Program-made: the position numbers and the translations under genes
Source of the DNA: Octopus vulgaris
Lineage: Eukaryota
Assembly (NCBI GenBank): GCA_951406725.2
Contig: OX597833.1
Coordinates: 33,976,001 to 34,040,000 of the forward strand
Length of the DNA: 64,000 bases
Direction of reading: 5' to 3'
The notes under the pieces: model-generated
Databases searched by the model: none
Told to the model about the DNA's origin: nothing
What the model saw: the letters and a program-made list of their open reading frames with translations, nothing else
Shown here: piece after piece, positions 1 through 64,000 of the stretch
Layout of the letters: the number at the start of each line of letters is the position of its first letter
Position numbering within the stretch: the first letter of the stretch is position 1

Positions 1-709
1 ATAAAAATGATATTTAAAATAATATAAAAATAAAGGTTAATGCACTGGTATAACGCTAAAAGTGCAAGAAGGTTATAGCCACGGAAATGAGGATTGGCTG
101 CAGACAGTGTTTCAATCGAGCCGGTACATGTATAAAAGAATAACAGTATACATAGACAAAAAACTGGTATCTGGTCAGATTATGGCATCTTCATATTTTT
201 ATATTGATATATCCTGAGGGTAGAGAGGAATGTTTCAGGAGTTTTGATCGCAAGAGATCAATAAAAGACCGGTTGAGGAATGTTCCTAATGGTTGTGATC
301 TATGGTGGTATTCCTCCGGAAGAGTTATAAGATAAGTCCGTATTATCGATATTAGCTAGCAGATTAAGGTCGGTCATCATAGATGAAAATCCAAAGCTAG
401 GTGAGAAGGAAGGAGGTGTGTATATATCCCTTACAGCTGCTTCAAAAATAGATACACAATTGTAATTCGTTGCTAGCAGTCATCAGCCGGCATTTTAGCG
501 GCAATCTCATGAAAAATGCTGGCTGCGGACTGTTTGCAGGGTATTGAACTAACCGTGCATCTGTTCTTGAAACAGCTGTAAGGGCTGCATGCACTACTTC
601 TTCCTTCTTATCATCCAGCTTGGATTTTACCTATGATGACCTACCTTAATCTACTAGCTAATATCAATAATACGGACTTACATTATAACATTTCCGGAGG
701 AATACTAAT

Positions 710-3700
710 TGTAGAGGCAAAAGCAGTCAGCGCCATATTGGATGACATCTCGCGACAGCCATTGCCATCTCCGAGACTGGAGCAAGACCTCACCTGCATC
801 CATTTGCCATGCGCGAGATCACAACGAGGCTCGCGGTGGCAAACTGTATATAAGGGCCAAACAGAAACAGATTCATTCTCTCCGCTTCTTCGCAGCAGCG
901 CTTACTGATCACACTTCACTGGCTGGGCCTGTCTGCATGTTGTACCTCCAGAGGGAATGTGCCTGCACTAACAGAGATACAACATGTCGCACCCAGCTTG
1001 AGATGGTTGCTGAGAGCAACACACTTCTCCTCTGCTGTGAAACTTGTAAATAAACCGGTTGTAAATTGCATTTGTGCTTAAAGACTTTTTTCTTCGCCTG
1101 CCGGAGCCAGAACTACACGAAGAACAAGATATAATGGGAGAAGGCGATATTCTCCCGATATCGTAAACCTTGCCTTCCATTATAAAATCGTGACCCCGTC
1201 GTAGAAAAGGTTTTTCGGCAGCCGCAAGCTTTATCGTATAGATGCTTCAACTGAATCACAGACTGCCGGTTTTTACTCGCTTCCAACTGATAAACACATG
1301 AATGACCACAATTCCAGCCGTCCATCAACTTCTGGCAAGCCGCCCATCAACTTCCAGCCATCGTTCCTGCCGCCAAATTTGAATTGCCCCACGTGGAAAC
1401 AGAATTTTACCGGTCGCATGCCATTTTCTGGCGACTTTTTCAACTGACAACAAAAAACTACAAAAAAAATTTTGGGGGGTACAAGCATACACATACAATT
1501 ACAGTGTTTTTTGGCATTTTTTTTAAATTTTCTTTCAGCACAAATACAGGTTTAGCGACGAAAGTTTTCTTGTCTGTGCATACAGCACACAATTCTATAA
1601 ATTTTGCTCGGAATTTTTTTTCTTCTCGCACACACGCTATTATTTCCAACACTTTTTGTCGGTCTTTTGGTCCATTTCTTTTCTCCTCTAACAGAAAAAA
1701 AAAACAAAAAATGAGTTTACCTAATCTTCCATCTTTCACTAGTGCCGTCACGCTTTGGTTCGCTCAGTTGAAGGCGCATTTTGCGGCACATGCTGTACCT
1801 TGGCAGCGACAATTAAATCTTCTCTTTTGTAGCATTCCTGAATCACTCGCTACTTTAGTCAGGGATCCCATCACTGATCCTCGTCCGGATGCGACTGATG
1901 ATGTAGTCAAATCCGAGGTTCTCCGACGGAACACTAAATCTGCGGTGTCTAAGTTTAAACAGCTAATGCAAGATGAGGATTAGGAGACAGGACGCCGTCT
2001 CAATTTTTACGGCATCTCCGCAAGCTCAGCGACATGACTGAGGACAACTCACTCTTACGAAAGCTTTTCTTCTCCCGGCTACCTCCCAATGTGCAAACTA
2101 TCTTAGCCACAGCGGTTGATACCAACACCGTGGATCAACTAGCTACTATGACTGATAATATTTTAGTGTTCGCTACCCAGCCAGCATCTCACTATGTCTG
2201 CTCTTTCTCGGAGTTTTCCTCCGCTGCATCTTCTTCATTACAGGATGATATTTTGGAGAAACTTGCTTCCTTAACACGTCGAATGGACGCGCATTGGGGA
2301 GGGCGCTCCAAGTCTTTGCGCCGTCGCAGTCGAAGCCGGTCCCGTTCGCACACGACCGATTCCTCTTCATCTAGTTCCGATCTTTGTTGGTACCACGCCA
2401 GGTATCAGCATAAAGCCCGTAAATGCATTCGGCCTTGTTCTTTCCAATCGTCGGAAAATGACCTGCGGAGGGTTTGAGCACGTCAAGCACTTCCGGCCAA
2501 TTATCCTCAAATCGTGCATTTTTTGTGAAGGACCGCCTGTCTAATGAGACGTTTATAGTTGACACGGGTTTTAGTTGCTCTATCTGGCTTTTGCCTCTCG
2601 CTACAGACAAGCCAAAGCGTTCAGAGATCACCTTGCACGCGGTCAATTGGTCTCCTATTGCGACTTATGGTCTAATTTCATTAAATATTGACATTAATCT
2701 TCGCCGGGATTTCTGGTGGATTTTTGTCATAGCTGATCTCCCACATCCTATTCTGGGTGCAGAGTTTTTGAACAATTTTAATCTATTGGTAGATGTCAGG
2801 CGACAGAGACTTGTCGATGGTTCTGCGTCTTTGTCTACACCTGCAAAGGTCACTACCAATGCGGTTCTCAGCCCTTCATTTTTTGTTGCCACTGCTGGTG
2901 GTGCATTTCATTCACTCTTAGCTTCCTTCCCAGAGCTGGTGGATCAGCTATTCCAAACGGCAAAACCTACTCACTCGACCCTCCACTATATTACCACCAC
3001 TGGGTCACCTGTCTTTTCATGGCTGCGGCGACTTGCCCCTGACAGTCTTTAGAAGGTTAGGTCCGAGTTTGAGCATATGCTCCAGCTTGGCCTTATTCGC
3101 CTCTCCACCACCCCTTGGACATCTCCCCTTCCTTTGGCACGAAAAGGGGATTCTGATTTTCGCCCGGTGGGGGATTATAGACGTTTGAATGCGGTCACTG
3201 TTCCCGATCGCTATCCCATACGAAATCTACAGGACTTCTCTCATTTGCATGGTTGTGCTATTTTTTCTAAGGTCGACCTCGTTCGTGCCTATCATCAAAT
3301 ACCAGTCAATCCTGATGACGTACCAAAAACTCGATCGGTGCTGTTTTACAGCACACCGTAGACAATCAGACTAAACCTTTGGCGTTTTTTTCTCGTCAAT
3401 TAAAGCCAGCTGAACGTCGGTACAGTAAGTTTGATCGTGAGCTCTTGACGATCTACCTGTCAATTCGTCATTTTCAAAATCAACTCGAGGGCCGAGATTT
3501 TGTGATTTATACTGATCACAAGCCTCTTATGTTTGTTCTGTCATCTAAATCGGACAAATATTCGCCTCGTGCTTTTGGCCACCTGGACTACATTTCCCAG
3601 TTCACGAGTGACATTCGGCACATACCTGGAACAGAGAACGTGCCTGCTGACGCATTCTCTCGTCTTGCTGTGTGCTCCCTTTCATCTCCTGCTGCAATCG

Positions 3701-5760
3701 ATTTAACTACCATTGCGCAGGATCAGCCAGCTCTGGACAGTTTGGATTTAGCTTCTACCAAGTTGTCCTCCCACTTCCGACTGCTGAAGGCACCATTCTT
3801 TGTGGCACAGCTACTGGTTCTCCCAGACCGTTTGTACCTGAGAACCACCAGCGCTCCGTTTTTGTTGCCTTGCATTCACTGTCATATCCTGGCGTCGCTG
3901 CCTCGGTGAAGCTTATTGCGGCTCGGGTTTTGTGGCCTAATATGCGCCGGATGATCATCGATTGGGCACGCTCTTGTGTAAAATGCCAGCGTTCTAAAAT
4001 CCACAGGCATATTTGCGCTCCCCTTGGACAGTTTTCTACTCCGGAGACTCGCTTTCGCCATGTCCACATTGATCTGGTTGGACCATGGCCAGTCGCAGTT
4101 TCTCTTACATATTGACATGCGTCGGTCGTTTCTCTCGTTGGCCAGAGGCCATTCCATTAGTGGACATTTCTGCTGAGTCGGTTGCTCGAGCTTTCGTTTC
4201 TAACAGGATTGCTCGCTTTGGTGTCCCAGCTAAAATAACCACTGATTGCGGACGCCAGTTCGAGGCTTGCCTATTTCGCGAATTATCACGAATCCTTGGA
4301 GTTCATCACATTCGTCCAACCAGCTACCATCCAGCCTCCAACGGGATGGTCGAACGTTTTCACAGGCAACTGAAGGCCGCCCTACGCACCACTTCTGATC
4401 CGCAATCTTGAACAGAATTTCTGCCTATCGTTCTTCTTGGTTGTCGCACTGCTGTTAAAGCAGACTTAGGTTTCTCCTCTACTGACCACCTTTACAGTAC
4501 CACCCTGGCACTCCCTGGTACAATGTTAGTGTCAGACAACTCATCGCCTCCTGATCCAACGTCGTATGCCACCAGACTTCGCTCGTATTTCTCAAGTCTT
4601 CCACCCATTCATCTGCGTGACTAATCTATTCCTTCTCATGTCCCATCAGACATTGACAAATGGATTCATGTTTTTGTTTGGGATGATTCTGTCAGAGGAC
4701 TTATCGTTTTTCCTTATAAGGGACCATTTTGTGTGCTATCGCACACACCCAAAACATTTAATCTCGACATCAATGGTCGGACAGAAACCGTGTCAGTCGA
4801 CAGACTTAAAAGGGCACATTTTGAGGTGCCCACACCCTTCGATGACACCCCAAACACGCCCACCTTTGATCCTTTACAACCACCTACACATCCACCTGCA
4901 TGTGCACCTTTGACCACACCATCACTTACACCTCCACCATCGTCGCGACTACCTAACACGAACAAACCCTATATTACCAGGACTGGCCGCACTGTGCATT
5001 GGCCCAAAAAACTCGCTAAAACTATTTATATCTGACAATTTCTTTTGTATTTCCTGTGACAGACAATTGCTTTTTTGTGTTACTGAACAGTTCCAATACT
5101 CTGCCATTGAACATTTTGTCAAATTTTGTGCATGCCAATTTATATTTCTTGCAAATATTTTTCTACATGACTTGTCACATTTTTGTACCACATCTTGTTG
5201 GTTGTGATTAGTTACCATCTTTGCTCTTTCTTTTGCCTGCTCCAATTATTCCGTTTTAGCACTGCCGCACTCAGTGGGGAGCCCTTGTAGCGACACAAGC
5301 AGTCAGCGCCATATTGGATGACATCTCGCGACAGCCATTGCCATCTCCGAGACTGGAGCAAGACCTCACCTGCATCCATTTGCCATGCGCGAGATCACAA
5401 CGAGGCTCGCGGTGGCAAACTGTATATAAGGGCCAAACAGAAACAGATTCATTCTCTCCGCTTCTTCGCAGCAGCGCTTACTGATCACTCTTCACTGGCT
5501 GGGCCTGTCTGCATGTTGTACCTCCAGAAGGAATGTGCCTGCACTAACAGAGATACAACACGACGCACCCAGCTTGAGATGGTTGCTGAGAGCAACACAC
5601 TTCTCCTCTGCTGTGAAACTTGTAAATAAACCGGTTGTAAATTGCATTTGTGCTTAAAGACTTTTTTCTTCGCCTGCCGGAGCCAGAACTACACGAAGAA
5701 CAAGATATAATGGGAGAAGGCGATATTCTCCCGATATCGTAAACCTTGCCTTCCATTATA
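710..5760 (+). mobile_element. Ty3/Gypsy LTR retrotransposon, defective (LTRs 710-1184 and 5286-5760)
   Basis: Two ~475-bp direct repeats starting TGTAG with about 7 differences. PBS-like TCGTGACCCCGTCG at 1188-1201 resembles the complement of the tRNA-Trp 3' end. Purine-rich tract at 5273-5281. Gag, protease (VDTG), RT (DYRRLN..PDRYP), RNase H (YTDHKPL, NVPADAFSR) and integrase (HIDLVGP, SNGMVERFH, GPF) occur in Gypsy order. Confidence 0.95.
1711..5035 (+). pseudogene. Gypsy gag-pol with stops, frameshifts and an internal RT/RNase H deletion
   Basis: Fragmented ORFs 1384-1983, 2034-2477, 2474-3052, 3077-3361, 3379-3909, 3672-4115, 4085-4411 and 4733-5035. RT jumps from ...DVPKT to RNase H with no YxDD motif. 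Confidence 0.9.
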
Positions 5761-5920
5761 CCACCATATATCACAACCATTAGGAACATTCCTCAACCAG
5801 TCTTTTATTAATCTCTTGCGATCAAATCTCCTGAAGCATTCTTCTCTACCCTCAGGATATATCAATATATAAGTATATAGATGTCATAATCTGACCAGAT
5901 ACCAGTTTTTTGCCTATCTA

Positions 5921-6067
<147 letters not shown>

Positions 6068-6304
6068 TTATCGAGTATGGCCATTGCACGAAGCTTAACT
6101 GTTATTGGTGCTGTAATCGAATGTGACTTTTATTTACTTTTTAAGGCTACAGACAACCATTCAGTTGAGACTCACAGCACCATCAACAATCATGAACAAT
6201 GTTGTTATCGTGCAATGCATGTGCAAAAAGTTTTTTTAAGTGAGGAAAGGCCGTGCACTGAGTCAATCCCACTCACTAAGCAACACCACATACATACATA
6301 CATA

Positions 6305-6335
<31 letters not shown>

Positions 6336-6336
<1 letters not shown>

Positions 6337-6822
6337 ACATTATTGGTGAATTGAAGAAATGGAGCTGAACGCAGATTGAACAGAAATCGTTTTATTTCAT
6401 TCTACACGTGTTTCGAAAGGCACAAATTACCAAAATCCGATGGAATAATGGGACCATATTGTGTCTTTCTCTTCAGGAAGAAAATAGGAAATCCGTTGGA
6501 AAAACAAAAACAGAACAGAGGCGGAGCAAAAACAAATCGAACTATGCTCCTAAGAGCCCATGGCTCTTAGAAATCGAACTATGCTCCTAAGAGCCCATGG
6601 GCTCTTAGGAGCATAGTTCGATTTGTTTTTGCTCCGCCTCTGTTCTGTTTTTGTTTTTCCAACGGATTTCCTATTTTCTTCCTGAAGAGAAAGACACAAT
6701 ATGGTCCCATTATTCCATCGGATTTTGGTAATTTGTGCCTTTCGAAACACGTGTAGAATGAAATAAAACGATTTCTGTTCAATCTGCGTTCAGCTCCATT
6801 TCTTCAATTCACCAATAATGTT
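6336..6822. repeat. Near-perfect palindrome (~225-bp arms) beside (TA)n, PLE pseudo-LTR-like
   Basis: The same ORFs appear on both strands (6376-6570 + and 6579-6782 -). Centre is GCCCATGGGC with a ~37-nt local duplication. The element continues to ~6975, then (TA)n. Confidence 0.95.
6672..6765 (+). ncRNA. Type I hammerhead ribozyme motif (mirror copy 6393-6486 on -)
   Basis: TTC-CTGAAGA(6682-6688)-GAAAGACACAA..TTGTGCCTTTC-GAAA(6744-6747)-CACGTG-TA-GAA. Canonical core, paired stem II, palindromic stem III, GUA cleavage triplet. Confidence 0.85.
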
Positions 6823-7195
6823 CTAATTTCAATTATCCGCACCAACGCACGGTTGCAACACCATATGGTTGTACCTCCAACCGTGCTGTTTTACTGCTGT
6901 GATTTTTGCTACTAAGGTATCGGTTAAACTTTTGATTAATCTACTACAAGATTATTCATCTTTCTATTTCACATAATATATATATATATATATATATATA
7001 TACATTCGTGCGCGCGCGCTCACACACACATGTATGTTTGTATGAGCGTATGGAAATGTTTGTGAGATTAATTCTTGTTTGTTTCACATAAATTAACATT
7101 TGACTCCACCAGCCTCTCAACGCAAAGCTGCGCTACAAGGTAATATGCATGTATACATGTGTAAGTATATGTATGTTTATATGTATGTATATACT

Positions 7196-7251
<56 letters not shown>

Positions 7252-7304
7252 CATATAAAATTTGTGAGTATATATATATATACATCTATATGTATATGTG
7301 CATA

Positions 7305-7342
<38 letters not shown>

Positions 7343-7939
7343 TATATCTATATGTGTATGTATATATATATGTGTGTGTGTGTGTGTGTATACATATGTA
7401 TGAATCGTGTATATCTGTGTGTCTATGTGTGTGCGTGCGCGTGCGTATTATATATAATATATGTTATGTATTTATTAGAGATGATAGTGTCCATAGCCAT
7501 TGATGCAGGTCCCAGCAGACGTGGAAGATTAATACGGTTACCATTCAATTTAAACAGCTATTAGGCAACAACTATATGTAAAACGTAGTAAATTTCCAGT
7601 CTTTGATATTCTGGGAAGAAAATTGCTTAGTACGGAGTTGAGAGGTATGACAATCAATATTACTCACGTAGGCAAGGCCATTGTCATGATGATTTTTACT
7701 TGTTTTTGTAAGAATTTTCATTGCATTAGGAAGTGTATGTTGTTAAAATGTATTGTATAAATTACTTTACTGCTTTGAATTAACATATTCAGGGTGTGTA
7801 GTGAGAATTTTATTATATTACTTTGAATTAATATCTGTAGGGTGTGTACTGAGAATTTTGTTATTCTGAGAAGATAATATGTTGAATATTTTAAATATCT
7901 AGTTGTTCCCAAGTAGGGATATATTCCCTTTTTAGATAT

Positions 7940-8150
7940 CTATGAAGGTGTGAATAATAAATACATACATGGGTTTCAAGGGCCCTCAACAATTCACCAT
8001 CCTGCCAAACAACCTCAGAGATTTGGGAAGGGTAAATGTGGAGGTGTTCAAGAAGGTCTGGATAAATTTTTATCTGAGATACCAGATGAACCCGCATCGC
8101 CACAGAAGGTACAAAGACGAGCAGCTCCGTCTAACTCGCTATCGCTATTT
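7940..8150 (+). mobile_element. CR1-like LINE 3' fragment
   Basis: Translates to GFKGPQQFTILPNNLRDL..VEVFKK/LDKFLSEIPDEP, typical of a LINE ORF2 C-terminus. Confidence 0.55.
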
Positions 8151-8186
8151 CGCCAGAGACAATACAGAAAAGAAACTCAGTCACAC

Positions 8187-8218
<32 letters not shown>

Positions 8219-8236
8219 TGTATGTATGTATGTATG

Positions 8237-8312
<76 letters not shown>

Positions 8313-8947
8313 GATCCTTAAATAGTAAAGCACTAAGGTCAGATCAGTGAAATTGTTATCACATACTCTCAATATAATATTTGAGGAACAAATACGTACT
8401 TAATGAAGTAAATACGGATTTATATTCCAGTTGCATGTTCAATCACAAACGTTCGATTCGATACACCACGAGCTGCACATGGGTACAAACACTGCACCAA
8501 TTGTACTACACTCAACAGACGAGCAGCTCCGTCTAACTCGCACGAATTGCAGGTTCCGAATAGGGTGAATTATAAACAGATGCAACAGATGATAGCAACA
8601 GATGAACCGTCGTTCACTCACTTCGGTTGTTTCACTATTGATAAACAGAATTATTATATCATGCGGGAAAAAATGATGTAAAGTAAATGGAAGCTGAAAA
8701 GGGCGACAAGCTGCGGCTGGCAGCCAAAATGGTAAGAACAGGGAAAAGGGAAAAAAAGCGAATGTTAATGTTGCGGTTCTATTCCAGATAGATAAAAACC
8801 ACGCAGAAAGTATGCTTGCTGGGCGCTCAGATACAGTCTAGAAGACCTAGGTTAACTATTTAATTTTAAAATGCTTATTTTAATTGTAACTTGTAATTAT
8901 TGTTTGTTTTTATATGAAATAATATAATTATGATTATTACACAACAG

Positions 8948-9237
8948 CTGTACAACCCACGATTTTGTGACACACTGCTCACCGCCAACCAAAGCGTTGT
9001 ACGCATCGGCCATGTATTGTGGATTCATCATCGACAAACAGAGTGTTTTCGCCGAGTGCAATACAGCCTACGCAGACCAGGCGCGGCAGTACTTTGATTC
9101 CTGCATGTTTGATGTGTGCGCCTACGAATCGGACCAAAATGCAATCACGAAGAGCTTATGCAGCAACATCGAAGCATTTGCTCAGCTGTGTCTGGAGTAT
9201 GGTTATACGGTTGACTGGAGAGACAAGTATTTCTGCC
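8948..9237 (+). CDS. Exon of VWD/C8/TIL/EGF (zonadhesin/FCGBP-like) gene: C8 domain
   Basis: ACAACAG acceptor, C|GTATGT donor. Encodes C..FAEC..YFDSCMFDVC..LCSNIEAFAQLC..VDWRDKYFC. Phase 2 in, phase 1 out. Confidence 0.9.
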
Positions 9238-10396
9238 GTATGTATTAGCAAGTTGATTAAAATTGTTTGGCAATTTTGTGTGATTGTTTAATGTTGTAAA
9301 TTCCTGAGTATTTTCTCAATCACACACCGACATATTTAGACTAGAGCATGTTCTCAGATGTTGTAGTTCTAACGTTTCGCCAGTTGTACCTTCCGGTCTT
9401 TCCATGTACTTGTATTCTGTAATGTTCAAGGAATTTCAAACCGACTCCTTATTTAATCTAAGGGGGAAAAGGTTTATTGTTTTCATCCCACAGTTCACAC
9501 CAGGGATATTTTCCAATTAGTTATTCTCCTACCTGAATATGTTGCTTGAACTAGAGCAGTGACCCTAAGGAGAATGAGGCAGTGAATATAAGCATTGAAT
9601 ACTTGTTAAGTTTACTAGTTTTGGCAGTGGGCATGAGTTCTAAGCCTGAGTCAGTTAATATACACTCATGTTCATTGAGTTAAAACAGCTCTAACAATGA
9701 AATTGGGAGAGAGAGGGGGAGAGAGGGAGAGAGACAGACAGAGCATATGACATTCAGTTCTAGGAGCTGAGTGTGAAGGTGACATCGAACCAAAACAGGT
9801 GGAAGATTAACACCCCTCTACACATAAGCACATAAAAGCACACGGACACACTCACAAATACACACGTATATTCAGATATAAGTATATACATACCTACACA
9901 CATGGGGTGGCTGTCAGCTTGGAGACGAGTATGACCCTCATTAACAAATTATCTTATTTGTTAAAGACAATGGCTGTCAGCAATACCCATGCTGAAATTT
10001 CAAGTCAATAACACTCTGTACTTCTCTATTAAGACTCTCACCTACAAAACCAGGAACAACCGAATGCAAAATCTCCAGTATCGCAATGTGGCAGTCGTTA
10101 TTTCAAAATTACCTTCTCCTAAAGGGATATCTAAACAAAGACTACGGGTCTGTCATTCCGATGTGTTAGATGACCGTTTATTCTACTGAGTTCATCCTTC
10201 CTTTGAAAGATTTTGATTTTTCGTCCTGCAGGGTGACCATCGAAAACAACCCTCCCTACCAAGCAGGCTTGGTAGGGTTGCCGGTTTAGTGGATGAAAGC
10301 CCTACTAGGAGGTAGGTTGTACTGAGTTACATGTTACCAATAGCACATGTTACCAATAGCACTAACAGTGACCGGGCATAAACATATACATATACA

Positions 10397-10557
10397 GGCG
10401 CAGACGTAGCTGTGTGGTAAGAAGCTTGCTTTCCAACCACATGATTCCGGGTTCAGTCCCACTGTGTGGCACCTTGGGCAAGTAATTTTTACTATAGCCT
10501 CGGGCCGACCAAATTCTTGTGAAGAGATTTGGTTGATGGAAACTGAAAGAAGCTGAC

Positions 10558-10560
<3 letters not shown>
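10397..10560 (+). mobile_element. tRNA-derived SINE, 5' half (split by PLE insertion)
   Basis: GGCGCAGACGTAGCTGTGTGGTAAG..GGTTCAGTCCC head, same family as the intact copy at 53503-53925. Confidence 0.85.
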
Positions 10561-10600
<40 letters not shown>

Positions 10601-10605
<5 letters not shown>

Positions 10606-12505
10606 TAAAGAGTGAAAAAACGACAGAAGGCTTAAATGTTAAAAAATATATATATTTGCGTCAATATGTCTGAAGAATATTAGAAAATTTTTTAAACAAA
10701 TTTTTTTTCCTTTATAATGACATAATTTTTAAAGAAAGACCGGTTTCGCATTTAGCTTTTCAAATTTCTTGTGACGTTATGTTTATGTTTAATAGAGTTA
10801 TCCTTGTGTTTAAGCTCCGGAGAGTTCTAAATAAGGGAAGGTAGTGGGTGATTTCTTCCGGTGTAAGGGAGATAATCGCTTAAAAATTTTTTTCCTTTCC
10901 CTTAATGTGAATTTCTGTGTATCAGTATGTTCGGATGGTTGAGTCTGGGTTTGTACTTTTCAATGAAGAATGTTTCCTTGTTCAGTCTCATTTGTGTTGA
11001 TGATCCGAAAGCACATTGGTAAAATGGAAAGATTAAAAATTGTGGTAGTAGTTGCTTTGCTCATTTCTCAATGTGCTCACTAAAAGGTATCATTCTATAT
11101 TCTGGGAATGCAATCTGTTGTCGATGCAGTGTGCATCTACGTCTGAGTGATAGTCCCGTGGAACCCACGTAGTCTTGGTGGCAGCCCGAGCATTTTATGA
11201 CATAAATTATGTTTTCAGAGGCACAAGTAAAGTTAGATTTGATCTTGAATTTCTGTCCCTCTTTAAAGAGGAATTCTGATCCTTCTAGCAGGTTAGGACA
11301 TGTTGCACAGTTCGATCTACCACATTTTTTACTTTTGCATCCGTAATTTCAGAAGACAATCTTGCCTTTGTGAGAATCTTTTTAAGTGATTTAGGCTGTT
11401 TGTAGCTTTTAATGATTTGGTGTATGTTTAGAATTTCCTTTAATTTGGGGTTTTTATGAAGTATTGGTAAATTCTGGGTGATGATGGTGAAGGCTTCTTT
11501 GTTTCTGGGGTTGTATGTAGATATGTAAGGTAGTATTTTCGGGGAAGGTGTGTTGTTGTGTTGAACTTTTCTTAAAGTTTCTATGTTGATTTCTGTTGCA
11601 CGTCTGATCCCATCCTCTATGAGTTGAGCTGGGTAATGTCTATCAATTAGGGTGTTTTTGAGTTCTTGCAGTCTAAAGTTCCTGGTATTTTGTTCTGACA
11701 CTATTGTGCATATCCTTCTTGCAAGGTTGAAGGGGATGTTTGTTTTAGTGTGTCTTGGGTGGCATGAATTAAAGAGAAGGTATTGTTTGGCGTCTGTGGC
11801 TTTGTAGAAAATGTCTGTTTCTATTTTAAGGTTAATTTTTTTAATTAGTATATCCAAGAACGGGAGCTCCTTTTGGTTGTATTCCATTGTGAACTGTATA
11901 TTTGGGTTTATGTTGTTCAATAGGTTTTTAAATTTTAGGAGTTTATCTGTGTTTTCATTCCAGAGAATAAAACAATCGTCTAAGAATCGTTTCCAGTTCT
12001 CTTTTATGTATTGAGAGAGGGGATTTCCAAAGATTGATAAAGATTCCTGGTAAATGATTATTTCCATGTATCCCATTGTTAAGTTCGCAATGACTGGTGC
12101 TGCCCTTGTACCCATAGCAATTCCGGATTTTTGACGGTAAAATGTATTGTCAAACATGAAGTGGTTATTGTGTAGGATGAATTCAATTGATTTAGTAATG
12201 AATTCTTTACTGATCCTTTTTGGTATTTCTTCCGGAAATTGGTCTAACCAGAGCTGTATTGCCTCCAGTCCATAATTATGAGGTATACTGGTATACAAGT
12301 TGACTACATCAAATGAAACCAGGATTGTTTCTTCCTTGGCTTTTTTTGGAAGGTGGTTTAACATATCTAAGTCATCTCTGATATGGCTATCGATATGTTT
12401 AAGGAAGGGTTTCAGGAGGATGTCCATAAGTAGACTTAGTCTGTGTGTTTCACAGGTTGGGCCAGCTACAATGGGTCGTAGTTTTAGGTCCCCCGGGTTA
12501 GGTGT
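10601..12505 (-). mobile_element. Penelope-like element (Neptune-like), 5'-truncated: RT plus GIY-YIG endonuclease
   Basis: ORF 11285-12427 has SFDVVNLYT, GIAMGT, RFLDD, LPFLD and SCHP. Frameshifted continuation CGRSNCATC..NIIYVIKCSGC..YVGST..HRQQI runs to ~10935. Flanked by (TA)n. Confidence 0.92.
10732..10770 (-). ncRNA. Minimal HHR, U3:A8 variant, in PLE 3' pseudo-LTR
   Basis: Minus strand reads AAGAAA-T-TTGAAAA-GC TAAAT GC-GAAA-CCGG-TC-TTTCTT: 6-bp stem I, GUC triplet. Confidence 0.7.
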
Positions 12506-12544
12506 GTGTATATATATATATATATATATTTATTTATTTATTTA

Positions 12545-12815
12545 TATATACGACAGCTTCTTTCAGTCATGTGTGTGTGCGTGTGCGTGTGTATGTGTTT
12601 GCGTCTGTGTTTGTCCCCCACCATCGCTTGACATCCGATGTTGGTGTGTTTATGTCCCTGTAACTTAGCGGTTCGGCAAAAGTGACCGATAGATTAAGTA
12701 CTAGGCTTACAAAGAATAAGTCCTGGGGTCGATTTGTTCGACTAAAGGCTGTACTCCAGCATGGCTGCAGTTAAATAACGGAAACAAGTAAAAGAATAAA
12801 AGAATAAAAGAATAT
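12545..12815 (+). mobile_element. tRNA-derived SINE, 3' half
   Basis: GTAACTTAGCGGTTCGGCAAAA..CCAGCATGGCTGCAG..GTAAAAGAATAAAAGA tail, same family as 53503-53925. Confidence 0.85.
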
Positions 12816-13022
12816 TGACATACATACATACATACATACATACATACATACATACATACATACATACATACATGCATACAGACCGACAGACAGACACTAG
12901 GCTACGCGCCTTCACATGAGACATGTAGTGGTACAACTCCAGCCAAGATTACTGAACAACTTTTGCTTCTTCAGTTTTTCAACGATCTATAAATAATTTC
13001 ATATTTCTTGTTTTTACCTTAG

Positions 13023-13225
13023 CAATGAACTGTCCTACTGGACAGCTTTATAGTTTAGACGTTTCTGGATGTCCAGCAACTTGCTTGGAACCAAATGCCC
13101 CTGAAAAGTGTGCTCTTCCCGAAAGAGAGGGTTGCAAGTGCAAGCCAGGGAAGATTCTGAGCGGCAAAGAATGTGTTTATATCTCCGACTGCGGCTGTTT
13201 CCAAGAGAATGGAGAGTATATTCCG
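13023..13225 (+). CDS. Exon: TIL domain
   Basis: CCTTAG acceptor, CCG|GTAGG donor. Encodes MNCPTGQLY..GCPATC..C..EGCKCKPG..SGKECV..DCGC. Phase 1 in, phase 0 out. Confidence 0.92.
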
Positions 13226-13435
13226 GTAGGTGTGATCAAATTGCGATAAAATAGTTTGTCTTTTTTTTGTTTTTTTTATGCTTAGTCACAAACCTGATAA
13301 AGCAAACTTATTTTTCAAAGGCGTTCAACCCGTGATCAAATCATATTTGTGGTTAAACGTCAAAAACTAAGACGCTAGGACGCAATCAAGTTGTTATCGT
13401 TTAGTCCCGGCTATGCTCTATGTGTGCTTGTGTGT

Positions 13436-13473
<38 letters not shown>

Positions 13474-13977
13474 ATGTGTGTGTATATGTGTGTGTGTGTG
13501 CATGTGTGCGTGTGTGTGTCTCCTTTCCGCGAAACACGGGTGTTTCTACCTTTAGATTTTCGAATTTTAAACATGCAATGCTCTGTCATTGCCAAAGACT
13601 AGGACTCCAGGCTCCCTAAAGCCACATCCCATTTTAAGTACGAGAAAATTATGAACATCTAACTGAGTTCAGTAACTCAACAAGGAATAGAAATGGCATC
13701 GTATACATGGCTTTCTCAGAGTTTACTACCACTCTAAATTGTAGGTATTTGACGTCTATAACAAAGAGCTGACAGGCACGATTCCATATGGGTGGTTTAT
13801 TGCACGAAGCACAGGCATGATAATATGGTTAACAAGTTCGCTTCGCAACCATGTAGTTCTGAGGTTTAGAATCCATGGCTTTGGTACATTTTACAACTGT
13901 TTTTAACCCAAGATTTAAGTTGACCAATAATTTGTGTGTGGAATTTAGTAGATGGAAACTGTGCAGAGACTCAACAA

Positions 13978-14052
<75 letters not shown>

Positions 14053-14154
14053 CATGTGTGTGTGTGTGTGTGTGTGTGCGTGCATGCGTGCGTGCGCGTG
14101 TGTGTGTATGTATGTATGTATGTATGTATGTATGTATGTATGTATGTATGTATA

Positions 14155-14905
14155 TGATAAGTTCATGTATCTCAGCAACACACTCTCCAGATCTGTGAAA
14201 ATTGACGATGAAATCGACACACGCATCGCTAAGTGGAGCTCAGCATTCGGGCGGTTACGTGAATCATTGTGGAAGAGGAGAGGCATATGACTGACCACAA
14301 GTTGAAAGTGTACAAAGCAGGTCTAATACCAACGCAACTATACGCTTGCGAGATTTGGACGGTTTACGAACTGACCAATAAAGCTGTTGAAAATCACCTG
14401 GCAAGTCAAGATCCCAGACACGAAGGGTTTCTCTGGAGCTGATCTACCAAGCATCTACACACTGTTGAGGAGAGAGCAAGTCGGTTGAATAGGCCACTTT
14501 GTTTGAATGCCTAACACACGACCCTCCAAAAGACTGTTTTACAAGGAATGGCAGAAAGCAAGTGCACACAAGGTGGACAGAAACAGCGCTTCAAGGATAC
14601 ACTGAAAGCATCACTGGACAACTTTGAGATTAATTCCGACACCTGAAAAATGCAAAGCACGAGACCACCCCGCCTGGTGAAGCTGCACCAACAGCGGTTC
14701 CACCTCCAACGAACAAAACAAGATTGCAGAGACACAAAGAAAACGTGAACTGCGCAAGTCCAGAGCCAACCTCTCACCTTCAGTCCTAGCAGACCACCAG
14801 TGCCCGACCTGTAGCAAAGCTTCGGTCACAGCCGGACACACTGTGTCCCGTCTTCTTCTTCAATGTGACGTCCTTGTTTATCGTCGGCAACGACAGACGA
14901 ACAGA
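14155..14905 (+). mobile_element. RTE-clade LINE 3' fragment (degenerate)
   Basis: FMYLSNTLSRSVKIDDEIDTRIAK.SSAFGRL..TKLKVYKA..LYACEIWTVY, GGQKQRFKDTLKASL and a C-terminal CPTC. Confidence 0.85.
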
Positions 14906-14924
14906 TAATGCATACGTGTGTGTG

Positions 14925-14959
<35 letters not shown>

Positions 14960-15119
14960 ACATAGTCTTTTCTTAACTACATAATTATTTCTAATTACCT
15001 TTTTTTAACGTTACCAAATTCATTTTTATCAACATTTCTAAGCTTTCGCAGCTCCATCACTAAGGTGTGAAGTGATGTTGGCTTCTATGCTACCCCTTTC
15101 ATAGCAGCTAGCTTATATT

Positions 15120-15324
15120 TTTATCTTTTATCTTTTAATGGTTTCAGTCATTCGACTGCAGCCATGCTAGGGCACTGCCTTGGAGAATTTTTAGTCGAAT
15201 GAATCGACCCCAGTACTTAATTTTGTTAATTCTGGTACTTATTCTATCGGCCTTTTTCCGAACCTCTAAATTACGGAACATAAACACGCCAACACCGGTT
15301 GTCAAGCAGTGGCGGGGGACACAG

Positions 15325-15362
<38 letters not shown>

Positions 15363-15525
15363 ACACACACACACAACGGGCTTCTTTCAGTTTTCCATCT
15401 GCCAAATCAGCTCACAATGCTTTGGTCGGCCCGAGGCTATAGCAAAAGACACTTGCCCAATGTGCCACACAGTAGGACTGAACCTGGAACCATGGTTGGG
15501 AAGCATACAGCCACGCCTGTGCCTA
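15120..15525 (-). mobile_element. tRNA-derived SINE
   Basis: Reverse complement of the 53503-53925 family, with an internal (CA)n. Confidence 0.8.
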
Positions 15526-15997
15526 TAAATTTATATTTATACAGAATTTACGCCTATAAATATGTTAATGCTGACATTTTGTAGAACCTCAGAGACTAGC
15601 ACTGGGTTTCGATGCCTGGATGCGGCACTTTGAGCAAGTGTCTTTTATCAAAGCCTCAGCCCGACAAAAATCAAAGCCTTGTTTGTGAAAGTTGGCAACT
15701 GGAAACTATGTGGAAGCTCTTTTGAGGGAGGTAGACCAAATCTGCAACCTGCTTGAAACACTTTCACTTTGTGTTTTAATGGGTGCCTTTAGCAGAATCT
15801 GTGCTGTTTGCAAGCATTTGCACTAGATATCCAGTCAGAGGAAGCTGGTCTTTTGCCCCACTTCCTCCCACCAGTCTCTAAAATCCTACAAAAAAGCCAT
15901 AAGTGTTACCTTTCCTCTTCTTACAAAACCAATTATTTCACTGTTTATCGTGTGTTTTTCTTTTTTTCCCTTATTTCTTATCTCTGCCATTTCACAG

Positions 15998-16199
15998 CTA
16001 GGTAAAAGCCTTACGACTAAAGATTGCAGTTCGATCCTTCTCTGCAAGAAGAAAAACGGTCATCCGGAAATTGAAGTCTCCAAAATGAAGTGTGCAGAAC
16101 ATGCCGAGTGCGTCGTAGTCGACGGACAACCTTTGTGCCAATGTTTGGAGAACTACAAAGGCAACGGATCTGAAAAATGTATGCTTGAACAGAGAGTCA
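15998..16199 (+). CDS. Exon: TILa/EGF-like segment
   Basis: TTTCACAG acceptor, A|GTAAGT donor. Encodes LGKSLTTKDCS..CAEHAECVVVDGQPLCQCLENYKGNGSEKC. Phase 0 in, phase 1 out. Confidence 0.9.
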
Positions 16200-17051
16200 G
16201 TAAGTCCAAAATGTTGTTTTCACAATTACTAGATCCTCGTTTTAGATATTACACAATTCAATGACATCATTCGCTTGATGAACGTAATATAATATATCTA
16301 ATACAAAAAGTGTTTCAAAAGCTAATTAAAATAAATATGCGGTGGGAATAAAATACGACATTAGTCAATGATTAAATGTTGGTTTCTTTTTAATCTTCCG
16401 AAAGTACGGGAGACAAATCTGGACTTGTTTCGGAGGGGCTATGGTTCGCTGATGAGATCAGAATAATATAAAACATATCCAGAGTTGGCTTTTGTAGTTG
16501 CTCAGAAAATTAAAAATAATATTATTCAATGACTAATATAGTTCTTAATTTTTATTTCTCATTACATATTCTTAGTTTGCTCTATGCATTAGGTATATTA
16601 ACAATAGCTTAATTAAAAGATCATTATTTAGAGACGCCACTACATGAAAGAACAATAGTTAAGTGAATATTAACATATTAAATGTAGTAAGCATTGAAAA
16701 AACGTAATTTATGCAGTGAGAAAAAGACTCCTATTAACAGAGACGTAGTTTCGTTCGATCGATCAACCGTACACGTTCCACTGACTTGTACTGCCGACCG
16801 AACGGCTGATCAAACCAAATTAGTATGTTTGTTCGTTTATGTCTGATAAACAAGGATTATATAGTTCTTGCGTTGTATCTGTGGTTCTCGTTATATTCTT
16901 CGAACGAAACAAAAGGCATTTTGTTGGACTCACAACTTTGATATAACATCTCATTATCGACTTGACAGTCAGATATCCCAGCACAATACGTTTTCATTCT
17001 TCCCTCCATTGAATCCTCTTTCATTTGGGCTTGAATTGTTTGACTAAATAT

Positions 17052-17099
<48 letters not shown>

Positions 17100-17380
17100 A
17101 TATGGGTATTATATTATACACATACATACAGAGAGAGAGAAAGAGAGAGAAGGGGAGAGGGAAACGAAGAGGGAAAGAAAGCCAGAGATAAGCCTTCTCA
17201 CAAAACACATTCGTTGGGAGTCGAGACATTTCTTTACTGAGAATGCTCTACAACCAATATGAACTTAATTGGAACTATGGAAAATATATAAGTGAAATAA
17301 ATAAAAGAAAAAAATTAATCTCGAGTATACTCATATCAGGAAAATATATGTATATTAAGCTTATGGTTAGCTTTCCAGGA

Positions 17381-17420
17381 CAACTAAATGTTTCCGCGAC
17401 TACTCACTTCATCAGCCGGG
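17381..17420 (-). ncRNA. Degenerate minimal HHR motif
   Basis: Minus strand CTGATGA-A-GTGA GTAG TCGC-G-GAAA-CATT-TA. Core intact, stems I and III weak. Confidence 0.4.
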
Positions 17421-18770
17421 GTTGAAAGAAATAGATTCTGATGACTGATTCCTGAAATACGTGTACAAGGATATATCATAATATTCGTAGGCAAGGACTA
17501 CGTTCGAACAAAGCGATCACTGTTCATAACTAATATTTATTCACTGAGTGAATTTCAGAAATCAACTCAGAATATAGTCAGTCAAACCAAAATACATTGA
17601 GAATATTTAGTTTACTGCTGAACAGTCTCTGCCGCCGCATTACTTAAGCATCAATAAAGTGAACAAGCCGTAGGTTTAATTTTTAGAGTGGGGCCAAATG
17701 CTAATGCCTTTGTTTATGGTTAATTCAGTGTAGTTATTCTCTATGCAGATATATCTTGTCTGAGTATACATGACGGATTATGACGAGATCATGAAAGATA
17801 AAGTAGCAGAGAAAGAAGCATTTCCCATTTTTATTGCTTTTTATTTATCAATATTTTTATTATAATAAACCACTGGATTGGTAATGGACAAACTACTTTA
17901 CAGTATTTCTTCTGAATCTTTACGTTCACTTTCCGCTAAGGTCAACTTTACCTTTCATTGTTTCGAGGGCTATAAAATAAAGTACCAGTTAAGTTAAGAC
18001 TAATGTATCGACGAATACCCTTCCCTCAAAATTGCTGGCTTAGATCGAAAACAATTATTGTTAACATCTTTAGGATTATAGATTGACGTCAGAGCGTCGG
18101 AGAAAATACTTTTGTAGCATTTCTTCAGACTTTCTGATCAAATCCTGGCGAATCTCACTTTGCCTTTCATTCTTTCGGGACCGATAAAATAAAGTACCTG
18201 TCAAGTACGGGGATCTCTAATATCACCTACTCCCATCTCTTCAAAATAACTGGTCGCATGCCTAAAATAGGAAACAGTACCACCACCACCACTGGAGTGA
18301 TAGACAACCATTTGTGTAAAGACATTGAAAGATTATTTATAAGGATAGATGTAAGTACATTCTAGAAAATAGCAATACTAGGATTTGTAAATATTATTAG
18401 GGCACTCTCGAACAGCATTTGTTCACCTTGCACAGTTTTCTGCATGCATCTCAAGATGTACTCAATTCTTGTTTTAAGAAAGGTAACTTTTGATGTGTTT
18501 CTTAAGCATTGAAAAAAAAACAGATGATAATTGTACTGTTAATTAATTCAACATCTATGTCAGTATAATTCCTTTTAAAAAGCAAGCTTTTCAGCTTGCC
18601 TTGTGAACAACAATATAGTCGTTTGGTATTGCTATGTTGATAATTACTGCTTTATTGTAGTTGTTGGCATGGACAATTATGTTAGGTTTGTGTATATATA
18701 TATATATATATATATTATCTATTGGTCTGTTTCCCGCAAGAGAATGTAATGGACAGAACCTACACAAGAG

Positions 18771-19619
18771 CGTGGTAGTATCAAAAGGTTCCCAGATTAG
18801 TTCCCAGACTAACAAAAAAAATAACTTATTTATCTAAGTTTTAACATCATCTCTTTCAAAATAGTCACCTTGCGCAGCAATACACTGCTCCCAGCCTTCT
18901 TGCCAATTTTGGAATCCAGCCTGGAAGTCGTTTCCCGTAAGTGAGTTGAGGACCTTCTGCGATTCGCTCTGGATCTCGGCAACAGTGTTAAAATGGCCAC
19001 CTATGAGTTGCATTTTCATCTTGGAGAAGAGTTGGAAGTCCGCAGGTGCTAAATCTGGCGAATAGAGCGGGTGCAGAAGTTTGGCGAGAAACTCACAAGT
19101 GAGGAGAACTCGGTGACAGGGTGCATTGTTGTGAAAAATCCAGTTCTTCGCACTCCACAGATTCGGTTGCTTTCGCCGAATGCCCTCCCTCAAAGGCTTC
19201 AAAACCTCACAGTAGAACTCTCAATTGACGGTCTGGCCCTAACAATACATTTCCGGAGGTGACGCACGTCGTAGATCGTTCATCCAGGGACGCTCTTCCA
19301 CTTTTGAAGTGCCTGTGTCACTCGAAACATTGCGTATGACCTATTGCCTCGTCAACGCAAGCTTGTCGAAGCATGCTCAATGTCTTTGTAGCAGACTTCC
19401 CAAGTTTAACGTTAGCTCTTCGTTCCTGTATACGAGAAAATCGCAGACTACAGCATACACGTGACCACAAAAATACATATTTCACAACTTGCGAGCGATG
19501 TCACTCGACACACTGTCTCCTGAAGGTCACTGCCAGCTCTCACTGGGCACGCAACCGTGTGCTGCCATCTGATGGCGCGCTACAGAGCTTGTCCAGGTAC
19601 GTTTTGATACCACCTCGTA
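18771..19619 (-). mobile_element. Mariner DNA transposon, internally deleted
   Basis: ORF 18834-19202 has HNNAPCH, HPLYSPDLAPADF and GDYFE. Imperfect TIRs CGTGGTAGTATCAAAAGGTTCCC / GTCCAGGTACGTTTTGATACCACCTCG. Confidence 0.88.
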
Positions 19620-20433
19620 TATTCTTCATAAAATCAAAATCTTGTAGTATCTTGACTGCGGCGATCAAAAGAATGGTCAGACATATTCTATACAGCTATT
19701 TTATGATTTACGATGAATACCCTTGTTTTATCTGAAAGACATGCTTTTTTAGTAAGGTGGGAGTCGGTGATTTTGCTCTTAAACATATTGCTGTTTGTTG
19801 GTGGCAGAATGTAAATTCTAAGACTGACGCAATGATAAATTTCTAAAGGGGGATGGGTTAAAGCCAACTCAGTTTATCTTGATATATAACCAATAATGAA
19901 TTTATAGATTCTAGAATGGATGGAAAGCAAGTTGACATCAGTAGGATTGGAACTCAGAAAAGTATATAAATAAATGTAGTAAACGATATTGTCACCCAAT
20001 ACCTTTGCTAATTTTACTGCTTCGTGATCTTTCTTGAATGATGCCAAAATATGAAGACGTTCGATTTGTAATTTGTCAACTGTCTCAGCAGAGCAATGTA
20101 CTGAGATTTTCACTTTAAAATTGAACAAAATTTCATGTATAAAATAAAGTTATATTTGTTGAACTCTCAACTTCGTCTTCAGCAATTAATTTGCTTTGTT
20201 TTGCTGTTTTCTTTTGCTTTATGTTGTTGTTGTTTTTATTTTATTTTTTCTAATATTTACTTCTACACTATATTTTATCTGCAATCATCATCTGCTGTCT
20301 TATCTCTGGATGTGTACATAGAATCAGGCTGGAGTCGAACTAGGAACCTCTTTTTTCTCAACTAATTGTACACCTTAATAGATTCATTTAATAAACTGCT
20401 TGTTTATTAACTTATTTGTAATCTTCTTTACAG

Positions 20434-20580
20434 CTAAATTCACCAAGTCCAATCCCAAAGTTTCTAAATCTTTTGTGAAATCAATTTGTCTTCGTTGTCA
20501 CATTCACGCAAACTGTGTCCAAGGCAAATGCAAGTGTACAGTGGGATACGTTGGAGATGGCGTCCACACTTGTATAAAAG
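20434..20580 (+). CDS. Exon: EGF-like domain
   Basis: TTTACAG acceptor, G|GTAAG donor. Encodes CLRCHIHANCVQGKCKCTVGYVGDGVHTC. Phase 1 in and out. Confidence 0.9.
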
Positions 20581-21157
20581 GTAAGATCAATTATAATCAT
20601 TTCGAATTCACGTCTTTTGTTTAGCTCTAATCAACCATCCCAACTGACTTTTATTCAGATGAAGCTCATCCGGGACTACATTATCCAATGTGAGCTTATA
20701 AACAGATTTGGTTGCTATTTGTGGTAGATCGATGAGTGACCACATGCAAACTTCCCTCCTGAGTTATTGGTTGGTAGTGCCGTCATTGCTGATGCTTTGA
20801 TTTTTTCCTTCATAGTCACCCATGCTCAAGTCAATCAAGTTATTAACAGTTGTGTTATCATTCAGATTCAGCCATGTCTACATTCTTTAACTAGTTTCAC
20901 TCGGTGGACTGCGGGCACGTTGGCATAAAGCTATCAAAAATTTTACTCGGTTAGATCAATTTCATTACTTATTTCAGTCTTCTAAATAATTTATCGGGTA
21001 CATTTGTAGAACTGCTAAGTAACCGTAAGTAAAGCAACACGTCATAAACCACATATTTTACAGTACAGTAAACATAAACATACGCGCGCACACACATATG
21101 TGCTTGTGTATGTGTGCGTGTGCGTGCGTGTGCGTGCGTGTGCGTGCGTGCGCGCAC

Positions 21158-21190
<33 letters not shown>

Positions 21191-21332
21191 GCAAATAAGA
21201 AAATGGAGAAGCACATTAGTTGGTTCATCAACTTTAGGATATTAAAATGTTGACTTATTTATTTATCAAAACGACAACCATACATACATACATACATACA
21301 TACATACATACATACATACATACATACATACA

Positions 21333-21364
<32 letters not shown>

Positions 21365-21434
21365 GTATATTATTCAATGCATATAAGATGAGAATACAAG
21401 TAGTTATTAAAAAACATGAATATAAATTATTAAA

Positions 21435-21561
21435 ATCACTTACAGCTGTTTCAGCCTATGGATAATAGCAACTCATTGTGTCTATACTAGTCAAGTGTAT
21501 TGAGGTGGTAGGCAGTTGAAAATGAGGTAGTTATATATATCCCTAGGCCTCGTCAGAGATT
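21435..21561 (-). ncRNA. Type I HHR motif with long stem II insertion
   Basis: Minus strand ATCT-CTGACGA-GGCCTA..(~85 nt)..TAGGCT-GAAA-CAGCTG-TA-AG. Canonical core, palindromic stem III, lies between microsatellites. Confidence 0.78.
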
Positions 21562-21618
21562 ATAAAGTACAATCATAAAAATATGAATATATATATATGA
21601 AACAAAATACACGCACAA

Positions 21619-21663
<45 letters not shown>

Positions 21664-21892
21664 AACATATATATACATATATACGTGTACATATATATAG
21701 ATGGACATAATTATACATTCATACAAGCATATAGACAATTAATTATATATACTGGAACATACATATACATCCATATCCATGAGTACACATATAATATTTA
21801 ATTATTACTAATATTATTATTAATAATATTAGATTCTGTGTATTCTTATATTCCCAATACATAGTATAAGAAATTAAAATATAGAATATACT

Positions 21893-22541
21893 ATAATATA
21901 ATATAAACAGATATTTATGAAAGATGCAATCTTATAAATTTTATAATCACAGTCAATATATTCATATATCATACAGTTAATATATAGTTAATTCATTATT
22001 ATTCTGCATACACATGTACATGTGTGTGGCTAACAAACACATGCATATGCATATATATACATACGTACAAATATACATCAATACAAATATGAATTTTTAT
22101 TCTTTTCATCATGCAGAAAATATACATACGTATTACAACAAATTATTCGTAATAAAATTTCACAGACTAATGCGTAATAAAAGTTCATATAGTAAGAGAT
22201 AAGAGATAAGCTATGTGAGCTTTGTTATTCGTTATTTATTAATATTTTAGTGGTATTACGCATTAGTCAGTGAAATTTTATTACGAATAATTTGTTGTAA
22301 TACGTATGTATATTTTCTGTATGATGAAAAGAAAAAAATTTCATATATATATTGGTGTATATTTGTCCATATGTATATATATGCATATGCATGTGTTTGT
22401 TAGCCACACGCATGTACATATGTGTATACAGAATAATAATAAATTAACTATATATTAACTGTATGATATATGAATATATTGACTGTGATTATAAAATTAA
22501 TAAGCTTACAACTTTCATAAATATCTGTTTATATTATATTA
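21893..22541. repeat. AT-rich fold-back, ~285-bp arms with ~75-bp spacer
   Basis: 21893-22178 is the reverse complement of 22254-22541 (TGTGGCTAACAAACACATGCATATGC vs GCATATGCATGTGTTTGTTAGCCACA). Abuts (TATG)n. Confidence 0.9.
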
Positions 22542-24302
22542 TGTATGTATGTATGTATGTATGTATGTATGTATGTATGTATGTATGTATGTATATTGTC
22601 TTCGATATGTCTTTAAACTGATCTGGTAGTCGGGTCCCGGTACGGGGGTTCCAGAGCTTTGAGAAGTGTGGAAGCACCTCTTAGCCACTATTGTTCCCAG
22701 GTCTACTCTGACTCGAAGGAGTAGCATCTGTCAGGGTTCCAGCTATGGATTAACTAGCATGTGAACCACCAAGGGTGGATGATAACGTAAATAGGTATAA
22801 AAAAAAGAAGTGCTACTGGTTTCAGGTCCTCTCAATCTCTTTTAGCGTCACTGGCTTTATAGCTGATTGCACTGAAAAGTAGGTTCAGGGCTGTACAACA
22901 CTTTATCCACTCAATATTTGGGTGTTCACTTTGTTGCAAATCTTCTGGCTAAATCTTTGGTTTGATAACTTCCACCGATCTCAAAGGCTCTGATAAGTGT
23001 TATTAGACACTGCTCTGGTTCCTCTTACGAAGCAATTAAAAACTTTTACGTGCTTACTTCTTTAGGTAGACCGAGCCGATCGTTGGAAAAGCCAGAAGTA
23101 GCTCTACTTTAGGTATATTTATATCAAGCAAAGAGGTCATTGATCCACCATATAGCACAGCATCATCGAAACTCCCATATGAGCAGAGTGTCCGAGAAAA
23201 CTCTGCTCTTTCGTGTGCCCAATATGATTCAGGTATGTGTGATAGTCTATGCACGTTGATTGGAACGGGAAGCCATAATGTACGTACGAATAATAACAAT
23301 TCTTCCCGTCCATCCTTAAATTTTGCAATGAAGGCTCAATTTCCAGACAGCCATACCACCTCACTTCTATTTGCGACTCTTGAGTCAATGTTCGACCGTC
23401 TATAAAAGCGGTTAAATCCGCCTCGAATCACATTCTGACAACTTAAAAAGGCCAAGAGATGTTAACATCCAGGATAATGTAGTCTTGGATTCAGTATACA
23501 AAGATGGTCACAAATGTAACACTTTCGAGTCCAGCTGTTTAATCAAAGCTTGGGACTAAGCAACAACAACAACGCCATTCGATTCTTGATAGGTCTTAGT
23601 CAATATTTCTTGGATATTGACTATTCCTGAAGACCACTATGCTGGCTTGTACTTGACACACTATTTGAACAAAGAGGATCTTGAAATAAAGATTGGTTAC
23701 AGTTGAAACGTCTTAGCTCATAAATATGTTGGATCAGAGCTGATCTACAGCTAAACTGCATACTTTTTTCCACTTCAACAATAACAACAAATATTTTTTT
23801 GCGGAAACAAAATGGATTCCGATGAACTCCAACGTTCCGTGAATAAATATGAGATCCCACGAGAGCATTTTAAAATTTTTAATGAACTTTTAAAGTCTTT
23901 TTAAGATAATTCAATAAAAATTTATTTTATTAAAAAAATTATATTCACCCGTTTCAAAATAATAAGCAATTATTATTTGTTGTTTTTTTGTTAATTAAAT
24001 TCTGTCTTTAAAGCAATTTTTATTTCATCTAATGATTTATTAAATTAGAATGGCGGGACTTGTCCATAAAATAGAGATGTTGGTTCCGTGTTTGGAAATA
24101 TCACATAAGAAATTCACTGTAAAATAACCTTGGGAATATCTGATCTATGTGAACGCCCGACCTGCTAAAAGTAACTGTAGATTTCCTTCAAATTATACCT
24201 AACCGTCTTTTAAAAAGGAAGAAAACGTTGCGAAATATAGTCTGAGATAAAAAATACCTAAAAAGACGAAGTTGTCACGGTTAGCATGTCTTTGATCAAA
24301 GG

Positions 24303-25185
24303 TACGAGAGGGTACCTAAAAGTAACCGGAAACGTTCTCTGTGGGACAAGCCCGTTGTAGTTCAGGCTTCTGCTGCTAGATGCCTTAGGCATCAGACCGC
24401 TGACTAGCGTCATCGACTGCAGTCGTACTGTCACGTGGTATGTCTTTGTTTTGCAATGCGTCTCCCCTTTTCGTTGATTTTTGTGATGACTGTAACGGAC
24501 GAATAGCGTGCTTCCATGAAATTCTGTTTTCGGTTGAAGCAGTTCTCGTACTTCAAACAGCTTACAAGGACATTGCCATGAGCAAAACATCAGTTTACGA
24601 GTGGTTACCACGCTTTAGGAATAGTCACTTGTCGCTTGAAAACCAACCTCGTTCAGGACAACCGTCGACCTCCCGAACGAATGAAAACATCATGAAAATT
24701 CATAAACTGATCTTGGAGGACCGTCACCGAACAATTGACGAACTTGTTGATATGACTGGTGTGTCCTGGAGGTCTTGCCAACGAATTTTGAGCGAGGAAT
24801 TGCGAATGAAAAGAGTTGCAGCAAAATTTGTGCATCGCTTGCTCACGGAAGATCAAAAGCAGTCACGACTGAATGCGTGTCGTGAATTGAAAAAACAGTT
24901 GGCATTTGATCCGGACCTTTTTTCGAAGGTCATCACTGGTGACGAAAGTTGGTGCTATGGAATTTGTAGATGTGGAAGAGTTGAAAAAAGAAAACGACGG
25001 AGGCGTTAATAGGCATCACTTCACAAGTGTTCCAGCACTACTTCGAATAGTGGGAAAAGCATCTGGACCGATGCAGTGCTTCAAATGGAGAATACTTTGA
25101 AGGTGATAGAAATATAAACATATAAAACTAAGTGAATAAAATAATATTGTAAAATTCCGATTTCTTTTGGGTACTTCCTCATGTA
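24303..25185 (+). mobile_element. Mariner DNA transposon, internally deleted
   Basis: ORF 24440-25009 has VYEW..F, RSGQPST, KFVHRLLT and ITGDESWCY. TIRs TACGAGAGGGTACCTAAAAGTAACCGGAA / TTCCGATTTCTTTTGGGTACTTCCTCATGTA. Confidence 0.9.
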
Positions 25186-25309
25186 TCTGATTGGGGCAAA
25201 CTTGCAGCTAAAGAGCAACATGAAACAATTCTCCAAGTAAAATACAGTTTAATCATTTGATTTATTTTTAAATGTTTTTCTTTTGAAATCTTTTGTTTTT
25301 ATTTTCCAG

Positions 25310-25423
25310 AGAAATGTGGACAAACTGAATGTCACAATAATGCACACTGCCAAGTAATAAAAGGGGTACATATGTGTACCTGTAACGAAGGTTATACTGG
25401 TGATGGAATAGAACTATGTGACG
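25310..25423 (+). CDS. Exon: EGF-like domain
   Basis: TTTTCCAG acceptor, G|GTGAGT donor. Encodes KCGQTECHNNAHCQVIKGVHMCTCNEGYTGDGIELCD. Phase 1 in and out. Confidence 0.9.
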
Positions 25424-25476
<53 letters not shown>

Positions 25477-25699
25477 TGTGTGTGCGTATGTGTGTGTCTG
25501 TGTCTGTGTCTGTGTGTCTGTGTGCCTGTGTATATGTGTGTGTGTGTGTGCGTGTGTGTATGTGTGTGTGTGTCTGTGTATGTGTGCATACGGTTCTCCT
25601 TATTTATTTATTCCCATTGATAGGCTGAGATTAGGTGGAAATTGACTAAAATAATTACTTGTAAGAGTCGCTAGTTGTGTAGAATCGTGTACTGAGTCC

Positions 25700-26080
25700 A
25701 ATTACTATTGTGATATGTTGTGATATGATGTGATATGATGGGTCGTGGTATAATGCTATGCGTGATGAGGAAGGGTTGTGCGTTGTAGTGTGATGAGATA
25801 AAGCGAGTTTTGTTCTGGCGAGCTGTGTTGTGATGTGATATGATGTGGTGTGATGTAATATGGTTCAGTGTGATGTGATGCGATATGATGCATTGTCGTG
25901 ATGTGTTGATATGCGATGTTCTGTGGTGAGGTGTGTTGCGTTGTGTTATGTGATGTACGATGCTGAGCTGTATTTGTTGTGTTGTGATGAGGTTATCTGT
26001 ACTTTCTTGTGACATGATGGGATGAGCAACAGTGAGAAGTATCATGGTGCGATATAATGTGTTCTGTCATATTATGATGT
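25700..26080. repeat. Degenerate 5-bp (TGTGA/TATGA) satellite
   Basis: Recurring TGTGA-TATGA-TGTGA units with many substitutions. Confidence 0.7.
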
Positions 26081-26083
26081 ACT

Positions 26084-26295
26084 TGGCGAGCTGGTAGAAT
26101 CGTTGGTACGCCGGGGAAAATGCTTTGCGGCATTTCGTCCATCTTTACTTTCTGCGTTCAAATTCCGCCGAGTTCGACCTTACCTTTTATCTTCTCGCGA
26201 TCAATAAAATAAGTACCAGTTAAGGACTGGAGTCGATGTGATCAATTTTCCCCTTCCCCCGAAACTACTGGCCTAGTGCCAAAATTTGAAACCAA
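26084..26295 (+). mobile_element. Second SINE-like family (related copies ~17890-18275 on +, ~57110-57320 on -)
   Basis: GGCGAGCTGGTAGAATCG..GTTCAAATTCC A/B-box-like head and shared ATAAAATAAGTACCAGT..GTGCCAAAATTTGAAACCAATA tail. Confidence 0.7.
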
Positions 26296-26873
26296 TATTA
26301 TAATGTACTACAGTAGGTTATGACGTGCTGCTTACGGTCTTTTACATGGCACGTGATGTACTACAGATATAGAATAACATGTTATTATGCAAGTTGGTAT
26401 CGAGCTAAAAATGTGGCATAGAATGAATGGGCGATGTATTGTTTTTGATATGTCGTTATATCATTTGGAGTGACGTTTTACCTGTTGTGTGATGTAGCTT
26501 GAAGCGGTATCATTATAGATAGCACTGTGTAGTGTGTTTGTTATGGCGCAGAGTATTGTGTGACCGGTGTATAATCACTGCAAACACATTCACAACTTCA
26601 AATATCAAATAATATTCCTTAACACGTATAGAATCATGCTTTAAAAGCATGTTCAGAACTAAATTTCCTACATACCTTTAATACTTTTAGTTTCAAACAT
26701 GACAGCATAGTGCTGTGTTTAGAAATCATATTTATTTCATATATGAAGTTGCTTTAATACAGCCATGTTCTAGTAGTATTTATAATATAACTTAGTCGTC
26801 TAAGTTTACAGCGATGTTTTCCAACTGTATTTAGATTTGTGTTTTCTAAAAGCTGCAGTTCTGATCCTTACAG

Positions 26874-27124
26874 AAGGCCACTGCACCTGCTTCGCATCAG
26901 GAGATCCTCACTATCGAACTTATGACTCCAACAGTTTGTATTTGTTCGGGGATTGCAAATATGTCATGTCGAAAACTATCCATAATGTGAAATTCCCATT
27001 TGATGTAGAGGTAAAGAATGAACACCGCAGCACATTCAAGCATCGGGACCGAGCTTTCACCAGGTTGGTCGATGTAAAGATTAGTGGCCATGTTTACCGC
27101 TTGCATCTTACCAAATATCTATCT
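26874..27124 (+). CDS. Exon: VWD domain, N-terminal half
   Basis: CTTACAG acceptor, TCT|GTGAGT donor. Encodes CTCFASGDPHYRTYD..FGDCKYVMSK..FDVEVKNEHR. Phase 1 in, phase 0 out. Confidence 0.93.
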
Positions 27125-27849
27125 GTGAGTAATTATTGTCACTCTTCAGTTTTTCTGTGCGCGAGGGCAACTGGGTGTGTAAATGTGTGGCAGGGCGCAT
27201 GTGTTTGTGGGTATGCATGCGTGCGAGTGCGTGCGTGCATGTGTTTAAGTATGAGTGCTGTAAATACGCAACTTGCATTTATAGAAAAAAAAACAGTCGG
27301 CCACGTTGATCTGAGAAAAAGAGAGAGAAATTAAGTACCCTGATGTCGAAAAACTGGTAATCCAATATCTTTTCGAAGAGAGCTTCCCTGAAAACTTTCT
27401 CTCCCCCAAAATAGATTCTATGAGATAGATTCGATTTACTATAGAATTATTTTGATTTCTACATTGGATATAAGATTTTCAAGCATACATCTATATACCC
27501 CATTTAGATTGATCATAAACTTGTGGTCTATATAACAGACCCGCCAAAATTCTGACCACCCTACACTAACGACCTAACAAATATCTATCTACGATCTGGA
27601 TTACCGGGTCAGTTTATTCAAGTGCACATTGATACATTCGTTAAGTATAGTCAGTACCGGACAGACAGTTGGAAAGTGATCGGATACTTCACAAAATACC
27701 AGCGTACAGTCCCATATAAGTCCCCTCTCGTACCAACGTTTATAACGTTCTCAAAAACTTAGACAAGTGCCACTCTGTTCCAAGTGGGGCAAAAACGATC
27801 ACTAGTCTGAAAGCATCGCTTTCGCTGATGTTATCTAGAACCACCGACT

Positions 27850-27890
<41 letters not shown>

Positions 27891-28621
27891 CAGATTTCTT
27901 TTCAGTTTCCGTCTACCGAATTCAATCACAAGACTTTTGTCGCCCCATGCTATAGTAGAAGATATTCATCCAATGTGACATACAGTGAGACTGAATCCGG
28001 AACCATGTGATTACGAAGCGAGCTTCTTACCACACAGCCAGCCTGCGCCACACACATACACACATGCACACACCACCCGAACAAGCATACATCAACTGCT
28101 ACACACAAGCGTTTGCACACACACACGTACACACACATACACAGGTCCATATGCACGCGCGCTCGCAAATACACGAAACACACATCACTCTACACAACGC
28201 GTGCACTAGGTTACTTGTACACACACACACAGGCCCGTGCGTTTATACACACACACACATGACAATCCCACACACATGTACACACGTCCATACGCACACA
28301 CACATACATGAAACGTACATCACTCAACAAAATGTACGCACAATGTTACTTATACACATACACACACACAAGCCCACATGATTTTAAGCTCGCCCACACA
28401 TACATTCACGCGCTCGCCTCCATTCATACACACTCACACACACCATTCTCACATACACACACGCACTTGCGCACCCTAGTTCAGCCGGGTCACCGTTTTT
28501 ATCTCCCTTTCACTCAGCCTCTTTCTTCCGGCTATTTCGTCATTTTTGAACTGTTAATGCCAATACATTCTTTTTCTTGCACCGTTTTTTTTTCGTTCTC
28601 TCTATTTTTTCCCTCTCAATC

Positions 28622-28657
28622 CTTTCTCTCGAAGAGCGTGGGCTCGAAACGTCAAAG
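28622..28657 (+). ncRNA. HHR-like motif with damaged core
   Basis: CTTT-CTCTCGA-A-GAGC GTGG GCTC-GAAA-CG-TC-AAAG. Stems I-III are correct but the CUGANGA box is mutated. Confidence 0.45.
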
Positions 28658-29345
28658 ACTTTTCCATTCTTCCCGAGCGTTAAACTTATACACCTGCTTG
28701 TTGTTCCTTCACCTGTCTTTATCTCTTGCTTTCTGTAAATTTGAACTCTGCGCGCGCGCGTGTGTGTGTGTGTGTGTGCGTTATATAACATTAATATCAT
28801 CCAAAAGAAGACGATGCTTCCTTTTCATTCACCTCTGGTGAATGTAGCTTTGGCCAGGAGGAACTAATGCCATCAGATGGTACCCAACAATCATTGAGTG
28901 TTTCAATCTTGAACCATAACGCCTTCTCGTTGGTACATTAGCAGAGATGGCCAAATCCCTGCTTATCATTTCCTCCTGGCTTCCAGCTTTCATTTCTGAC
29001 ACCATCACCAGCAAGAGTTTCTTTCAACTGCTTCTCCCATGCTAAGCACAGCTACCTTGCGCTCTTTTCCTCTTAATCCAATCGCTGTAAGTATTCTCCA
29101 TACTAACTGCAAAGGAAATCTTCTACAACCAATCTCGACTGGGAATAGCCATGACAGCCATCCCTTCTCCTTGCAATTCTGCTGCAGAAGTATATATGTA
29201 TATTGTACATCCTGTTCTCTTAATTTTCATATTTTCTATTGAACAATTTCGTTAAACTTTAACATTGTTAATTTTCAATACCTTCATGCACATTTTCAAA
29301 GCGAGCTCTTGTTTTAAAACATGAAACTTGTGATTCATTTTTCAA

Positions 29346-29346
<1 letters not shown>

Positions 29347-29383
<37 letters not shown>

Positions 29384-29409
29384 CATTATTATTATTATTA
29401 TTATTATTA

Positions 29410-29449
<40 letters not shown>

Positions 29450-29525
29450 CATTATTATTATTATTATTATTATTATCATTATTATTATTATTATTATTAT
29501 CATTATTATTATTATTATTATTATG
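29347..29525. repeat. (TAT)n/(CAT) trinucleotide microsatellite
   Basis: Read directly from the sequence. Confidence 0.95.
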
Positions 29526-29537
29526 CGGGTTTTTTAG

Positions 29538-29863
29538 GTTGACGGCAAGAAGATGGCAATTCCTTACAAAACTAGTGACGGCATGTTAAATATAACAATA
29601 GAAGGACAGTACATGAAACTGGAGTTTGGCGGTGGCCTGATTGTAAGGTTTGACGGTGTCCATAAAGTGGTGATAAGTTTGGCTAAACAATACGCTAATA
29701 ATGTGGAAGGAATCTGTGGAGATTGTGATTCAAACCCAGCCAATGATATTGTGTTTCATGGGAAGGACATCAACGGCATGACAAATAATAATGAAAGATA
29801 TGAAAAGTTTGCCAGCCAGTTTCTCATAACAGATGATTCCGACAAACCAGCGAAAGATAAAAT
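29538..29863 (+). CDS. Exon: VWD domain, C-terminal half
   Basis: TTTTTAG acceptor, AT|GTATTT donor. Encodes VDGK..GLIVRFDG..YANNVEGICGDCDSNPAND. Phase 0 in, phase 2 out. Confidence 0.9.
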
Positions 29864-30130
29864 GTATTTTGTTTTTTCGTTCTTTCTATTATGTTATGAC
29901 TTCGCTTTTAATTATGTATGTATGTATGTATGTGCAGAAACATACATATATATTTTATATACCACTATAGTACAGATGCATATATTATATTATATCATAT
30001 TATATTATATCATATTACATTACATTACATTACATTACATTACATTACATTACATTACATTATATTATATTATATTATATTATATTATATTATATTATAT
30101 TATATTATATTATATTATATTATATTATAT

Positions 30131-30697
30131 TATTGGGTTGTCCAAAAAGTTCGTGCTGATTTACAATAGTTTACCTTTCGGCTTATTTTAGAACATGGTT
30201 GAGTCCATAAAATAGGATTTGACTGCACCTTCATTTAGAGCACAGTTTAAGCTATCTTTTCGTAGAAGAAGGTTTATGTTCCTATAACCCGTGTTAATTC
30301 TGTAACCCTTTAAAATGGAAGATAGGAAAGTTCATTTTCAGCACATGATGCTTTAGGAACAAGACAAAAATTGCTGCAGCTCGGTTGGGATGTGTTACCC
30401 CACCCTCCATATTCATCAGATATTGCTCCTTCGGATTTCCACTTATTCAGGTCTCTGCGGAATAGTCTTAATGATATAAATTTCAATTCCTTAGATGACG
30501 TAAAAAGATACCTTGATGAATTCTTTGCCATGAAACCACCTCAGTACTGGGAAGAGGGTATTTTCAAGTTAAAGGAAAGATGGAGACACATTGTGCAACA
30601 AAATGGTTCATATTTAGTTGTTAAAAATGTAATGACAAGTATTTATTGACCTTTTTCTTTCCTTTAAAAATCAGCACGAACTTTCGGACAACCCAAT
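30131..30697 (+). mobile_element. Short non-autonomous mariner derivative
   Basis: ~30-bp TIRs ATTGGGTTGTCCAAAAAGTTCGTGCTGATTT / AAATCAGCACGAACTTTCGGACAACCCAAT. ORF has HPPYSSDIAPSDFHLFRSL. Confidence 0.92.
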
Positions 30698-31139
30698 GCA
30701 TATATATATATATATACATATATGTGCGTGTATGTATATATACGTATTTACATATTAATACATCCATATATATATTGAAATGTTTATGGAGGAATATGTT
30801 GCATGTACAGATATATTTGGAGGTGCTTGTACGTATATGAATGTGCGGTTGCCTATATTAGTGTATTGTGTGCGCGCGTCTGTGTGTGTGTGTGTGTGTG
30901 TGTGCGTGTGTGCGTACGTGTGTGTGTGTATGTGTGTACATAGTCTTTTCTTAACTACATAATTATCTCTAACGACCTATTTTTAACGTTGTCTCTAATT
31001 ACCGTTTTAACATTTTAAAGATGCTGATATTAACTGAACTAATATTAGACAATGAATCAGTTCAAAATACGAAGTTGCCGCGTCAAACGGTCCGTATCAG
31101 ATTTAAGCATCGATCTAGTGCTTTCCTTATCATTCTTTC

Positions 31140-31675
<536 letters not shown>

Positions 31676-32090
31676 CTTTTTTTATTATTATTATTCACTA
31701 CATTAACGGCGGTGCATCAGCATGGCCGCAGCTCTGAGCTGAAACAAAAAAGAAATTACGTTAGCAACACCGTAACTATTTATTTTACTTGTGGATAACG
31801 TCCCTTTACTCATTATCTAAGAGAAAGCCTAGAGACGAAATTGGCAGATGTTTTCCGATAATGAAATAAATCGAAACGAAAGGCTTATCTCAAATATCTA
31901 AGATATTCTTACTCATGCTAGAATTGGGTTTTATATTGTCTGTGTAGAAAGGTGGGGTTACTGAGGAAGCAGGAAGATGATAATTTGTGAGTGTGAGTTA
32001 TCTCTTCAATAACAATACTACAATAAACAATACGTGCTGTATGTTAGTGATAGAATATCGATTAATTCACATTTCTCTTTCTTCTTTCAG

Positions 32091-32109
32091 CTGCTATATG
32101 AAATCCTGA
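32091..32109 (+). CDS. Probable terminal coding exon (I-C-Y-M-K-S-stop)
   Basis: Strong acceptor TTTCTCTTTCTTCTTTCAG. Phase 2 matches the previous donor, and it starts c-TGC like the C8 exon. TGA at 32107-32109. Confidence 0.6.
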
Positions 32110-32706
32110 AACCTGTGGTGGACATTAATAGCAACAACACTAGAAGCAGCAATAATGACAACAACATACCACATTATCTATAACAACAATGACAACAACA
32201 AAAACAACAATTAGCCAAAAAAAAGCAAAAGTTAGCAACAGAGATGGTGTCGTCTCACATTATAAAAAGAAGAGAAAACACAACAGCAACAACAACCCAC
32301 ACTAACTATAGCAATAATCACAATAACAGTAATAACAACAATCCTAGATTTTGTAGGGGTTGTTTGTTTCTTGGGATTTTTTGTTATTTTTTATATTTTT
32401 GCTTTTTAGCTCTAGGCCAGCCCTGATCGAGCGAACTGGTTGTCAAAGTCATTCGAGTAGTGACTATCGCGTCTTTTTTTTTTTTTTTCATATCTAGGAT
32501 TAACATTTTATATGTCCTGTATTTTTTTAAAGCGGTAAGGTATGATATGAGGGATTATAGTTATTATTGTTGGTTTACTGTCCTTACTACTTCTGCTAAA
32601 CAAAAACACCAGTAATACTAACAGTTAAAACCAGAAGATGGTTCCAGGAACTGTTTAATTATATTTATATCACACAAACACTTAAAATTACCTCCTTTGC
32701 ACAATA

Positions 32707-32742
<36 letters not shown>

Positions 32743-32816
32743 TACATATATATGGAGATGTACTTGAATAGCAAGTGACCTGATCTGAGATCGTGTGCTG
32801 GATCGAAAACAATTGC

Positions 32817-33095
32817 AGCGTGAAAGGTGTTTACAAGCCATTTAAGAAATACACAAAACCGTTAGATTCACTTCAACATTTAAATTTAATTCGTCGAAAT
32901 ATTTTCGTCGCTTTGAGACCGCGACCTGTTCAATGACAAAACTCCCTGCTGCACGGAGATGCAACACGGAGTTTTGTCAGTGAACAGGTCGCGGTCTCAA
33001 AGTGACGAAAATATTTCGACGAATTAAATTTAAATGTTGAAGTGAATCTAACGGTTTTTGTGTTTCTTAAATGGCTTGTAAACACCTTTCACGCT
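32817..33095. repeat. Fold-back element (~128-bp arms) next to a long (TA)n
   Basis: AGCGTGAAAGGTGTTTACAAGCCATTTAAGAA vs TTCTTAAATGGCTTGTAAACACCTTTCACGCT. Confidence 0.93.
32972..33023 (+). ncRNA. HHR motif, G3:C8 variant
   Basis: TTTTGTCA-GTGAACA-G-GTCGC GGTCTCAAA GTGAC-GAAA-ATAT-TT-CGACGAA. Confidence 0.6.
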
Positions 33096-33110
33096 ACATA
33101 TATATGTCTG

Positions 33111-33248
<138 letters not shown>

Positions 33249-33254
33249 CATATC

Positions 33255-33289
<35 letters not shown>

Positions 33290-33342
33290 CATACATATAT
33301 ACATATATATATATATACATACATATATACATATATATATAT

Positions 33343-33410
<68 letters not shown>

Positions 33411-33685
33411 TATATATATGTATATTATGTATATATACATATATATGTATATATATACATATATATATATGTATATATATACATATATATGTATATATAT
33501 ACATATATATATATGTATATATACATATATATGTATATATATACATATATATATATGTATATATACATATATATGTATATATATACATATATATATATGT
33601 ATATATACATATATATGTATATATATACATATATATATATGTATATATACATATATATGTATATATATACATATATATATATACA

Positions 33686-33717
<32 letters not shown>

Positions 33718-33726
33718 ATATGTGTG

Positions 33727-33760
<34 letters not shown>

Positions 33761-33832
33761 ATATGTGTGTGTATATATATATACATACATACACTCTCTC
33801 TCTCTCTCTCTGCATATATGCTTGTATATGTA

Positions 33833-33918
<86 letters not shown>

Positions 33919-34577
33919 GTATAAGGAAGGGAAAAAATAAGCGCAGACGATCTTTTGATACAAAGTTGGTACAAATCCAATCAAAACCAGAAACAATATA
34001 AATCCACTTCAGCGTTGATTAAAATAACAATTTAAAATATATAAATATTTGACAACGACATTTGCTGTAATCAAATATCTGATAACGCAAAAAGGTAATG
34101 GAGCAAATCATCTATTAACTACTAAGAATTATAGAGTTGGCTAATGAAAAGATTAAAAAATTAAAAGCCAATATAATATCCACTAAAACGTTAATATTAC
34201 AATTCAAAGTTCATAATATGATGATTTCAAGCGAAAAGAAAAAGAAATTCATTTATTTACAAATGGCTACCCTCGAATATTATAAAGTAGTTTCCCCTCA
34301 AAATTAATAAATAAATAAACAAATAAATAATTCAAAACGAGTGAAAAATAATCGCATGAAAAATTCCTTCTGTATCACAATATCAGATAAACTTAAATTA
34401 AACGTCTAAGAATCTAAAATTAAAATTCAAAATTTTAAAAATTAATTAAAATAAAAACATATTACATTACATTACAAATTAAACCAAACTAAGAAAAAAT
34501 GTATACACATATATATACATATATATATATAAAAACACACATACATATATATATATATACACATACATATAAATATA

Positions 34578-34629
<52 letters not shown>

Positions 34630-34634
<5 letters not shown>

Positions 34635-34765
34635 TACATTATTTACATTTGACGGATATTTATCCTCATCTTGTTTGTTGTTAACACAACGTTTCGGCTG
34701 ATATACCCTCCAGGTGTCTTAGGGAAATTTCGAACCTGGGTCCTCATTCCTTAGGTATTTTTCGA

Positions 34766-34830
<65 letters not shown>
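34630..34830 (-). mobile_element. Copy of the 62095-62402 HHR element with the catalytic box deleted
   Basis: AACACAACGTTTCGGCTGATATACCCTCCAG^GTGTCTT lacks the 10 nt (CCTTCATCAG) present in the intact copy. Confidence 0.8.
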
Positions 34831-36911
34831 TCACTGCTTAGAATAAGCAATACATTATCCAAATCGTAGGATTAAGAAATAAATCAAGAACTTATTATCT
34901 AATGAATACTTATATAGTTTACTAAACTAGAATAAATATATCCAAATCTAAAAAATAACCCTGGAAGGAATTCACCTAAAACAACAAAACAAAACAATGG
35001 CAATGTAGAAAACCAAAGGCAAACAACAAATGAGAGAAAAACCTACTTAAATAGCAAATACAAGGGGTGAAACTGTGATTGTCAGACTCTCAATAACCGG
35101 TTAATCAAAAATAAGATGTAATAAAATAAAACCCCGATCCGTCATTGAATTTGAGAATAAGTTTTGGGTTAGAAAGGATGCTTATGATCGTTTTGATATG
35201 CCTATGGGAGAGGCGGATTCCGCTCAGGTTACGGATATAGTAGGTATTTACATTCTGTTTAAGTTAGGGAGTGAGTTTCCTAAGCTTGCTAGGGGTTTAT
35301 ACCGAGATAACTCTTTGTTCACCATTAATAATGTTTCTAATAGGAAATTGGATCTATATAGAAAGAAGTTTCACTGGGGGGGGGGGTAAGTTAGTTTCGG
35401 TTTATCTATCGCCATAGTAAATGAACATGAATTTGTTAACTTCCTCGGCGATAACTTTAATTTGATTACTAGTATTTACGAACCTTATCATAAGCCTTAC
35501 TCTAATCTGAAATATATTAATTCAGAAAATAATTCTAATTTACAATATTTCTAGGAGAATTTTTACCTTATTTTGTTGTAAGGAAGTTTTTGATAAGAAA
35601 GCTGATTACTATAATATAGCCCTTAATAAGACAGGTTACAATAGGAAAATTGGATACCTTGATATTTCTAGCTCTGATTATACTGATAAACTGAAACTTA
35701 CTATTAATGTTTATGGATTGGATTTTAAATATTCCAAATCTAAACGGAAGGGTAAATATGATCTGGAAGTGCACATAAGAACAAAGAGAATAATCCTTTA
35801 ACTCCAGTTGCTAATGATCGTAAATATAAATATAATTACGTGCTAAAAGGTTATAAGTTTAAGTTGGTCTATAAGGTTAATAATTTAAGTCATTTTAATT
35901 TAGCTTGGGACAAGAATAACATTATATGGTATATTATTCCCTAAGCCGGTCAATTAAAAAGTAACTTAGTTGGGGTTGTTTATAAATTGTCTTTAAAACA
36001 TTTCAATAAGAAAATTAGATACTATGAGATTTTGAATTTGAGATCCATTAAGGTTGCTTTTTCGGTTTCTCGGAATTTGTCTCAGATTATTTCTTCTATT
36101 AATGAAAAGAAATTATCTGGCTTTTATCTTCGTGATAACTCAGTTAATGTTAGCAAGATCAATTCCATGGGTGACAATGTTATTGATTTTTCCAATAGCC
36201 AGGGTGGTAGTGATGATTTTGATTCTAATATAAAGTTTTAATAATAATGAGGAGGATAACTTTTTGCTTTCAATTGTTGACGGTTCAAAGAGGGGTGGAA
36301 ATTCCGTTTGTGATTGCAGAAACAAACAAAATTGTTTATTTGGAAATTTTTGTAAACGTAGAGAAGTAGTTGTCTGATATTGTGAGACGGAAGGAATTTT
36401 TCTTGCGATTATTTTTCACTCGTTTTTATTTATTAATTTATTTATTTACTTATTTATTTATTTATTCATTTCGAAGGGAAGCTACTATATATTACTCGAG
36501 GGTAGCCATTTGTAAATAAATGAATTTCTTTTTCTTTTCGTTTAAAATCATCATATTATTAACTTCGAATTATAGTATTAATAACGTTTTAGTGGATAAT
36601 ATATTGGCTTTTAGTTTTTTTAACCTTTTAATTAGTTAACTCTATAATTCTTAATAGTTAATAGATTATTTGCTTCGTTATCTTTATGCGTAGTTCAGAC
36701 GGTAATGACAAATGTCGTTATCAAATATTAATATATTGTGAATTGTTATTTTAATCAATGCTGAAGTGGATTTTTATATATATATTTTCTGGTTTTGATT
36801 TGTCTGGCGTTCGGGTAATTTCCTTCTGTCATAATTTAATTGTTTGTTCTTTTCTGGGCTATTAAAGGTATTTATATTTTTATTAGTCGAACCCATTCAT
36901 TCCAATAATGA

Positions 36912-37007
36912 ATTCCTGAAAAAAAACCTAATTTTGATTTCAAAAGAATTATGTTTTTTTTTCGCTTTGTTTTGGACTTAATTAGGCTTGGAAACAACTT
37001 GTAGAAT
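36912..37007 (+). ncRNA. HHR motif in PLE 3' pseudo-LTR (G8 mutated)
   Basis: ATTC-CTGAAAA-..ACCTAATT..AATTAGGC..-GAAA-CAACTTG-TA-GAAT. Confidence 0.65.
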
Positions 37008-37190
37008 CTTTATTGGATTTGTACCAACTTTATATTAAAAAATCGTCACCGCTTATATTTTTACCTTTCCTTATACTTTATTTATTGATTATACCAATAT
37101 TGAATATATAGTTTTTATATATTCTTGGCTTGGATTGAACCGGCGGACTTGGATATCTAACATCCCTTTGAAGGATTTTGGTCCTTAGTT

Positions 37191-37253
<63 letters not shown>

Positions 37254-37254
37254 T

Positions 37255-37296
<42 letters not shown>

Positions 37297-37444
37297 CGTC
37301 AACGAAACCAATGGTTTCATATTAAGAGCAATCCCGCCTCAACAATTATTAAGCCTGGAACTTCCTTTGATATGTATGTCCAATAGTAACTTTAACCGGT
37401 GCTCAGCATGGCCGCAGTTTAATGACTGAAGTAAGGAAAAAATT

Positions 37445-37790
37445 ATATATATACATGCATATATGGGTACAGGACATCACAAACAGTGCAAATAACATGA
37501 AATATGCAAACAAACGAGGGAAAAACGAATGAAATACATAAACAAGAAAATGGAAAACAGGACAAGTAAACGCAGGGAAAGGACCCTTCATAAGTTGTCG
37601 GCTGTCTATCTGTCGTTGAATTCTCGAAATGAAGAGTAGATAGCCGACAACTGTGTTTACTTGCCCTGTTTTCCATTTTTTCTTGTAGTTTACGTATTTC
37701 ACTCGTTTTTCATCGTTTGTTTACGTATTTCATGTTATTTACCTCGTTGGTGGTGTCCTGTACCCATATATGTACATATGTATGTGTGTG
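37445..37790. repeat. Fold-back element (~130-bp outer arms plus inner hairpin)
   Basis: ATATATGGGTACAGGACA vs TGTCCTGTACCCATATAT. Inner AGTTGTCGGCT vs AGCCGACAACT. Confidence 0.85.
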
Positions 37791-38049
37791 TGTATGTATA
37801 TATATATTTATTTATTACTAAATATATATATATATACATATATTATTAAATATATATTATTTATTATATATATATATGTGTGTGTGTGTATGTATGTATG
37901 TATGTATGTATATATATACGAGAATGTAGAATGATGAAATGAGTACTCAACACTGCATTGGTGGTTATATAATTTCTTAATTTGTGAATTAAGTCTACCA
38001 TGTTTATTAAAGCAGATAAGACAAAAAATATTTACCAAGTAAACAACCC

Positions 38050-39680
38050 TACACACAACAAATAACTAAACGACAACATAACTAAAGTATAAAAGAAAAC
38101 AAACACCGTCACTTATAATTCAATTAATATAGAAGCAACAAATCTAGCCACAAAGTTTAAATAGAAGACAAAGTAGAAAAGCTTATCCCACGAAATCTTT
38201 TTATAACTCTGAAAGACCATAAAAACAATTTTACGTAAAATCATAGGTGTAGATTAATAAATCCCACAAAAAGTGAAATAGGAATTATTAGTAAATCTAT
38301 ATTAGATAACATTGTATGACATATCAGAGCATACACAAATCTTACCCAATGGAAATGATGTAGTGCAACTATTGAATGGTTTAAGAAAATAGAAGATAAA
38401 CCCAAATGCAAATTCATACATTTCGACATCATAGAGTTCTCCCCCTCGAACTTCAAAAGATTGCTTCAGAAGGCACTTGAATTTGGCAAAATATACGTCA
38501 CAATAACAAATACCGATATAGACATAATTATGAACGCAAGGAAGTCATTACACTTTCATTATAATTCCTACTGGGTCAAAAAGATTGGAGACGAGTTGTT
38601 TGATGTGGGAATGGAGAGCTATGACGGTGCAGAGATAGCTGACCTTGTAGGCCTTTATATCCTAGATGTCCTTAAAAAAAAGAAATAAAAAAGCTAACAT
38701 AAGTTTATACAGGGATTATGGCCTGGGAGTAGAGCACAATAAAAACGGACATATGGATAGAATGAGGAAAAAATTATGCAAAATATTTAGCCAAACCTTA
38801 AGTCAACTTCCTAGACATTAATATGAATCTTAACACAGAAAAATTTAAACCTACCATAAAGAAAACGGAGAAGCCTCGTACATAGACATAGGTTCCAACC
38901 ACCCACCAGCAGTAATTGAACAAATAATTAACAACATTAGCAGACGAGTTTCCAATTTATCAGTCGACAAAAACACTTTCGAAAAAGCCGTCCCATATTA
39001 TGATGCCGCATTAGAAAGGTTCAACTTCAAGAATAGCATACACTACATTGAACCAAATACAAATAGACCAAGAAGACGCAGACAGAGAAAAATTTTATGG
39101 TTTAATCCACCTTATAGAATGGATGTAGCCAGTAACGTAGCTAGGACATTTTTTAAACTAATAGACAACCACTTTCCACATTCACACAAATACCACAAAA
39201 TCTTCAACAAAAACACTGTCAAAGTTAGCTATAGATACCTCTCCAATATAGGGTCAATAATACGTAATCACAATAAGCATAAACACACCAAAAACACCCC
39301 AGAAAACTGCAACTTCAAATCCCCAAACCGCTGCCCTCTAAACAACAACTGTCTCGAGAAAGAACTCGTATAAAAGACCAAGATCACAGACCCCAACAGA
39401 ATATCAAAGACGTATATCCGAATGATGGGAAGCTCGTTCAAGGAAAGGCATACGAAACACCTTGCGTCATTCAAAGACAAAAACAAAAAACATGCGACAT
39501 CTCTATCAAGTATAATATGGACATTGAAAGGAGGCAAAATAAGCAACCCTCAGACAGAGAGGAAAACTATTGCTAAAACCAAAAAATACAGAGGACGGGG
39601 TGCCAAATGTGAACTCTGTATCACTGAAAAATTAAATATTACACAATCAACAAACAACATCTTAAATATTAAGGGATGAA
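38050..39680 (+). mobile_element. PLE (YRDD/WFNPP-type, Nematis/Hydra-like; clade uncertain), degenerate RT plus GIY-YIG
   Basis: ITLKDHK, CRLINPTKSEIG, FDI, MESYDGAEIADLVGLYIL, LYRD, SNHPP, WFNPPY, CNF..CPLNNNCL, FKERHTKH and CELCITEK. Confidence 0.88.
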
Positions 39681-40042
39681 ACCTTCTCTCTCTGCATATA
39701 TAAGTAATATTTTACACTCAAATACTTTAAAGAAGACCCTCTATAAACGAGGGCAACCCTACCGGGATAGCCCCTCCATATACATGAAAACATGTAGCAC
39801 GCAAACTTCACACAACAAAGAAGAAATAAGTCGCAAACTCCACACAAAGAAGAAATAAGTACCAATGACGTACAATCTCAGCACACAAGTATAAAATCAC
39901 CATTCCCAGAACAAAAACAAACAAATAATGCAAAAACAATTTAGAAATTTACCGGAGAGATAAATCCAAGGGAGACAAGCTCCAAAAAATTCCTCCTAGA
40001 GTTAACGTTCCTTGATTCATTGTTTCATTTACGAGAAATCCC

Positions 40043-41130
40043 GTGAACGAAACGAGACTATTTTCCAAAATGGAAGCAATAAAACAATCGGTAGAAAAAT
40101 ACAGGGAACTCATAGACGAACGTTTCAAGACAGACGTTATCACCCAAGCCACCCAATTAATACTCGAAGAAAATACATTCTCATTCAACAACAAGACATA
40201 TCGACAGATAAAGGGCACGGCTATGGGTACAAAATTTGCACCTTCATATGCCAACCTGGTGATGGGTTTCCTTGAGAACAAACTATACGATGAAATAGGG
40301 AAAGTCTTCGAACACGACTTCAGAGAAGACATCAAGAAAAAGTGGAAACGCTACCTCGATGACTGCTTCATCTTTTGGAACAGATCAGAAGAAGACCTAC
40401 GAACATTCCACAACATCCTCAACACGCTGCACTCATCTATCAACTTCACAATAGATACCAGCCACAACGAACTTCCCTTCCTAGACATGAACATCAAGAT
40501 AAACAACTCCATCATCACAACAGACAGCCACTACAAAAAAAAACCGACACACACCAATATTTAAATTCCTACTCCTGCCACCCATCCCACATAAAAAGAA
40601 ACATCCCATAAAGTATGGCAAGACGCATATGCAGCATAGTAACTGACACACAAACACGCCAAACCTAAAGAAACATCGAACAAGAGCGCAATTCTCATCA
40701 GAAACTAAAACTTAATTCTTTGTAAAAGAGTGCGGAGATGGTAGATGTGGGATCTGCAGTAACCCCACCTACAAATACATAGAGGGAGACAAAGAAATTA
40801 AATTTAAAAGTGGTCACATATTCAAAATAAATGCAGATATGAACTGCAAAACGCAGAACGTAATATAGTGCATAACCTGCCCCACGTGCAAGGAGGATTA
40901 CATAGGTGAAACTGGAAATTCTTTATGCCAACGAGCCAGGATTCACCGACAACATGTCCGACAGGAGGAACTGCGCAAGATACCATTGAGTAAACACCTA
41001 GATACATGTGGAGAAGGAAAATTTAAGATCTTTACCTTTTACAAATGTCCAAAGAATGACACCTCCTTCAGGAGGAATATGGAAAAATATTTCATAACTA
41101 AGTTCTCCCCCAAATTGAATGGCTGAAGAT
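40043..41130 (+). mobile_element. PLE (Neptune-like), truncated
   Basis: GTAMGTKFAPSYANL, RYLDDCF, LPFLD and SCHP, then C..C..NVI..TCPTC..YIGETG..RIHRQH (GIY-YIG). Related to the element at 10601-12505. Confidence 0.9.
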
Positions 41131-41186
41131 ATCTCTATAATAAGCTGTACCAGATGAAGGACCAAATTTGCTAAGTAAACTGTATT

Positions 41187-41239
<53 letters not shown>

Positions 41240-41589
41240 TACACACACAGTTCTATACATATGTTTTGGTTTTTGAAAATACAACATTGAACAAAGGATA
41301 TTCTAATACTTGAATGAAACCATTTTACTTTAATTTATGGAACCAGTTGCTCCTGTATGATAAAATTTAATATTTATTTAGCTGGCAATCAGTGAGATAT
41401 AAGACTAAATCAATTGAAGATCAGACAACAGACTCAGTAGTTGTCAGTTTGTATTCTGTCATCTGTAACTTCAACACAAGAAAGTCTCTTTTTCAAGTAT
41501 GGACCTTATGAAGTTTTGCTCATCATACATTGAAGGACAAATCTTTCAATTTATAATTTAACAAACATAGTGTTGCATTTAGTATATAT

Positions 41590-41888
41590 GCGTGGCACCT
41601 TCGGCAAGTGTCTTCTACTATAGCCTTGTGAGTGGATTTAGAAGACGGAAACTGAAAGAAGCCTGTCGTATATATGTATATGTATGTGTGTGTTTGTCCC
41701 CCTAGCATTGCTTGACAACTGATGCTGGTGTGTTTATGTCCCCGTTACTTAGCGGTTCGGCAAAAGAGACCGATAGAATAAGTACTGGGCTTACAAAATA
41801 ATAAGTCCCGGGGTCGATTTGCTCGACTAAAGGCGGTGCTCCAGCATGGCCGCAGTCAAATGACTGAAACAAGTAAAAGAGTAAAAGA

Positions 41889-41890
<2 letters not shown>
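41590..41890 (+). mobile_element. tRNA-derived SINE (5'-truncated)
   Basis: Same family as 53503-53925. Confidence 0.85.
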
Positions 41891-41922
<32 letters not shown>

Positions 41923-42193
41923 GTATAAATATCAACACAATTATTTCCTCTTCCTCTTTTTCTTCTTTCTTCCCTTCTCCAACGACACCCCTCCCAGACT
42001 CACAGGCACCCACACACACACACACGCGCACACACACATACACACACCTTCACAAAACAATAATAAAAAGAATTCAAGACAATTCTTCTTTGAAATGGCC
42101 AATTTCTAAAAACCAAAAACCATTTACAGTTGCAAAAAAAAATAAAAACAAAAGTGGCTCTGATTACTCTTAACAACTTGACCATTCCTCCTT

Positions 42194-42251
<58 letters not shown>

Positions 42252-42254
42252 ACT

Positions 42255-42765
42255 CACAAGACAATGATAAAAACGAAATATAATTTATGGTCTACTTTCC
42301 CTCCCCTTTCTTCCTTTCCTTCTTCTTTTCTAACACTTCCTTCAGATACAAACACACACACGCACACACACACACACATGCACACACCCACATGCTCTCT
42401 CTCACTTTCTCCCCATTCATCACCCTCTTGTACTATCTTATATCCCTCTCCACCACTACACACTCAATAACACTATAAAATGGTCAAAACTTAAATTCTT
42501 TTCCCCAAGATCTTAGACCCCATCCTTGGAGTAAACATCCTGACCAACTACAAAAGAAACTAGCAAAACAATTTTTTCTTCTTCCCTCTCTCCCTTTTCT
42601 CCCTTCTTTTTCTTTAACACTCCTTCCAAATACAAAAACACATACACACGCACACACACACATACTCTCTCTCTCTCACTTTCTCCCCATTCATCACCCT
42701 CTTGTACTGTCTTATATCCCTCCCCACCACTACACACTCAATAACACTATAAAATGGTCAAAACT
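42255..42765. repeat. Imperfect tandem duplication (~270-bp period)
   Basis: CTCACTTTCTCCCCATTCATCACCCTCTTGTACT..CACTCAATAACACTATAAAATGGTCAAAACTT occurs twice. Confidence 0.85.
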
Positions 42766-42785
42766 TTTTCACAGGAACTTAGTTC

Positions 42786-42824
42786 GATTTGAAAACCCCA
42801 CTAGAATGGGAGAAAGCGCTAATA
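42786..42824 (+). ncRNA. Minimal HHR, U3:A8 variant
   Basis: AT-TTGAAAA-C CCCA CTAGAA TGGG A-GAAA-GCGC-TA-AT. Palindromic stem III; stem I is short. Confidence 0.55.
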
Positions 42825-42972
42825 TATGATATATGATATATGATATACGTTATATGATGTATAAAAACATGTAATATACAAATAAATATCTGTAAATATA
42901 AAACCATCCGAATTTCTGAGTACCTCATTTCTTCTAATATAAAATACCTGTACATCATCTCCAAACCTTCTA

Positions 42973-43041
<69 letters not shown>

Positions 43042-43093
43042 TACATACATACATACATACATACATACATACATACATACATACATACATACA

Positions 43094-43125
<32 letters not shown>

Positions 43126-43675
43126 ATTAACGAAATAACTGAAGTTAGAGAAGAAATGCTTATTCCATTCTTTGATAACTGTTTCACAATCTGTATCCAA
43201 CGCACAAATAAATATATATATAGATGCACACATATTTAAATATAATTGTACTGTGACATAATGATCAAATTACTCATCGGAACGTATCCTGTCAAGTAAA
43301 CATCGAGTCTGCTAAATTTAGTGGCTTTCTCCTTATTTGCATATCACTTTTAGCTTACAATATAGAATAAGATGTAAAGAGTAAGATAAGAAAAATTAAT
43401 CAAGAAAAGTACGAAAAAAGATAAATAATGAAATGTAAAGAAGTTAAAAAGCAGTAAGTGTGTCTCGAGGAAAAGATTTTTACAGCAATTATGGGTCAGT
43501 AAGTGCACGAACAACAAAGGTCAATAAATGTTGCGGTTGACTGGTTTTCAGAACGACAATGCCTTTGAAGCTCAGTCTCAACTATATTTTGTTTTGATAA
43601 CCGGGCACCAGCCGGAGAGCTTACTATGTGCTCTGTTCGATTTATTGATCCCCTGTTCCAGTTATGCATATATTT

Positions 43676-43774
<99 letters not shown>

Positions 43775-44279
43775 CGTGCGTGTGTGTGTGTTTGTGTGTG
43801 TGTTCGTGCGTGTGTGTGTGTTTGTGTGTGTGTTCGTGCGTGTGTGTGTGTGTGTGTGTGCGTGTGTGTATAAGATTTTCGGGATCCGATAGAATAAAGT
43901 ATTTAAATAACAAAGGCACCAAGGTTGAGTCGGGCAAAGTGCACCTATGCACTAACAGTGTGTACAGACGCTCACGTACTTACTAAAGTAAATACAGATT
44001 TGTCCTTCCGGTTATGCATACATTCACAAGTATGGGGCAAATGCACATCGTATATGCAAAGTCACACGGGAGTACACTTCACCACATGTTCCACCGTCCA
44101 TTGTAGGCGCAAGATTATCTTAATATGAGATCACCATGTCGCGCACATATGGTTGTGATGCATGTGCCTGGTGTACCCTTATCAGACGGGTAGTCATGAT
44201 GGGTATACAACACAGGGATGGTTCTGAGTGTGATGAAGTATAAACAATAATACACCATGTAAAAAGCCGTTTTCTTTTG

Positions 44280-44407
44280 GTGAATTAAGAGCAAAATTTA
44301 ACATTTAACATTTAGGATTTTCCACACAAATACCGAGATGAGATGGTCAACACGTATTTGTGTGGAAAATTCTAAATGTTAAATGTTAAATTTGACTCTT
44401 AATTCAC
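44280..44407. repeat. Short fold-back (~55-bp arms)
   Basis: GTGAATTAAGAG..TTTTCCACACAAATAC vs GTATTTGTGTGGAAAA..CTCTTAATTCAC. Confidence 0.9.
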
Positions 44408-44473
44408 TTGAAAAATAAAGAACGCGTCTAAAGCAGCTGTAGCAAACCTCAGTCCATCTATTGTATTGTTTAT

Positions 44474-44585
44474 AGGGTTCAGTCCCACTGCGTGGCACCT
44501 TGGGCAAGTGTCTTCTACTATAGCCTCGGGCTGACTCAAGCCTTGTGAGTGGATTTGGTAGATGAAAACAGAAAGAAGTTCGTCG

Positions 44586-44631
<46 letters not shown>

Positions 44632-44812
44632 CATGTATGTGTTTGTGCCTGTCCCTCCACCACCACTATCTCTTGGTAACCGATGTTGGGTTATTTACGT
44701 CCCCGTAACTTAGAAAGAATAAGTTCTCGGGTCGATTTGTTCGACTAAAGGCGGTGCTCCAACATGGCCGTTGTCAGATGACTGAAACAAGTAAAAGAAT
44801 AAAAGAAAAGAA
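44474..44812 (+). mobile_element. tRNA-derived SINE (5'-truncated)
   Basis: Same family as 53503-53925. Confidence 0.85.
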
Positions 44813-44819
44813 TATATAT

Positions 44820-47800
44820 TGTTGTAACGTAATTTGTTACGTACAATAAATAGGATAATCAGACAACAGTAAAAACAATCTGACGAACTAAAAAATCTCT
44901 TTACGAACCAACAATCAATATTCTTTGTGAACTAACCAACCGACACCTTCCAACTTCACTGCGAACTAACACGAACTTCAATCGACTCCAAACTTTGAAC
45001 CTTGAACTCACTCGGGTCGTTACTGTTTATACTTTACTAGGACCAGTCTATCCCTCGCAAGAGGGCGTCGTAACTCTCATCATAACATCTCCCCTTTATA
45101 GATTTCGATTACTGTGAGAAAGTGGAATTTCTTTTATTTTTTTTCTTTCCAGCAACTCTCCCCACTTTTTTGTTTTAATTGTTGTATCTTAATTGTTGCC
45201 CGACTTTTAAGGTAGGATTGTTCGTTGCGCAATGCACTTTTTCTTTTCGTTACACTATGCACTCTTGTAAGTACTCTTGTTTTGGGGGGATTTTGCTTTT
45301 GCTTTTTGTTGGGTTTTTTTCTAAATTTAATATCTTTTTTCGTTTCAGTATTACTTCCGGATATTCAGTCTGCTTTCGTTTTCTGAAGCTAGTTCCATAG
45401 GGTTCTATATCTCTCGGTGCTGGCACTTCAAACATATCATAGAATACTTCCATTGGTATTACCCTTCGTTTTTCTGTATGTCTCATCTCTAACAGGTTAA
45501 AGTGTTTCTTATTGTCCTTTAATTAAATACATCATGTTACCTAATATTTTGATTACACAGCCATCCGCCCAACGCCCTTTACCATTGTTGTAATTTTTAA
45601 TATGAACTTTGTCTCCTACTTCAAAATGCTTGTAATATTTCTTGGATTTCCTTCAAATGTATTTTTGTCTTTCTTTTATATGTATTTTTTCCTGGCAATA
45701 ATTTATCGAAGATCGATTTTATTTTACGCTCGAACATTAATTCTGCTGATAACTTTCCTGAATTAGTATTTGGATTTGGTGTTATTCTATATACTCTTAA
45801 AAATAATCGATAGGCTCTATCGATTATCTGACAATACGTTTTTCCCGCTGCTATCAGCGAACGTGAAGCATGAACTACTGGCTTCATATTTCTGTCTTTA
45901 TACTTGTGTAGCAAGACTGCTCCTATTCCATACCCCGACGCATCAGACGCTACAACCATTTCCATGCGCTAGTGACAAGTCAGAAATTAGTATTTTCTTG
46001 ATTGCGTCTGCGCTGGTGGGTCAGGACGTTTTCCATTCTTATCTATGATATGACCTAGGTATTTGATTTTAGGCAAAACAAATTCACACTTCTCTTCACT
46101 GAGTGTGAAACCATAATCCTTAATATTTTTAAAGACACACCTCATGTGTTCGATATGCTCATTTCACGATTCGCTTTTGATTAACACGTCATAAAGGTAA
46201 GAAATAGCAAACTGACAGCTGCCAACATCATGTCGATCACTTGTTTAAATATTGCAGGTGCTACCTTCAGTCCAAAAGGTAGTCTATTGTATTTGCATAG
46301 ACCTCTGTCCGTGTTGGCCGTTAACAGCTTTGAGCATTTATCTACTCGGATTTGTAGATATGTGTCAGACAGATTGAGTTTTGAAAGTATTTTTCCTGTT
46401 TAGTTTTGTAAAAATATCTTCTGATAATGGTTCATTTTTAAAACAATCATTTAAACCGGTCGAAAAATAGGCACACAACCTAAATTTGTTATTTTTCTCT
46501 TTTTTACACAGAGTCGGAGCTGCCGATTTCGCGTAATCCACTTTTTCAATGATTCCATTTTTTTTCCAGTCTATCCAACTCATCGTCCACTTTCTTTATT
46601 GCTACAAAAAGGCACTTTCCTATTAGGCTTGAACACGGGTGTAACGTTATCATCTAATTCAAAACACGCTTCAATATTTGTGCATAGACCTAGTTTGTCC
46701 GAGAGTACTCACGGAAATATTTTTAAAATTTTCTCTTTAACTCTTCACACGAATTATTTTTAGAGGGACAACCATTTACGTTTCTACAATAGAGATTTAT
46801 GGGGAGGTTCCATAAATCGATTAATTCTAACCAATCGGTACCAAACAGATCGGTTGCATTTTTAGCGACGAAGACTATCGCCTTCCATGTTTTCCCTCGA
46901 AATGTGACATTAGTCCACATTTCACCTATGAAATGTAATTTGTCGCCCGTCACGTTCCGAGCAGATTTCGCTGTTTTTCTCAACATAGGTTTCCATATTT
47001 TCTTCCATGTATTCATGTTTATTATTGAAATATCACTTCCAGTATCCAATTGAAATTTAATATGTATTCTATTTAGTTTTACGTCTACGAATTTTCTTTA
47101 TTTGGGAGTCGATTTTTGTTTCTGCTGAGAGCACTCTAGGATTTTTAACGTTTGACCTTCGTATTTTGTTCTACAATGTGAACTCTTGTGACCAATTCTT
47201 TTGCAATGTAACATTTTTGATTTTTTTAATGGACAGTCTTTTCTGAAATTATTCCCCCATATTCATAACATGGATTAGGGCGTGATGCTCTATTTTGGTT
47301 GTACTTTTCCGGTCGGCATATCTGTATTTTTGAGGAATCCTTTTCTTGAATTTTTTCTACATCGTATTTCAAATTCACCTTCCTTTGGCGTTCTTCTTTC
47401 ACGGACTGTAAGGTTAGATCTTGGTTCACTTGTTCCAATTTAGGAAGAATTATTGCCCATATTTCTGTATCTTCGTTTGCTGTAAGGCCTTATACGAAAA
47501 TAAGACACTTGAACATCTCGGGTGTAAGTTCTTTGTGTTTAAAACTTTCACACATCCTGTTGACTGTTCCTGCGTATGTAATAAAATCATCATTCTCTTT
47601 TTTTTTTTTTTTTTGTTATATTCCAACACTCCATTCGAGTGTAAGATAGAGAAGTTTTATCACCGAATTTCTTTAAAACAAATTTCATTAGATTTTTGGG
47701 GCAATATGAAATAACAGTAACCACCTTTTTGTTCGTCTGACCATGGTTTTCAATCTTACTTAAAAATCTCCTCGTACCTTCTGTAGTACGATGCGAAAGT

Positions 47801-48312
47801 TATACCCTCCTCTGGGTTATGACTGAATTCATTAATCGAGTTCGAAACACCGTCTGGCGAAACTTCATTTTTGGACTTATTTCAATATAGCTCCAATAAT
47901 TGTTGTTATAGTTGTTGCTGTAATAGTTGCTTCTACCACTCCTGTTGCTGCTCTTGTTGCTTTTGCAACTGTACAATGGAAGCTAATAGGTCTTCCATTA
48001 TTTAACAATTTATATCGCAAACAAATTGTTAAATAACCTACATGAGCTTCGAAGCCCTCGTCGCCAGATGTTGTAACGTAATTTGTTACGTACAACAAAT
48101 AAGATAGTCAGACAACAGTAAAAACAATGTAACGAACTAACAAATCTCTTTACGAACCAACAATCAAATATTCCTTGTGAACTGACTAACCAACACCTTC
48201 CGACTTCACTGCGAACTAACACGAATTACACTCGACTCCGAAATTCAGATCGTTACTATTTACTATTTATACTTGGACAAGTCTGTTTCTCGCAAAGAGG
48301 CGTCGTAACTCT

Positions 48313-48316
<4 letters not shown>
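44820..48316 (-). mobile_element. Gypsy LTR retrotransposon (K02A2.6/Mag-like), decayed; LTRs 44820-45087 and 48069-48316
   Basis: Direct repeats TGTTGTAACGTAATTTGTTACG..ACA. Minus-strand PBS TGGCGACGAGG (tRNA-Ser-like) and PPT AAAGGGGAGA. Protease LDTGSD and RNase H ASDASGYGIGAVLLH. Inserted in TA repeats. Confidence 0.9.
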
Positions 48317-48404
<88 letters not shown>

Positions 48405-48909
48405 CATACATACATACATACATACAGTACGTGCATGCACACATATACGTTAAAACGACATTCCGTATTTTCTTTCGTATAGGTCATGCGCTTTGCATCG
48501 CTATATGCTAACATCGATATTTGACTGTAAGTCATCGTGGGAGGTCTTTATGCAGTCTGCTAAAATACCAATTTCTTTCAAATTACACATTACATCTTTT
48601 CAAAAATGAAAAAACACAGGATAATGCATATCTGAAAAGAAAATAGGCTGGTCAAAAGAAATAGGTTGATGCTGTTTAGTCCCAATCATCCTTAATGGAA
48701 CAAGTGCGTTCCTGTTTTACAGACACGTAAATTTTATCACTATATGGTCCACTGTATTCTTTATCTAAGGCAATATGAGTGTTTCGAGGGAGATTTGGCT
48801 GTTATCTATGGCATATATGTGTACATATACATATTCAAGATTACACAATTCCGTAACAAATACACACACACACGCGCACACATACATACATGCATATATA
48901 AATATATGA

Positions 48910-48971
<62 letters not shown>

Positions 48972-48976
<5 letters not shown>

Positions 48977-49894
48977 AAATATTGAATTTCTAAATCTCTC
49001 GTAGAGACATGTACGGTGGTGGGGCGATAGAATGGTTGTATACTGTCAATCTAACAAGAACGTGACAGTAGGGGGTACACCACCGCTGTATAGCCCTAGG
49101 AAGCATCGAACGCCTCCTGATAGCTTTGACACATTTTTTCTCTGTGTCCTTATATACATATACGAAGGGGAGACAAACACCCCCGGCTGCCGGAACTGCA
49201 TCTAGGGACACCGTGTTTCAGGATCGTTGTCCTTCATCGGCCTAGAGTAGCAGACACCGGTCAGCTGGTGATATTTGCCTCGACTTCGTAATTGTATATA
49301 CCTATATTCAGTCTGCTACTCTAGGCCGATGAAGGACAACGATCCTGAAACACGGTGTCCCTAGATGCAGTTCCGGCAGCCGGGGGTGTTTGTCTCCCCT
49401 TCGTATATGTATATAAGGACACAGGGAAAAAATGTGTCAAAGCTATCAGGAGGCGTTCGATGCTTCCTTGGGCTATACAGCGGTGGTGTACCCCCTACTG
49501 TCACGTTCTTGTTAGATTGACAGTATACAACCATTCTATCGCCCCACCACCGTACATGTCTCTACGAGAGATTTAGAAATTCAATATTTCTTATTTTGAT
49601 AATCAGTGAATAAACTTCACTGAATATAGGTATATACAATTACGAAGTCGAGGCAAATATCACCAGCTGACCGGTGTCTGCTACTCTAGGCCGATGAAGG
49701 ACAACGATCCTGAAACACGGTGTCCCTAGATGCAGTTCCGGCAGCCGGGGGTGTTTGTCTCCCCTTCGTATATGTATATAAGGACACGGGGAAAATGTGT
49801 CAAAGCTATCAGGAGGCGTTCGATGCTTCCTTGGGCTATACAGCGGTGGTGTACCCCCTACTGTCACGTTTTTGTTTGATTGACAGTATACAAC

Positions 49895-49902
<8 letters not shown>
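48972..49902. mobile_element. Non-coding inverted-plus-tandem repeat (one - unit, two + units) in (TA)n; PLE pseudo-LTR/retrozyme-like
   Basis: 48972-49311 (-), 49311-49594 (+) and 49620-49902 (+) are near-identical, with (TA)n on both sides. Confidence 0.92.
49313..49370 (+). ncRNA. Type I HHR (U4C variant); copies at 49678-49735 (+) and 49196-49253 (-)
   Basis: CTGC-TAC-TCTAGG-CCGATGA-AGGA CAACGA TCCT-GAAA-CAC G GTG-TC-CCTAGA-T-GCAG. All three stems pair; GUC triplet. Confidence 0.85.
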
Positions 49903-49952
<50 letters not shown>

Positions 49953-50008
49953 GTCGGGTTCGTTCGATTCTTCGCTTCGTTCCGTTTCTTATCCTCCCAG
50001 TATTGTTT

Positions 50009-50069
<61 letters not shown>

Positions 50070-51129
50070 CATATATATATACATACATACATATATATAC
50101 AGAGAAAGAGAGAGAGAGATGATGTACAAAATTCAGGAAGAACATTAGGGACATCAGTTTCACCGGTCTCCATGAGCAATGTCCCTGTCTCCAGATTCAG
50201 CGTGTGTAAGTGTGTGTGTGTGTGTGTGTACATACATACATACATACATAACATACGTACAATATTTTCTGGAACATTTGGTCCCAAAGTCTGTCTGGCT
50301 TATTGATTTTTTCCGAAACGAGTGTAATCACTTTGGTCAGCGCATTTTAATTTGACCAAATATCAAATGTTCTTAAATAATTAAATGAAATACCTGTATC
50401 TATACATTAGTATAAATTAGTGCGGATTATAGGGGATTTCGGACCATCAGTGTCTGGAAAATCCTTTTAATTACAAGGCATTCGTGAAAGATCAAACTAT
50501 ATCAATGTGATGCACGCTACAAATAAGGTAGGCATAGTCACACAAAGCAAACAGTTATATAATCTATTACCATAGCACGGAAGGCATCGATGAAGGGAAA
50601 TCTTTGTTATTAGGTAATCCGCAATTCCAATAGTATCCAGACGTATCCAATAATTAATAGAACTTTAAGTATGACGTAAACAACAGAATAAATACAGACA
50701 AATGGATTATCTGGTATTGTTACAATTGTTTCATTAGGATTTTTTATTTCGTCGTGAACATAAAACAATTAGTTAGATAGTGAATACTACTGGATGAGAT
50801 GGGAGTCATGTAGTCACATTATATCAATTTGTATTAAGCTTACGTGGAAATAAAAACTCCTAACTAAACAATTGTGGCAATATTAGATAACTCATCCGTC
50901 TGTCTTTAAGAGGTTCAGTTATGATTTTGAATTCCGACCACATAAAACCATCACCAGCAACGACTACCCAAAGAGACGTATGGGTTGGAGGGTTGTCACT
51001 TGAGTGGTTCAAAGGTGTCATCCGCTAAGAGTAGGGGTCACCAATAAATGGTAGTTGACCCCAAAGTACTACTACCTTCCTTCTCTCTCTCTCTTTCTCT
51101 CTCTCGCTCTCTCTCTCTCTCATTCTCTA

Positions 51130-51200
<71 letters not shown>

Positions 51201-51249
51201 CTGGTGCGGTCGGCTCGCTTTCTCTCTTCTCTCACTCCTCTTCATCCGC

Positions 51250-51281
<32 letters not shown>

Positions 51282-51319
51282 CTTCCTAACTAAATAGCTA
51301 ACTTACTGCTCTAACCACA

Positions 51320-51486
51320 ATAATTAAAATATTTCTATCAATTTCTTCATATTTTGAAATGCTTTGACTGAGGCAGGTTTATGTAATGGATGCATTTCCT
51401 ATCATATATTATACAAACACGAAACGTATGTATTAAATGATTTTAAAATATCACTATTTGCTTTGACTTTATTATTACATCTCATT

Positions 51487-51553
<67 letters not shown>

Positions 51554-51927
51554 GTGTGTGTGTATACAAATATATGCATATTTATATATATAAATATATC
51601 ACATCTATGTACATATATAAACATGTATATACTTATATGTACATATTAAATTATTTTAAATTATCACTGTTTGGTCTGACTTTATTATTACAACTCATAT
51701 ATATATGTATATATATGTGTGTGTATGTGTGTATATATATGTGTGTGTGTGTATGTATGTATGTTTAAAAATATTTCTATTAATTTCTCCGTATTTTTAA
51801 ATGCTTTAACTAAGACAGGTTTATGTAATGGATGCATTTCCTATCATATATTATACAAACATGAAATTTATGTATTAAATGATTTTAAAATATCACTATT
51901 TGGCTTCACTTTATTATTTATTATTAC

Positions 51928-51935
<8 letters not shown>
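51320..51935 (+). repeat. Old tandem repeat (~442-bp period) with degenerate HHR-like motifs at 51363-51437 and 51805-51879
   Basis: TTTGA-CTGAGGC-AG-GTTTATGTAAT..ATTATACAAAC-AC-GAAA-CGTATG-TA-TTAAA. The second copy is more decayed. Confidence 0.55.
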
Positions 51936-51969
<34 letters not shown>

Positions 51970-52704
51970 ATGCATATATATATATGCATATATATATATA
52001 TATATAAAGTTAAATAATGAGGGTAATAATTAATATTAATTAAATTAACATCAATTTAAACCAGTGGCCTAGCATATTTTAAAAAATCCGAAGATTCAGA
52101 AAAATTACATTACATACATACATACAAGAGGAATGACCACTAGGTGGACTCCTAATATGCTTGAGGTAGACCCCCATATGGTGTGACCTCTAATAAAAAT
52201 TATTCTCAAGAAAATTTCCGCAAATGCCAGAACGTAAAGCGAGCAAGAGATATGAAAATATACAAAATTTGGAGATAAGCCATTTACCTAGATTTCATTG
52301 TTACCATTTACATTACGTAAATGCCTGCAAATCATCGGTGTGACCGTCATGGAAAATATAATTTAGAGAACTATACGCGAGACGTCCTTACAAGAGAGAA
52401 CACAGTGTCCGTCCATTAGATCATCCTCGAAGTGAACTCTAGTAGAACTCTGACAGTTGCTGGAGCGAAAACACATGTAGGTCATTATAATATGCTGTAT
52501 ATAACTATAAAACAAATTTTGATATTAATTTATACATATATAATATAATATGATATAATATAACGATATAACAAATGATAGATGCGGAGAAAGGAATATA
52601 TGAGAGACACTATTGCTCACAACGATCGTCTCGACCTATCCTGCATCGATCCCTTGCGGTGGGATACTGTACAACTGGTTGGAGTGCATCCCTTGGTGCA
52701 GATG

Positions 52705-52736
<32 letters not shown>

Positions 52737-52758
52737 GCACTCGTATATTTGCCAAATT

Positions 52759-53035
52759 GAAGTGTACTGTTTTATATATCCATTAAACCGATCTTACCAA
52801 TCGGTTTCGCACTATGGGTTCAGCGGAGTGTTAGGTAGCAGTCCAATTATGTAACCCTGCGCTATTCAGAGATGGCAGTTATGAAATGAAATATGACCAT
52901 ATTTTATTCTATAACTGCCATCTCTGAAGAGAGCATGGTTACATAATCGCTCTTGTACCTAACACTCCGCTAAATCCCTAGTGCGAAACCGACTGGTAAG
53001 ATCAGCCGTAATGGATATATAATACTGTACACTTC
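52759..53035. repeat. Fold-back element (~135-bp arms)
   Basis: GAAGTGTAC..TTCAGAGATGGCAGTTAT vs ATAACTGCCATCTCTGAA..GTACACTTC, centre at ~52896. Confidence 0.9.
52920..53002 (+). ncRNA. Type I HHR motif
   Basis: ATCT-CTGAAGA-GAGCA..TGC-GAAA-CCGACTGG-TA-AGAT. Canonical core, GUA triplet. Confidence 0.75.
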
Positions 53036-53502
53036 TATTAATGCATGCATGCATACATGCATACATACATACATACATGCATACATACATACATACATAC
53101 ATACATACATACATACATACAAATGTCTCTTGGTTTGCATGGCTTCATTTTAGCACAGTTTTCGTTTTTGTACACTACGCATACAGAATAAGCACTTTGT
53201 CGTTTCTTCGTTTCTATTCCCCTTTCATCTTACTTTTACTCTACATCTTCAACAATGAAGTAGACCGCACTAAACTAATGCTTAAGTTACTGTTTCTTTT
53301 TAAATATCATAAATATTTTCCACACTGAATATCAGAGATTCAAATGTTAATAAAGTCGATTTTAGAAATCATTATCATTCTTGGTATATTAAATTAATTT
53401 CAAAACTGAAGAGTGTTCGACAGAAACTACCTAATATATTATTACAAACGAAATAATAGTGAGAATAATTTTTAGAGAAATTGCTCGATCTTCAGTAACA
53501 TA

Positions 53503-53925
53503 GGCGCAGGAGTGGCTGTGTGCTAAGTAGCTTGTTTACCAACCACATGGTTCCGGGTTCAGTCCCACTGTGTGGCACCTTGGGCAAGTGTCTTCTACTA
53601 TAGCCTCGGGCCGACCAAAGCCTTGTGAGTGGATTTGATAAACGGAAACTGAAAGAAACCCGTCGTATATATGTATATATATATGTATGTGCATGTATGT
53701 TTGTGTGTCTGTGTGTCTGTGTGTGTCCCCCTAGCATTGCTTGACAACCGATGCTGGTGTGTTTATGTCCCCGTCACTTAGCGGTTCGGCAAAAGAGACC
53801 GATAGAATAAGTACTCGGCTTACAAAGAATAAGTCCCGGGGTCGAGTTGCTCGATTAAAGGCGGTGCTCCAGCATGGCCGCAGTCAAAATGACTGAAACA
53901 AGTAAAAATGAGAAAAAGAGAAAGA
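53503..53925 (+). mobile_element. Full-length tRNA-derived SINE (most abundant family in the window)
   Basis: A-box-like TGGCTGTGTGCTAAG, B-box-like GGTTCAGTCCC, internal microsatellite and AAAAGAG tail. At least 8 copies in the window. Confidence 0.9.
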
Positions 53926-54028
53926 GAACATTAAAACACACAGCATAACATAAAGAAAACAACTGAACAAAGCTAATTTGCTTTGGAAAGAAGATAAAAC
54001 CCAATATTACAACAACATCCATATATAA

Positions 54029-54099
<71 letters not shown>

Positions 54100-54192
54100 T
54101 AATCCAAACAAGAAGACACAAAAAAACACAGCAACGCGAGGACGTGGAACAAATAAAGTATTATTGGACGCTCAGGAAAGAAGGGAAGGAGG

Positions 54193-54227
54193 GTTTAACG
54201 TTTCGAGCGGAGCTCTTCGTCGGAAAC
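54193..54227 (-). ncRNA. Minimal HHR (U4C variant)
   Basis: Minus strand GTTT-CCGACGA-A-GAGC TCC GCTC-GAAA-CG-TT-AAAC. Confidence 0.7.
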
Positions 54228-54299
54228 AAAGGAGAAGGAAAGATCCCGAGAAGGGAAGACAGAGGGAAAAAAATTGCTGGCGGTGCTCACGAGGTCACA

Positions 54300-54843
54300 G
54301 GCAAGGAAAAATTATAAAAAGGCAGAATGCTAAATTGAAGGTAAATTTTAATGAAAATGGGCGTATAGAAAATTTTGAAAACTTAACAAAATATATATAT
54401 ATATATATTAATTCAAAACGGTTTTCGTCACAATGTGACTTTTCAAGAATTGTAAGGTGAAAAGAAAATTTTTTTTATGATTGAGGAGGGAGAAAAAAGA
54501 AAATTACGTTGTTTTTTCGGTTTTCGTCCCAATGTGACTTTTCAAGAATTGTAAGGTGAAAAGAAAAAAATTTTTATGATTGAGGAGGGGGAAAAAAGAA
54601 AATTACATTGTTTTTTACAAAAAAACAAAAAAAAACAATGTAATATTCTTTTTTTCCCCCTCCTCAATCATAAAATTTTTTTTTCTTTTCACCTTACAAT
54701 TCTTGAAAAGTCACATTGTGACGAAAACCGGTTTGAATTAATATATATATATTTTGTTAATTCTTCAAAATTTTCCATACACCCATTTTCATTAATATTT
54801 ACCTTCAATTTAGCATTCTGCCTTTTTATAATTTTTCCTTGCC
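54300..54843. repeat. Fold-back element with ~100-bp internal tandem duplication
   Basis: GGCAAGGAAAATTATAAAAAGGCAGAATGCTAAATTGAAGG vs CCTTCAATTTAGCATTCTGCCTTTTTATAATTTTTCCTTGCC. 54419-54515 is repeated at 54518-54615. Confidence 0.92.
54698..54739 (+). ncRNA. Minimal HHR, U3:A8 variant; copies at 54410-54451 (-) and 54518-54550 (-, partial)
   Basis: AATTC-TTGAAAA-GTCAC ATT GTGAC-GAAA-ACCGGT-TT-GAATT. Perfect 5-bp stems I and II, palindromic stem III. Confidence 0.82.
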
Positions 54844-55027
54844 TATCATTTCTCCACGTGCGGTCAACACAACCCCACCATTTATTGATTTATATATATA
54901 TACATACATACATACATACATACATACATACATACATACATACATGCATACATACATATACATATACATACATATATATATATATACATATACAATATAC
55001 ATATACATATCTATATATACACACACA

Positions 55028-55067
<40 letters not shown>

Positions 55068-55092
55068 TTAAAAATGGGGTAGGCTGGTTTAT

Positions 55093-55153
55093 GGGATTGC
55101 CTTAGGTTTCCCGTCCATAAGCGGTTTAGCTTTATGGCGTATCGTCAGATCCT
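55093..55153 (-). ncRNA. HHR motif downstream of a PLE endonuclease fragment (U16.1 mutated to C)
   Basis: Minus strand GGAT-CTGACGA-..CCATAAAGC TAAACC GCTTATGG..-GAAA-CCTAAGG-CA-ATCC. Confidence 0.68.
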
Positions 55154-55241
55154 AAAACCCTGTTGGCTCATGACCTCTTAAAAATATGGAGGGGGAAATG
55201 CCTTACAACTAAAAGGTAACAATGGGGAATATGTCCCTTTG

Positions 55242-55622
55242 TTATTGGCTATCGACTTCCGGCTGTCCGCCATCTTGGGGGCTCCAGAAATCTAGCAGGA
55301 ACCTCCTAAAATGTAAACATGGCCCGAAAATCTCAGTTCTGGAGTTAAGTATGTTCCCTGGTTCGAGTGAGTCTTTTAGGATTCCCGAGCATTCAGCTAT
55401 GCATAACTTGCAATGCTTCGTTCCTTTGATGTAGGGGCCTGGGTTCTCAAGGATTTTCCATAAGATCGAGTATGGAATCCCATTGTCTGTTAATTGCCAG
55501 GTGTGACTGGCCATTGATGATACGTATCTCCTTTCTAGAACTCTGAAGGAGTACCTGTGGTTAGAGAGATTTGCATCTCCATGGACGTGTGTTTTCGGTG
55601 CTTTGTTTGATATTTCAAGCAT
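55242..55622 (-). mobile_element. PLE GIY-YIG C-terminal fragment
   Basis: NHRYSF..SSMASHTWQL..YSILWKIL..CKLCIAE..LNSRTEIFGPCLH. Confidence 0.8.
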
Positions 55623-55799
55623 GTTTTATTTTTTTACCGCAGCAACCTTTATAGACCTACTTTATTCCAACAGAATACTGTGAGTACTTTGCTTTTGGTC
55701 AAATCAATATTAACATGTTACTTGCAACGCACGACACGAAAAATAAATTTATCTGTTTACCGTCGTCTTATTCCTTAATTGACTGAATGATATTGTCAT

Positions 55800-57040
55800 A
55801 TTTCATTGATGACCCGACTAAAAAACAACTGCTTTCGCACACAACCACTATCATCTTATTTTGGGGGTCACTCCCGTCATAACGATGTTCTGGACTTCAT
55901 TTTCTTCCACGTGCCTTATTTTTCGACGTTTTTTCTTTTCTTTTTTCTTTTTTAGCTAAAAGAAGTATAGAAATGTCATTCAGCTATCAGTTATTTCTTC
56001 TTTCGTGTCGATCCCGCATGGAACGGTTTCTCGTTGGCGCCTAAATTTGTCTTGTTCCCGCTCCGTTGTCAACATTTTATCAGACATATTCTACAGTTCA
56101 AGTATTAGAATGAATCTTTCATCCTTACCAGTGTTTAACGGAGATATTAAATTGTGGTTTTCACTAGTAGAATCTTACTTTATAGCCAGTAATATTCAAT
56201 CGAGTCAGCAGCGACTTCATATTTGTGCAATTCTTTCTTCCCTAGCCGTGCACATAAAGGATCTCATTACAAACACACCACAGGACGCCACTTACGATTC
56301 CATCAAACAAGAAGTAATTCGTAGGACTTCAACATCTGCATAGTAATAGTTTGAGACCCTACTTAACAACGAACATTTGAATGGTTGACGTCCGTCTGAG
56401 TTCCTTCGTAGAATTCGTTATTTGACTGAGGTTTCCCAAAAAGAGCGTTCTCTTCTCAAACAACTTTTCTCCTCCTGCCTCCCACGTAATGTTCAGTCGA
56501 TTTTGGTGCCCATGATAGAGGTCATCTCGACAGACCAAATAGCTCCTTCTGCCGACAAAATTATGGAATTTTCTGACAGTGCAACTGTGGACAACAACGT
56601 GGTCGCTGCGACTTCTTTTCCTTCTTCTTCGGTTGACAGGAATTCCACACAGGCAGCAACTCTCCAAGCTATTTTGGAATTGACACAGGAAGTTAAAAGA
56701 TTATGTTCTACCCAGAAATTTCACTGCCGCAGGTCCTCCAGCCGTTTTTTGGTGCCCATGATAGAGGTCATCTCGACAGACCAAATAGCTTCTTCTGCCG
56801 ACAAAATTATAGAATTTTCTGACAGTGCAACTGTGGACAACAACGTGGTCGCTGCGACTTCTTTTCCTTCTTCTTCGGTTGACAGGAATTCCACACATGC
56901 AGCAACTCCCCAAGCTATTTTGGAATTGACACAGGAAGTTAAAAGATTATGTTCTACCCAGAAATTTCACTGCCGCAGGTCCTCCAGCCGTTTTTTGCCT
57001 AGACAATGTTCGTTTCCTCCCGCCTCCTTATTGTTGTGAT
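55800..57040 (+). mobile_element. Gypsy gag remnant with a 246-bp in-frame tandem duplication (56501-56746 / 56747-56992)
   Basis: LPVFNGDIKLWFSLVESYF..YDSIKQEVIRR..PSEFLRR..LPRNVQSIL, similar to the gag at 1711-2477. Confidence 0.8.
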
Positions 57041-57417
57041 GAAGTTTCCTAGTGACCCTACAAACATAAATTACATAACTAAAACTGTATTCCAAGTATG
57101 ACTCTTCTAATATTGGTTTCAAATTTTGGCACATGGCCAGCAATTTCTGGAGGTGGTTAAATCAATTACATTGATCCCAATGTTCAATTCATACTTATTT
57201 TATCAAGCCCAAAAGGATAAAAGCAAAGTCGACCATAGCAGAATTTGAACTCAGAACATAAAGATAGATGAAAGCATTTTGTCCAGTGTACTAAGAATTC
57301 TACCAGCTCACCACCTTTGGCTCTTCCAATGTTACAAGTAAATACACTTCACAGACAACCAGTTGATTGACAAAGATCTACACAACACACTACAACCTCT
57401 GACAGACAAACACAATG

Positions 57418-57477
<60 letters not shown>

Positions 57478-57869
57478 ATCACTACTACACTTACATATAA
57501 TACTCTCAACTAGCTAATTGCATACCACCTCCTTCCGAGCCAATCCAATACACACATCTCTCTCCCTCTTGTTTTCCCATTCTCTCACCTTAAACCTGGC
57601 TTCCAAAGCTTCAGGCTCACATTTTTTTTTACCAATACTTTTCTCTTTAGAATTCCCTTCCAGATCACATTTTCTTGCTTATCTTGTTTTACAAGAATGA
57701 CAAATGCGTCATTTTTATCAACATGGGAGACCTTGGGTTTTTCATTTCCCTATTTCACCAGTCTGGGAGGATTTGTATGGGACATGAGCATCATCCATCG
57801 TTTTGACTGAACTAAGAAAAAAAATTAACTGAAAATTTTTGAGAAATTGTATGTTTAGTATCTTCTTTT

Positions 57870-58205
57870 ATTTTCTATTTGCTTCACTCATTAGACTGGG
57901 GACACCGCCTTGAATTTTTAGTCAAGCAAATCAACCCCAGTACTTTTTCTTTAAGCCTGCTGAACTGCTAAGTTACAGGGACGCAAACATACCAATACCA
58001 GTTGTCCAGCAATGAGTTGGAGAAACAAACACAGATGCAAACACACACATATAAATATATACAATGGGCTTCTATCAGTTTCTGTCATCCACATCCACTG
58101 ACAAGACTTTGGTTGACCTGAGATTATAGTAGAAAGCACTTGCCCAAGGTGCCATACAGTGGGACTGAACCCAGGACCATGTGGTTGGGAAGCAAGCCTG
58201 CACCT
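57870..58205 (-). mobile_element. tRNA-derived SINE (older copy)
   Basis: Reverse complement of the 53503-53925 family. Confidence 0.75.
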
Positions 58206-60463
58206 GTAAAAATACTTTTCCAGGTAATAAGTCACTGCAACAACATTAAGGATACCAGTCGGTATCGCTACATTAATCTTGCATGTGTGATCTTCCCATC
58301 TTTCGAGTTGTTTTCTTTTAATTTATTTGTGAGAGCGTTAAACAATTTTAAGTTCTTTTAAATCTCTGGTCCTTTATTTCTTTGCGAAGTTTAATTTCAT
58401 AATGTAACGAGGGCCAAAAGTCAAGAAGTATAAAAATCCAACGAAAGCTAAAGCCACCAGATTATGTCCACAGATCGCAATATGTAGTCAGACTTTGTAA
58501 CTTTTGTTTTAGCCTGTATTTTATACTACAGTCCAGTTATTTAATTCTCTATCAAATTCTATTTTGTGACGATAAAAATTGCAAGGGACACGACTCTGTA
58601 TAATTTATTAAGCTGTGCAGTCTCAATGACTAATTATGTAAAGTTATCTCCCTTGTATACACATTGCCCGACTATTGTTAGGTTTCGTACTGATTTACAT
58701 CAAATTAGTCAAACGTTATTTTGACAAGTTCAACTACTTGAATATTGATTTCTGATATATGTGAGCCGAATTAAGACTTGCTTATATTGAGTTTTTTCTA
58801 GAAAGAGAGACTTTATATTTATGTCAAGTATGATAATAAAGGAGATAACAATTGATAGAATTAGTTTTGGTAGAAATCTCCTTCAAATCACACCCCACCA
58901 TTCAAAAAAAAAAAGTAGGAACGCATTGAACAATGTAATCCTAAGTAAATAAATAAAAATGGGATGGTCATGACTGGAATAGCTTTGATCAAAGGGTTGA
59001 TTGCGGCTCCTACGTCTTTAAGACTATTAATTGCATAATGGAAGAATGATTCCAACTAAGTTTTTTTTTTTTTTTCTTTCTGCTAGAAAGAAAGTGCTTT
59101 TGTTGAGTATTATAATAAAAGAGATAATGTAATTAGCCGTTACACTGTCACTGCTTGACTTGATAGAATTAAAAGTCAAATCTCCTTCAAATCATACCCC
59201 AACCATTTAAAAAGAAAGGATTTACTGTTGATCTACTGCGTACCACCAAACCAGTGTGAACAACTGATACCATGATTCACTTTAACTTTTCTGTTTTTTT
59301 TACAAATATAATTTCTTTTATCTAAATTATACTTTTCTTTTTTGCGCAAATAAATGTGCTTTGGTGGGGGTCAGAAATAAAAAAAAACATACTGCAATGG
59401 CTTCGGATTGAAGAGTGGACAAGCATATCAGTTCTAGGCTATATGAAACGTGAAAGTAAAATGTGAGAGAAATGAAACTAAAGTGCTGGATATTATGATT
59501 ATAAAATACAAAAAAAAAGGACAGTACCAATAAACCCACACTTCTAATGTCTGCAAATGAATTATTCAATGCAGCAGATATAGCAACTGAAGTGCATCTT
59601 TTCAAAATACCATTTCTAATAACAAATACAACAGGAAAAGTTGTTTTATGGCTATTACTGGAAGAAAAACTAACCAATGTGGTTATATGTGATTGCAGAA
59701 ACAATGCTGCCACCTTGTGAAGTGGGCCTCAGCAATCGATGAAAAGAAATGGCCATATTGGTGTGAGGAAAAAAAGTCATCTCTGCTTACTAACAGTTAA
59801 TCAACTGATGTATCTATGGATAAAATATCTATATTTTAAAGAACATGAAGTATTGGAATTATATTTATATCTTTATAGCTCTACTATTGACATTTTTTTC
59901 TTTTTGAGAAATTTCACTAAAAGACTTGAGTCATCACAAAAGAGAATTTACAGAATTTTCATTTTTTTCTTTTTTTTCTAATAAATATTATCATAGCACA
60001 ACAAGATATCAGAAAGTGATTAGGTTGGACTTCATTCTAAACTAGACATTATTTAAGTTGAGTAATAATCCCATTGATATAGTATATATGTACAATAAAA
60101 AAAAATCAAGCATTCCCAAAAACAAAGACAATAATGAAAATTTTAAAATTTCTTAGAAAAATCAAACACCAAAACATGATTCCAATTTCGGATAATTTTA
60201 ATTTACATTATCCTTTTTGGAACACCAACCTTAAAAATAAAGCAGCATAAGAGATGGAGAATAGTTCCTGAAGACTATGAATAAAGATAACTTTATTTTA
60301 CATACAGTACCAAACTTTCCACTTTATAGGTATTTTAATTATAGTCCCTCAGCAAAAAATCATTTGTGGTTTTCCTTATCAGCTTTGCTTTAACTACAGA
60401 ACAGGAAATTAGACAATAATAAACATCTAAGATCGGATCATGTACCAGTACCTTTATAATTCA

Positions 60464-60973
60464 CTAGCAGTATCGCCCGGCGTTGCTCGGATTTGTAAGG
60501 GAAATAACTATATAAGCATTTTTAGAGAGTTACTTCCCTTATAGATGCCAATTCGGGCTTTCTTAGCCATTTCTGTTTTGGTGTCTTCAAGCCATGAAGT
60601 TGTTCTAAAAGAACGCTGGTCTCCTTGACAACGCTTTACAACGTTGATTTCCTTACACTCCCTTCCCCACAGCTTCACGAGGGAGGGAAGAAGGGGGAGA
60701 AGCAAACAGGTGCAGGTGTGACCATGGACGCCAACTCCGCCGCCATCGACACACGAAAAATTATGCATTAAAATGGAATAAAAAATGATGTTAAATTATT
60801 TTTAAAATCGTAGATTCATCGTAGACGCGCGCTAATACCCAGACGGGCTCGATATGAATCACGACTATAAGATACCTGAATTTGGTTAAACTGCACCGCA
60901 AAATGTGGGAGTAGTTACGAATCTAAATCGAAGGGGACAGACACTCACACAACTACAGTTTTATATATAGAGA
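60464..60973 (-). mobile_element. Non-autonomous Helitron
   Basis: Minus strand begins 5'-TCTCTATATATAAAA and ends with hairpin CCGAGCAACGCCGGG then CTAG-3'. Inserted between A and T with no TSD. Confidence 0.82.
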
Positions 60974-62031
60974 TTTAAAAAGAAACAACACCAATAACAG
61001 TCACTCAAATTAATCACAGAAGAAAGTAAATAAATAAATAGCAATTTTACATGACAAGCTGGACAGAATGTATTAAGTATTTAGAAGTACAGCTATCACC
61101 TTGTAACAATCTTAACAAAATCCAGTCAGCCGAAAAACTGGAAATATGTCTACAAATATTTATTGACAAAATTCTTAACTCTATAACTGAAAAAGTTCCT
61201 ATTTCAATCTAGATAAAAACACTGATAATGATAAAGATGATAACTATGATAAGGCATGGGGGAACCAAGAATTAAAACAACCAGGAAAAAAGATGATCCG
61301 ATCATTGGAAAGAAAAATGAAATATCATCATACAGTTTCTAACTATGAAAAATATAAAGGATATTTTTAAAAGTTTAAAAGGCAAATAAAACAGGTCAAA
61401 AAGTTTGACTTGTTTTATACGTATGATTCATCCATCAGACCAAAATCTCCAAAAGCAAATGAACCACAATACAGAGACAATCTCAAATATTCACAGAATT
61501 CTTTTATTAATTTCATTTAACAGACAAATCATTAGAAACTGAGAACCTATTCCCCTCAATCTAAATGTGGATTTTTCTCTTATTATGAAACAAGTTATTT
61601 TCAGCTGAAGAGGAGTCAAAAAGGAACGGTTACAGGTACAGATGAAGTAATTATTTTAATCAATGAAATATGGATTGTAGAACGAAAAATAGAATTAGAT
61701 TTATTTTATACTTAAATTATATCTAGGTATGTGGTAATTATTTTCTCGTGCCTTAACAATAGCTAAACCAAATAAACAAAAAACATTTTCTACAGAACAT
61801 AACTCTCACTTAGCATTGAATCGATATTTCAAAATTACCTTGGTCAGCAAAAACAATGTTGAAACTGTATCTAAGGGAGATAACTCTTATTGAAAGTAAT
61901 GTAATTTCTGTTTTTCGTGTGCAAAGATACAGCACAATGGTAACCACTGATTTATATTTGGCCGTACAATAATTCAGGTAATACAGTTCTATATTTAAGA
62001 GATGAGGAATTATGTACATTATTTACATCAT

Positions 62032-62094
62032 TTATGGCGTAGTGGTTAAGAGTACGGGCTACTAACCCCACGATTCCGAGTTCGATTTCAAGCA
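62032..62094 (+). mobile_element. tRNA-like SINE head fragment
   Basis: TGGCGTAGTGGTTAAG (A box) .. GAGTTCGATTTC (B box); no intact acceptor stem. Confidence 0.6.
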
Positions 62095-62402
62095 GTTGTT
62101 GTTAACACAACGTTTTGGTTGATATATCCTCCAGTCTTCATCAGGTGTCTTGCGGAATTTTCGAACCTGGGTTCACATTACTAAGGTATGTTACAATGTT
62201 ATTATTATTATATTATAATAATAACATCGTAAAATTATCGTTAATATTATATAATAATAATAACATCAAAAAATACCTTAGGAATGTGAACCCAGGCTCA
62301 AAATTTCCCCAAGACACCTGATGAAGGCTGGAGGGTATATCAACCGAAACGTTGTGTTAGCAACAACAAGATGAGGACAAATATCCGTCAAATGTAAATA
62401 AT
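62095..62402. repeat. Fold-back element (~100-bp arms, TAT/AAT core)
   Basis: GTTAACACAACG..TTCATCAGGTGTCTTG..CCTGGGTTCACATT vs AATGTGAACCCAGG..CAAGACACCTGATGAA..CGTTGTGTTAGC. Confidence 0.9.
62313..62358 (+). ncRNA. Minimal type I HHR, canonical core
   Basis: GACAC-CTGATGA-A-GGCTG GAGGGTATAT CAACC-GAAA-CG-TT-GTGTT. The mirror copy at 62103-62149 has GAAA mutated to AAAA. Confidence 0.85.
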
Positions 62403-62419
62403 TCGGGTTAACTAGGTTG

Positions 62420-64000
62420 TTCTGGTGCAGTAGTGGGATTTTTTTTTTAATCTTTTGGTCTAATCTCCATCTTCATGATACATGCTTTTTTGACAATCTA
62501 TGTATAAGTTCTAAATTGGTAAATTTGATAGTTACTAGTGATGGTAGTTCAGCATCTCCAAGACTAGTTCAATCTGGTTGATATTTTCTAGCTAAAGGCT
62601 TTTGACAATTTCTCAGGTGCTGGAAACATAACATCCTCGTTTGTTATTTTGAAACCCAAGTAGACTACCTCATGAACCATAAGGCTGAGCTTTTTTTCTT
62701 CTTCTTTAACTTAAGAACCATAGTTTAACAACACATGCAGTATCTCTTCAAGGTTTTTGTTTTCATTATACATATTTATCATTAGTATATCATCAATTCG
62801 AATGCAAACAATACACAGCTGAGTACTCAAAGTTTAAATTTGGATCCAAGCTTTTCGAAATACATTATTACTTCATTGCAATTTGGAAACATTGAAACTT
62901 TGCTAAGCCCTATCTCTTGTGCTCTGAGATTTCAGATATACATAAGAAACAATTATATTTTTTTAAGCTGATATGAATAGGTAGTGATCTTTATCATTTT
63001 ATTCTATTTCCATCTCAACCAGAACCAGAATAACAGAATTAAAATCTTAGTCTGGGAGATGTTTTGATATTAATTTTTGAAAGATGTGTGCAGCACAAAC
63101 ATGAGAAGTTTTTAGTTAGACATTAGATATTGGAAACGGTGAATTGGGTAGACTTTTAAATATGATATCTAAAGTGATATCTACAATTATTTACACACTC
63201 ATCTAGCTGAGGGTCAGGATTCAATATTTTTCCACAACACACTGGAAAATACCCCTTGACTGAATGAACCTGCAAACTGATGGTATTTAGGGCAAGAATG
63301 TCTGTGAAGAGTATTCACTTTTAGCAGCTCTTGAGAGTCCCCAACCAAAAACAATGGCTGATAATGAATTATTGATAGCCTGAACCATTGATAGTCTGCT
63401 TATAGCTCATACAGATTCTTATTGTCTTATTATCTTTTAAAAAAAATAACCAGAAAAGTATATTTAAATCTACTGGCTGATCAATACCTTCACCTACCAA
63501 TTTATAAAGCTCAACAATTCTTTCTTTTAACACATGTAAAAAAGTTTAGCTTTGAAAAGCTAACGCTTTGGCACAGCTTTACAGTTGACTTTGATGAGAA
63601 CCTTGATGAGGCTGTGGAACAAATTGTTAAGTGGGAGCTTTACAAAATTAAGAAATATGGCACTTTTGAATCTTCAATATCATTAGTAGCAAAAAAAAAA
63701 GGACCTTAGTTTGACCATTCTTTATTTTCCAACCAAAAGTGGCCACATCTGGAGGGTAATATCCTGAAATACCTGTGATTAAATTTCAGGCAAACCAGCC
63801 TGTCTGTTGGCAGAATTGATTCTGATGTATTCGTGAGGTAAATACTTTACTTTATTACCAATATAATAATCATAGACTGAAGGCACAACCTTAGAGTCAT
63901 AAACATGCTTTTCTCTTTTTCCAACTTCAAACCACAGTCGGATAGCCTATGCAGAACCTCTTCAAGATTTTTCTTTATTTTATGCTCTTCATTTTATTTT
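62420..64000 (-). mobile_element. Highly decayed Gypsy RT remnants
   Basis: Minus-strand fragments IRIDDIL..KNLEEILHVL..EVVYLGFKI (62600-62810) and KNLEEVLHRLSDCGLKLEKEK (63900-63990). Confidence 0.55.

What the first reader, a model, noticed from the sequence alone, without database searches (positions are those of the whole stretch)
152..62402. About ten unrelated long palindromes, nearly all abutting (TA)n: pseudo-LTR fold-backs as a dsRNA source
Seen: fold-backs at 152-5917, 6336-6822, 21893-22541, 32817-33095, 33915-37085, 37445-37790, 44280-44407, 48972-49594, 52759-53035, 54300-54843 and 62095-62367. Arm divergence ranges from none to high, so they formed repeatedly over time. No TIR/TSD hallmarks of MITEs were seen, and most contain HHRs. 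Established: PLE insertions often carry an inverted 5'-truncated pseudo-LTR and prefer microsatellites. Inference: these are ORF-less inverted pseudo-LTR pairs. Those in introns of the + strand gene would form long hairpins in pre-mRNA, which are substrates for ADAR (very active in coleoids) or Dicer, and the hairpin would also mask the ribozyme.
Basis: partly seen in the sequence, partly recalled or inferred. Interest (0 to 1): 0.7.

Follow-up and report, generated by a model that had tools for sequence, protein, structure and literature searches.

The report
Mirror-image Penelope retrotransposon insertion scars
The eleven DNA palindromes are real and each is built from a different common repeat, five of them tied to the protein gene of Penelope-like jumping genes; they are likely head-to-head scars of a known insertion route, and whether their predicted RNA hairpins feed RNA editing at this locus is untested.

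Summary
All 11 fold-backs are real (0 in 10 shuffles), and each arm belongs to its own dispersed repeat family. Five families link to Penelope-like (PLE) RT/GIY-YIG coding sequence; others are ORF-less hammerhead repeats (a 365-bp tandem unit, a tRNA-headed repeat). Genomic copies pair head-to-head (96 of 297) and almost never tail-to-tail (3 of 297). In six families 69 of 73 pairs have one short and one tailed end, none two tailed ends. This is the published PLE 'inverted 5'-truncated pLTR plus tail' structure, not a MITE. Corrections: 152-5917 is a ~720-bp palindrome split by a 5-kb LTR retrotransposon; 33915-37085 encloses PLE RT remnants; 7 of 11 lie near (TA)n; 6 of 11 keep a full hammerhead motif; only three are placed in introns. 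The dsRNA/ADAR claim is untested here: no usable RNA reads, and no editing scar in these 11. One fold-back elsewhere in the genome carries 44 A>G at 93 A. Fold-backs occur about once per 9 kb (44 in 400 kb sampled). The scan reported this structure before on other DNA of this genome.

The parts
93..709 (.). P1 left arm (antisense, with tail to ~93) plus apex (~506) and start of right arm; old family; only the 3' half of a hammerhead motif is left
710..5760 (+). LTR retrotransposon (Ty3/Gypsy-type by domain order, recalled) with broken ORFs, inserted into the right arm of P1
   Evidence: LTRs 98.5% alike; RVT_1, Integrase_H2C2, rve
5761..5922 (+). rest of P1 right arm (short end), (TA)n 6 bp away
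6333..6975 (.). P2: young PLE pLTR fold-back; short end at 6333, tailed end at 6975, (TA)n at both; hammerhead motifs 6682-6755 (+) and 6403-6476 (-)
8976..29858 (+). host gene, mapped exons: C8 8976, TIL-like 13025, EGF-like 16067, 20490, 25308-25414, VWD 26873-27126 and 29538-29858; further VWD exons 36-42 kb upstream of the window
   Evidence: spliced contig in run X2
21641..22546 (.). P3: fold-back, tailed end left, short end at (TATG)n; intronic; family linked to PLE coding sequence in 2 of 3 long loci; no hammerhead found
32751..33098 (.). P4: fold-back of a ~210-bp ORF-less repeat with a G3-C8 hammerhead-core variant (32980-33015, +); tail left, short end at (TA)n
33915..37190 (.). P5: inverted 3' copy plus 5'-truncated PLE body with RT fragments at 35135-36118 (+); a P11-family copy and (TA)n sit in the spacer (34622-34844, -)
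37445..37790 (.). P6: fold-back of the 3' end of a ~770-bp ORF-less repeat with a CTGATGA half-core; PLE link by anatomy only
44208..44472 (.). P7: old, decayed fold-back; family has a CTGAAGA hammerhead motif; one copy lies 377 bp downstream of a PLE fragment
48972..49902 (.). P8: inverted copy plus tandem of a 365-bp hammerhead unit (non-LTR-retrozyme-like); motifs at 49326, 49691 (+) and 49207 (-); (TA)n at both ends
52755..53042 (.). P9: PLE pLTR fold-back with a long-stem hammerhead motif (52924-52992, +); both ends short
54299..54891 (.). P10: PLE pLTR fold-back with a U3-A8 hammerhead variant (54703-54730 +; two copies on -); short end left, 47-bp tail right, then microsatellite
61982..62402 (.). 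P11: fold-back of a repeat with a tRNA-like head, (AAT)n and a hammerhead motif (62318-62353, +); tailed end at 61982

Best explanation
The palindromes are head-to-head pairs of the 3' ends of eleven dispersed repeat families, five tied to Penelope-like RT/GIY-YIG coding sequence and the rest ORF-less repeats that likely ride on those enzymes, and each pair is likely the by-product of a single insertion into an AT-rich or (TA)n target. Shown: repeat membership, ORF linkage, head-to-head polarity, variable apex, and one short plus one tailed outer end. Inferred: a PLE protein nicks both target strands, each 3'-OH primes reverse transcription at one of the two internal start sites that define the tail, both cDNAs stop early, and they are joined at their truncated 5' ends. 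If transcribed, the arms would fold into 55-360-bp hairpins that sequester the hammerhead and would suit ADAR. That would be an incidental consequence, not a selected function, and it is not shown for these copies.
For: P2 arm matches the repeat flanking an uninterrupted 899-aa ORF in a 3624-bp tandem, whose nearest Atlas clusters (0.95-0.98) carry GIY-YIG/HTH_animal/RVT_1 on part of their members. PLE coding sequence lies upstream in sense in 18 of 30 (P2), 13 of 30 (P10, one being the window's own locus) and 7 of 30 (P9) loci, against 0-1 downstream in sense; also P3 and P5. Antisense partner upstream in 96 of 297 copies, downstream in 3 of 297 (four insertions are counted twice). One short plus one tailed end in 69 of 73 pairs, short-short 4, tailed-tailed 0. 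Literature: inverted 5'-truncated copy, a tail at one end and (TA)n bias (PMC8557442); head-to-head as the usual form (PMC3846280); two internal RT start sites that define the tail, both strands cut and extended, predicted dimer (PMC11167929); opposite-strand hammerhead pairs 100-700 bp apart (PMC4209133).
Against: No ORF link above background for P1 (0 of 30), P4, P8, P11 (1 of 30 each) or P6 (1 of 30, and 2 of 30 after extension); P7 rests on one copy. Pfam gave the 899-aa ORF no relevant family, so its PLE label rests on the Atlas lead and on motifs read by eye (recalled). P3 shows 0 of 28 close head-to-head partners. P9 in the window has two short ends. The P8 and P11 queries reached past the short end, which biases the sense arm towards 'tailed'. 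The edited hairpin L379 implies that at least some fold-backs were copied from an RNA that already held both arms, which twin priming does not explain.
Confidence: 0.8

Rival explanations
1. Same elements, different route: the inverted arm arises by self-priming or template fold-back of one nascent strand (proposed on an antisense template in PMC3846280), or by re-mobilisation of an RNA that already contains both arms.
For: Short perfect hairpins and duplications at apices (P2, P3). Complex tandem and inverted stacks in the P8 family. L379 is edited on both arms of one strand, so a two-armed RNA was its template.
Against: Does not by itself predict the 69-of-73 short-plus-tail pairing with no tailed-tailed pair. 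Apices differ between copies of one family, which argues against spread of a fixed hairpin unit.
Confidence: 0.25
2. The palindromes are MITEs or foldback DNA transposons with long TIRs and TA target duplications hidden in microsatellite.
For: Hairpin shape, many genomic copies and (TA)n flanks.
Against: Only 96 of 297 copies have an inverted partner; the ends are asymmetric; apices vary; arms continue upstream into RT/GIY-YIG ORFs.
Confidence: 0.02
3. The palindromes are fold-back chimeras of library preparation or assembly.
For: Young, near-perfect copies (P2, P8) could not be checked with long reads.
Against: Most arm pairs differ by 7-27%. An LTR element and other repeats inserted into arms or spacers afterwards. 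Contigs of runs X3 and X4 (one study, two organism labels) span the P3 apex, 22150-22283.
Confidence: 0.02
4. The intronic fold-backs are selected regulatory hairpins (ADAR recruitment, endo-siRNA source or ribozyme switch) for the VWD/C8/EGF gene.
For: P1-P3 lie between mapped exons, and the gene is spliced across P3's neighbouring intron in run X2. P3's apex is shared by two organism labels.
Against: Density in the window (10 per 64 kb) is close to the flanks (17 per 200 kb) and to a genome sample (44 per 400 kb). Arm mismatches are balanced, G-T versus A-C, as in neutral decay.
Confidence: 0.05

Closest known systems
Insertion units of EN+ Penelope-like elements: pLTR, adjacent inverted 5'-truncated copy and optional tail (PMC8557442 Fig. 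2 legend; PMC3846280 Pen2a)
   Same: Head-to-head inverted truncated copy, tail at one end only, microsatellite targets that hide TSDs, hammerhead motif in the pLTR, C-terminal GIY-YIG after RT.
   Different: Here most insertions are so truncated that only pLTR arms remain. Tails reach ~150-190 bp in P2 and P3, against the 30-40 bp described. The short-plus-tail pairing is counted here (69 of 73). Clade not determined (no tree built).
Non-LTR retrozymes (bioRxiv 10.64898/2026.07.22.740005, part 1 of 5 read)
   Same: P8 is an ORF-less tandem unit of 365 bp with a type I hammerhead motif in each unit (30 of 30 loci).
   Different: P8 also forms PLE-type inverted stacks with two fixed 3' ends at (TA)n. 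Self-cleavage and circular RNA not tested.
Minimal PLE hammerheads and core variants (PMC4209133)
   Same: Type I motifs with a short palindromic stem III, an extra base before stem II, and a U3-A8 core variant (P10).
   Different: P4 has G3-C8 (described as a partial-rescue mutant in PMC11167929; not seen in the parts of PMC4209133 that I read). P2, P9, P1 and P7 have stems II of 55-95 nt. P6 lacks the downstream GAAA.
tRNA-derived, hammerhead-bearing SINE-like repeats such as schistosome SM-alpha (recalled, no call)
   Same: P11 family has an A/B-box-like head, a simple-repeat linker and a hammerhead motif.
   Different: It inserts with the PLE-type inverted, tailed ends; ARAGORN calls no tRNA in the window.
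Repeat-derived ADAR substrates: palindromic Harbinger in frog, Penelope in lizard (PMC5625713)
   Same: Self-folding repeats are strong hyper-editing targets; Penelope is named there as a massively edited repeat in lizard; octopus has exceptional hyper-editing and dsRNA potential (4.4e-3).
   Different: That study assigned no repeat class to octopus for lack of annotation. The fold-backs here come from the insertion process, not from a palindromic consensus.

Membership tests
EN+ Penelope-like element insertions | Arm is the repeat flanking an RT plus GIY-YIG ORF | tested here: met
   Met for P2, P9, P10, P5 and P3; one copy only for P7.
EN+ Penelope-like element insertions | ORF link for P1, P4, P6, P8, P11 | tested here: not met
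   0-1 of 30 loci each; P6 2 of 30 after extension. These are filed as non-autonomous or unresolved, not as fragments of coding PLEs.
EN+ Penelope-like element insertions | Inverted 5'-truncated copy, head-to-head | tested here: met
   96 of 297 versus 3 of 297 tail-to-tail; none among 28 P3 and 13 P7 copies within 1.5 kb.
EN+ Penelope-like element insertions | Tail at one end only | tested here: met
   69 of 73 pairs in six families; not counted for P1, P3, P5, P6, P7.
EN+ Penelope-like element insertions | Hammerhead motif in the pLTR | tested here: met
   Family counts: P2 30/30, P8 30/30, P4 20/30, P10 20/30, P9 10/29, P11 10/30, P7 1/15; none found for P3; half-motifs or decayed motifs for P1 and P6.
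EN+ Penelope-like element insertions | RT falls in a PLE clade by phylogeny | not tested
   No reference set on hand; Atlas lead only; Pfam gave nothing relevant.
Hammerhead ribozyme | Self-cleavage | not testable with these tools
   Motif only; minimal PLE motifs cleave poorly and as dimers (PMC4209133).
MITE / foldback DNA transposon | Every copy has TIRs with symmetric ends and a TSD | tested here: not met
   flanks of seven units show microsatellite or no clear duplication.
Non-LTR retrozyme (P8) | ORF-less tandem units, each with a type I hammerhead | tested here: met
   365-bp period, tandem copies in many of 30 loci.
ADAR substrate | A-to-I editing of the arms in RNA | not testable with these tools
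   Only assembled contigs were available.
ADAR substrate | Editing scar fixed in DNA (one-strand A>G in both arms) | tested here: not met
   Balanced mismatches in all 11, and no marked excess against family majority in the 10 compared; met for L379 elsewhere in the genome.

The most novel reading that the evidence does not exclude
PLE insertion leaves some 300,000 ready-made hairpins in this genome (about one per 9 kb). They are the unassigned main source of the octopus's exceptional dsRNA load and repeat hyper-editing, the analogue of frog Harbinger or primate Alu pairs, and edited hairpin RNAs are now and then written back into germline DNA.
Probability: 0.3. Interest if true: 0.65.

Novelty: new member of a known kind. 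Interest (0 to 1): 0.3.

Why it matters
The structure itself is a described feature of Penelope-like elements, so the locus is ordinary. Two points have wider use. First, the strict pairing of one short and one tailed end gives a countable constraint on how inverted PLE insertions form, a step that PMC8557442 calls undefined. Second, PMC5625713 found octopus exceptional in hyper-editing and dsRNA potential without naming the responsible repeat; short-spacer fold-backs alone give 0.55% of sampled 50-bp loci a near-perfect partner, the same order as the published 0.44% (another method, and possibly another species). Intersecting fold-backs with existing hyper-editing clusters would settle whether they are that source.

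Tried and rejected
Rfam at E<=1 gave only hairpin and microsatellite noise, no hammerhead. A first strict motif scan missed long-stem and variant cores. Pfam did not name the 899-aa ORF. ARAGORN found no tRNA. Run search: no RNA holder listed on record; contigs cannot show editing, and no RNA contig specific to an intronic arm was listed; this is no evidence either way. Read support for the apices of P4-P11, and the 3' extent of the gene, remain open. No exon of the host gene was found beyond 29858 out to 100 kb past the window by tblastn with seven exon queries, so P4-P11 are unplaced. ORF links were sought and not found for P1 and P6. Assigning sampled inverted pairs to PLEs was weak: 5 of 36 carried a hammerhead or a window family, and 11 of 34 re-examined were neighbouring copies of very common dispersed repeats, so the genome-wide PLE share is not established. 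Of 455 inverted alignments, 11 were polarised at p<0.001; on inspection only L379 was a clean A>G case, the others reflected microsatellite composition or common repeats, or could not be called. Literature searches for octopus+hammerhead+Penelope, Penelope+A-to-I+editing+inverted+octopus and ADAR+hypermutation+retrotransposon+Penelope listed no paper on these fold-backs; the library is incomplete. Supplement S1 of PMC8557442 was not read and may already name some of these families.
Full report
Observation. A self-BLAST of the window finds all eleven inverted repeats near the stated coordinates, with arm identities from 73% to 97%; ten block-shuffled windows give none. I number them P1-P11 from left to right. 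Their arms are unrelated to each other. Two were misdescribed. P1 is a palindrome of about 720 bp split by a 5-kb LTR retrotransposon (LTRs 709-1184 and 5285-5760; RT and integrase domains). P5 encloses PLE-like RT fragments at 35135-36118 and a copy of the P11 family. A (TA)6+ run lies within 50 bp of one end in 7 of 11, any listed microsatellite in 9 of 11. In 264 kb around and including the window, 20 of 27 fold-backs have a microsatellite on exactly one side, against 13% of random intervals with one on either side.

What the arms are. Each arm was searched in the window's genome. First-look candidates ranged from 14 (P7) to 2523 (P11); the best 30 loci were kept (15 for P7), so the samples favour close, full-length matches. 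The P2 arm is over 99% identical to the repeat that separates 3624-bp tandem units holding an uninterrupted 899-aa ORF. That ORF has RT and C-terminal GIY-YIG motifs (read by eye, recalled) and its nearest Atlas clusters carry GIY-YIG, HTH_animal or RVT_1 on part of their members; Pfam did not name it. PLE-like coding sequence lies upstream in sense in 18 of 30 P2, 13 of 30 P10 and 7 of 30 P9 loci, and in 0-2 of 30 for the rest. Longer fetches link P3 (2 of 3 loci) and, by one copy, P7. P8 is a 365-bp tandem hammerhead unit. P11 has a tRNA-like head, (AAT)n and a hammerhead motif. P4 is a ~210-bp repeat, and P6 a ~770-bp repeat without ORF link. P1 is old and unlinked.

Hammerheads. Rfam finds none. 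Motif scans and family alignments show canonical cores in P2, P9 and P11, CCGATGA in P8, G3-C8 in P4 and U3-A8 in P10. Six of eleven window copies keep a full motif in at least one arm, always in the head-to-head polarity. None was tested for cleavage.

Anatomy across copies. Of 297 non-window copies, 96 have an antisense partner upstream and 3 downstream (four insertions appear twice). The distance to the partner varies from zero to over 1 kb, so the apex is not fixed. Six families show two discrete 3' ends; after removing duplicates, 69 of 73 inverted pairs combine one short and one tailed end, 4 two short ends, none two tailed ends. The P8 and P11 queries bias the sense arm towards the longer end; for P2, P4, P9 and P10, which lack that bias, the count is 35 of 37. 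Eight of the eleven window units show the same asymmetry. This excludes MITEs and matches the PLE structure in PMC8557442 (passages) and PMC3846280 (passages). PMC4209133 (parts 1-2 of 4) already notes opposite-strand hammerhead pairs 100-700 bp apart.

Mechanism. PMC11167929 (parts 1-2 of 4) shows that a PLE protein cuts and extends both strands of AT-rich DNA and starts reverse transcription at two internal sites that bound the tail; it also predicts a dimer. I infer that one insertion primes once at each site, one on each strand, and that the two truncated cDNAs join head-to-head. This step is inference (about 0.55); self-priming, as proposed in PMC3846280, or re-copying of an existing fold-back RNA remain rivals. 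The ORF-less families likely borrow PLE enzymes, in line with bioRxiv 10.64898/2026.07.22.740005 (part 1 of 5).

Reality of the DNA. Contigs of runs X3 and X4 (one study, two organism labels, kind not on record) span the P3 apex. Later insertions into P1 and P5 and the arm divergence also argue against artefact. Young copies were not checked with long reads.

The dsRNA claim. The host gene is a + strand VWD/C8/TIL/EGF gene; one contig of run X2 joins exons 25308-25414 and 26873-27126. P1, P2 and P3 fall between mapped exons (P1 and P2 by domain order across a ~45-kb gap); no exon was found after 29858, so P4-P11 are unplaced. P2 and P3 fold into near-perfect hairpins, as any palindrome would. 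Editing could not be tested in RNA. A DNA-only test, taken from earlier notes of this scan, found balanced G-T and A-C mismatches in all eleven and no marked A>G excess against family majority in ten (largest P5, 11 A>G versus 5 T>C). One fold-back elsewhere, L379:2628-2910, has 47 G-T against 1 A-C mismatches, and 44 A>G at 93 A in both arms, favoured after A or T (37 of 60) over C or G (6 of 31). It belongs to another family with a U3-A8 motif (read by eye). This likely records ADAR editing of a fold-back RNA before reverse transcription, so the process occurs in this genome but is rare in my sample (1 clear case among 455 partly redundant alignments).

Scale. Forty evenly chosen 10-kb stretches hold 44 fold-backs (one per 9 kb, 4.1% of bases; 22 with a microsatellite on one side, 1 on both), so the window is only mildly richer than average. 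In a test modelled on PMC5625713 (passages), 53 of 9594 tiles (0.55%) had a near-perfect reverse partner in a short-spacer fold-back, 36 (0.38%) in other inverted pairs and 120 (1.25%) in simple repeats. That paper reports 0.44% for octopus with no repeat class assigned, and heavy editing of Penelope in lizard. PMC9068888 (passages) reports repeat-directed editing in squid without mentioning Penelope in the main text; PMC9989829 (passages) adds nothing specific. Against the bold reading, only 5 of 36 sampled near-perfect pairs could be tied to a hammerhead or a window family, and 11 of 34 were ordinary neighbouring copies of common repeats.

Verdict. The fold-backs are real and are new members of a known kind: PLE-type head-to-head insertion scars. 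Earlier agents reached the same reading on other pieces of this genome; I had reached it before that look-up and count those notes as no evidence. Interest 0.3; the genome-wide dsRNA-source case is the part worth testing.

Noticed in passing
L379:2628-2910 (G000:C1, near 70.16 Mb): Hammerhead-family fold-back with 44 A>G at 93 A on one strand in both arms and an ADAR-like 5' neighbour bias; likely an edited RNA copied into DNA, with the ribozyme core destroyed.
   Followed up: partly
window 710-5760: LTR retrotransposon with 98.5% identical LTRs but broken, partly deleted ORFs, inserted in one arm of P1; a related gag-like remnant with a 246-bp tandem lies at 55960-57039.
   Followed up: partly
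window 32980-33015: Natural G3-C8 hammerhead core variant, in 20 of 30 family copies of a ~210-bp repeat whose 5' end is fairly fixed just upstream of the motif.
   Followed up: partly
window 61982-62402 and 34622-34844: tRNA-headed, (AAT)n-linked hammerhead repeat with PLE-type inverted ends: a candidate SINE moved by PLE enzymes.
   Followed up: partly
window 37445-37790; L398-L427: ~770-bp non-coding repeat bounded by (TA)n at both ends, with CTGATGA but no downstream GAAA in the family majority; 4300 first-look candidates.
   Followed up: partly
window 11004-12529 (-), 38000-39679 (+), 40016-41123 (+), 55245-55625 (-): Four further truncated PLE-like coding remnants in the window.
   Followed up: no
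window 8976-29858 and 36-42 kb upstream: VWD-C8-TIL-EGF-EGF-EGF-VWD gene (FCGBP/zonadhesin-like, recalled); no C8 exon found after the second VWD.
   Followed up: partly
window 18834-19220, 24404-25009, 30326-30649: Mariner-like transposase fragments, judged by eye from the ORF list.
   Followed up: no
L031+L032 (G000:C1:119.51-119.53 Mb): Tandem array of three full and one partial near-identical PLE units, two with an uninterrupted 899-aa ORF, next to an inverted pair of another PLE family.
   Followed up: partly
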